NCBI GenBank assembly: GCA_965234725.1
Contig: CBDDUX010000072.1
Coordinates: 1-29,740 of the forward strand
Direction: 5' to 3'
Length of the DNA: 29,740 nucleotides
Source of the DNA: Thermoplasmatota archaeon
Lineage (GTDB): Archaea; Thermoplasmatota; Penumbrarchaeia; Penumbrarchaeales; Penumbrarchaeaceae
Below, one piece after another: positions 1 to 29,740 of the stretch. A model generated the notes under the pieces. It saw only the letters and a program-made list of their open reading frames with translations. It was not told the DNA's origin and did no database searches. The position numbers and the translations under genes are program-made. Within the stretch, counting starts at the first letter, position 1. Every line of letters starts with the position of its first letter.

Positions 1-25
1 CGGCGATAGCCGGCAACGTTTTCAT
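1..25 (-). CDS. Possible 5' end of a gene running off the window (MKTLPAIA...), perhaps a signal peptide
   Basis: Minus-strand ATG at 25 with AGGAG shortly upstream; only 8 codons are visible. Confidence 0.3.
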
Positions 26-249
26 TTCCGTTCTCCTCGATCTTTCCTCCATCCTTACATCCTCTTTTTGCCTTATGAATTTTGCCGGTTTCCGCATGAG
101 GTGGAAGATATTCTATTCCTTCCAATACTTCTATACAAATCCGAAAAGAGCTTTATTCAAATATATTTCCTCATCAATCATTAGAACCATTTGGACTAAT
201 GCCAATATTGGTTTAGATATCTACATTGAAATTGAGTTTCCATAATTAT

Positions 250-544
250 TTTTTTCTATCACTCTTGATCATCCCTCTTGAAGGCATTTCAGAGAAATTT
301 TTTCATTATCAGTGTCCTTTTTGATAGTTTTGAGTATGTTTTCAAACCCCGATCTACAAAATTTGGGGGTAGTTTTACTACACCATTACCATAGTTATAC
401 GACATTATAGTGTTAGAACACGATCGGATTGTGAATACTGGATTGATATAGAGAGATATGTTGGTATGATAATTACAGGAATATAATTTTATGATGAAGT
501 CCGAATTAGACCAAAATGTTTGGTGGGCCAGGCCGAGTCCGGAT
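250..544 (+). repeat. Composite repeat copy 1: arm A1 (about 250-350, upstream hairpin absent) plus arm B (351-535)
   Basis: Aligns along its length with about 22665-22945; arm B also matches 5180-5320; core AAACCCC at 344-350. Confidence 0.95.
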
Positions 545-581
545 CAAGTAATGAATCTATTTTTTCATTGATGGAATCTGA

Positions 582-1232
582 TCAACAATATCCGGTTAGT
601 ATCTCTTTCATGATCCTGATCTCGGCTTTTCTCAAATGCTCAACGAGCGTTGGTTTACTGATACTGACCTTTTCTGATAACTGAGTGCTGTTGATCTTCC
701 TTGGATACTCATAGTATCCATATCTGTCTGCTGTGAGAAGTATATCTCTTTGTTTCTCCGTCAATATCGATAGAATATCCTGTTTCCGGTAGGTTGCCTT
801 CTGGAATGATACATTCACGACCTTACCCAGATGTTCGTTGATCAAGTCGATGAATTTGTTCAAATTCTCATTATCCCCGATGCAACTCAAGGTGATCTTA
901 TCCTCAGTGATAATATTTGGTTTAGTAGTGATCAGGTCCAAGTCCTTGAAGAATTCTAGAGTGTTTTCAGGATCAAGTTCCTTAGCAATACAGATGTGTT
1001 TGTTTCCATGGGATCCTAGAACATTCAAGATCTCGATTGTCCCGATGGATCTTATATCATCTATCGATATGCCAGCTCTCGTGATAATCTCGATCAGGTC
1101 CACCGAAATGAATTCTTCCCAGTCATTCCTCAAATCATCCAGTATCTCATAGGACACTATCTTTTCAAATATGGGCCTCTGAATTTCCTTGAACTTCTCA
1201 TATGGTTCGTATTCCAGGGTCATCTTTCTCAT
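582..1232 (-). CDS. Bacterio-opsin activator-type (HTH_10) transcriptional regulator
   Basis: C-terminal LTEKQRDIL...GYYEYPRKI...LS..VSISKPTLVEHLRKAE is the HTH_10 signature; start moved to ATG 1232 (MRKMTLEY) from the ORF-track start at 1289. Confidence 0.85.
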   Translation of the reverse strand: MRKMTLEYEPYEKFKEIQRPIFEKIVSYEILDDLRNDWEEFISVDLIEIITRAGISIDDIRSIGTIEILNVLGSHGNKHICIAKELDPENTLEFFKDLDLITTKPNIITEDKITLSCIGDNENLNKFIDLINEHLGKVVNVSFQKATYRKQDILSILTEKQRDILLTADRYGYYEYPRKINSTQLSEKVSISKPTLVEHLRKAEIRIMKEILTGYC

Positions 1233-1358
1233 GTTATCAAAAGCAGATCGGCTACTGGATATTAATAATGCCATACATGAATGGCTCAATTTCCTAATAT
1301 TTCACCCGCCATAGACCTTCAGAGACCAATAGGATAATCCCAAAAACAGGTGAAAAAA

Positions 1359-2108
1359 ATGGACAAGATAAGGAATATCGATGGTGAGTGTTCAACCGGT
1401 AATGATGGAACGAATGATAAAGAGATTCCCAACTTGAGAAAGAACATGATAATTGCGGGTTGTCTTTATCTCACATTCATATTATTTTCATTCGTTGTAG
1501 ACAATTTTGCGGTCTTTGTAATGAAAGATGCTGATACCGTGATCGATAGAATAATTGAAAATGATTGGCAATTCACCTTCGGACTGATCAGTAACTTACT
1601 CTCGGCTCTTTTCTTCCTTCTGGCAGCCTGGGCTCTATATGCGTTATTGAAACCGGTCAATAAGAATCTCGCTTTGTCGTTTCTCATACTAAATTTGGTT
1701 GGTGTCGTCATCCAATGTGTGGCAGTGCATGAACTATTTGGTGCAGTACAACTTCTGAATGGGGCCGAATACCTGAATGTGATTCAGGCTGAACAACTCC
1801 ATGCCCAAGCATTGTTCCATATCAACATGTATGAAAATGGATTCATGATCGCCCAGTTGTTCTTTGGTTCCTGGCTCCTCCCTCTAGGATATCTGGTCTA
1901 CAAATCCACCTTTCTCCCAAAATGGCTCGGTATATTGCTGATGGTCGACTTCATTGCTATAGTGGGATGGTTCTTCCTTTTCTTCCTTTTCCCGAGTAAC
2001 GAAGTGATAATTGGACTCTGTCTTACAGTTAGCCTCATCGCGGAACTGGCACTCGGAGGTTTGCTTATAGTGAAAGGTATCAAGATGAAAAGTTCGATAA
2101 ATTTATAG
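1359..2108 (+). CDS. DUF4386 family membrane protein
   Basis: Multiple hydrophobic helices; IAGCLYL, LYALLKPVNKNLAL and FFGSWLLPLGYLVYKSTFLPKWLG motifs; AGGTGA RBS before ATG 1359. Confidence 0.85.
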   Translation: MDKIRNIDGECSTGNDGTNDKEIPNLRKNMIIAGCLYLTFILFSFVVDNFAVFVMKDADTVIDRIIENDWQFTFGLISNLLSALFFLLAAWALYALLKPVNKNLALSFLILNLVGVVIQCVAVHELFGAVQLLNGAEYLNVIQAEQLHAQALFHINMYENGFMIAQLFFGSWLLPLGYLVYKSTFLPKWLGILLMVDFIAIVGWFFLFFLFPSNEVIIGLCLTVSLIAELALGGLLIVKGIKMKSSINL

Positions 2109-2129
2109 TAGGCCTGGCCGAGTCAGGAT
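2100..2129 (+). repeat. Isolated degenerate copy of the arm-B terminal sequence
   Basis: 2106-2129 TAGTAGGCCTGGCCGAGTCAGGAT matches 521-544 TGGTGGGCCAGGCCGAGTCCGGAT at 20/24 positions. Confidence 0.7.
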
Positions 2130-3046
2130 GATATCTTATCCTTGAGCAATTTCTCTCTCCAAGTGTCCTGCATCCATCCATCTTTGAGTACTGAGGATTG
2201 AACATTCTTGATACCATCACAATCCTTGATTGCTTCCATAAGCTCATTATATTTCTTAATGGAAGGGGACCAAGCATAACTTGAGATAAGTCCGGGGACA
2301 TTGCTTAGAGTAGTGATGACGAAAAGTGATCCGCTGAATTTTTCATATAATTCATCACGGATCTTCTTCTGATCAACACCTTCTTCTAAGATTACGGCGA
2401 GCATAGCGGTAAGACCGGATGCATTCCCGGGGCGCCAATCGATACTGAAATCAATCGCTCCATTCTCTATCAACCGATCAAGATGCCGCTTCACTGTTCG
2501 TGCTGATGCATCACATTTCTCAGCAATATCTCCGATAGGCAATCGCGCATCCTCATAGAGTGCATGAATGATCTGAAAATCGAGTCGGGTCAGCTCTGAT
2601 GGACCTTTGTATCGAGTATTCAGGACCTTCTCACCGAATTTTACTTGAGAATCCAAAAGTACATTCGGATTCGGGATCTCGATTTTCTTTCTCAGATATT
2701 CGACCAGGGAGTCCAGGTCCTTGATATCCCGGATGATGCATTCCAGGAAGAAATGAGGTTGTCCTTCGCCGATAAATACTGAATGCACCAGATCGTTTTT
2801 CCTTAGTCCTTTTACTACATCGTCCGGTTTGCCCTGGGAGATGCCTTCCACAAGCACTCTAATAGCATGAAGATATCCTATCGACAGTGAGGTTTTAAAA
2901 CAATTGATTAGTCCTTCATCTTTTAGTATCTGTATACGGCGATGTGTGGCCTGAATGGAAATATTCAATCTGTCTGAAAGCTCACGAATAGGGGTCCTTG
3001 AGTTGGTGAAGAGCATCTGGCATAATCGAATGTCGGTCTCGTCCAT
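2123..3046 (-). CDS. Lrp/AsnC family regulator with two tandem HTH-plus-effector units
   Basis: MDETDIRLCQMLFTNSRTPIRELS and LTRLDFQIIHALYEDARLPIGDIAEK are two AsnC-type HTH starts. Confidence 0.85.
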   Translation of the reverse strand: MDETDIRLCQMLFTNSRTPIRELSDRLNISIQATHRRIQILKDEGLINCFKTSLSIGYLHAIRVLVEGISQGKPDDVVKGLRKNDLVHSVFIGEGQPHFFLECIIRDIKDLDSLVEYLRKKIEIPNPNVLLDSQVKFGEKVLNTRYKGPSELTRLDFQIIHALYEDARLPIGDIAEKCDASARTVKRHLDRLIENGAIDFSIDWRPGNASGLTAMLAVILEEGVDQKKIRDELYEKFSGSLFVITTLSNVPGLISSYAWSPSIKKYNELMEAIKDCDGIKNVQSSVLKDGWMQDTWREKLLKDKISS

Positions 3047-3082
3047 GGTAGAGAAATGAATGATGATATTCTTATTTGTAAA

Positions 3083-3454
3083 TTATCTTGGGATATTCTC
3101 TTCCATCAATGAGATCAGGAATTCCAATTCATCCTTTATCTTGCCAGATGTGACCTTGCATTCCGCAAAGATCCATCCACCTTCCTCGCTTGTCAAGTAA
3201 TATCCCCTGTCAGTAAGAATACCTGCAATGTCCATGACATGCTTAATTCGAGAGGGATCAACCGGTCTATTCCCCTCTAACAACCGAACAAGCAGTTCCA
3301 TGGAGAAGTATATCATGCTGTTTTCTTCGATCCTTGCAACGAGCCCGATCTTGAACGTATCTCCTCTGGCAACCACAACATACCCCTCGCCATCATCCGA
3401 GGATCTAGCTACTTCGGTCAGTTTCTCGACATTGATATCCGGATTCTTTCCCAT
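3083..3454 (-). CDS. Hypothetical protein (123 aa)
   Basis: Closely packed in a co-oriented run, protein-like composition, no recognised motif. Confidence 0.7.
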   Translation of the reverse strand: MGKNPDINVEKLTEVARSSDDGEGYVVVARGDTFKIGLVARIEENSMIYFSMELLVRLLEGNRPVDPSRIKHVMDIAGILTDRGYYLTSEEGGWIFAECKVTSGKIKDELEFLISLMEENIPR

Positions 3455-3470
3455 ATCAAGCTCTCCATGC

Positions 3471-3998
3471 CTACTCGACCTTTATTTTATGAATCTCCTT
3501 AACTGCCTTTCCTGTCAGGTTCTGAATATCCTGCTCATTCAGTCGATATGCTGAAGTGTCCTGTCTGGTTGGTTTAGGATCGGACGGTAACAGATCAGCT
3601 ATGTGAAGATCGATCACTGAAGCTGGTTTCTTTCCGATTCTTTTGGTCAGTTCATCGGAAAGTTTTGGATTCGGACCAAGGGCTCCTCCGCTTATCGAGA
3701 TGAAAGCATATTGCTTGATATGGTCCTTGAGTTCCTTGAAGCAAGCTCGAAGAGGCGATGCAACCTGCCCCATCCATACGGGTCCAACGAAGATTATCAA
3801 TCCATTTGTATCCAGATCGTCAATCGATTCGTTGATCTTCGGTGTTCTATTAAATATTACATCTATCGCGATCCTTCCAATGGTTCTCTTCTTCGGTTCA
3901 GTGATCTTGATATGCTCCGCTCCAAGATCAGCAGCAATGCTTTTTGCCAGACCATCGTTGTTGCCTGTCAACGAGTATGATATCACAAATTTCTTCAT
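3471..3998 (-). CDS. Flavodoxin-like protein
   Basis: N-terminal YSLTGNN phosphate-binding loop and IIFVGPVWMG; GGAGG RBS. Confidence 0.85.
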   Translation of the reverse strand: MKKFVISYSLTGNNDGLAKSIAADLGAEHIKITEPKKRTIGRIAIDVIFNRTPKINESIDDLDTNGLIIFVGPVWMGQVASPLRACFKELKDHIKQYAFISISGGALGPNPKLSDELTKRIGKKPASVIDLHIADLLPSDPKPTRQDTSAYRLNEQDIQNLTGKAVKEIHKIKVE

Positions 3999-4016
3999 TT
4001 TTCTCCCTCCTTTTAA

Positions 4017-4784
4017 TCATCTGCTAGCAGCCATTCTTACTGCTGCAAAGTCGAAGATCTTTCCCATCATTTTCTTGATCGGATTCATTCTGACCGGATA
4101 GTAGTAATCCGATTCGAACCATCCTTCCCTTTCAAAGTATGAAAAATCTCGATATTCATCATTCAGTATCAATCGAGCACTAGTTCTGGACATCCTGAAT
4201 ATCATCAACTTGAACAGAGTGGGGGACGGGTATTCCTTCTTGACCAATTGAGAAAAAAACTTACTGCTATGTTTGTCAAGGGCTGTATCAATCTTTCTCT
4301 GTCCTTTTTCTGTCATGGGTTCGAGTGTTGTAAGAACAGAACCCCTTACAACATTGAAACCGAGCCTGTCACCGACGAAGCTGAGATACTTGACAATATC
4401 CTTTCCTCCCATCATTCCCTGTGTCACAATGCATGTGAATGCTTTTCCAAAGAAAGCAGGTCGATGTGAGTAGAAGCTCAACCTGTCAATTAATAATTTC
4501 ATGAGGGCTGATTCATGGAAGAAGTAGTTGGGAGATGCAAACACAATGCCATCGGATCCCTCAATTTTCTCAATGAGTATATCCCTATCATCCTTAAGTG
4601 GGCATGATTTCTCATTTTTTTCCATGCAGATCTTGCACCCCTTGCAGGATTTCAGATCATAATCGCTGAGTTGTACTATCTCATAATCTACACCGCCTTT
4701 CTTCTGCAGATTTTCCATGAATTGCACAGAAGCATCATATGTATGATTCTTCTGAGCGCTTCCGACGAAAGCGGTCACCTTCAT
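4017..4784 (-). CDS. Iron-sulfur flavoprotein / NADPH-dependent FMN reductase family protein
   Basis: MKVTAFVGS start, CKGCKIC...C cluster motif, DGIVFASPNY...MKLLIDRL; the ORF-track extension to 5096 runs through non-coding repeat DNA. Confidence 0.85.
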   Translation of the reverse strand: MKVTAFVGSAQKNHTYDASVQFMENLQKKGGVDYEIVQLSDYDLKSCKGCKICMEKNEKSCPLKDDRDILIEKIEGSDGIVFASPNYFFHESALMKLLIDRLSFYSHRPAFFGKAFTCIVTQGMMGGKDIVKYLSFVGDRLGFNVVRGSVLTTLEPMTEKGQRKIDTALDKHSSKFFSQLVKKEYPSPTLFKLMIFRMSRTSARLILNDEYRDFSYFEREGWFESDYYYPVRMNPIKKMMGKIFDFAAVRMAASR

Positions 4785-5034
4785 TTTCTTTCCCTTGATT
4801 TGGATTTTAATCACCTTGGATTGTTTGTAGGCATCTGTTGCCTCTGAAAAATCCGATGTGGAAGAGTATAATAATGGCATGTTCACCATGGATTTGAAGA
4901 ATGGACACACAATATCCTCCGATTTGGACGATCTTTCATCCTCTCGTTTGATAAATCGGACAAAATACTTTCGTGAAAAATTGGCCAGTCCTGTATTTTG
5001 TAGGTTCTGATAATTCACGTTGTAAAATAATTGG

Positions 5035-5075
5035 AGAAGCCCCTTCCGACGCTTTGAAAGGGGCTTCTTTTTTCT
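5035..5075 (+). terminator. GC-rich hairpin plus T-tract at the start of arm A2 (terminator-like)
   Basis: AGAAGCCCCTT...AAGGGGCTTCT followed by TTTTTCT; repeated at 14802-14840. Confidence 0.5.
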
Positions 5076-5360
5076 CTTGGTCCGGACCGCTTCCATCCGT
5101 CATCCGCTCGGAAATCTTTTCTCGAAAAGGGGTTTTTCGGGGCATTTTCCAGGTTATTTGACTTAACTAGATAAACCCCATCTACAAAATTTGGGGGTTG
5201 TTTTACGACACCACGACATAGTTACACGACACAATAGGGTTAGAACACGACAGCATGATTTGCACTGGATCTTTGATGAGAGAAAGATAAATCGGTATGA
5301 TATTTAAGTGGAACATAATATCGATACATCTGTAATGATGGTGACTTCGCTACGATTAAT
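5035..5360 (+). repeat. Composite repeat copy 2: arm A2 (5035-5179) plus diverged arm B (5180-about 5345)
   Basis: Left part matches 14802-14945; right part matches 352-485 and 22762-22897; core AAACCCC at 5173-5179. Confidence 0.95.
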
Positions 5361-5621
5361 AGAATATCCGGGGATTGCATTTATAGAAAACATGAACTTT
5401 AAAAAGGGTATCTGAAAGCATTTGAAAGTTGAAATCAATCATCTAAAATATCGACATCGCTTTACCTCTGAAAGAGTCCCCATGAAGATCCTCTATTCCG
5501 TTTTCGAACCATGTGCCCCGGGCCATCTTCTAACAATAAAGGAACACATGGTTCTCTTGAAGGCAAATGATATGGTTCTTTCGGGATCGGTTCGGGACAT
5601 AATCTGAGAGGGGGAGATTAG

Positions 5622-7049
5622 ATGGAAATACAGTATGTCGGTGAGATCGAGTATCCGGACGGATATACGGGAGATCATATTCTCGATTTCGACAATTTCA
5701 GCCCCAACGAGATGGACCGGATCCTCTATCATCCGTTCAATGAGGATTGTCCTTTTCACCTGGGCGAGGACCTGGGTGATCTTGATGATGTACCTCTGTT
5801 GAACCACCTGATGATCTATTTGGAATATATGAAAGAAAACGCGCCCCTGAAACTGACCCAGAAAGGGAATCTACCGCTCTCTTTCTGCAGATATCTGGCC
5901 GATAGGGGATTGGTGGAGGGAAGGATCTTGTCCGACCTTCATCTCAATTCAGAAGAAGATATCACATATATGACATTCATGAAACTTATAACCCGGAAAA
6001 TGGGGTTGGTCTCGAAAAGGTACAACAGATTCTCGTTGTCGGGAAAGGGGAAGAAGTTCCTGAAATCGGACTATGCCGAAAGGTACCGGATCCTTTTCAA
6101 ACACATGACAACCGGTTTCAACTGGGGGTATTTCGACCGGTATCCTCATAGCTGGATTGTACAAGGAGGGTTTGCCTTCTCGATCTTTCTCTTTCAAAAA
6201 TACGGAGAGGAGAAGAGACCTCCCGGGTTCTATTCCGACAGATTCAGGATAGCTTTTCCCAACCTGTATCGGGATTTCGACGGCCGGGATGATGATCCAA
6301 TAAGGGCATATGAGAGAGCCTACCTCATCAGGGTGATAGAGAGGTTCATGTTCAGAATGGGTCTTGTCGAGGTAGAATACGATCCTCGAAACAGATATGA
6401 ACCGGTTTCCGTGCGGAAGAATCCACTCATCGACAGAGTGATCGTCTGGGATCGTGATGTATTCGATTTCGACAAGGAAGGATATATCCTAAAGAAAAAA
6501 GAGAAAATGAAAAAAAGAATGGAGATGGAAAGAAAGAAAAAACTGAATTCAAAGTGCGGAAGAAAAGTTCTATCGAGGACGGAAGAATGGAAATCGAAGC
6601 TCTACACCTTGAAAGTATATCTGATCCAGGGTCCTCTTCCAGAAGACTTCAACGAGGAGGTGGTTTCGAGAACGATACAGATCAGGGGTAACCAGACCCT
6701 TGAGGACCTCCATCATGTGATCTTCAAGGCGTTTGACAGATGGGAGGAACACATGTATGAATTTCTGCTCGGAGAGGGTCCTTTCGACAGATCGGCGGTT
6801 TATTCACTTACGTCGGGGTCAGACCCGGAACTAGATGACTCTCTGGGAAGTGTGAAGGATACGACCATCGATTCTCTGGGGCTTGAAGAGGGAAGAGATT
6901 TCGGTTACCGGTTCGATTTCGGTGATGAATGGCTACATCAGATCGACGTTGTCGGGACCGATGAGAACGAATCGAGTGAAAAATATCCGAGGATAATCGA
7001 AATGACCGGAAAGAGCCCCCCGCAATATCCCAATCCTGATGAGGAATGA
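5622..7049 (+). CDS. Plasmid pRiA4b ORF-3 family domain protein with a long uncharacterised N-terminal domain
   Basis: C-terminal RTIQIRGNQTLEDLHHVIFKAFDRWEEHMYEF...YRFDFGDEWLHQI...YPRII....GKSPPQYP. Confidence 0.85.
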   Translation: MEIQYVGEIEYPDGYTGDHILDFDNFSPNEMDRILYHPFNEDCPFHLGEDLGDLDDVPLLNHLMIYLEYMKENAPLKLTQKGNLPLSFCRYLADRGLVEGRILSDLHLNSEEDITYMTFMKLITRKMGLVSKRYNRFSLSGKGKKFLKSDYAERYRILFKHMTTGFNWGYFDRYPHSWIVQGGFAFSIFLFQKYGEEKRPPGFYSDRFRIAFPNLYRDFDGRDDDPIRAYERAYLIRVIERFMFRMGLVEVEYDPRNRYEPVSVRKNPLIDRVIVWDRDVFDFDKEGYILKKKEKMKKRMEMERKKKLNSKCGRKVLSRTEEWKSKLYTLKVYLIQGPLPEDFNEEVVSRTIQIRGNQTLEDLHHVIFKAFDRWEEHMYEFLLGEGPFDRSAVYSLTSGSDPELDDSLGSVKDTTIDSLGLEEGRDFGYRFDFGDEWLHQIDVVGTDENESSEKYPRIIEMTGKSPPQYPNPDEE

Positions 7050-7101
7050 TTTTTCACGATATCCGGCAGATATAATATTCATCTCCTCGATACAATATCT
7101 G

Positions 7102-8673
7102 GTGCAGACCAACATCTACGATTTTCTGAAAAATCAGAAAAAGATCGAACAGAAGTTCACCGCAGAAGATGGCTACATATCTCACCCTCTGGTCAAGGAG
7201 AGATCGATACTTGCGAAGGATTTCCAGCTCAACATCGCTTCAAGCGCACTGGAGAGTTCCACGCTGGTGGTCCTTCCAACAGGTATGGGCAAGACCATAA
7301 TTGCCATCCTGGTATCTGCAGAGATATTATCTAATGAAAGTGGAAAGATCCTCATGGTCTCGCCCACAAGACCTCTTACGGAACAGCATTTTCATTCGTT
7401 TCAGAGATTCCTCTCGATCGAAGGAATGGCGATGTTCTCAGGATCGATGAAACCGGCAAAGAGAGTGGAGGAATGGAAAAAAGCAAGGGTCGTCTTCTCG
7501 ACCCCCCAGACCATCAACAACGACCTGAACAAGGAGAGGTATGATCTTTCCGATGTGTCGCTCCTCATAGTCGATGAGGCTCACAGAAGTGTAGGTGATT
7601 ATGCATACACGGGGATATTATCTCATTATGATGGCCATGTTCTGGCATTGACCGCTTCACCAGGCGGAGACAGCAAGAAGATAATGGAAGTAATAGAGAA
7701 TCTGGATGTGGACAATATCGAGGTCAGAACCTCCGGGGATGATGATGTAAAGGATCATGTCAAGGTGATAGATATCGAATGGAGGAGGACCGAACTTCCC
7801 GAGGATATGAATGAAATAAAAGTCCTTGTGGATGACTTCCTGCAAGAAAGGGTCAGAAAGCTCCGAAAACTGGGATTTCTCAGAGATGCAAGACCCGGGA
7901 TGGTCTCCAAGAAGAAGCTTTTGAAGGCAAGGGACGAGATACTGAAGAAATACATCAGGAACAAAGGACTCATGTTCGGGTCGCTGCACAATCAGGCGCA
8001 GGCCGTTCTGGCCGATCACATGCTCGAACTTCTGGAGACCCAGGGGGTCGTTCAATGCAGAATGTACATCGACAGAATGAGAGAAAAAACAAAAAAATCG
8101 AAGGCGGAGAAGGGGTTCCTTAAGGATCCGAGGATTTCTGGATCCGTTGGCAGATTGGAGAGATTCGAAGGACCCTCTCATCCCAAATTGGACCTACTTG
8201 AGGATATTGTGAGGAGATCGGTTGAAAATGGTGAAACACTGATCATCTTCACCCAGATCAGGGACACCATACCTTTGATAATGGATAGATTGGATGGATT
8301 GAGGATCGAGAGATTCGTTGGGCAGGCTAAGGGCAAAGATGGAAGAGGATTGAAGCAGAAGGAGCAGAAGGAAATACTTGACCGATTCAGAAAACGGGAG
8401 TTCGATGTTCTCATCGCAACCTCGGTTGCGGAGGAGGGGATCGATATTCCCGATGTGGACCTGGTCCTGTTCTACGAACCCATCCCTTCGGAGATCAGGA
8501 CCATTCAGCGTAGGGGGAGGACCGGCAGGTCCTCCACTGGTAAGGTGATCATCCTGATCACGAGCGGAACCCGGGACGAAGCCTACTACTGGGCGGAAGG
8601 TTCGAGAGAGAAGAAGATGGGACGGATAATGTCATGGTTAAGCCATGCGGAAGGAGGAGCGAATAATGAGTGA
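7102..8673 (+). CDS. hef: Hef/FANCM-like SF2 DEAH helicase without the ERCC4 nuclease domain
   Basis: YISHPLVK, LPTGMGKT, DEAH, LTASPG, ATSVAEEGIDIP, QRRGRTGR, GTRDEAYYW; likely GTG start at 7102 after TATAAT at 7071 (ORF track starts at 7039). Confidence 0.9.
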   Translation: MQTNIYDFLKNQKKIEQKFTAEDGYISHPLVKERSILAKDFQLNIASSALESSTLVVLPTGMGKTIIAILVSAEILSNESGKILMVSPTRPLTEQHFHSFQRFLSIEGMAMFSGSMKPAKRVEEWKKARVVFSTPQTINNDLNKERYDLSDVSLLIVDEAHRSVGDYAYTGILSHYDGHVLALTASPGGDSKKIMEVIENLDVDNIEVRTSGDDDVKDHVKVIDIEWRRTELPEDMNEIKVLVDDFLQERVRKLRKLGFLRDARPGMVSKKKLLKARDEILKKYIRNKGLMFGSLHNQAQAVLADHMLELLETQGVVQCRMYIDRMREKTKKSKAEKGFLKDPRISGSVGRLERFEGPSHPKLDLLEDIVRRSVENGETLIIFTQIRDTIPLIMDRLDGLRIERFVGQAKGKDGRGLKQKEQKEILDRFRKREFDVLIATSVAEEGIDIPDVDLVLFYEPIPSEIRTIQRRGRTGRSSTGKVIILITSGTRDEAYYWAEGSREKKMGRIMSWLSHAEGGANNE

Positions 8674-8766
8674 TCCATATCGTGTGAATAATATTTTATC
8701 ACCTTTGCCATAACCGAAGAAAGTGGAACAAATATGATACTATGAAACATGCTGCGGTGATCGATC

Positions 8767-9603
8767 TTGTCCAGAAGGAGAAAGAGCAGGGAAAAAAGAA
8801 AGAAAGGTCCTTCCAGGCAGACCGGGAAAGGTAATAAAACCGGGACCGGGGAAATTGTGAGAAGAAATGAAACAGACCGACTTCTCGATAACGCCCACTC
8901 CTTATCTTCGATAGAGAAAAAGAGGAAAGAGATCCATAAAAAAATGATCGAGCGCTCCGGATTCATTGACGACGGCAACTTCAACTCAATAGCTCCTGCC
9001 GATGTCAAATTGATGTTCCAATTATACGATGAGATATTTCTGGGGAATTACATCAATGATAACTATCCCGACAGGATCATGTTCAAGCTTTCAAGGAGAA
9101 TGACCCGCTCCGGTGGAAAGACCGAGTACCATTCGAACAGAGATATCTATGTTATCACACTGTCAAGTACTCTTCTCTTTCAGTCGTTCAATGGTGAAGG
9201 CAGGGATATCACCCTCTGCGGGATCGTCTGCAAGGATCGGCTGGAGGCTGCGATGGTGATAATGGAACATGAGATTGTACATCTCATCGAATATGTTCTG
9301 TATGGTGATACAAACTGCTCAAGCCGACGCTATCTGTCCCTCGGAAGCAGGATATTCGGACATACCGATGTAAGGCACCAGCTCGTAACCGGAAGAGAGG
9401 TTGCTGACAAAGAATACGGTCTGAAAGTTAGTGACAGAGTATCATTCGAATTCAAGGGCGAGATCAGGAAAGGTGTGATCTCCAGAATAACGAAGAGAGC
9501 CACAGTTATGGTGGAAGATCCGAAGGGGTATTACAAGGACCTGAGCGGTAAGAATTATACCAAGTACTACATTCCTATGGGTCACCTGAAAAAAACAAGT
9601 TGA
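8767..9603 (+). CDS. SprT-like zinc metalloprotease with a C-terminal KOW/SH3-like segment
   Basis: SRRMTRSGGKT and HEIVH (HExxH) with downstream C/H residues; C-terminal LKVSDRVSFEFKGEIRKGVISRI; GGTGA RBS before TTG. Confidence 0.75.
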   Translation: MSRRRKSREKRKKGPSRQTGKGNKTGTGEIVRRNETDRLLDNAHSLSSIEKKRKEIHKKMIERSGFIDDGNFNSIAPADVKLMFQLYDEIFLGNYINDNYPDRIMFKLSRRMTRSGGKTEYHSNRDIYVITLSSTLLFQSFNGEGRDITLCGIVCKDRLEAAMVIMEHEIVHLIEYVLYGDTNCSSRRYLSLGSRIFGHTDVRHQLVTGREVADKEYGLKVSDRVSFEFKGEIRKGVISRITKRATVMVEDPKGYYKDLSGKNYTKYYIPMGHLKKTS

Positions 9604-9676
9604 TTCCATCCTGAATCACAACACCATCTAATCAGTGCCGTCGTGATTTTTAAGTATCATGATAATATGGGAAAAG

Positions 9677-11611
9677 TCACATATTATCCATCATTTTTAC
9701 CAGCTTTTTCTTTGTCTCGAACCTTATCTTTAATTCAAGAATATATTGATCCCATCCATTGGTTCCATGAACCCTGGAATACGACGATTTGACCGCTTTC
9801 AGCATATCTATCATCACTCCGTAATAGATATGTGATCGTCCAGAGAAGGCTTCAAAGGCTTTTTCTCCGAGGCTGATGCTGATCTCGGGTGATTTATTCC
9901 CCAGATCCTTGATCATCTTCACCAAAAATTCGCCATCAAGTCGTTCAAAATTCTTATCAAGCAGATCGTGTGAGATGTCTGGCCGGATAGGAACGAGTGT
10001 TTGGGCAATGAATTTCAGCAACGGCCCATCCATCTTAAACGAAGATACTAGAATTGGTAACTCTTTCTTTGGAGTTCGTTTTAATAGCTCTCCAATGATC
10101 CTGCGGTCGGCTGGATCGATTTTTTTTCGGAAACCCATTTCCCTTGCAAGTGCAAGTTTCGTGACTTTCATCGCTAGGTCTTTTTTTCTCTGTTTCCATG
10201 CCATTGCACCTATGCTCATTCCGATATCGCCGGATATCTTCGAATTTCCTTTAAAAACCTGTGCGGCCTTTTCCGGATATCCCTCATACAGCAACATTTT
10301 TGCATGGGTTTCCGTACGGGGAATTATTCGTTCGGCTATCTCGATCATCTCTTCAACGGCATCAGCTTTTTGAAAGATATTTCTGATCTTATCATATATA
10401 TCCCGTCGAATGCTGGAAGAAAGTGGTCCATGATCCCGGAACGCAAATTCGACTGCTTCGGATGTGTTCCAGTATTTATCCAGTTCATTTTTCGGAATTT
10501 CGGTTAATACCTCAAAATAAGTGTGGTTGACCTGACGATTCCTAGGTGCATGCCTTAGTATTTCCAATGCTTCCCTGAATCGTTTGTCCTCCGTAAGAAT
10601 CTCTGCAGCTCCCAACTTTTCCCGAGTGGTCCTCAGGTCGGTCAAAAGGACCTCGACAGCTTTCTCTTTCATTCCCAGTCTGGAATATATATCTGATAGT
10701 AGCTCTTTCATTTGATACCGATTGTATCCGAAAGAAAATGAGTCCGGATCCCCATCCAGACCTGACAATCTCTTCTCGATCCGGGATTCAATGAAATTCA
10801 GATTCGAATTCCTTGACATGGCCACGATCATATCACCGGTCTCCAGGCCATAGTCCTCCTCGAAGGACAGGGAAATTACACGATCCAAAATTGACCCAAT
10901 CTCGATATCCTCCAATTCAACAGCACATAGACTGAACGAATCTACCGCTTCATCTGCAAGACCACCCAGACTCCCACCGGAATCATCCGCACCGTAATCA
11001 TATGCTTTTACGATCCCTTCCAATACCGAAAGATAAACCACTGCGGCTTCGAACCAGTTGGATGTTTTTTCAAGATTCTTACCAATATCACAGATCCTCG
11101 ACAATTCATCTTCCATGTGAGAGATATGGTAATAGTCGAGATTGCCGGATATGATTTGATCGATCCTGTTCATTATGGCATCAATGTTCACCTGTCCTTC
11201 TCTCGAAGCCTTTGTATCCTTGACAAATTCGATCTCACCAACGATTTTCGGCTTCGATCTCAGAAGTTCTTCCAGCATGGAAAACAGGTCTTCCCTGCTC
11301 ATTTTCTTCAAGTAGCCCAGAACCTCATCTAAGTCCGTGAAGGATCCCGGGTTGCGGAGATATTCAAGAGCCAGTGCTACACCATGTTTGCATTCGTAGC
11401 CAACAGGGCAGGTGCATTCGCTCGATATCCGTTTTCCCTTGAACCGGATTTCAACCTGGTATGGTTCATACCGTGATCCTGCTACTGAGCCCCATAATTG
11501 ATCTTTTGATCTTATAGCATCAATAACTCGTCCATTCTCTTGATATCCTTCACCTCTTTCGAAGGATCTCGCATCAAAATGGTCAGTTATCATCTTCTCC
11601 GTGAGTTTCAT
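9677..11611 (-). CDS. SWIM zinc-finger protein with helical C-terminal region
   Basis: SFERGEGY...GRV, VAGSRYEPYQV, CTCPVGYECKH; GGAGGTGA RBS. Confidence 0.85.
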   Translation of the reverse strand: MKLTEKMITDHFDARSFERGEGYQENGRVIDAIRSKDQLWGSVAGSRYEPYQVEIRFKGKRISSECTCPVGYECKHGVALALEYLRNPGSFTDLDEVLGYLKKMSREDLFSMLEELLRSKPKIVGEIEFVKDTKASREGQVNIDAIMNRIDQIISGNLDYYHISHMEDELSRICDIGKNLEKTSNWFEAAVVYLSVLEGIVKAYDYGADDSGGSLGGLADEAVDSFSLCAVELEDIEIGSILDRVISLSFEEDYGLETGDMIVAMSRNSNLNFIESRIEKRLSGLDGDPDSFSFGYNRYQMKELLSDIYSRLGMKEKAVEVLLTDLRTTREKLGAAEILTEDKRFREALEILRHAPRNRQVNHTYFEVLTEIPKNELDKYWNTSEAVEFAFRDHGPLSSSIRRDIYDKIRNIFQKADAVEEMIEIAERIIPRTETHAKMLLYEGYPEKAAQVFKGNSKISGDIGMSIGAMAWKQRKKDLAMKVTKLALAREMGFRKKIDPADRRIIGELLKRTPKKELPILVSSFKMDGPLLKFIAQTLVPIRPDISHDLLDKNFERLDGEFLVKMIKDLGNKSPEISISLGEKAFEAFSGRSHIYYGVMIDMLKAVKSSYSRVHGTNGWDQYILELKIRFETKKKLVKMMDNM

Positions 11612-11650
11612 ACCGTCACCTCCTTGATCAAGGTTATCCTGGTATATTTC

Positions 11651-12937
11651 TCATAATAACGACCAGTAAAGTTCTCCGAATAACTTAACTCTCGCTCTCA
11701 TCTTGATATTCTGATCCCCCGTACGGCGGGCCAAGTTATAAGCATGCATCTTTTCCCGGAATTCTTCCCGAAGATCATCCACTTCTTCCTCAATATCTTC
11801 AAAACCGGTTGTTAAACCCCTTGATTCCAGGAACCTGTAAAACTCCAGTATTGCATTCAAACTGCCGTCGAATATTTCATCGTTGATATCTCCTGTCTTG
11901 ATGATCAACCTGGCCAGGAAACGGTCCATCGAAGATTCGATCTCCGTAATGTCCGAATAGAGCAGGTTATAATCAAAGACCACATCTTCAAACATTTTCA
12001 GAGCATAGGATAATGTGAAGAACATGTCGTATCTTTCAAGATAGGTTTTGAAATCGTCACCGGCTAATTCATGACGGAATGCTTTCATCAATGACAAATT
12101 GTAGGACCTCCGTTCCCTATCCACCCCTTCGTAGTCCTCTTCTTCCTCCATCCTTTTTACAGCATCGTAATCATAACTGTTCAATAGGAATGATATCCAG
12201 TCATTCAGATCATTGTCCATCATTGGATTACATGCCTTGAGATTCCCCTGTGCGGTTCGGTCCTCGGGGTCTTTTTTAACAGCTCTTTCGAGCAATTCCT
12301 TTGCCGAGGACAACTCTCCTCTGGTCAATCTGATCCAACCCAGATCCGATAATCTATTACTGCTGTCCGGTGTGATCAATACGGCTTTTTTGGCATTCTC
12401 AAGGGCACGGTCGAGATCGTTGATGTAGTAACAGCAATTTGCTATGTCACTGTGGGCCGCGGATATTGATGCATCATCAACATCCAGGTCCAGGATCATT
12501 TCATAATAATCAATGGCTTCCCGGTAGCAAAAATAAGTCTCAAGGTTCTGGCATACGGAGTTGATCGTATCCTTGATCTCTTCTGATTCAACATTTCGGT
12601 CCCTCATGATCTTAAGACCCTTGTCCAGGTCCTTTCTGGTCTCTTGAAGTTTTCCCTTTGTCATTAGCTGCATGCCGTGGTCAAGGATTGAAGGATAGAA
12701 ATCCGGACATCCGGCAATGATCTTCTCCAGCCTTTCGATCCTATTTTTCTTTGATGCAATTTCCTCAAAGGGAAGGGTCACACCCATCTGGAGCATTTCA
12801 TGTTCCATCGCGGCCTCTTCCCATGTAATTTGAGTTTTATCTTGATCCGATCCCGGGTCCTTCTTGTTCAGGCAGCATTTCTTGTACTTCTTCCCCGAGC
12901 CGCAAGGGCAGGGTTCGTTCCTTCCTATCTTCATCAT
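11651..12937 (-). CDS. SEC-C motif and TPR-repeat protein
   Basis: N-terminal IGRNEPCPCGSGKKYKKCC; TPR-like helices such as LGWIRLTRGELSSAKELLERAVKKDPED. Confidence 0.85.
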   Translation of the reverse strand: MMKIGRNEPCPCGSGKKYKKCCLNKKDPGSDQDKTQITWEEAAMEHEMLQMGVTLPFEEIASKKNRIERLEKIIAGCPDFYPSILDHGMQLMTKGKLQETRKDLDKGLKIMRDRNVESEEIKDTINSVCQNLETYFCYREAIDYYEMILDLDVDDASISAAHSDIANCCYYINDLDRALENAKKAVLITPDSSNRLSDLGWIRLTRGELSSAKELLERAVKKDPEDRTAQGNLKACNPMMDNDLNDWISFLLNSYDYDAVKRMEEEEDYEGVDRERRSYNLSLMKAFRHELAGDDFKTYLERYDMFFTLSYALKMFEDVVFDYNLLYSDITEIESSMDRFLARLIIKTGDINDEIFDGSLNAILEFYRFLESRGLTTGFEDIEEEVDDLREEFREKMHAYNLARRTGDQNIKMRARVKLFGELYWSLL

Positions 12938-13249
12938 ATTCCTGATATCATTGAAGGTAGTTGGTTGTTTCCAACGCGTTGAAGTTTGTTTGGATCTCCC
13001 TGTTTCTCTTTTTCAGCTAATGGATCCTATAACTTCTCAACACTGTTGTATACGAGAGTATTGTACCACTTCTAAACCTGTATCGTCTCAAGGAGAGTTC
13101 AAATGAGGCCTCAAATGGGGCTCCCCCTGTCAAGACATTTTCGAGACCTCTGAGGACCAGTAAAAAGGCAAAAATCAAGGACCAGTTACCCCCCAGAAAA
13201 TCGAGGTAATCCTGCAGAATTAGTGGTAATGACAATATACTTTCCAGTA

Positions 13250-13277
13250 GTCTACTCTAAAGTAGACAGTTATAAAT
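13250..13277 (+). promoter_or_regulatory. Palindromic operator next to the TATA box of the ATPase gene
   Basis: GTCTACT-ctaa-AGTAGAC (13250-13267), then TTATAAAT (13270-13277), about 24 nt before ATG 13301. Confidence 0.6.
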
Positions 13278-13300
13278 ATCTATGATTCCTATTCAAAGAT

Positions 13301-14689
13301 ATGTTCGTCAACAGAACAAAGGAACTCTCATGGCTCGAAGAAAGATACAAGAAAGGGGAATCCGAGTTCATCGTGGTCTATGGGAAAAGGAGGGTGGGAA
13401 AAACCGAATTGATGAAGCAATTCTTCAAGGAAAGACCGCACATATTCTATCTGGCAGACAAGAGGTCCTCTCAGGAGCAATTGAAGGATGCATCCGCAAT
13501 CATCGGCCGGTATTTCGAGGAGAAATTCCTGGAATTTCGGGATTGGTCCGAAATACTGGAATATCTTGCGACCAGAGATAAAAGGATCGTTCTGGTGATC
13601 GACGAGTTCTCGTATCTTATGGAAAACGATCCCGCCATACCCTCGATCTTCCAGAAAGGTTGGGATATGCATCTCAAGAATTCAAGGGTGTTCATGATGG
13701 TATGCGGGTCCTCAATTGGGATGATGGAAAGACATGTATTAGGGTATAAGAGTCCACTTTACGGCAGGAGAACGGGGCAGATCCACCTGAAACCCATGAA
13801 ACCCGATGCAATGGCAGAATACTTTCCGGGCATTGATGTTGAAAGGTTCATTGAATTTTACAGCATACTTGGAGGCATCCCTGCTTACTGGAGATTCTTC
13901 GATCCAAAAATCTCTGCGATGGAGAACATAAAAAGATATATCTTCAACAAGGAAGAACCTCTATACGGAGAGGTTGATTTCGTTCTCCGGGAAGAATTCA
14001 GAGAACCAAGGAACTATTTCAGCATCCTCAGAGCAATCTCCTTTGGAAAGACCAGACTCAACGATATAGTTCAAGAGACAGGATTGGACCGGGGGCTGGT
14101 GTCAAAATATCTTTCAGTCCTAAGGGAACTGCATGTAGTGGTAAAGGAGGTCCCCGTTACGGAGAGAGATCTGGAGAGATCAAGGAAGGGTCTTTACAGG
14201 ATCCAGGAGAACTTATTCAGGTTCTGGTTCCGTTTTGTTCATCCCAACAGAAACTACATTGAAGAGGGAAGACCCGACATCCCGATCAATGAAGACCTCA
14301 AACAGAATCTGAACCTCTTTATTTCCTCCGAGTTCGAGAACATTTGCCGAGAATCATTATGGAATATCGATTTGCCAGTTACCTTCAATAAGCTCGGAAA
14401 GTGGTGGCAGGGCGAAGAAGAGTTGGATATAGTTGGATTGAACGAGAAGACAAATGATATCCTGTTCGCAGAATGCAAGTGGAGAAATCGAAGGACCGGG
14501 ATGGAAGTTGCGAAGGAACTGCTAAAAAAGAGCGAAAAGGTTGCTTGGCGAAACGATGACAGAAAAGAACATTTCATCCTTTTCTCCAGATCGGGATTTA
14601 CCACTTCTTGCAGCGATTTCTGTAATGAAAATAACATAGCGATGTTCGACCTCGAAGATGTCGGAAAAAGTTTTAATATAAACCGATGA
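13301..14689 (+). CDS. Archaeal AAA+ ATPase (ATPase_2/DUF234) with wHTH and C-terminal PD-(D/E)xK nuclease-like domain
   Basis: MFVNRTKEL, Walker A YGKRRVGKT, Walker B LVIDEF, SPLYGRRT, FRFWFRFV, ELDIVG...LFAECKW. Confidence 0.9.
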   Translation: MFVNRTKELSWLEERYKKGESEFIVVYGKRRVGKTELMKQFFKERPHIFYLADKRSSQEQLKDASAIIGRYFEEKFLEFRDWSEILEYLATRDKRIVLVIDEFSYLMENDPAIPSIFQKGWDMHLKNSRVFMMVCGSSIGMMERHVLGYKSPLYGRRTGQIHLKPMKPDAMAEYFPGIDVERFIEFYSILGGIPAYWRFFDPKISAMENIKRYIFNKEEPLYGEVDFVLREEFREPRNYFSILRAISFGKTRLNDIVQETGLDRGLVSKYLSVLRELHVVVKEVPVTERDLERSRKGLYRIQENLFRFWFRFVHPNRNYIEEGRPDIPINEDLKQNLNLFISSEFENICRESLWNIDLPVTFNKLGKWWQGEEELDIVGLNEKTNDILFAECKWRNRRTGMEVAKELLKKSEKVAWRNDDRKEHFILFSRSGFTTSCSDFCNENNIAMFDLEDVGKSFNINR

Positions 14690-14801
14690 TACATTCATGA
14701 ATTAATCCATGCTTCATCTTGAAACATCCTCCATAATATGGATGGTCACATGTGAAATCATCTTCTGTTACAATATGTTAAAGACTTTAAGAAAAAGTAG
14801 T

Positions 14802-14992
14802 GAAGCCCCTTCCGACGCATTAAAAGGGGCTTCTTTTTCTTCTTGGTCCGAATCTCTTCTTTCCATCATCCGCTTAGAAATCTTTTCTCGAAAAGGGGTT
14901 TTTCGGAGCATTTTCCAGATCATTTGACTTAACTAGATAAACCCCGTCCCCGACACTTATCATTCTATAATATTAGATATATTGTATATTAT
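14802..14992 (+). repeat. Composite repeat copy 3: arm A2 (14802-14945) plus arm C (14946-about 14992)
   Basis: Left part matches 5036-5179; right part GTCCCCGACACTT...TTAG.TAT..ATTG.ATATTAT matches 18124-18166. Confidence 0.95.
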
Positions 14993-14994
14993 TT

Positions 14995-15639
14995 TTAATG
15001 TTTATCTTTGTTTTGTCCTTGACACTTCCCTTTGAATAATAATATTGCTAATACTATGATCCAAATGAAGTAGGTATAAACATTGATCCTCTCGATCAAT
15101 CCCATATATTCTTCCCAATTTGCAATCACAATTGGACTCATTCCACCCGAAATTACAAGGATACCCACCGTGATGAATGTAAAGTTCCTGAACTTCTTTA
15201 AATTGTACTTCCTTTTCATTCCAATCCCGATCAATATCAGTGCTGGGAAGATCATAATCACTGATAATTCGATGAGAACAAGATGCATAGTACCTGGAAA
15301 GGTTGCCTCAGTTCCTACTGGATCCATTGGAAATATCGTTGTTGTTAATGTTGTGCAAATTGACATCACCAAAAGGAGTACGCCTCCAAGGAAGATCAGC
15401 TTGTTTTCTTTGAACTTGTGATTTGAAATGATGTTGATACCAAAAACGATCCCCATGAACGATGAGGAGACCAATATTAAGCTGAAAAGAAGTCTATGGT
15501 CAGATCCTGACTCGCTCAATTCGCTAATGGCATTTGAAACGAAATTGTACCCTGGATAAATGATATGACCTAGGATGTCTGCAAGAAGGTATGAGAGAGT
15601 GGAACCGATCCCTGCCAGGTAAAAATATTTATTATTCAT
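14995..15639 (-). CDS. DUF998 family membrane protein
   Basis: YPGYNFVSNAISELS, FPMDP, GTMH and GLIERI motifs; several transmembrane helices. Confidence 0.85.
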   Translation of the reverse strand: MNNKYFYLAGIGSTLSYLLADILGHIIYPGYNFVSNAISELSESGSDHRLLFSLILVSSSFMGIVFGINIISNHKFKENKLIFLGGVLLLVMSICTTLTTTIFPMDPVGTEATFPGTMHLVLIELSVIMIFPALILIGIGMKRKYNLKKFRNFTFITVGILVISGGMSPIVIANWEEYMGLIERINVYTYFIWIIVLAILLFKGKCQGQNKDKH

Positions 15640-15663
15640 GATTAACCTCTTTTATGAAATATA

Positions 15664-15996
15664 TCATTTCAATTGGCTAAGTATCTTTTGAAAATTCTTG
15701 TAGGGTAGAGAGAGGTGTCCTTCATTTTCCATGAACTTCGATATCAGGGGGCTAATCAAGTAAAGTTCTTTTTTCTTGAATGTTGATAAACCCACCCCAG
15801 GTCTATCGATCGCTATCAACCTGACTCCAACTTTTTCCGATATCTCACCTGCCTTTAACATGATTGGATTTAACCTGCTTCCGGGGAATCCATGGAAGTA
15901 GAGAATTGGGAATCCCTTCGGCTCACAGTACTCTGCATATCCGACTTTTCTTCCCGACTCAAGATCTATGACCTTGTTCTGTTTTTCATTTCCCAT
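15664..15996 (-). pseudogene. Alpha/beta hydrolase remnant (frameshift, nonsense codon, large internal deletion)
   Basis: N-terminal YFHGFPGSR...DRPGVGLS is followed closely by C-terminal NEGHLSL; no GxSxG; the shifted frame reads KRTLLD*PPDIE. Confidence 0.8.
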
Positions 15997-16042
15997 TTCC
16001 CTACCTCAGGATTGAATGCCGACTGTTTTGCTAAACATTTTG

Positions 16043-16822
16043 TTACGGGGACTTAATTCCCTTGATCAACAAGTATCCGCAAAATCCGAATTCTCCAATG
16101 ATCTCGAGTCCATACCCAGGCAAAGTTATCACCTCGGGAGCCCCTGGTATGAGGAAGAACACAAATGTCTCCAATAGGAACCCGAAGCAAGCTAATACTA
16201 ACAGCACCCCGAATGCTTTTGGGAAGTTTTCTGACTTGTATACCAGGATCCCTAGAGGAAGAAGCCATAGTCCATGGAATATCGTCGCGATCATTACACC
16301 AGCCTCTCTGAATTCGAGGATAGTCATAACCACTGAATTTAACTGTTCCGTGCTGAATATTGATAGATGTTCGCCCCCATTCAGAAGAACCAGTGGAGCA
16401 ATATGAAAGAGCATATTGATCAGCATTACTGGAACACTGACCAGAACGAAAACCACCACCAAGGTAGCAAGGTTCTTATCGAGTTTGTTGAGTAATTTGT
16501 AGAACGCTAATGGTAATAGCATGAAACAAATGATCATAAGAATATCACTTGTGAAGCTTAACCGGTAAAGCCACTCTGAATCCTTGATATTATCTGCTGT
16601 AGCTGTAGCATCTCCAGAAACTATCAAATTCATTCGGATAACCTGTGCTATAATACCGAACACTATGAGGCCAAGATAGAGCAATCCTGCAATTCTTGCA
16701 ACCTTTCGCTTTGATTTCACCGTTTCGGCATTTGTGATCTCCCTTCCATCATTTTTCGATATAATTTCATTCTTCTTCACAATGCTCGGATTTGATTTTT
16801 TTTCAACCATATTCATCACCAT
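16043..16822 (-). CDS. DUF4386 family membrane protein
   Basis: ARIAGLLYL, GDATATADNI, IFHGLWLLPLGILVYKSENFPKAFG; clearly related to 1359-2108. Confidence 0.85.
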   Translation of the reverse strand: MVMNMVEKKSNPSIVKKNEIISKNDGREITNAETVKSKRKVARIAGLLYLGLIVFGIIAQVIRMNLIVSGDATATADNIKDSEWLYRLSFTSDILMIICFMLLPLAFYKLLNKLDKNLATLVVVFVLVSVPVMLINMLFHIAPLVLLNGGEHLSIFSTEQLNSVVMTILEFREAGVMIATIFHGLWLLPLGILVYKSENFPKAFGVLLVLACFGFLLETFVFFLIPGAPEVITLPGYGLEIIGEFGFCGYLLIKGIKSP

Positions 16823-16826
16823 AATT

Positions 16827-17435
16827 CTAAACGAGTTTCATACCCAATTTTTCGGCTCTTTGATAATAATCCTGTAGATCTTTATGCCATACATCACCCG
16901 CATATAGCTCCCCAACGGTATCTGCGTTCAATGAATCCTTGATTACTCCTTTGATCTGTGGAGTGGCCCAATTACAAAATCTCTTGAATTTCGAGGGGAT
17001 CATTCCTGAAACAGCAATTATAACAGCTTTTCTTTTCTTTTCAGATCTGGGAGCTGGACACCCCTTTACTATGACATAACTTTTTTCTGGTTTAGCAAAG
17101 GTCCAGCATATCCTTTCAAGGAATGTCATCATCAATGCTGAAGCATAACCCATATGGATCGGAGTTCCCATGATCAGAGCATCAGCTTTCAGAAGCTCCT
17201 CGTTGATTTTGTCCATATCATCTCTTATCACACATTTTGCCAGAGGCCCATCAGTATCACTTCTCCAACACGCAAGGCAATCCCTGCAATAATCGATCTT
17301 CTTCTCAGAGAGAAAGAACTTCTCTACAACGGCATTCTGATCTTTCTTCTTCACTCCTTCTATGGCCTTATCAATAAGTGTATCAGTATTCTTTCCTTTT
17401 CTAGGACTTCCAACAATTGCTACTACATTCATCAC
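16827..17435 (-). CDS. Iron-sulfur flavoprotein / FMN reductase family protein
   Basis: VAIVGSPRKGKNT, CRDCLAC...CVIRDDM, ADALIMGTP...MMTFLERI. Confidence 0.9.
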   Translation of the reverse strand: MMNVVAIVGSPRKGKNTDTLIDKAIEGVKKKDQNAVVEKFFLSEKKIDYCRDCLACWRSDTDGPLAKCVIRDDMDKINEELLKADALIMGTPIHMGYASALMMTFLERICWTFAKPEKSYVIVKGCPAPRSEKKRKAVIIAVSGMIPSKFKRFCNWATPQIKGVIKDSLNADTVGELYAGDVWHKDLQDYYQRAEKLGMKLV

Positions 17436-17926
17436 TATCCCTCCTCATTGAAATTGTTTTGAAGGTGATCAACCAACCGTTGTACGAATCCATTGAATTG
17501 TTGGATTTCTTTATCAGAATAGATCTCGAAGATCTTGAAGATCAAATATTCATGCTCTTCCAATCTTGATTCCCAGTAATCCCAGTTCTTTTGGGTGGTT
17601 CTCAACCTAAGTACTCTCTTATCATCCTCATCTTTCTCTATCGAAACGAATCCCCTACTTTGAAGTCTTGTTGCAGTTTCCTTAACACTTTGATGTGATG
17701 TGGAAGTTTTCTTGGAGACTTCTTTGATCGATGGTGCATGGTCGAAAGATTCTATTGAAGCAATTAGCAAGAACTGCTTTATTGTTAGTTCATCCTTCTT
17801 AAGCGCCCTATTGCTAATGCTCTCAAGCTTGAGACTTTGCAGGAATATGTTCGTGAATAGATGATCGATCTCATCGCGAACCTTTTTGTTTTCTCTTCTC
17901 TGAATAGGTTCGTTATTTTGTTGCAT
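17435..17926 (-). CDS. MarR family transcriptional regulator
   Basis: LTIKQFLLI...PSIKEVS...TSHQSVK...LQSRGFV....DEDDKRVLRL winged helix. Confidence 0.9.
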   Translation of the reverse strand: MQQNNEPIQRRENKKVRDEIDHLFTNIFLQSLKLESISNRALKKDELTIKQFLLIASIESFDHAPSIKEVSKKTSTSHQSVKETATRLQSRGFVSIEKDEDDKRVLRLRTTQKNWDYWESRLEEHEYLIFKIFEIYSDKEIQQFNGFVQRLVDHLQNNFNEEG

Positions 17927-17930
17927 AAGA

Positions 17931-17984
17931 ATAGGTAACTCCTTACCTATATTTATAACCTTCTAATAGGTAAGTCCTTACCCT
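17931..17984 (-). promoter_or_regulatory. MarR promoter: TATA box flanked by two palindromic operators
   Basis: ATAGGTAA-ctcc-TTACCTAT (17931-17950) and ATAGGTAA-gtcc-TTACCCT (17966-17984) flank minus-strand TTATAAAT (17951-17958). Confidence 0.8.
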
Positions 17985-18006
17985 TCAGTCATTATGGAAT
18001 AGATAT

Positions 18007-18190
18007 GGGCCTCCGAAGAGGCCCTTTTCCTCAATCCAGTTAAATCTCTCTCAAATGCATCCAGAAGAGATTCTTTCATTTTGGGGGTCGTTTTTGACAA
18101 TTTTGAGTACGTTTTCAAACCCTGTCCCCGACACTTTTCATAATTTAGGTATTTATTGCATATTATATGGCTATTTTTAGGTGTCGGGTT
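18007..18190 (+). repeat. Composite repeat copy 4: arm A1 (18007-18123) plus arm C (18124-about 18190)
   Basis: Hairpin GGGCCTC-cgaa-GAGGCCC; ATTCTTTCATTTT and TTTTGAGTACGTTTTCAAACCC match copies 1 and 5; GTCCCCGACACTT matches copy 3. Confidence 0.9.
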
Positions 18191-18210
18191 CCAATAACGT
18201 ACCCGTCACC

Positions 18211-21200
18211 TCATTCTTTTCCTTCTAGGTCCTCGATCTGTTCGTGAATGTAGTCTTTCAACTCAGAAGTTGTCAAACCTTCTTCATCCTTTTCAGGAGC
18301 AGGAATTCCATATAGATCCTCATAGGAAGGAGCACTGGATTCCTTTTCTTTTGCAAGAGCAGCTCTCTCTTCCTCTTCTTTCTTGCGAGCAGCTTCATCC
18401 ATTTTCTTCTTCATTTTGAATAATAAGAAGATTCCTAAAGCAAGAAGGATGATCACTACAGCAATGATGATTATCATGAACAATGACGATGATGAACTCT
18501 CAGCTTTACCCACTTCTATCTCGAAGGTTGCAGTATTTGTTTCAATTCCATCTGTAACCTCAACAGTAACTGTATGGAGCATCACCTGATTGTCTTTCGG
18601 TGTCCACCTTATCATGCCTGTCTCATCACTGATCGTCATCCCATCTGGAGCTTCAGCCAATGAATATCTCAAATTGGAAAGGTCCTCCGAATCCTGATCT
18701 GTGCAGGAGATCTTGAATTTGAAATTAGTTACAGCTGAGATCTTCTGGTCCTCAATGGTCTTGAATGTAGGTTTGTAGTTGACCCTGAATGACATCACTC
18801 CTGAAGTGCATAAACCGTCAGAACAACCGTCATTTGGGATAACTGTCCAGAAGTAAGTCTTTCCTGGATCCAGATCTGAGAGAGTGATGTTTGTACCATC
18901 GTATTCTTCTTCATAGATGGCCTCTTCTCGATATCCCTGGACATAAACCTCTGTTTGGTGAAGATATATGTCGTAAGTAATTGATTCTCCTTCAGGATCT
19001 ATACCTTCCCAGCTGAGAATAGCACCGGTAGAAGCTCCTTTTTCACCATCTCCAGGACCAATTAACTCCACCTCCGGGGGTTCAGAAGCTAATACTGTGA
19101 TAGTGAAGGTCCTATTGGTAAATGCAAGTCCATCCCAGGCTGATACAATTACTTCAAGTTTGAACGGAGCTTTATCGAAAATATGGATGTCAGCTGTCCA
19201 GTTTATTTGTCCGGTATCTTCATCAATTGTAATATCGGAATCCGGTGCGGATGAAACGGAATAATATGTTGTATCTCCATCATAATCCGTAGCGTTCACA
19301 TCGAAGAGATATGTTTTTCCATGAACAATATTTATATTTTCAGGAAAATCTACCCAGGCAGGTCTATCATTGACGTTTAGAACCTCCAATGTGAAGTTAT
19401 GGAAATCGAACTCATCCGAAAGGTCCCAGACTGAAACGTTTACGAAGTAGGACCCAACATCCATTGGTCCTGGATTTCCGGACAGTGTTCCCATTTCATA
19501 ATCGATTGAAAGGAAGCCAGCATCGGTATGGAGTTTCCATTTGATCTCATCTCCGGAATCGATTTCAAGAGCTTGATAATTTCTGAGGAATGGATCGTCT
19601 TGATACACTGACATGGTGTCATTTGTAATGATTACTGGAGGGTCGTTAACATCTAATACCTTGATATCGAACTGTCTTGAATCCCAACCCTCATTTCCGT
19701 CATGTACAGATACAGTGACTGTTACCGTTCCTACATCTTCATTTGTAGGTGATCCCTTCAGAATACCGGAGTGAGAATCCATTGTGAGCCATTCAGCATT
19801 CGAGGAGAGGTAATAAGTCACATTGCCTTGCCCATCATCATCACATTTGTAATCTGTCTCGTAATACTCCCCTTGATTGATCTCAGTGATGTCAGTTCCA
19901 AAAAGGTTCGGGTTGGTATTCGAGACAAATATCCTGAACTTGTGAGATGAGAAATGTCCTTCTGTATCTGTCAGGTTCAATTCAACGGTCGTCAGTCCTA
20001 CCTCTGTATTATCTGGTGTCCCGTATAGTTCCTTTGTTCCTTGGTCGAACTGGAGCCAATCCATGTCGGTCCTTAATGTCCAGGTTGGATTAGTCACCCA
20101 TCCAAAGTTCCAGTATGCTTCTCGATATTCAATATCTTCATAAGCGGTTTTATTATCCTGGAAAGGTCGAATTTGGACTGGAGTATGAACTTTGAAAATA
20201 TCACTTTTTAATGGATTCCTCACGGAGGTTGCCGTGATGTTCTCGAACCAGAGCATACTAGTTGAAATATTCAGATTCCCAACATACAATCCCGTATTGA
20301 TCCCTGTCTCTCTGCAAACGATCAGCGGGGAGAAACTCAAGTTATTATCACTGGACAGGTTTAGGAATGCCTTATCCCGAAGAAGTGGATTAGCATCATC
20401 TCCTGTGATTGCGAAGTATGCAGTCTCTCCATAATCCAATATTTCAGTGGTAGTCGTCAGGCCTTCATCTTCATAGACCGTTACTGAACCCACAGTTGTT
20501 GGTCTGAAGGGATAGTCGATCACAATGTCGATATCGAATGATGGGCCCGCTTTGGGATAAATATTTGTAACGTCGAAATAAATAGATCTAGGTGGGATTA
20601 TGAACTGCCCACGATAGACACCAGTGTTCAATCCTGTCTCCCTCAATCTGATCTTACTCAATCCAATCGGACTGGATTGGTATGTGATATTGATAGTTGC
20701 CAAATCCTGATGTGTCGCATTTCCATCTTCGCCGGTTAATTCCAAGTAAAGTGTTTGTCCGATGTCAAATGTTCTGGATGGATTTGAATAAGGTTCAGTG
20801 TAGATCTCGAATGTATCTACCCTGGTTGGTTCGTAGTTTAACATCCCTGTCACGAAATAGATCTTTCCACCACCATTTCCTCCCTCATCATTGTTTCTGG
20901 CTCCAACAATTATGTCTTCCATTCCATCCCCGTTGATATCTCCTTGTATCTCCAAAGCAGTCCCAAATCTATCTCCTGGAAATTCTCCAACAATGGTACT
21001 ATCAGCAATCGAAATATTTGCATTTGTAGGCCACCCACTTGTTCTTCCGTTGATGATATATACCTTCCCACGGTTCTCTCCCTGATAGTCAAATTGATTG
21101 CTGCAGACTACGATCTCATCTAATCCATCTCCATCTATATCTTCCAGGAAGTCTATGTCTAGTCCCAAAGAATCTCGATCATCCTCACCTAAATAGGATG

Positions 21201-22383
21201 CATCTGCATTAGATAGTGAGGTATCCATTGACAACCCTGTTTCTTTCCCAAGGATCAAATAGAACTTCCCATCAAAATCCATCCCGGGTGAATCCCAAGA
21301 ATTTGCGCCGATCAGGATATCGTCATATCCATCTCCATTTACATCTCCTCCACCGGCCAATCCATTCCCAATATAATCGAGATATTGGGTATCTTCTTCA
21401 ACAAAAGAAGCATCGGCATTTGAAAGAGATGTTCCATAGGACCAACCAGATGATTTACCCAGTATCAAGTAAATCTCCCCCCTGTCAGGAACTCCCATGC
21501 CTTGGGATCCATATGGGGCACCGATCAAAAAATCACCATATCCATCACCGTTCACATCCCCAGCTGAAGCCATGTTGTTCCCCACTCTTTGACCCTGGCC
21601 AGTTTCTCTGACGAAGGAAGCATCAGCGGTATTAATTGGTGTATTTTGGGACCAAATATTCGATTTTCCCAGAAATAAAAATGCTTCTCCGTCCTGATAG
21701 GGGGCCCCGATGAGTATGTCATCATATCCATCATTGTTCACATCCCCTGCTCCTGCTACAGTTGATCCCAAACGGATGGCTGAACTTGGAACAAAAGTTG
21801 CATCTGCATTTGACAAACTAACATCCTTTGCCCAATTCTGGGTCGGCTTCCCAAGAATAAGGTAGACCTTTCCCCAATAACTATTGATATTGTAATCTCC
21901 GATCAAGATGTCATCATAACCATCGTCATTGACATCTCCAACTATCTCAACACTGCATCCTGCCATACCATCAGGATCTTCACCAATGAAGGATGCATCA
22001 GTATCTGAGACATTCAATCCGATATCAAGAGAACCACTTCCGAAATAGACGTAGATCTTACCACCATCTACTCCATCGTGATTGTAGCTTGGTAATCCTA
22101 TCACAAGATCGTCAAATCCATCTCCGTTCACATCACCAGAATTTGACATCTGAGGTGCTGTGTAGAATCCTCCCCCACTATTGCTCCCAATTCTACTTCC
22201 AGGAAAGCCTAGAAGTGATCCTTCGGCAAGATCACTGATGTTCTGGTTCAGATCTCCCCTACCATTGTGATTGAATTTCAGAGGAGAATTTACCCCTTTT
22301 AAATTACTTGAATAAACACCAGGTAAAGGTAGGATTAAAGTTAGCAACAATACTATTGCCCAAACTTGGATGGATTTTTTCAC
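18211..22383 (-). CDS. Membrane-anchored surface protein: FG-GAP (integrin-alpha-like) propeller plus cadherin/He_PIG-like Ig repeats
   Basis: Signal peptide after GTG 22383; seven GDVNGDGxDD-type repeats; Ig repeats (V.DVNDPP, GxLxGxP...DVG); C-terminal transmembrane helix and charged tail. Confidence 0.9.
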   Translation of the reverse strand: MKKSIQVWAIVLLLTLILPLPGVYSSNLKGVNSPLKFNHNGRGDLNQNISDLAEGSLLGFPGSRIGSNSGGGFYTAPQMSNSGDVNGDGFDDLVIGLPSYNHDGVDGGKIYVYFGSGSLDIGLNVSDTDASFIGEDPDGMAGCSVEIVGDVNDDGYDDILIGDYNINSYWGKVYLILGKPTQNWAKDVSLSNADATFVPSSAIRLGSTVAGAGDVNNDGYDDILIGAPYQDGEAFLFLGKSNIWSQNTPINTADASFVRETGQGQRVGNNMASAGDVNGDGYGDFLIGAPYGSQGMGVPDRGEIYLILGKSSGWSYGTSLSNADASFVEEDTQYLDYIGNGLAGGGDVNGDGYDDILIGANSWDSPGMDFDGKFYLILGKETGLSMDTSLSNADASYLGEDDRDSLGLDIDFLEDIDGDGLDEIVVCSNQFDYQGENRGKVYIINGRTSGWPTNANISIADSTIVGEFPGDRFGTALEIQGDINGDGMEDIIVGARNNDEGGNGGGKIYFVTGMLNYEPTRVDTFEIYTEPYSNPSRTFDIGQTLYLELTGEDGNATHQDLATINITYQSSPIGLSKIRLRETGLNTGVYRGQFIIPPRSIYFDVTNIYPKAGPSFDIDIVIDYPFRPTTVGSVTVYEDEGLTTTTEILDYGETAYFAITGDDANPLLRDKAFLNLSSDNNLSFSPLIVCRETGINTGLYVGNLNISTSMLWFENITATSVRNPLKSDIFKVHTPVQIRPFQDNKTAYEDIEYREAYWNFGWVTNPTWTLRTDMDWLQFDQGTKELYGTPDNTEVGLTTVELNLTDTEGHFSSHKFRIFVSNTNPNLFGTDITEINQGEYYETDYKCDDDGQGNVTYYLSSNAEWLTMDSHSGILKGSPTNEDVGTVTVTVSVHDGNEGWDSRQFDIKVLDVNDPPVIITNDTMSVYQDDPFLRNYQALEIDSGDEIKWKLHTDAGFLSIDYEMGTLSGNPGPMDVGSYFVNVSVWDLSDEFDFHNFTLEVLNVNDRPAWVDFPENINIVHGKTYLFDVNATDYDGDTTYYSVSSAPDSDITIDEDTGQINWTADIHIFDKAPFKLEVIVSAWDGLAFTNRTFTITVLASEPPEVELIGPGDGEKGASTGAILSWEGIDPEGESITYDIYLHQTEVYVQGYREEAIYEEEYDGTNITLSDLDPGKTYFWTVIPNDGCSDGLCTSGVMSFRVNYKPTFKTIEDQKISAVTNFKFKISCTDQDSEDLSNLRYSLAEAPDGMTISDETGMIRWTPKDNQVMLHTVTVEVTDGIETNTATFEIEVGKAESSSSSLFMIIIIAVVIILLALGIFLLFKMKKKMDEAARKKEEEERAALAKEKESSAPSYEDLYGIPAPEKDEEGLTTSELKDYIHEQIEDLEGKE

Positions 22384-22642
22384 TTCATTACCCCCTATTG
22401 GAAAACCAGGGCCCCCATTGCCCATCGATAAAGGAAAATGGAGAAATCTCAACCATTTCCTTACATCCAATAAATGCAATTCCGAATTATAACTGTTTCG
22501 TTTAATTTAATAGAAATAATGTATTATTGTTAATATAAATGTTGTTAGATGATAATTTATATGATTCATGGTTTATAAATCTCAACTCGCGTTAATATAG
22601 CTAAAAAGAATTTCTCCTGCTATTTCAGATTAAGGCTAGATG

Positions 22643-22945
22643 TAGGCCCTATAAGGGGTCCTATTCCTTTTGCTCCTGATCATCTCTCTGAAGGCATTTC
22701 AGAGAAATTCTTTCATTTTCGATATCATTTTTAACAGTTTTGAGGCTGTTTTCAAACCCCGATCTACCAAATTTGGGATAGTTTTACGACACCATTAACA
22801 TGGTTATTCGACACAATAGGGCTAGAACACGACAGGATTGTGAATACTGGACCAGATATGAATAGATATGTTGGTATGATAATTAAAGGAATATAATTCT
22901 GTGATGAAGCCTGAATTAGCCCAAAATGTTTGGTGGGCCAGGTCG
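22643..22945 (+). repeat. Composite repeat copy 5: arm A1 (22643-22760) plus arm B (22761-22945)
   Basis: Colinear with 250-535; starts with hairpin TAGGCCCT-ataa-GGGGTCCTA; core AAACCCC at 22754-22760; ends TGGTGGGCCAGGTCG. Confidence 0.95.
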
Positions 22946-22996
22946 TTCCTCCTCAAAGATCGTTATTCCTCAATTGTGATCATCTCGATTATTCAA

Positions 22997-25900
22997 TCAT
23001 TCCTCCGAGATCGCCCCCCCTCCCTCCGCTTTTTTCCTCAGAACGAAGAACACGACCCCAATACCGAGCAGTACAAGGATCATGAGTAGGGACCCTACGA
23101 TGATTGCGAGGGTATGATCTGATTCCTTGGGTTCATCGATCTCCACGGGGATCAATGGAGGGATCGATCCCGTGAGTTTCCCGTCCTCTACGATGGTGGT
23201 GTTGAATATTATGGTATGATATCCCTCGGCTTGCACGGTGATCGTGAGGTTTGTACTTTTCAGTTCATTGGAGAGATCAAGGGAGGTGTGGCCCGAAGTA
23301 TCGGTTGCATTGGAGAAACCGAACATTCCGAAGTTCAGATGGACATCTGCGCCGGGGACGGGATCTCCGGACTCGTCGATCACCGGTCCGATCTCCAGCG
23401 TGAAGAAACCGATTTCATTCCTCATGCCCGTTATCGCGAACGCGGATAAATGGTTCACAACAGCCCATACATATCCCGCATAATCGATCCCGTGGACGGA
23501 CTGGTCCGTCGTGTCCACCCCGGTGGCGAACACCTCCTCTTCTTCCTCCGATAGTCTGTTCCAGGTTCCCTTTTCGAAGACATACAGTCTGAGTGTGGAT
23601 TCGTTAAGATCATAGGGATCGTCATTGTCTCCGTCTCCGTTCATGTCAAGATCCTCCGATCTGTAGTAGATCAAAAACTCGATCTGGGAGATGTTTCGAT
23701 CCTCGATTCTGTTCCCGTCATCAGCCGTCACGTTGATCTCCGTATACCTTCCAAAAGGTACCTCGTCCGGTCCCATCCCGTTTCTGAACGAGAGGGGATC
23801 AACACCTTCGATTGATGAGGATCTGGATATCGTCAACTCCACGGATATGTTCGCATTCAATCTGCAGAGAACGTTGGCATCGGTCTCCCTCACTACCTCG
23901 TAGTAGTCCACCTGGACGAAGTTTTGTGGGCTCAGGTAATCCGCAACGACCCTTCCGTCCTCCACGATCATCCGGACATTACGGAAAATGCTCAGGACCC
24001 TGTTGTGATCGAACGGGCGCGGATCCGAGAGAAGCACGATGGTCTGTTCTCTCTTCCAGACCCCGTATCTCAGGACGCATCTCCCTGAAGTAGTATTCAT
24101 ATCGGAAATGAGGTTCTCATTACCATCGAGAAGATCGCGGATGATCATCCCTGCCGTGCTGTTCTCCGTGGAAGGTTTTGCGACGATGACAATCAAACTT
24201 CTATTGGTGTAATCGGAGAGAAGCTCGCCCGGTGTTACCTCTAAAACGTCAACACTGCCCGACAGGTTCTGAAGGAACCATTTATTCCTCTCCCCCTCAT
24301 CCACGACCACCACGATCTCCTCCCCCAAATCGATGCTGAAGTCGTAATCGAACAGGTCCCCAATCCCGTCGCCGTCGGAATCCCCGGACCGGGGATTGTA
24401 ACCGACCTCAAGCTCCCTTGAGTCCACCATTCCGTCCTCGTCGGTGTCGTTGTTCCCGGGGTTCAAGAACATCCGCACCTCGAACCCGTCCTTCAGCTGA
24501 TCCCCGTCGCTGTCCTCGTTGACAGCGGATGTGTTGTAGATCTTCTCGTATCCGTCGTCGATCCCATCTTGGTCAAAGTCCGAATCAGACGGACTGCATC
24601 CTATCTGGACCTCCTCCCCGTCGAACATCATGTCCCCGTCCCCGTCGGGAGATGTCGGATCCAATCCCATCTTCCACTCTTCGAAATCGGATAATCCGTC
24701 ATCGTCGGTATCATCGTCGTTGGGATTTGTCCCCATCTCGAATTCGATATTATCCGAAAGCCCCTCTCCATCGGTATCGTTGAGGAGCGGATCGCTCCCG
24801 AAGATCAACTCGATCCCGTCGTCAAGATCGTCCAGATCCGTATCATATGAGGCGGGATCGGTCCCCAACACAACCTCCTCGAGATCCGGAATCGTGTCCT
24901 CGTCCGTGTCGAAATGGGAAGGATCCATTCCCAGATCGTATTCCTCGCTGTCCGATAATCCGTCGAAGTCCGAGTCCGCAAGATTGATGTTCGAAACCAC
25001 ATGTCTCGTTTCTACCCCCAAGGGGAGTGTAACGTTTATTTCCCATCCTTCTTCCTCTACAACATCAAAGAGACCGTCCCCGTCGGTATCTTCATATGTA
25101 TAGTTCTTTTCTATCTTGTGGATGATGATATTTTCCCAGAACCTGGCGATCCGTCCGATGGTGGCCCCTGTGTCGGTCATTCCGCTTACGTAAATATTGC
25201 GGTCAACACCGGAACATATGGACTTCTCCCAGACGTTCACCGGCCACTCGACCCTCAACCTTCGATATTTGTCATATTTCTGTATCCCGTCGTTGTCGCC
25301 CCCGTCCCAGCATATGAAGAGGCTGTCCTCCCCGCCGATCCATATGTCGGTTGCGGTCCCGAATTCCGAAATCTCCCAGACCCAGCTTAGGTTGAAATCC
25401 TGATCGAATACTTGTATCCTGTGGTTGCCCGGATCGAGAACGTATATCCTGCCCTTGCTGTCGATGTCGATGGAATTATCATCGCCAACAAGAAACTGTC
25501 CGGGGAGGTCCCCGGTGGGATATTCGTTCGATAAAAGAACTGTGCCGTTCGATGCGAATTTAACCAGGAAAGGACAGACAATATCCGCATACCCGAACGA
25601 GTAGACATTGCCGGCATCATCCGTCGCTAGTGCCATCGCATCGCTGAAATCCGTTCTATCATGATCATGCCAGGTCCCGTTCAGGGTTCCGTTTGCTTCG
25701 AGGATGAAAATCACATTCACATCCGGATAGTCAAAGGCATGGTAACGACCGACGTATATCTTTCCGTCCGGGCCTATTGCCAGTGATTTCAGGTTGTACA
25801 GTGACTCGTTATGGTATTCCCATATGAGTTCTCCGTCCGGTCCGAGCTTGATAACCGAATCATTGAATCCGCTTATCATGTACATGTTCCCATCGGAGTC

Positions 25901-28900
25901 ACATACGATATCGACGCAGTCGGGGATCCCGTAGGGCTCGTCGTCTCCGATGGTATCGATGTATTCCATATCGGAAGTCGTATAATCCACAAGCTCATCC
26001 GCGATCCCGTTGCCGTCGGTATCCGCGGAGATCGGATTCAATAAACAGAGATACTCAACGGTGTCGTTCAGACCGTCTCCGTCCGTATCTGGTGATTTCG
26101 GATCGGATGCGATGTGCCATTCAAAGGGATGGCCGTAATAGGTGAAATTGATGATCCACCCCTCTAGCTCCTTATGGTCCGATAAACCATCTCCGTCGGT
26201 ATCATCGTTATCGGGATCAAGTCCGGAAAGCAACTCCTTCTTATCCCATATGCCGTCCCGGTCCATATCGTGATCGACCGGATTGTATCCGATGTCCAGT
26301 TCGTACCCGTCGCCCAGACCGTCCCCGTCGGAATCCCAGTTCCACGGACTGGTATCCAACTCATCCGAATTGTTCAGGTTGTCCCCGTCGTAGTCGGAAT
26401 GTTTTAGGTAGGTCCAGGTTCCGAACTCGTCGATCGTCTCGGGAAGGATATCATAGTACAGCGTCTTCGTGCTCAACAAATCCGACCCGGAATCGCTCTT
26501 AGGTTTGAACGGGATCAGCCCCCAGAAGAGGTGCTCCTGGAAATACATGTTGTAGTCCATCTTCAGATTGAGAGCGAATTCGTAGTTGACCTTGGCAATA
26601 CCAGGGACTATCCACGCACCGGACTCGTAGTGCGTCTCTTTCGTATCACCGTCGTTGGAGGCATAGATCTCGGTGGAGAAATTTCCCTTTGTAAGCTTTC
26701 TCTTTCCGTCATCCCCCACCACGGGTGAAGTTATGTAATATTCCGGTCTGATGTAGGAATTCCTGAGATGATCCGATGTTCCGTGGGCTTCTCTTGTCAC
26801 GATTGTGTCCCATACGCTCGAGTACTCTATCCTGTCCCCTGCATCCAGTCCGTTCTTCTTATTGTCATGAATAACGATCTGACAACCCTCCATCTCCATG
26901 TCCAGACTGGTCAGGGTGCGGACGCCCGCGATCAGATCGATTATCCAGGTGATGATCCACTCCGATCCGCTCTTACCGGTGATCAATCCCACGATTAGTT
27001 CCTCGAGCGCATATAGTAGCCCGACGATCGCCGCGATCACACCGATGATCACACCGGCGATCTGGCCCCCGACGGGGATCGCCTGAAGTCCGAGTATAAT
27101 CGCGAGTATCGATACGAACAGCCCGACACCCAACAGTGCAGTGATCCATGAGAAGGCCAGGACGCCGTATATGGTGGTGATCGTGATCCCGAAAGGATCG
27201 TTTCCCACGGAGCTGTACATGGCAACGAGATTGAATATCAGTATGGTCAGATCAATAGCGTATGCTATGACGTCCACGGCGATTCCGATCCCGGTCAGGG
27301 TATTCGTGATCGCCTTTCCCCAGACTTTTCCGGTTTCGAACGTCTTGAACAGGAACTTCACGCCGTTCCATGTTCCCTTGATCACCTCGACCATGAATGC
27401 ACTGCTTGTCCAGAACATCTTTATGGAATAGTGTATGAATTCAAGGGCGGGTACGATGAAATCCCTGACGAAGCATATGATTAACATGGTGGGTGTGGTG
27501 ATTATTCCCATGATATTGGCTACGGTTGAAGCCCAGTGTTTTGTCACTCCATCGAGGACATTCTCTCCTTCCCGAACGACCCGTATCTCTCCTGTGTTCC
27601 AGAAGAGAAACATGCCGAGCATCAATGATGCGTTCTCGTCATCGAGGTCCGAAAGAAGCGGCATGATCTCCTCCACGAACGAAGAGGCCTCTATTGGTTC
27701 GGTATTCGGTTTTTCATACCAGTTCGATCTCATCATGCGGGTCGTTACCACAGGTGTTTCCGAGAGATTTCCTCGGAATGTGGCCCCATCGATCATCGAC
27801 AGGTACATCAGGTCCATCGACGCGCTGTGGTCCTCCATCAAAACAGTGATTGAGTATTTGCCGTTCTCGGGAAGGGATTCAAGAGCTTCCTTGGTCATTC
27901 CGTTCATGCAGTCCCGCACGGCAGGATCCAGGTGGGAGTATCCTTCTATCATGTGTTCGGGAAAAATCTCGTTCTCGCCCAGGAAGTCAGCGATCTCGTT
28001 GAGATTCAGGGAATGATTTCTCATGAACCCCGCCGAGAAGAGCATGTTAGCCGACATCATCTCTTTCGTGTCCTCGGAGTAGAACAGGCCGATATCGGTT
28101 CCGTGGTTCTCCGTCACGACAAGGCTGGCAATGGTGAATTCTTCATCATAAGTGATCAGGGTTGTGCTGCTTGTTCTGACATCTCCTTCTTCTATCGTGA
28201 GCAAACTGCCCGCTGGTCCCGAGTCCTCGGCTTTTAAGCTTCCGTCTCCCTGTTCCTTGATGAACCTGTCATCGCCTGTTTTAAGATAATGAAGATCGCC
28301 TGACTCGACAAGGGTGAATATGCAGGGATCTTCCATTTTCGGGAAACCCGAAGTCATAACTCTATCCTGATCGATGCCGACGTAATAGCCCTCCATCGTG
28401 CGCATGGCTACCCTGTCGTCATCTATCTTCTCCCAGGTGAATCTCTGGGGTTCGGAGATCTCGGTGGAATTGGCCTTGACCTTTCCGGCATCCATTGAGG
28501 TCAGATATTTCCCATCAGATGTCTTCAGGGTCCTCACTTCAGCATCTGTGATTCCAGTGACGACCCATTTCAAGCCAATCTCAAGGTTAAGATCCGTCGT
28601 ACCGACCGAGGGAGGAAAATATATCTTTCCACCGAGCGCGACAATACGCCCGTATTCCCATACAGGATTGAGTGGCAACGTCGCGCTTCCATTTCCGACC
28701 TTCATCCCGTATTCGACAACCTCATCCTGATCGAGGTAGATATTGCTTTTCATCTCTATGACTGGGGTCACCAACACATCTTCGGTCGAGTTGTCAAGGT
28801 CCTTCATGATACCCTTGTCATCGAACGGCCAGTCCATGGTATCGAACAGCAGTCTCATGTTGGATGGGTTCTTCGGTCTTATCTGGAGGGAGACATACAT

Positions 28901-29431
28901 CGGTTTCCCCGTGGAGTTCAGATCCAAATGGAGGGAATCCATCAATCCAGTTTTTGAGAAAGGTGAGTGATCCGCTACATCCTCGATCCCGTCGTTATCG
29001 TTATCCCGATCCCATGCGTTGGGTACGCCATCGTTGTCTGGATCGGCAGGTGCTTCGAGTATTTCCTGCGCGTCGGAAAGCCCATCTTCGTTCGAGTCCG
29101 GTTTCAGGGGATTCGTATTCAAGGATACCTCGAAAGAATCGTTCAGATCATCGTGATCGCTGTCCGGTTTATATGGGTCTGTGCCAATGATGAGTTCAAT
29201 CGAATCAGGCAGCCCGTCCGTATCCGAATCAGAGGTGTCCTCGGTAACGGCAAGAAGCCCCTCCACAAGTCCTTTCAGGTTCCGGTAGGGTCCGGGCACA
29301 TCAGCTGCTCTTACAGGCGCTTCCTCTTCACCGATCTCATCCGCCCAGCTGTTTACGGCGGATTGAAAGGACATCATGATCAATACGACAACACACAGGA
29401 TGGATACCTGAACGATGGTTTTCCTTCTCAA
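22997..29431 (-). CDS. Giant secreted, C-terminally anchored protein: DxDxDG (thrombospondin type 3-like) repeats, fascin-like beta-trefoil, central hydrophobic helices, NHL propeller, S-layer-like and Ig domains
   Basis: TTG start with AGGTGA RBS; signal peptide; many DxDxDGxxDxxE repeats; LKTSDGKYL and MRTMEGYYVG trefoil motifs; DSKGRIYVLDPGNHRIQVFD NHL repeat; C-terminal transmembrane helix then RKK. Confidence 0.9.
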   Translation of the reverse strand: MRRKTIVQVSILCVVVLIMMSFQSAVNSWADEIGEEEAPVRAADVPGPYRNLKGLVEGLLAVTEDTSDSDTDGLPDSIELIIGTDPYKPDSDHDDLNDSFEVSLNTNPLKPDSNEDGLSDAQEILEAPADPDNDGVPNAWDRDNDNDGIEDVADHSPFSKTGLMDSLHLDLNSTGKPMYVSLQIRPKNPSNMRLLFDTMDWPFDDKGIMKDLDNSTEDVLVTPVIEMKSNIYLDQDEVVEYGMKVGNGSATLPLNPVWEYGRIVALGGKIYFPPSVGTTDLNLEIGLKWVVTGITDAEVRTLKTSDGKYLTSMDAGKVKANSTEISEPQRFTWEKIDDDRVAMRTMEGYYVGIDQDRVMTSGFPKMEDPCIFTLVESGDLHYLKTGDDRFIKEQGDGSLKAEDSGPAGSLLTIEEGDVRTSSTTLITYDEEFTIASLVVTENHGTDIGLFYSEDTKEMMSANMLFSAGFMRNHSLNLNEIADFLGENEIFPEHMIEGYSHLDPAVRDCMNGMTKEALESLPENGKYSITVLMEDHSASMDLMYLSMIDGATFRGNLSETPVVTTRMMRSNWYEKPNTEPIEASSFVEEIMPLLSDLDDENASLMLGMFLFWNTGEIRVVREGENVLDGVTKHWASTVANIMGIITTPTMLIICFVRDFIVPALEFIHYSIKMFWTSSAFMVEVIKGTWNGVKFLFKTFETGKVWGKAITNTLTGIGIAVDVIAYAIDLTILIFNLVAMYSSVGNDPFGITITTIYGVLAFSWITALLGVGLFVSILAIILGLQAIPVGGQIAGVIIGVIAAIVGLLYALEELIVGLITGKSGSEWIITWIIDLIAGVRTLTSLDMEMEGCQIVIHDNKKNGLDAGDRIEYSSVWDTIVTREAHGTSDHLRNSYIRPEYYITSPVVGDDGKRKLTKGNFSTEIYASNDGDTKETHYESGAWIVPGIAKVNYEFALNLKMDYNMYFQEHLFWGLIPFKPKSDSGSDLLSTKTLYYDILPETIDEFGTWTYLKHSDYDGDNLNNSDELDTSPWNWDSDGDGLGDGYELDIGYNPVDHDMDRDGIWDKKELLSGLDPDNDDTDGDGLSDHKELEGWIINFTYYGHPFEWHIASDPKSPDTDGDGLNDTVEYLCLLNPISADTDGNGIADELVDYTTSDMEYIDTIGDDEPYGIPDCVDIVCDSDGNMYMISGFNDSVIKLGPDGELIWEYHNESLYNLKSLAIGPDGKIYVGRYHAFDYPDVNVIFILEANGTLNGTWHDHDRTDFSDAMALATDDAGNVYSFGYADIVCPFLVKFASNGTVLLSNEYPTGDLPGQFLVGDDNSIDIDSKGRIYVLDPGNHRIQVFDQDFNLSWVWEISEFGTATDIWIGGEDSLFICWDGGDNDGIQKYDKYRRLRVEWPVNVWEKSICSGVDRNIYVSGMTDTGATIGRIARFWENIIIHKIEKNYTYEDTDGDGLFDVVEEEGWEINVTLPLGVETRHVVSNINLADSDFDGLSDSEEYDLGMDPSHFDTDEDTIPDLEEVVLGTDPASYDTDLDDLDDGIELIFGSDPLLNDTDGEGLSDNIEFEMGTNPNDDDTDDDGLSDFEEWKMGLDPTSPDGDGDMMFDGEEVQIGCSPSDSDFDQDGIDDGYEKIYNTSAVNEDSDGDQLKDGFEVRMFLNPGNNDTDEDGMVDSRELEVGYNPRSGDSDGDGIGDLFDYDFSIDLGEEIVVVVDEGERNKWFLQNLSGSVDVLEVTPGELLSDYTNRSLIVIVAKPSTENSTAGMIIRDLLDGNENLISDMNTTSGRCVLRYGVWKREQTIVLLSDPRPFDHNRVLSIFRNVRMIVEDGRVVADYLSPQNFVQVDYYEVVRETDANVLCRLNANISVELTISRSSSIEGVDPLSFRNGMGPDEVPFGRYTEINVTADDGNRIEDRNISQIEFLIYYRSEDLDMNGDGDNDDPYDLNESTLRLYVFEKGTWNRLSEEEEEVFATGVDTTDQSVHGIDYAGYVWAVVNHLSAFAITGMRNEIGFFTLEIGPVIDESGDPVPGADVHLNFGMFGFSNATDTSGHTSLDLSNELKSTNLTITVQAEGYHTIIFNTTIVEDGKLTGSIPPLIPVEIDEPKESDHTLAIIVGSLLMILVLLGIGVVFFVLRKKAEGGGAISEE

Positions 29432-29740
29432 AAAATCACCTCGAATCGGGAACTATCAAGATATAATTTTTATCGAGACCTGAAATATTTCCCCCCATCT
29501 GTTTGATTTCGTAGATCATCCTGTATGCGGGATGATTTCTCCTTCCAGATTCCCGTGAGAATATTATGCTATAATTGTCTAAATAGTATAACAATCTCCC
29601 AAATATAATTTATTTTCGTATTGAATAGAAAGATCACCAGCAAGTTCATCATTTTTCTCACCAAGATATTTTAATAAAGATTTTGTATTTTTGTACCCCT
29701 TTAGGAAGATTGAAAGGGTTAAGAGAGCAAGTTTTAAATA

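Follow-up and report, generated by a model that had tools for sequence, protein, structure and literature searches.

Gene blocks of a Thermoplasmatota archaeon meet at probable hybrid attachment sites derived from the 3' end of tRNA-Met(CAU)

Five junctions between gene blocks were analyzed in a 29,740-nt stretch of DNA from a Thermoplasmatota archaeon (the whole stretch is called the window), and they are probably hybrid attachment sites that arose when elements integrated repeatedly and site-specifically into the 3' end of a tRNA-Met(CAU) gene. The identity of the core with the tRNA tail, a filled/empty pair of sites in relatives and the phased repeats beside the core indicated attR/attL-type hybrids of tandem, mostly integrase-less elements and not attC sites. 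Six observations supported this: the core and tail are tRNA sequence, the units lie in tandem, a filled and an empty site exist, an integrase adjoins the core in three relatives, the arms carry phased repeats, and a unit is shared across species. Accretion behind a tRNA gene is a known route of island building; here the units are mostly without an integrase gene, and one type of seam does not rebuild the tRNA.

The junctions had been placed at 344, 5173, 14939, 18117 and 22754 by the earlier note, and all five positions and their flanks were verified. The only other + strand AAACCCY in the window, at 11814, is intragenic and without arms. No Rfam family matched in the window. The features are as follows.

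251..343, + strand: left arm A1, forming the preceding unit's distal end (HMM match 251-350; class 6)
344..351, + strand: core 1, B type, the 3' part of the tRNA-Met T-loop plus the T-stem, without a copy of the acceptor stem
352..535, + strand: right arm B, phased repeats at 378 and 400, homology with the 22754 copy up to 535
344..5172, no strand: unit 1, 4829 bp, GC 0.417, without integrase; cargo HTH_10, DUF4386, AsnC-type regulator, FMN reductase and two genes without family
5036..5172, + strand: left arm A2, 136 nt, opening with a decayed tRNA-tail-like motif in a hairpin, then a T run
5173..5180, + strand: core 2, B type
5181..5319, + strand: right arm B, repeats at 5206, 5227 and 5248
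5173..14938, no strand: unit 2, 9766 bp, GC 0.444, without integrase; cargo pRiA4b ORF3-like, DEAD helicase, SprT-like, SEC-C/TPR and archaeal ATPase-DUF234
14802..14938, + strand: left arm A2, second copy
14939..14956, + strand: core 3 with the final 18 nt of tRNA-Met(CAU) copied exactly
14939..18116, no strand: unit 3, 3178 bp, GC 0.392; cargo DUF998, hydrolase fragment, DUF4386, FMN reductase and MarR
18008..18116, + strand: left arm A1, distal hairpin at 18008
18117..18134, + strand: core 4 with a tRNA-Met tail copy (1 mismatch); right arm reaching about 18194, inverted partial copy at 18181-18188
18117..22753, no strand: unit 4, 4637 bp, GC 0.415, one FG-GAP/Ig surface protein
22645..22753, + strand: left arm A1, distal hairpin at 22645
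22754..22761, + strand: core 5, B type
22762..22945, + strand: right arm B, repeats at 22787, 22809 and 22830
22997..29431, - strand: surface protein of 2144 aa (fascin, NHL), carried as cargo to the right of core 5 in a unit whose far end lies beyond the window

The arms were compared by a gap-penalised alignment score per base over the 70 nt next to the core. Left arms scored 0.69-0.80 (A1-A1), 0.93 (A2-A2) and 0.37-0.40 (A1-A2), and right arms 0.76-0.80 (B-B), 0.54 (C-C) and 0.30-0.36 (B-C), by which all four left/right combinations described previously are present. The classes A1, A2 and B were retained, but arm C was split, since its two copies have mainly the 18-nt tRNA tail in common and belong to different classes beyond it; the B arms and the repeat-bearing C-type arms form a single architecture. 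Pfam assigned different gene families to the blocks between the junctions, in line with the earlier description of them as unrelated, and none of the window units holds a recombinase, which had been predicted to lie outside. Relatives match units 1 and 2 gene by gene and not end to end, and the interior of unit 3 had no match in the 23 other genomes of the family. Homologues of unit 4 start at most 4 nt from the core at four other places, each behind other left arms, and the B arm at 22762..22945 showed 89% identity over 191 nt with a B arm of another genus behind a different left arm. Joint travel of arm B and the 2144-aa gene was considered and discarded, as the paralogue of that gene on contig C44 has the opposite orientation.

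The core together with the start of arm C equals the 3'-terminal 18 nt of a tRNA-Met(CAU) gene that has an intron and lies on another contig: the core is its T-loop/T-stem, and arm C opens with its acceptor stem. The sites, which the earlier note had not recognised, can thus be assigned, and the system belongs with the known tandem accretions at tRNA genes; of that note's reading, the att-type hybrid junctions stood, and the integron-like, novel type of site did not. Three junctions lie downstream of the tRNA on its own contig. The tRNA-Met tail was found in 13 copies and that of any other tRNA tested in at most 5, and the 17-nt pattern of core plus C had 15 matches in the genome vs 0 for the reversed control. 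Across the family, this pattern was present in 17/24 genomes (reversed control, 1 match in total). Besides the tRNA, 28 junctions spread over 11 contigs were counted in the genome, with 24 left-right combinations among the 29 sites, and a tyrosine recombinase gene was found in none of its 17 complete units. Motif scans with permissive settings returned largely chance hits, and a filter on flank similarity, which kept 66 of 146 candidates, took their place; the site set came to 67 after 5 near-matches in coding DNA and 1 overlapping site had been removed and 2 decayed sites, recognised by eye, had been included. Positions 0 to +7 of the core were conserved at 79-100% with diverging flanks, partly through site selection. 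The direct repeat of the tRNA 3' end, with the intact gene at the head, is full in C-type junctions and only 7-8 nt long in B-type junctions. Different integrase modules, located at tRNA-Thr genes, adjoin the junctions on C44 and C102, and on C27 one decayed junction lies beside another core gene, so not all junctions belong to one tRNA-Met island. Synteny put contig C22 in that island, but not C72; the window, on a contig separate from the tRNA gene, may lie in the island itself.

Relatives showed a filled and an empty site. In the family member G009, a 4751-bp element with an Xer-like integrase lies between the tRNA and a second core, and its congener G023 has the empty site, with matches of 60/60 nt on the left side of the first core and of 37/39 nt on the right side of the second. 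This pair, together with the homologous units starting close to the core behind different left arms, agrees with the previous claim that gene content changes at the core. An extra unit of 192-193 bp was also found in G017 and G008 compared with G013. The integrase-side arm of the G009 element carries 21-22-bp phased repeats as in arm B, in a register identical among G009, G021 and the B arms of the window, and its distal arm is similar to A1. The earlier note had proposed to look for an arm-linked recombinase. The C-terminal tail of this integrase matched three sequences at iE<1e-6 (whole in G009, remnants in G021 and G004), and all three point towards a core, with their ends no more than about 110 nt away from it. 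The integrase of the G009 clade is absent from the present assembly (97.65% complete) and complete in 1/401 genomes searched. Metagenome scans confirmed none, the scan with the integrase alignment giving 80 loci of at most 37% identity, and seven close protein homologues were available as sequences without genomic context.

Two features of the arms bear on how the sites work. An acceptor-stem-like hexamer had 58 matches in 27 arms, 54 of which fell within three windows of the arms (shuffles: mean 2.75, maximum 8 of 300), where the arms were picked by class and are related and these windows were set after inspection. B-type sites make up 11 of the 67, in four genomes of three genera, and none of the 13 sites directly behind the tRNA was of this type, a count that is weak alone (about 0.055 if B were 20% everywhere). 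Taken together, the 7-8-nt core, the occurrence in three genera and the absence behind the tRNA suggested that B arms probably insert at internal junctions. Arm B as the end of another tRNA or as an inverted tRNA-Thr site was rejected, for the geometry did not fit and the Thr tail was not found.

Based on these results, each unit begins with a core, followed by a proximal arm of B or C type, the cargo, a distal arm of A type and the next core, and each junction would consist of the distal arm of one unit and the proximal arm of the next, so that arms combine freely. Strand exchange is placed within the 7-8 nt common to all junctions (the 3' part of the T-loop and the T-stem), the exact crossover being predicted from this overlap. 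C-type arms hold the last 18 nt of the tRNA, so the tRNA gene is rebuilt; B-type units have no restoring part and would therefore enter at internal junctions. The likely enzyme is an Xer-like tyrosine integrase of the G009 kind, which is predicted to bind the acceptor-stem-like hexamer adjoining the core as well as phased copies at about +33, +55 and +76. The units of this genome may have lost their integrase or never had one, and would be mobilised in trans by the enzyme of another element.

The arms also allow an explanation without any integrase, in which the junctions are old scars of integration and present shuffling proceeds by homologous recombination or gene conversion between arms of 100-190 nt. 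A unit on C106 of G000 (at 12240) shares 99.3% identity over 1875 bp with a unit of G004, with different neighbours in two species, whereas other long matches between the two genomes reach 67-92%; besides 7 interior differences, differences cluster directly behind the left tail and within the final 30 nt of the A arm, so these ends may stem from homologous exchange inside arms. The earlier note had held that arms occurring independently, or gene-content differences away from the core, would speak against it, and both were found in part: 7/20 A1-like arms in the genome have no core, and shared cargo in places begins 49-123 nt off the cores, including a toxin-antitoxin-like block common to G004 at 96 and 60 nt. 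The mosaic ends, displaced blocks, coreless fragments and lack of a matching integrase in the assembly fit homologous shuffling. Homology that switches at the core between unrelated arm classes is beyond the reach of exchange within like arms, and the conservation of positions 0 to +7 and the clean insertion in G009 also argue against it, which makes it unlikely as the full explanation; it is compatible with site-specific integration, and both can operate.

An integron-like platform, in which the resident XerA-like integrases of 310 aa would act on the junctions and the B arm beside them would serve for docking as an attI-like site, is rather improbable. These integrases exist in two copies, each in a three-gene module behind a tRNA-Thr, and they are the only recombinases beside junctions in the genome; both lie on the repeat side of a B-type core, at about 0.8 and 1.8 kb, and are transcribed towards it, and the tRNA-Thr tail that would mark the far end of their elements was not found on either contig. 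Against this, the family occurs in 29/401 genomes, 29 of 30 other loci examined have some tRNA nearby (one call doubtful) and 0/30 have a Met-type core within about 1.5 kb. It was not found at E<=1e-50 in the junction-carrying genomes G001, G003, G004 and G007, and the repeat register of the B arm matches arms that abut the G009-type integrase.

Casposase-type insertion, with the 18-nt tail as target-site duplication, is highly improbable: casposons do insert in tandem at tRNA ends (PMC5137440, in the parts available), and a solo Cas1 exists on C59, but this gene lies near a tRNA-Leu on a contig without junction, the only other Cas1 matches in the genome being those of a CRISPR locus on C106 and none lying in window units, terminal inverted repeats were found in 0/34 units at p<0.01, B junctions have just 7-8 nt in common, and a tyrosine recombinase is the enzyme linked in G009. 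Equally little recommends a genuine integron array (CALIN) whose attC hairpins have diverged, for in spite of the tandem gene blocks, the AAC in the core and some short gene-less units behind the tRNA of relatives that form long hairpins when folded (z to -6.5), a tRNA tail makes up the core, units reach 9.8 kb, right arms of the window folded no better than shuffles (z -1.5 to +0.9, both strands), and the IntI profile TIGR02249 gave 33 bits to the best genome-scan piece, 50-55 to the 310-aa pair and 97 to the G009 integrase with a cut-off of 265. The integron-like cassettes of the earlier note were given up on the grounds of this score and the fold. The phased direct repeats presumably resemble DR1/DR2 of the integron attI1 site. 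Of other recombinases, the Y1 transposase PF01797 of HUH elements (IS200/IS605, RAYT) was not found in the assembly, a serine resolvase (C62, fragment on C66) and IS110 transposases (C42, C64) lie on contigs without junctions, and further tyrosine recombinases (C3, C19, C36, C64, C68) have no junction nearby.

Site-specific integration at tRNA-Met may, as a tentative extension, have given rise to a family-wide cassette system that is integron-like by convergence, in which a rare Xer-like integrase, provided in trans, would cut out integrase-less units with standard arms and reinsert them one at a time. The B lineage would be independent of the tRNA, target cassette junctions only and seed arrays at other loci, and A2 and gene-less units of 180-280 bp would be minimal members of this cassette system.

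Known systems share parts of this picture. Tandem elements and CIMEs at tRNA 3' ends, in the portion of the account available (PMC5704250), are likewise integrase-less with attL/attR, form chimeric junctions and enter at the target gene's end. Compared to these, 28 junctions occur here in one archaeal genome with arms standardised family-wide, B-type junctions lack a gene-restoring fragment, no conjugation genes were seen in window units, and integrase-less units appear to move singly between species. Tycheposon islands of Prochlorococcus, as far as the accessible part of their description goes (bioRxiv 10.1101/2020.12.28.424599), also grow behind tRNA genes including a tRNA-Met, with partial tRNA copies between elements, integrase remnants and rare autonomous elements. 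They are defined by carrying integrases, their attachment site is about 40 nt long against 18 or 7-8 nt here, that part mentions no phased proximal repeats, and the host here is archaeal. Archaeal Xer-like/SNJ2-type integrase elements share the PF13495+PF00589 layout and short att sites within tRNA genes, integrate in tandem and include integrase-less members, while the available parts of these accounts (PMC8371274; PMC6563490) gave no report of integrase-less cassettes arrayed by the dozen or of direct repeats in phase next to the core. Integrons, archaeal ones included, are alike in outcome according to the part seen (bioRxiv 10.1101/2022.02.06.479319), in that cassettes are reshuffled by a recombinase not encoded in them; here there is no IntI and no attC fold, and the sites are tRNA-derived and double-stranded, with multi-kb, multi-gene units in both orientations. 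Casposon arrays, in the accessible text (PMC5137440), also lie in tandem at the end of a tRNA, their elements separated by a short direct repeat, but the present units lack terminal inverted repeats and a linked casposase. No description of arrays of this family was found in the literature searched, which consisted mainly of openly accessible papers.

For a large accessory-gene pool of uncultured Thermoplasmatota, which includes surface proteins, toxin-antitoxin-like pairs and probably a CRISPR-Cas locus, these results name a target (the tRNA-Met T-arm) together with an enzyme and binding sites as candidates, so that in vitro tests of the system are possible. If the insertion of tail-less B units is indeed confined to internal junctions, it would show how an integron-like array can arise from tandem tRNA islands without IntI or attC.

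Contigs of four sequencing runs were also inspected, of which X2, X4 and X5 consisted of short pieces only. In the run that holds the window best, at least 1 contig piece crosses junction 22754 with more than 31 letters on each side, and none of the other 7 pieces listed crosses 5173, 14939 or 18117 to that extent. No excised circle or circle junction was identified in the contigs of the four runs. Three joints at depth 5-10 carry differing arm letters and may come from other strains, so no circle is claimed from them. Depth stepped at 14939 from about 2000 on the left to about 1200 on the right, which is only a hint, and the high-depth joints matched other junctions of the same genome.

The junction system was found to be real and its mechanism to be of a known kind, while its form is unusual. 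All five junctions, each consisting of a left arm (A1 or A2), the core AAACCCY(G) and a right arm (B or C), were recovered exactly where and as they had first been described. Arm alignment gave two left groups and the right arms B and C in all four pairings, and the gene blocks between the junctions belonged to mutually unrelated families without a recombinase. The window is one entire 29.7-kb contig of a 3.54-Mb genome (G000) in 114 contigs, and the named records with a matching junction pattern or integrase were from Thermoplasmatales or Thermoplasmatota archaea. The contig ends (window 1-70 and 29690-29740) were similar to the ends of contigs C102 and C22, which suggests repeats that broke the assembly. 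In the contigs of the best-holding sequencing run, depth fell from ~2000 to ~1200 across window 14939, a weak hint of two strains; units 1 and 4 (344..5172 and 18117..22753, a unit being the DNA from one core to the next) were equal in GC.

Among the junctions collected across relatives, the T-arm of a tRNA precedes the core in several genomes. One gene of G000 has this arrangement:

C75:14887-15003, tRNA with CAU anticodon and intron, the sole gene of G000 with a T-arm preceding the core

The intron was misplaced by ARAGORN, which called the gene Ser in G000 and Met in the relative G005. Because G000 has two further CAU tRNAs, we take this gene to be probably the elongator. The core and the start of arm C are the last 18 nt of this tRNA, the tail of which occurred in 13 copies at ≤1 mismatch, compared to ≤5 for every other tRNA tested, and the core plus C pattern gave 15 matches in G000 and 0 for the control. 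Three junctions lie downstream of the tRNA-Met on its own contig, and by synteny C22 belongs to the tRNA-Met island, of which the window may also be part. Additionally, tRNA-tail copies spaced 140-215 bp were seen behind tRNA-Arg (4 copies), Gln, Gly, Ser and Leu (C20, C5, C109, C2, C76, C10, C77), and similar 180-280-bp hairpin units were present behind tRNA-Met in relatives.

After filtering, 66 of 146 candidates were kept, then 2 were added and 1 was removed, so the set comprised 67 sites. Relatives contributed 38 of them and G000 the other 29, namely the tRNA plus 28 junctions spread over 11 contigs. With our own thresholds, 7 left and 15 right arm classes in 24 combinations were distinguished in G000. 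Conservation was 79-100% at 0 to +7 (counted from the core into the right arm), 38-66% leftward and 62-93% over +8 to +20, figures partly due to the construction of the set. A total of 17 complete units (253-9766 bp, 58.7 kb together) were identified in G000; GC was under the genome average in 15, and they contained none of the 7 tyrosine recombinase matches of this genome.

In repeat-bearing right arms the acceptor-stem hexamer recurred, at about +12, +33, +55 and +76. Past +20, 54 of 58 hexamer matches fell in three position ranges (300 shuffles: mean 2.75, maximum 8), the count covering 27 of the 67 arms, which were related and chosen by class, with the ranges set afterwards. The register was common to the B arms of the window and the integrase-side arms of the relatives G009 and G021, and we infer that the copies, spaced by two turns of the helix, would serve as accessory binding sites. 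B arms, with the 7-8-nt core only, have no +12 copy, and their insertion at the tRNA would therefore disrupt the acceptor stem of that gene. The B type made up 11/67 sites, in four genomes of three genera, and none stood behind an intact tRNA (0/13). At the start of A2, a decayed tail-like motif was located 134-137 nt before the core in 10/12 copies and 0/240 shuffles, and could represent an additional binding site or else a mini-unit without genes. Both A1 and A2 have distal hairpins with T runs, which may be terminators. Three A1-like arms (C37:14702, C110:1913, C33:5162) switched to a common ending with a C run and without the Met core, and are possibly arms for another target.

A 1.9-kb unit of contig C106 was 99.3% identical to a unit of the relative G004 from the core onward, with different neighbours, while the remaining long G000-G004 matches showed 67-92% identity. 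Homologues of window unit 4 started ≤4 nt from a core at four other places, one directly behind the tRNA-Met. Of the A1-like arms, 7/20 lacked the core. These coreless arms, the clustering of differences in the 99.3% unit (immediately past its left tail and over the terminal 30 nt of its A arm) and another block common to G000 and G004 beginning 96 and 60 nt off the cores speak against purely site-specific movement; arms probably also undergo homologous exchange with one another. No excised circle was identified in the contigs of the sequencing runs.

A 388-aa Xer-like integrase (PF00589 and PF13495), which scored under the IntI and XerA cut-offs, is encoded in G009 by an element of 4751 bp that has tRNA-Met on one side and a second core on the other. 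The gene ends ~80 nt from the tRNA core, pointing towards it, and the far arm of the element is similar to A1. G023, of the same genus, matched G009 at 60/60 nt to the left of the first core and at 37/39 nt to the right of the second, and has the empty site. C-terminal remnants of the integrase adjoin cores in G021 and G004, oriented as in G009; it was not found in the G000 assembly, and a search of 401 genomes gave a complete copy in 1. This integrase is a candidate enzyme for the junction system. Upstream of it (L157:3302-3586), a 94-aa protein, histone-fold-like by eye, had no match in Pfam, NCBIfam or PHROG.

The two 310-aa XerA-like integrases of G000 remain a rival for this role, lying 0.8 and 1.8 kb from B-type junctions; however, each sits behind a tRNA-Thr, at 30 other loci their family accompanies a wide range of tRNAs and in no case a Met-type core, and four junction-carrying genomes gave no match to it. 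They lie in paralogous three-gene modules (173 aa, the integrase, 177 aa) at C44:19666-21807 and C102:5401-8345, and a gene similar to the first of these starts behind a third tRNA-Thr (C20).

According to the available portions of the sources, tandem accretion involving chimeric junctions and CIMEs that lack an integrase (PMC5704250), tRNA-anchored islands with partial tRNAs (bioRxiv 2020.12.28.424599) and archaeal elements, tandem or integrase-less, with short att sites (PMC8371274; PMC6563490) have already been described. The form is unusual in that the system is large, standardised and mostly integrase-less, includes a lineage of tail-less arms and has a candidate integrase, and no description of the junction arrays of this archaeal family was found in a literature search of limited coverage. 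An integron was not borne out by the features given in the accessible part of bioRxiv 2022.02.06.479319, and a casposon was rejected on those in the accessible part of PMC5137440.

Other loci of the genome were also recorded. A possible cargo, immediately to the left of an A1 junction, is a CRISPR-Cas locus (C106:251-11777; Cas1 fusion, Cas3-like genes). A solo, casposase-like Cas1 (408-aa frame, C59:27-1240) is ~1.1 kb from tRNA-Leu(CAG). FG-GAP surface-protein paralogues form a large family, with members at window 18211-22479 and on C17, C22, C27, C37, C44, C85, C92 and C110, and several of these paralogues stand next to arm fragments at other loci.

Follow-up and report, generated by a model that had tools for sequence, protein, structure and literature searches.

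Co-oriented two-arm intergenic modules between accessory gene blocks of a Thermoplasmatales-like archaeon resemble a set of recombination sites

The 29,740-nt stretch of DNA analysed in this study (hereafter the window) contains five intergenic modules of about 250-330 bp, all in the same direction, which lie between blocks of defence, toxin-antitoxin and surface-protein genes of a Thermoplasmatales-like archaeon. As a family, the modules resemble the recombination sites of a putative enzyme, and we put the chances at roughly even that they serve as att-like sites in a system of site-specific recombination by which gene blocks are accumulated. The assembly and turnover of archaeal defence and surface-protein islands are poorly understood, and, integrases that target tRNA genes and a small number of attC-type integrons aside, we know of no archaeal cassette-style systems. 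A search of the main text of open-access papers and preprints turned up no description of such a system for Thermoplasmatota or for archaea in general. If the modules are recombination sites, they represent a new site architecture pointing to such an enzyme, and the left arm, core and box lattice would provide a simple sequence handle for exchangeable blocks in uncultured Thermoplasmatota. If their role is instead regulatory or architectural, archaea would have in them a rare equivalent of the mosaic intergenic elements of bacteria, one whose orientation is unusually strict.

A first-pass annotation of the window had described composites of left arms (A1 or A2) and right arms (B or C) joined at a short core. 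All five junction strings that it listed are present on the plus strand, with the arm pairs it assigned, i.e., A1 with B at 344, A2 with B at 5173, A2 with C at 14939, A1 with C at 18117 and A1 with B at 22754, and all five composites are intergenic, at borders between unrelated gene blocks (Table 1). The arms are true repeats, with pairwise identities of 78-89%. Composites 1 and 5 are 85.8% identical over 275 nt (262-535 and 22673-22945), the A2 arms 89.1% over 147 nt (5036-5182 and 14802-14948), the B arms of composites 1 and 2 77.9% over 149 nt (344-487 and 5173-5319) and the A1 arms at 271-349 and 18044-18122 78.8% over 80 nt, and the C arms agree in 92% of 25 nt (14939-14963 and 18117-18141). 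The 7-mer AAACCCY by itself was not enriched in the window (nine matches, against 7.8 expected), and five of its six plus-strand matches were the junctions. The significance resides in the arms, not in the 7-mer core.

Table 1. Positions of the module parts and gene blocks in the window.
Feature	Position	Strand	Remarks
Composite 1, left arm A1	250-343	+	T7 run 250-256; GC hairpin absent in this copy
Composite 1, core AAACCCCG	344-351	+	Junction string
Composite 1, B-type right arm	352-535	+	Degenerate boxes: CTACAC near +26, CGACAT at +49
Block 1	582-4784		HTH_10 regulator, DUF4386, double Lrp/AsnC regulator, two unknown genes, FMN reductase
Composite 2, left arm A2	5026-5172	+	GC hairpin 5036-5067, then T run
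Composite 2, core AAACCCC, without trailing G	5173-5179	+	Junction string
Composite 2, B-type right arm	5180-5319	+	Boxes +26, +34, +47, +68
Block 2	5622-14689		PRiA4_ORF3-domain protein, DEAD/ResIII helicase, SprT-like, two TPR, ATPase_2/DUF234 (PADLOC PDC-S27)
Composite 3, left arm A2	14792-14938	+	Hairpin 14802-14833, then T run
Composite 3, core AAACCCCG	14939-14946	+	Junction string
Composite 3, C-type right arm	14946-15026	+	C box 14946-14957; second box GTCCTTGACACT 15015-15026 (+69)
Block 3	14995-17926	-	DUF998, hydrolase fragment, DUF4386, FMN reductase, MarR
Composite 4, left arm A1	18005-18116	+	Hairpin 18007-18024, then T run; 89% to L003rc 9539-9620
Composite 4, core AAACCCTG	18117-18124	+	Junction string
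Composite 4, C-type right arm	18124-18210	+	C box 18124-18135; inverted copy near 18180; CCGTCAC at +80
Block 4	18211-22479	-	1422-aa FG-GAP/He_PIG surface protein; sole block common with L003
Composite 5, left arm A1	22640-22753	+	Hairpin 22643-22663; 90.1% to L003rc 5504-5584
Composite 5, core AAACCCCG	22754-22761	+	Junction string
Composite 5, B-type right arm	22762-22945	+	Boxes +26, +48, +69
Block 5	22997-29431	-	2144-aa Fascin/NHL/TSP3 protein

One relative was found. A scan of 185,579 species representatives with the A1-end pattern matched one relevant contig, and the spread of the modules may therefore be narrow. This contig, L003, belongs to a Thermoplasmatales MAG, is 15.6 kb long and contains six complete module copies, all in one orientation, between AbiE, ParE and other small blocks; across both genomes the core reads AAAYCCY(G). 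The co-orientation claimed for the window extends to all 11 complete copies (five in the window and six in L003), which run in the same direction relative to the common FG-GAP gene, with the intervening genes on both strands. Chimeric joins at repeats in a MAG could in principle have created the arm combinations, and the L003 contig does end exactly at a core, as assemblies tend to break at repeats. Such an artefact is hardly credible, however, since the window copies, at the identities given above, are too unlike for mis-joins and the same architecture occurs in the independent assembly of L003.

The four arms did not hold up as separate families. A1 and A2 align together and are diverged versions of one left arm, with a common layout of a hairpin, a T run, about 100 nt and the core. 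The region 253-349 of composite 1 showed a 78% match to an A1 copy in L003, and the left arm of composite 2 lies upstream of the FMN-reductase gene, whose true start codon is that of M105, near position 4784. In all five A1 copies without an internal insert the T tracts start at -12, -23 and -33/-34. Reassortment, moreover, is not limited to the core as had been proposed, because variant blocks inside A1 and a 50-nt insert are also combined in all four ways. These combinations, together with a 17-nt block that differs between the left arm of composite 5 and the 'orthologous' L003 arm at 5584, show that homologous recombination or gene conversion also reshuffles the repeats.

Similarly, B and C had been described as two right arms, but they have one common layout, in which boxes similar to CGACAC recur on a lattice of 21 nt counted from the core, with up to four direct boxes at +5, +26, +47 and +68. 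C is not a full separate arm family; its copies have only the 12-nt box GTCCCCGACACT in common, after which the sequence is different in each copy and the similarity between C arms is weak. Five of the six extra boxes in C-type arms lie within 1 nt of the B-arm positions, while in shuffled sequences the mean number of boxes on the lattice was 0.09 and 0 of 20000 shuffles reached 5. Ten of the 32 plus-strand CGACA motifs of the window fall within 4.5% of the sequence. An alignment that matches the C box to the first box of B across a 21-nt gap had suggested that B is a simple insertion into the C box; this was rejected, there being no C box past the far end of B, and we read B as an arm without the +5 box.

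Several other origins of the repeats were considered, and none was supported. A small protein in A1 (minus-strand frame ..SGTGFENxLK..) is contradicted by the frame shift that the 50-nt insert causes, by stops and by the lack of a start in B-type copies, and one in A2 by frames that differ from copy to copy. To see whether the family had spread among spurious ORF calls, proteins were sought with a profile built from translations of three A2 frames; it found none, as all of the 17 candidates scored failed to pass. A structured RNA found no Rfam match at E<=1 except one at chance level and no consensus fold, the A1 alignment folding at -1.2 kcal/mol with compensatory pairs in 0 of 12 and the B-arm folds with 1 of 36 and 2 of 15. 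The sequence TTCAAAYCCC presumably resembles a tRNA T loop and stem. ARAGORN found no tRNA in the window or L003, and Rfam gave no tRNA match, even for the stretch cut at the putative T loop, so that the core as a tRNA fragment is not supported by either. Phages and plasmids as a source were likewise unsupported, composite 5 giving no blastn match in the collections of either.

The gene blocks between the modules consist of one to six genes each, in both orientations. The cargo of both stretches is all accessory or defence-type, and it is typical of mobile cassettes, with the AbiEi/AbiEii pair occurring twice, a ParE pair, PDC-S27 and surface proteins. Block composition is uneven (GC of 0.514 against 0.39-0.45), the gene of block 5 having a GC of 0.515 and a GC3 of 0.647 against 0.38-0.48 in other genes. 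Genes for DUF4386 and FMN reductase are present in both block 1 and block 3, but as distant paralogues of just 36% and 26% identity, which rules out a recent duplication linking these two blocks.

A comparison of orthologous loci had been named beforehand as a check, and it could be made for the FG-GAP block, whose gene is 72.2% identical between the window and L003 over 2710 nt. The homology begins and ends at the core at both boundaries (2/2), starting at ACCC(T/G)GTCCCC and ending after AAACCCCG, and the neighbours on either side differ between the two genomes. The right arm of composite 4 is orthologous to L003 15310-15397 (86.5% over 89 nt), and the arms are more conserved between the genomes than the FG-GAP gene (90.1%, 89.0% and 86.5% vs 72.2%). 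Just one orthologous block was comparable, and with the two genomes only 72% identical there, lost synteny would be expected anyway. Module anatomy, co-orientation, cargo and block borders at the core are direct observations from the two genomes.

If the modules are att-like sites, each composite would be one predicted protein-binding DNA module of about 250-330 bp, in which an outer GC hairpin and T run, similar in look to a terminator, precede the left arm proper, some 100 nt whose T tracts are in helical phase, and the left arm is followed by the core and the boxed right arm. A recombinase encoded elsewhere in the genome would act on the modules, and strand exchange at or adjoining the core would bring together one block's left arm and the right arm of the block after it. 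Through further rounds of insertion or exchange, unrelated blocks with genes for defence, toxin-antitoxin systems, surface proteins and regulators could accumulate in one orientation, and the blocks might either move as circles, as in integrons, or be successive integrative elements whose integrases were later lost. In favour of this reading are the co-orientation, the limits of homology at the core, the arms that are more conserved than the gene, the box lattice kept by both types of right arm, the regular T tracts, the mobile-type cargo and uneven block composition, the lack of coding capacity and of a conserved RNA fold, and a 180-nt unit of L003 described below. More specifically, though this is less likely than not, the modules could be part of an integron-like gene-capture platform in Thermoplasmatota, unrelated to IntI/attC, in which a putative recombinase recognises two-arm sites roughly 300 bp long and there stacks and exchanges multi-gene blocks of defence, toxin-antitoxin and surface-protein genes, giving long chromosomal arrays of a single orientation. 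The site recognised would be the bent T-tract arm, the AAAYCCYG core and the 21-bp CGACAC-box lattice.

The evidence against att-like sites includes the lack of inverted binding sites at the core, the reshuffling within A1, the blocks of one to six genes in both orientations, the single comparable block, the one contig matched in the species scan and the missing A arm at the end of the 180-nt unit of L003. Inverted repeats of at least 7 nt at the core were found in none of the four junction regions searched; the only inverted pair there was an AT-rich palindrome 30 nt from the core, in one region. A recombinase, transposase or casposase linked to an arm had been named as something to look for, the recombinase being expected outside the window. 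None was seen in either stretch: the 21 ORFs of the window (29.7 kb) and the 19 ORFs of L003 (15.6 kb) matched no family of recombinases or transposases and no Cas1 family. When 14 proteins, most of them without annotation, were scanned against NCBIfam and PHROGs, no recombinase family appeared, and a recombinase hidden among the unknown proteins was rejected on the results of NCBIfam, PHROGs and PADLOC; judged by their sequences, the two largest unknowns, L003 proteins of 431 and 344 aa, look like secreted or membrane repeat proteins. As no recombinase was seen in the window or L003, recombination at the modules stays an inference, and so do the action of a recombinase, the exact cut site and the route of block movement.

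Among known att sites, the lambda-type attP has a short core between arms, arm-type sites and bent DNA within about 250 bp. The modules are like it in size, in the short core with arms, in the repeated short boxes of one arm and in the AT-rich bent or bendable DNA of the other, and differ from it in having no inverted core-type sites and boxes in one arm only. Tandem integration at a regenerated att site also gives co-oriented direct repeats between accessory blocks, many of them without integrase, and each internal junction would be a hybrid, with the left arm contributed by one element and the right arm by its successor. Integrated elements described in archaea include tandem ones and ones without integrase (PMC8371274), and successive integrations and scattered partial tRNAs are among the features of the Prochlorococcus tycheposon islands (bioRxiv 10.1101/2020.12.28.424599). 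Direct co-oriented repeats flank the blocks here as well (5/5 copies in the window and 6/6 complete copies in L003). However, the module repeat was not detected as a tRNA fragment by ARAGORN or Rfam, every junction retains the full two-arm site, the blocks are as small as 0.85-2 kb and no integrase or integrase remnant occurs among the ORFs of the 45 kb.

Co-oriented repeats between unrelated blocks, with common toxin-antitoxin and defence cargo, are likewise seen in integron arrays, where the left-hand block takes the left part of the site along with it and the right-hand block a short conserved stretch. It is very improbable, nevertheless, that the modules form a classical integron cassette array with divergent attC sites, although archaeal integrons, most of them clusters of attC sites without integrase (CALINs), have been reported (PMC9668308, the main text of which does not contain 'Thermoplasm'). 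An integron attC is a foldable palindrome of 55-140 nt, whereas the modules are two-armed, 250-330 bp long and carry phased T tracts and a 21-nt lattice. The absence of attC and dif structure noted at first was borne out by fold and inverted-repeat tests. Eight folds (four sites, both strands) gave local stems only (z from -2.26 to +1.40), neither strand forming a long imperfect hairpin. The end motifs of attC (RYYYAAC...GTTRRRY), i.e., the R''/R' inverse-core pair, are lacking, as the minus-strand core GGGGTTTGAAAAC does not fit GTTRRRY and has no partner at the outer edge of the left arm. In place of a single promoterless co-oriented ORF per cassette there are 1-6 genes on both strands, and no intI with attI and Pc was found in the window or L003, which reach neither end of the array. 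The first-pass proposal of integron-like recombination junctions is supported in part, by the co-orientation, the cargo and the end of homology at the core, and not by the blocks of one to six genes in both orientations, the missing recombinase and the arms, which are not four families.

Xer/dif sites are 28 bp long, with two inverted 11-bp arms and a 6-bp spacer, and pdif sites alternate in orientation. Like the modules, pdif sites delimit small groups of genes, often toxin-antitoxin, that have no recombinase of their own; unlike them, the modules lack the 11-6-11 imperfect palindrome and are co-oriented.

The main rival to att-like sites is a mosaic intergenic repeat of regulatory or architectural function, in which a terminator, bent DNA and an operator array would serve one DNA-binding protein, and homologous recombination and gene conversion would shuffle the submodules without the help of a dedicated recombinase. 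The BIMEs of E. coli and the BOX elements of pneumococci are mosaic intergenic repeats and provide the model for it. They resemble the modules in the short submodules variously combined in intergenic DNA, in containing hairpins and in being bound by architectural proteins. The modules are indeed short, non-coding, modular and strictly intergenic, and their A-arm hairpins are the strongest terminator-like hairpins within 4500-23200. The phased boxes and T tracts would suit any nucleoprotein complex, a repressor array included, the four-gamete combinations inside A1 show recombination away from the core, and the failure to find a recombinase in the window or L003 agrees with such a repeat. We nevertheless consider it unlikely. 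All 11 complete copies are co-oriented regardless of the direction of neighbouring genes, the shared block has its two borders at one and the same stretch of 8 nt within a module of about 300 nt, one large divergent intergenic gap (12937-13301) has no module copy, and the cargo is of accessory and defence type throughout. To our knowledge, neither a strict co-orientation nor a link to exchangeable gene blocks has been reported for BIME and BOX elements, and the modules differ from them in both orientation and the end of block homology at the core.

The modules could also be head-to-tail non-autonomous transposable units, with the left arm as one end and the boxed right arm as the other, moved by a DDE multi-site enzyme or an HUH single-strand enzyme, the strand preference of the latter giving the co-orientation. 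Multi-site transposon ends carry several transposase-binding boxes, which the direct boxes about 21 nt apart near one end recall, and the strict strand bias and the position of the hairpins, outermost in the left arm, would fit as well. Such units are, however, rather improbable. No terminal inverted repeats, of the kind that MITEs would have, were found; the left arms are without an inverted box motif, the single minus-strand TGTCG within -20 to +250 nt of the window junctions lying in a right arm; no transposase is present in the window or L003; and the large blocks have no flanking target duplication. Casposons are known in archaea and produce a target duplication of 14-15 bp. A possible parallel is a 180-nt unit in L003, absent from the window, which lies between two perfect 15-nt direct repeats of core/C-box sequence and would also suit transposable units. 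The parallel is confined to this unit, as terminal inverted repeats, Cas1 and polymerase were not found and the large gene blocks are not flanked by such duplications alone. The unit ends in ...GAGGACCC, without an A arm. A further point in favour of transposable units is an inverted copy of TTCAAAYCCC in the two D units.

All five junction strings recorded in the first-pass annotation for the composite intergenic repeats were present letter for letter on the plus strand of the window, with left arms (types A1 and A2) and right arms (types B and C) joined at an AAACCCY(G) core. The AAACCCY heptamer alone was not over-represented in the window (nine occurrences against 7.8 expected), and the repeat signal resides in the arms, which make up the repeat families D3, D4, D6, D8 and D11. 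Copies 1 and 5 were 85.8% identical over 275 nt of A1 plus B, and the two A2 copies 89.1% identical over 147 nt. The B arm of copy 2 had 77.9% and 76.5% identity to those of copies 1 and 5 (149 nt), and the A1 arm of copy 4 had 78.8% identity to both (80 nt). All five composites were located in large intergenic gaps; among the six gaps of the window longer than about 250 nt, only one was without a composite.

A scan of species-representative genomes with the A1 end as the pattern returned nine loci, eight of which matched the pattern alone (about 20-30 nt) and were taken as chance matches. The one true match was in contig CAWEDU010000013.1 of an uncultured Thermoplasmatales MAG (stretch L003), where six complete left arms were found on the minus strand within 15.6 kb (two plain A1, three A1 with a 50-nt internal insert and one A2), as well as a seventh core at the extreme contig end and a solitary C box lacking a left arm. 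Relative to the single block that the two stretches have in common, a giant FG-GAP/He_PIG gene (72.2% identity, 2710 nt), the complete copies in the window and L003 were all oriented alike (11 of 11). On the 3' side of this gene the homology started at ACCC(T/G)GTCCCCGACACT, to the left of which lay the A1 arm in the window and unrelated sequence in L003. On the 5' side the homology continued through the A1 arm (90.1%) and ended after AAACCCCG, followed by a B arm and the 2144-aa gene in the window and by a C box and an AbiE pair in L003. Within a module of about 300 nt, both testable boundaries thus coincided with the same 8 nt, in agreement with the exchange at the core proposed in the first-pass annotation. 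Lost synteny alone says little, since the two genomes are distant. Between window and L003, the arms were conserved at 86.5-90.1%, compared with 72.2% for the gene they flank.

The composites are co-oriented regardless of gene direction, their arms are conserved above the neighbouring genes, a fixed core stands between a bent arm and a phased-box arm, the cargo is of accessory or defence type, the composition is block-wise, and boundaries at the core were seen in two genomes. Because this combination resembles arrays that arise by conservative site-specific recombination, the composites may well be att-like sites of a putative recombinase; this is the reading we favour, at roughly even odds. 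That the pattern is an assembly artefact is scarcely credible.

The right arms, which had been presented as two families, belong to a single architecture. What had been called the "C arm" consists of a 12-nt box, GTCCCCGACACT, immediately 3' of the core, and the sequence beyond it was different at nearly every site. Both kinds of arm carry [C/A/T]CGNCA[C/G/T] boxes on one lattice counted from the junction (see table), with five of the six additional boxes in C-type arms lying at most 1 nt from B positions; in a shuffle test (mean 0.09, two tested arms being mutually related), five was attained in none of 20000 shuffles. Moreover, 10 of the 32 plus-strand CGACA motifs in the window lay in the stretches immediately right of the junctions, which make up 4.5% of the sequence. 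Based on the common lattice, B and C are two versions of the same arm. The B arm is without the first box and has ATCTACMAAATTTGGG in that place, the G run of which could form base pairs with the run of C in the core.

Similarly, A1 and A2 are not independent arms as had been supposed, since A1 aligns with A2 and both follow a common plan, i.e., a GC-rich hairpin, a T run, about 100 nt and the core. The A-arm hairpins were at the top of the ranked terminator-like sites between 4500 and 23200, with the stem kept and the sequence varying between copies. Runs of at least four T begin at -12, -23 and -33/-34 from the junction in all five A1 copies without the internal insert, and at -45 in four of them, a spacing of one helical turn. 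All four combinations of a 17-nt variant block with the 50-nt insert occurred within A1, and the "orthologous" A1 arms of the FG-GAP block differed at the 17-nt block. Reassortment therefore extends beyond the core, contrary to the earlier description, with homologous recombination or gene conversion reshuffling the repeats as well. In the main rival explanation, the composites would be mosaic repeats with a regulatory or architectural role whose parts homologous recombination has reshuffled. This reading accounts for the hairpin, the boxes and the mosaicism inside the arms, but the orientation rule and the two core-exact boundaries are left unexplained, and we consider it possible though rather unlikely. 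The 50-nt insert was the same in three L003 copies, forms its own small hairpin and resembles an incomplete duplication of the TTTGAG segment; in one of these copies the core was decayed (AAACCTC) and the C box missing.

A coding function of the arms was rejected. The best frame (A1, minus strand) is shifted by the 50-nt insert in three copies, is interrupted by stops and lacks a start in B-type copies; the frames of A2 were unlike between copies, and a search of the spurious A2 translations in protein space found nothing. A conserved RNA was also rejected: the eight-copy A1 consensus fold reached -1.2 kcal/mol with 0 of 12 pairs compensatory, and compensatory pairs in the B arm were 1 of 36 and 2 of 15. 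No Rfam family matched the arms, no tRNA piece was detectable in the repeat, and composite 5 had no match in phage and plasmid collections. The sites resemble neither attC nor dif, as noted earlier: neither strand makes a long hairpin, attC motifs are missing from the ends, and none of the four junction regions had inverted repeats beside the core.

If the composites are att-like sites, blocks might excise and insert as circles in integron fashion, or successive integrative elements might stack at a regenerated site and then lose their integrases; both sub-models fit the present data. Among the ORFs scanned in the window and L003, none belonged to a recombinase, transposase or Cas1 family. A transposon-end model, which is improbable, would account for the strand bias and the multi-box ends; inverted ends and a transposase are lacking. 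Background for comparison is provided by lambda attP, BIME, BOX, pdif modules, multi-site transposon ends and casposon target duplication; no comparable system was found described in the open literature searched. Published work describes piled-up elements without integrase for archaeal elements generally (PMC8371274) and successive piled-up integrations for tycheposon islands (bioRxiv 10.1101/2020.12.28.424599). The main text of the archaeal integron paper (PMC9668308) does not mention Thermoplasmatota. The blocks hold as many as six genes, which lie on both strands, and so differ from integron cassettes, which the first-pass annotation had likened them to; a classical integron is very unlikely.

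Positions of features in the window and in L003
Feature	Position	Strand	Remark
Gap without composite	window 12937-13301
B-arm boxes	+26, +47/48, +68/69 from junction
C box of C-type arm	+5 from junction
Additional box, C-type arm of L003 copy L_5584	+27
Additional boxes, C-type arms of L003 copies L_7750 and L_9687	+47 and +69
DUF4386 membrane proteins and FMN reductases	window 1350-2108; 4017-4784; 16043-16822; 16827-17435	+; -; -; -
359-aa ORF as listed	window 4017-5096	-	overlaps A2 arm
PRiA4_ORF3-domain protein	within window 5622-14689
DEAD/ResIII helicase	within window 5622-14689		PbeA-like in PADLOC
SprT-like protein	within window 5622-14689
First TPR protein	within window 5622-14689		SEC-C motif
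Second TPR protein	within window 5622-14689		N-terminus weakly matches DpdE and PDC-S62
ATPase_2/DUF234 protein	within window 5622-14689		PADLOC PDC-S27 match, 2e-52
110-aa ORF	window 15664-15996	-	weak match to first 46 positions of alpha/beta-hydrolase profile only
2144-aa ORF	window 22997-29431	-	Fascin, NHL, TSP3 and CarboxypepD_reg matches
FG-GAP/He_PIG orthologue	L003 10131-15307	+	at least five overlapping ORFs
A1 copies with 50-nt insert	L003 about 5885-6080, 2256-2445, 3597-3780	-
180-nt unit with direct repeats	L003 15383-15577	-
Shorter relative of 180-nt unit	L003 about 1194-1274		after A1 copy

The genes at 5622-14689 form a possible defence cluster. The 2144-aa ORF has many internal repeats spaced 66 nt, and its GC of 0.515 and GC3 of 0.647, against 0.38-0.48 elsewhere in the window, suggest foreign origin or a strong amino-acid bias. 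In the 359-aa ORF, the FMN-reductase domain and the paralogue alignment both begin at M105, and the start is therefore probably at about 4784, the first 104 codons being non-coding. The 110-aa ORF is probably a gene fragment. DUF4386, FMN-reductase and winged-helix regulator genes occurred together in two different blocks; as the DUF4386 and FMN-reductase paralogues are distant (36% and 26% identity), the set may be a recurring functional module.

The L003 blocks between copies measured 0.85-2.1 kb and carried two AbiEii/AbiEi pairs, an antitoxin/ParE pair, a DUF2202 protein and proteins without a family (431+158 aa and 344 aa), the two larger of which look secreted or membrane-anchored. The splitting of the FG-GAP/He_PIG orthologue either reflects frameshifts in a gene undergoing decay or was introduced by assembly errors. 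The 180-nt unit in L003 is bracketed by two perfect 15-nt direct repeats, CCCGTCCCCGACACT, and at the orthologous place in the window (18121) a single CCCGTCCCCGACACT copy was found without the unit. No gene is present in the unit, which has several strong hairpins and carries TTCAAACCCC in inverted form.

Follow-up and report, generated by a model that had tools for sequence, protein, structure and literature searches.

Tandem units with tRNA-derived joints in an uncultured Thermoplasmata archaeon: a probable genomic island grown by accretion of integrative elements

Tandem elements that have att sites at both ends but no recombination genes (CIMEs) are reportedly known from Firmicutes ICE families, where the tandem accretion model of ICESt1 and ICESt3 is said to go back to Pavlovic et al. 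in 2004. In the published text available to us, the ssrA islands of Dehalococcoides are described as many tandem islands downstream of one small-RNA gene, bounded by direct repeats of the 3' end of that gene (28 repeats, with insertion in the T-loop and conservation of the flanking sequence as well); an integration module lies beside attL on the reverse strand, and 15 islands without this module were proposed to be cis-mobilizable elements (McMurdie et al. 2011, PMC3146451). The available part of the account of the tycheposon islands of Prochlorococcus describes additive islands beside tRNA genes, one of them Met(cat), in which partial tRNA copies stand between the elements of a stack, elements with an integrase are rare and short-lived, and most of the material has no integrase (Hackl et al., bioRxiv 10.1101/2020.12.28.424599). 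Archaeal elements also integrate in tandem at one locus, and their integrase genes are lost after integration (Badel et al. 2021, PMC8371274); the stacks presented in the accessible portion of that work comprise few elements, whereas the units of the present genome, which lack an integrase and keep conserved arms, number in the dozens.

The window analysed here (29,740 nt) is the entire contig C72 from the metagenome bin of an uncultured marine-sediment Thermoplasmata archaeon. We regard it as probably a piece of an additive genomic island that arose by tandem accretion of units derived from integrative elements. It is a genomic island of a known kind, unusual in its large size and orderliness, and on our best reading the systems that it resembles most closely are the ssrA islands, the tycheposon islands and CIMEs, not the integron. 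The literature searched, mostly titles and the openings of abstracts, contained no description of such an array in Thermoplasmatota. With the ssrA islands, as far as their published description was accessible, the locus shares tandem units, 3'-end repeats and members without an integrase; however, that is a bacterial system directed at tmRNA, with a large serine recombinase (CcrB-like), whereas here an archaeon is host, insertion is at a CAU-anticodon tRNA and the enzyme of the related autonomous element is a tyrosine integrase. Two arm families with only 7-8 bp in common, and the hybrid joints between them, likewise set the locus apart from that description. The likeness to tycheposon islands lies in stacking beside a tRNA, in separators that are tRNA copies and in the scarcity of integrases. 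The available account of those islands indicates that their material mostly lacks clear boundaries; here the units remain delimited because nearly every one keeps both conserved arms of about 80-185 nt, and the host is archaeal with a cargo made up mainly of giant surface proteins, toxin-antitoxin pairs and regulators.

The features of the window are collected in Table 1. Five joints, after positions 350, 5179, 14945, 18123 and 22760, combine left arms of type A1 or A2 with right arms of type B or C around a single core, AAACCCC(G). All five are co-oriented, as are the sites within every contig, so that they form direct repeats of the kind left by tRNA-targeting elements. The first-pass annotation had located the arms and junctions correctly; only the A2/B junction (the slash marks the joint), which it gave as 5173-5195, had to be placed more exactly, at 5179/5180, since the core G is absent there (TAAACCCC/ATCTAC).

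Table 1. Units, arms and cores of the window (contig C72)
Feature	Positions	Strand	Content or remarks
Unit S1	351..5179		B...cargo...A2; HTH_10 regulator, DUF4386, tandem Lrp/AsnC-type regulator, two unknown ORFs, FMN_red
Unit S2	5180..14945		B...cargo...A2; PRiA4_ORF3, DEAD/ResIII helicase, SprT-like, 644-aa unknown, SEC-C/TPR, ATPase_2/DUF234
Unit S3	14946..18123	-	C...cargo...A1; minus-strand operon of MarR, FMN_red, DUF4386, hydrolase fragment, DUF998; without integrase
Unit S4	18124..22760	-	C...cargo...A1; single gene for a 1422-aa FG-GAP/He_PIG surface protein, minus strand
Unit S5	22761..29740		incomplete; B at start, gene for a 2144-aa surface protein on minus strand; contig end precedes far arm
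A1 arm, copy 1 (P-arm type 1)	262..350	+	core AAACCCC at 344-350 closes the arm
A1 arm, copy 2	18007..18123	+	hairpin 18007-18024; core with one change, AAACCCT
A1 arm, copy 3	22643..22760	+	hairpin about 22643-22663
A2 arm, copy 1 (P-arm type 2)	5036..5179	+	GC-rich hairpin and T-run 5036-5075; AAACCCC at end
A2 arm, copy 2	14802..14945	+	
B arm, copy 1 (P'-arm type 2)	351..535	+	CGACAC-like motifs degenerate
B arm, copy 2	5180..5345	+	core G absent; CGACAC from 5206 and 5227, CGACAG about 5248
B arm, copy 3	22761..22945	+	CGACAC from 22787 and 22809, CGACAG from 22830; phasing 21-22 nt
Core and arm C, copy 1	14939..14956	+	AAACCCCGTCCCCGACAC; identical to 3' end of CAU-anticodon tRNA gene C75:14887-15005
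Core and arm C, copy 2	18117..18134	+	copy of the tRNA 3' end, 1 mismatch; right arm extends to about 18200, with inverted GGTGTCGGG

The copies of each arm are clearly related. A1 at 279-350 and at 22689-22760 are 86% identical over 72 nt; the copy at 18052-18123, which lies 4637 nt before the last one (repeat finder family D3), is weaker (67% ungapped, 90.6% over the last 32 nt), and gapped alignment identified it as homologous with its upstream hairpin included. The two A2 copies are 89.6% identical over 144 nt (family D4 of the repeat finder, 87% over 157 nt), B at 351-535 matches 22761-22945 at 86% over 183 nt, 5183-5250 matches 355-423 at 87%, and arm C at 14939-14963 matches 18117-18141 at 92% with a spacing of 3178 (family D19). 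The long form of A1 is open for reading through the core in one frame and might be taken for coding sequence, but no full-length gene was found that ends in an A1 tail. A 17-mer of the core region, AACCCCGTCCCCGACAC, occurs 14 times in this genome with at most one mismatch and at most four times in any relative (four in G004, three in G003 and two in G001), and a control pattern with the letters reversed has no occurrence here; the recurrence of the 17-mer exceeds chance. Pairs of CGACAC-like motifs number 35 genome-wide, 12 of them in right arms, compared with 16-27 pairs in total in shuffled genomes.

The A1/B joint is present twice as a continuous repeat of about 260 bp (279-535 and 22689-22945, 86-89% identical). 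This would suit an explanation in which the junction modules themselves, A/core/B or A/core/C of about 250-330 bp, are intergenic repeats, MITE- or REP-like or working as terminators or promoters, that were spread or homogenised while the genes between them were never mobile; the terminator-like hairpins and T-run with which the A arms open point the same way. However, the modules have neither terminal inverted repeats nor target-site duplications, and the origin of the core, described below, argues against such an explanation.

Core and arm C together, AAACCCCGTCCCCGACAC(C), are the 3' end of an intron-bearing tRNA gene with a CAU anticodon (C75:14887-15005; Rfam tRNA score 54.1 bits), whose orthologues in relatives, also with an intron, are called tRNA-Met(cat). 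In local alignment the A1/C joint scored 47 against this tRNA, and the best shuffled query scored 28. Rfam and tRNA scans of the window itself found nothing. By its sequence, then, this stretch of core and arm C is a tRNA attachment site of the classical type. The first-pass annotation had overlooked this tRNA 3' end and had seen in the locus an integron-like new type of cassette; the tRNA identity places the locus instead among islands of tRNA-att integrative elements. Its view of the joints as breakpoints of site-specific recombination is borne out, and since the repeats mark recombination joints in which the end of a tRNA gene is copied, the stretch can be read as a stack of gene packets left by integrating mobile elements. 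A tRNA origin was rejected for arm B: four B-type joints scored 19-22 against all tRNAs, values that shuffled queries reach as well (mean 20.2, maximum 28), and a resemblance to tRNA-Thr noticed by eye was dropped for that reason. No primary chromosomal target was found for the B...A2 family.

Across the genome, 28 sites were placed on 10 contigs; one is the tRNA itself, five have degenerate cores, and some adjoin tRNA-Thr genes, a distribution unlike that given for the ssrA islands in the accessible text. At least about 70 kb of this genome, amounting to five whole contigs, is made of such units, and toxin-antitoxin pairs (ParE, AbiE) are among the cargo. For 18 units both ends are visible. 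All five units that start with B end in A2, and of the 13 that start with C, nine end in A1, two in A4, one in A5 and one in A2, the last being C44:16371-19450, where the arm at the start is C-like. The start and end arms are thus correlated (Fisher p = 0.0007, for 18 units that are not fully independent); independent junction modules would not give such a correlation between ends that lie far apart. The same count bears on the A2/B joint at 5179, which had been taken for the empty form of the site: because every B-starting unit ends in A2, A2 and B are the two ends of a second family, not chromosomal flanks, and the joint is an abutment of two B...A2 units. Insertion of two C...A1 circles into an A2/B joint, as first proposed, does yield the order seen in the window, but the joint entered would not have been an empty chromosomal site. 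The C...A1 segments themselves hold up as discrete insertable units, with many further examples in this genome and its congener G004. G007 was not counted as a second example of the B...A2 type, because its distal A2 copy lacks the core and is joined to other sequence; that the proximal part of A2 is also joined to a different sequence there would fit the junction-module explanation.

The breakpoints lie exactly at the core. One C arm with its gene end, as in S4, recurs next to four left arms that are unrelated to one another (A1, A3, A4 and A2), and the alignment breaks at ACCC(C/T)GTCCCC. The units of the window are 3.2-9.8 kb long, carry several genes and occur in both orientations, which is not the form of integron cassettes, short, mostly without promoters and served by a common one. 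In S3 and S4 the cargo had been described as lying entirely on the minus strand, and this is true of every called ORF. The cargo of S3 has no homologue in five relatives at E<=1e-20, and homologues of S2 genes are scattered in G003 and G007. A minus-strand ORF that starts near position 27 was seen by eye to leave the window at its left end, which agrees with the prediction of a further C...A1 unit on that side. A scan of 19 window ORFs gave no match to a recombinase family, so that no integrase was found next to an attachment site in the window; S1 to S4 have att-type joints at both ends and no scanned ORF that matches a recombinase. In this they resemble CIMEs, att-flanked units in tandem that lack recombination genes and can be mobilised only by a cognate integrase from elsewhere; unlike in the CIME model, no cognate autonomous C...A1 element was found in the same assembly, and the array is much longer.

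An element of that kind exists in a relative. G009:C69 has, in order, the tRNA, a core, three GAACCCCGAC-like repeats, a 388-aa tyrosine integrase (PF00589, 125 bits), four ORFs, an arm homologous to A1 and a second core, 4.75 kb in all. By its sequence it is an autonomous, integrase-bearing form of the C...A1-like type at the same tRNA. That such an element has both arms and an integrase, and that the core is a tRNA 3' end, argue against the junction-module explanation. Among 37 genomes of the class, a full copy of the integrase was found only in G009; tblastn at E<=1e-3 detected none in the genome of the window, so the enzyme for the C...A1 units seems to be absent from its assembly. Fragments from the C-terminal part of the integrase are found in G021, beside cores (56% over 82 aa), and within the array of G004 (61% over 28 aa).

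One unit shows exchange between species. An integrase-less unit with an AbiE toxin-antitoxin pair, C106:12240-14112, is 99% identical to G004:C13:46556-48429, with the remainder of contig C106 72-81% identical to congener G003 and the acetyl-CoA carboxylase (ACC) gene about 81% identical to that of G004. The similarity begins exactly at the core, reaches into the A1 arm and stops about 19 nt short of the next core; the left neighbours differ between the two genomes and the flanks are unrelated. Since a whole unit between unrelated flanks is shared in this way, and the ends of units are correlated, we consider it very improbable that only the junction modules spread. Accretion also fits how far the ACC gene lies from the tRNA: 1.9 kb away in G003, 8.9 kb in G007 and no less than 16 kb in G004. 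In the genome of the window the interval is far larger than in G003; the two genes are on separate contigs, each with further units. G003, with tRNA and ACC 1.9 kb apart, is a near-empty allele. A precise empty site beside ACC in G004 was considered and rejected; the A1 copy there was lost by an imprecise deletion, not at the core.

Another explanation would be that the array is an active, integron-like capture platform, in which integrase-less units with both arms are routinely excised, reshuffled and exchanged by a recombinase in trans, either Xer-like or supplied by visiting elements; it would then shuffle genes as a working device and would not be a collection of dead elements. Near-identity of the AbiE unit between species that otherwise differ by about 19% would agree with this, as would the arm copies (A2 86-97% identical), far more alike than the unrelated cargo between them, and the different neighbours that unit types common to this genome and G004 have in each. 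A 310-aa Xer-like recombinase is encoded on C44 and C102 (NF040815, 162.8 bits, below the cut-off of 220); in both fully visible copies it lies 0.8-1.8 kb from an A2/B or A2/B-like joint, in a layout like that of the G009 element, with a core, a phased-motif arm and genes reading toward the core. This genome, with Xer-like recombinases, is also the one with 14 core copies, and ParE and AbiE pairs are the cargo of chromosomal integrons as well. Yet no Xer-like recombinase of this kind turned up in the congeners G001, G003 and G004 despite their repeated cores and the array in G004, and it always adjoins a tRNA-Thr gene (five of five loci, perhaps from only four genomes), which suggests that it may serve a different element; partial tRNA-Thr repeats delimiting a recombinase module were not found in the genome.

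The defining features of integrons were also looked for. In the accessible part of the work on integrons, archaeal ones included (Ghaly et al. 2022, PMC9668308), each unit has its own recombination site, toxin-antitoxin genes are among the cargo and an Xer-related recombinase stands at some array edges, all of which have a counterpart here; unlike integrons so described, the locus has no IntI, no attC-type hairpin at the joints, a tRNA-derived site and multi-kb, multi-gene units in either orientation. The Xer-like protein, the only type of recombinase nearby, scored 54.8 bits against the IntI model TIGR02249 (cut-off 265), six junction stretches folded as single-stranded DNA gave z values of -0.21 to -1.48 with no core-spanning hairpin, and GTTRRRY is absent from the joint as read. 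Circles and excised forms were sought in the assembled contigs of the single run in which the window is present (94% of sampled words), and neither was seen; joints in these contigs (such as 14903->5176, 14957->18148 and 18106->14939) carry intervening letters that point to other arm copies (for example on C85 and C53), and every joint is accounted for by other genomic repeat copies, so that these joints speak neither for nor against excision. Two matches to the 18-mer core in viral contigs, one within a coding region, were set aside, neither having arms; the second is a bacteriophage-like contig that encodes a peptidoglycan hydrolase. One metagenome contig matched the B-arm pattern and was taken as a chance match for want of arm similarity. 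With several degenerate cores and integrase remnants beside cores pointing to decay, we think an active platform unlikely.

Returning to accretion followed by integrase loss, what stands of the initial interpretation is that the joints are products of recombination and that C...A1 segments are discrete units; the empty site and the integron-like type do not. We propose that the island grew through successive site-specific insertions of DNA units, presumably circular, at sites derived from the 3' end of a CAU-anticodon tRNA gene. Each unit would consist of a right (P') arm, cargo and a left (P) arm, in two related families: in the C...A1 family the circular joint A1/core/C would copy 17-21 nt of the T-loop, T-stem and acceptor end of the tRNA, and the B...A2 family has only AAACCCC(G) in common with it. 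Units that came to abut would give the hybrid joints A1/B, A2/B, A2/C and A1/C. Strand exchange probably took place within the 7-8 bp AAACCCC(G), and the CGACAC-like motifs of the right arms, phased at about 21-22 bp, may be where the recombinase or a helper protein binds; in C-type arms the acceptor end of the tRNA itself forms the first motif. The units of the window would then either descend, in decayed form, from elements with an integrase or be integrase-less passengers of such elements, and as they have no recombinase, one would have to act in trans if they are still mobile. The genomes are metagenome bins, the order of contigs in the island is not fixed and some joints could in principle be assembly chimeras, though a divergence of about 10% between arm copies makes this unlikely.

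In uncultured sediment Thermoplasmata the flexible gene content is large, giant surface proteins especially, and this locus gives a concrete route by which such genes may have arrived, resting on a defined attachment core, two arm families, the autonomous element of G009 as a reference and one unit nearly identical in two species. A more far-reaching idea, which we hold to be doubtful, is that some Thermoplasmata have a working tRNA-anchored gene-capture system, analogous to the integron yet independent of it, in which multi-kb units without an integrase retain complete attP-like arms, two arm families are compatible through the 7-8 bp core, and recombinases in trans excise and reorder the units and exchange them between species; if true, the cell would gain interchangeable genes for giant surface proteins, toxin-antitoxin pairs, defence and regulators. 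Should the units still move in trans, the arrangement would work like an integron on a tRNA site; if they no longer do, the locus would be a clear archaeal case of island growth through accretion and integrase loss. Either way, the sites can usefully serve to mark out the flexible regions of these metagenome bins.

All four combinations of the left arms A1 and A2 with the right arms B and C meet at the core AAACCCC(G), and the G of the core is absent at the 5179/5180 joint. The presence of these arms in the window and the minus-strand cargo throughout 14946-18123 and 18124-22760 (units S3 and S4) had been claimed in the first-pass annotation, and both were borne out. The gene sets of S1 and S3 are paralogous despite the units' different arm families. 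Two giant Fascin-domain surface proteins, one in S5 and one on contig C44, are encoded in opposite directions with respect to the neighbouring B arm.

Coordinates of the features discussed here (window coordinates unless another contig or locus is named; in the first row a slash marks a joint)
Feature	Location	Remarks
Order of arms and units	window	...A1 / B-S1-A2 / B-S2-A2 / C-S3-A1 / C-S4-A1 / B-S5...
A2 arms	5036-5179; 14802-14945	89.6% over 144 nt
A1 arms	279-350; 22689-22760	86%
A1 arm, weaker copy	18052-18123	homology to other A1 copies in gapped alignment
B arms	351-535; 22761-22945	86%; third copy starts at 5180
C arm	14946 and 18124	sequence GTCCCCGACACTT(A/T)TCAT
B-arm motifs CGACAC, CGACAC, CGACAG	22787, 22809, 22830	spaced 21-22 nt
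Paralogous gene sets of S1 and S3	582-5096; 14995-17926	common set: DUF4386 membrane protein, NADPH-dependent FMN reductase, winged-helix regulators
Giant Fascin-domain proteins	22997-29431; C44:9681-16049	2144 aa and 2122 aa; 43% identity full-length
Repeat at contig end	29689-29740	~50 nt
tRNA gene	C75:14887-15005	ARAGORN, introns allowed
A1 long form	C75:15600-15800, others	
Small two-core unit	L003 (C75) 15784-16036; L004 (C85) 11978-11703; L012, L013, L014, L017, L032	192-276 nt
AbiE unit	C106:12240-14112; G004 C13:46556-48429	99% over ~1.87 kb
A2 proximal part joined to other sequence	L012 (G007 C61) 2312-2460, 15294-15470	hairpin + ~95 nt
tRNA gene of G009	C69, complement 4773-4890	
Three-gene module	L001 (C44:5000-24000) 14667-16808; L005 (C102) 5401-8345	173-aa protein, 310-aa Xer-like tyrosine recombinase, 177/179-aa protein
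173-aa gene only	C20:53-668	
tRNA-Thr(ggt) duplication	L021 (G005 C369) 4200-4550	

Across the genome of the source assembly (G000), 28 sites were placed on 10 contigs (C22, C44, C53, C72, C75, C85, C90, C92, C102 and C106); one is a tRNA gene itself and five have degenerate cores. The core 17-mer, with one mismatch allowed, occurs 14 times in G000, against none in a backwards-read control, and is present in 0-4 copies in other family members. Additional left arms were of types A3, A4 and A5, and long A1 forms with a 50-nt hairpin insert were also found. We read each contig as a chain of units, each consisting of a right arm, cargo and a left arm, and both ends were visible in 18 units. A2 was the far end of all five units starting with B, and those starting with C ended in A1 (nine), A4 (two, both small, ~250-280 nt), A5 (one) or A2 (one). 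This correlation between unit ends gave a Fisher p of 0.0007, a value that overstates independence because the units share descent. The A2|B joint at 5179, previously taken for an empty allele, is instead the abutment of two B...A2 units; A2|B is the joint type into which a pair of C...A1 units would have inserted to produce the order now seen. The C arm at 18124, together with the 3' end of the FG-GAP gene, is also found on C92, on C53 and in the congener G004, and four unrelated left arms (A1, A3, A4 and A2) are attached to this type of arm and gene end. The sequences are unrelated up to ACCC(C/T)GTCCCC and align from precisely that point; the breakpoints are at the core.

Two observations concern the left arms themselves. 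Long A1 copies have one minus-strand reading frame that stays open across the core (...VSGT(G/W)FENRLKTSRKSEIFLT...KRD...), and in the short form the frame is shifted; no full-length gene with the long-form tail was found. In the relative G007 the proximal part of A2 is also joined to a different shared sequence, GTGGCCCCG(G/C)GTCGAGACC, so the A2 hairpin block may be a module that serves in joints of more than one type.

Comparison with relatives bears on whether the units move. An AbiE toxin-antitoxin unit of G000, which is without an integrase, is almost identical to its counterpart in G004, whereas background divergence is such that C106:1-11400 matches the congener G003 at 72-81% and the ACC (acetyl-CoA carboxylase) genes of G000 and G004 match at ~81%. 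The similarity starts at the core; to its left the unit adjoins A1 in G000 and, in G004, an A2-like arm. A ParE unit is the first after the tRNA in G000 and stands mid-array in G004. No close counterpart of S1, S3 or S5 was seen in five relatives; S2 genes do occur in G003, at scattered positions. At the level of sequence, these comparisons provide evidence for movement of units as units. A free-standing family of intergenic repeats was rejected as an explanation because unit ends are correlated and a whole unit is shared between species, which makes the units, and not the junctions, the entities.

The core could be traced to a tRNA. A genome-wide motif search placed TTCAAACCCCGTCCCCGACACC at the end of a gene on C75, which had an Rfam tRNA score of 54.1 bits and was labelled Ser(aga) with a 43-nt intron by ARAGORN. 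By eye, its anticodon loop is CUCAUA with the intron at the canonical position, and ARAGORN labelled two of three orthologues in relatives as Met(cat) with an intron; the gene was therefore called a CAU-anticodon tRNA (Met or Ile2). A1 ends in TTCAAACCCC, and the A1|C joint has 21 nt in common with the tRNA; A2 ends in AAACCCC, and A2|C has ~18 nt in common with it. B has only AAACCCCG in common with this tRNA and showed no significant similarity to any tRNA.

The tRNA and a multidomain ACC-like gene are syntenic landmarks among the relatives. They are 1.9 kb apart in G003, where the sole intervening unit is small (192 nt), 8.9 kb apart in G007, and at least 16 kb apart in G004, with at least 10 A1-bearing joints between them. 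In G000, three units follow the tRNA before C75 ends, and C22 has an A1|C-type joint before the ACC gene and another, degenerate one after it. In several family members a small unit bounded by two cores, directly after the tRNA or within arrays, has a stem-loop following the core and a motif resembling a T arm, GGGGTT(C/T)GAACC(C/T), and could be a small RNA or the relic of a tRNA fragment.

An autonomous element was found in G009, which belongs to another genus of the same family. Here the tRNA gene is followed by the core, by three GAACCCCGAC-like repeats within ~70 nt and then, stop codon first, by the gene of a 388-aa tyrosine integrase (PF00589, 125 bits) that reads towards the tRNA; beyond the integrase lie four more ORFs, an arm homologous to A1, its hairpin included, and a second core, for a total of 4.75 kb. 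This layout identifies A1 as the P arm, and C as the P' side, of a genuine integrative element. The G009-type integrase was present in one of the 37 genomes of the class (E<=1e-25) and absent from G000. C-terminal fragments of this integrase, found in G021 adjacent to cores (56% over 82 aa) and in G004 within the array (61% over 28 aa), show that the integrase decays in place.

The motif repeated in the B arms also occurs in C2-type arms, where the first repeat is the tRNA acceptor end; by reading, B and C2 differ by a 19-nt equal-length replacement right after the core G. Phased motif pairs numbered 35 in the genome, 12 of them in right arms, compared with totals of 16-27 in shuffled genomes, and we infer that they are protein-binding repeats. 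A three-gene module on C44 and C102, in two copies ~85% identical, encodes an Xer-like recombinase that scored 162.8 bits with NF040815, under the cut-off of 220. Each copy lies between an A2|B(-like) joint and a tRNA-Thr gene, and its genes read towards the core, like those of the G009 element. Immediately downstream of each of the three tRNA-Thr genes in G000 lies the 173-aa gene, to which no family was assigned; in two of the three cases the other two genes follow it, and the third homologue is beside tRNA-Thr(tgt) on C20. Distribution of the module is sporadic: it is also next to tRNA-Thr in G005 and G015, was not found in G001, G003, G004 or G007, and is represented in G008 by a pseudogene of the 173-aa protein. 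No partial tRNA-Thr direct repeat delimiting the module was found. The Xer-like enzyme is a candidate B-family recombinase, with AAACCCC(G) sites, tRNA-Thr or both as its possible substrates. G005 has a second copy of the promoter region and first 29 nt of tRNA-Thr(ggt), 235 nt upstream of the complete gene.

The assembly comprises 114 contigs (3.54 Mb, 45% G+C), and the window spans all 29,740 bp of its contig C72. C72 encodes archaeal-looking proteins (HTH_10, ATPase_2/DUF234 and Lrp-type regulators); the closest named record found with one C72 protein was a Thermoplasmata MAG, and C72 sequence was present in one public run only, a marine sediment metagenome. The repeat at the end of the contig has 92-100% matches in 13 further contigs, for the most part at their extreme ends (C5, C9, C22, C28, C35, C47, C108, C109 and others), and probably represents the terminal repeat of an insertion sequence whose multiple copies break the assembly. 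In contigs from the run, pieces of S2 (5150-14853) had a word depth of ~1900-2080, against ~1000-1260 for S3-S5 (14929-23500), a ratio of ~1.6-2 by what is a poor measure; a second copy or strain heterogeneity could account for it.

The earlier interpretation, that cassettes were inserted one after the other, was partly supported: recombination joints and insertable units stand, and the empty allele does not. An integron was rejected because the integron-integrase model gave 54.8 bits against a cut-off of 265 (with the Xer-like recombinase), the joints do not fold as hairpins (z -0.2 to -1.5), and the units are multi-kb and multi-gene. Among published systems, those nearest to this array are the tandem ssrA islands of Dehalococcoides, with 28 direct repeats and 15 islands without an integration module that were proposed to be cis-mobilizable elements (PMC3146451), and tycheposon-built islands (bioRxiv 10.1101/2020.12.28.424599). 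A review notes tandem integration and integrase loss in archaea (PMC8371274), and the integrons of archaea conform to the classical IntI/attC type (PMC9668308). The literature, searched largely at title level, yielded no description of an array like this one from Thermoplasmatota.

We infer both present-day mobility and the acting enzyme. The window is probably a large and orderly archaeal case of a known process, the accretion of units at a tRNA-derived att site, and it is quite likely that the accreted units derived from integrative elements. What is unusual is that two arm families are compatible via a core of 7-8 bp and that a unit lacking an integrase was exchanged between species.
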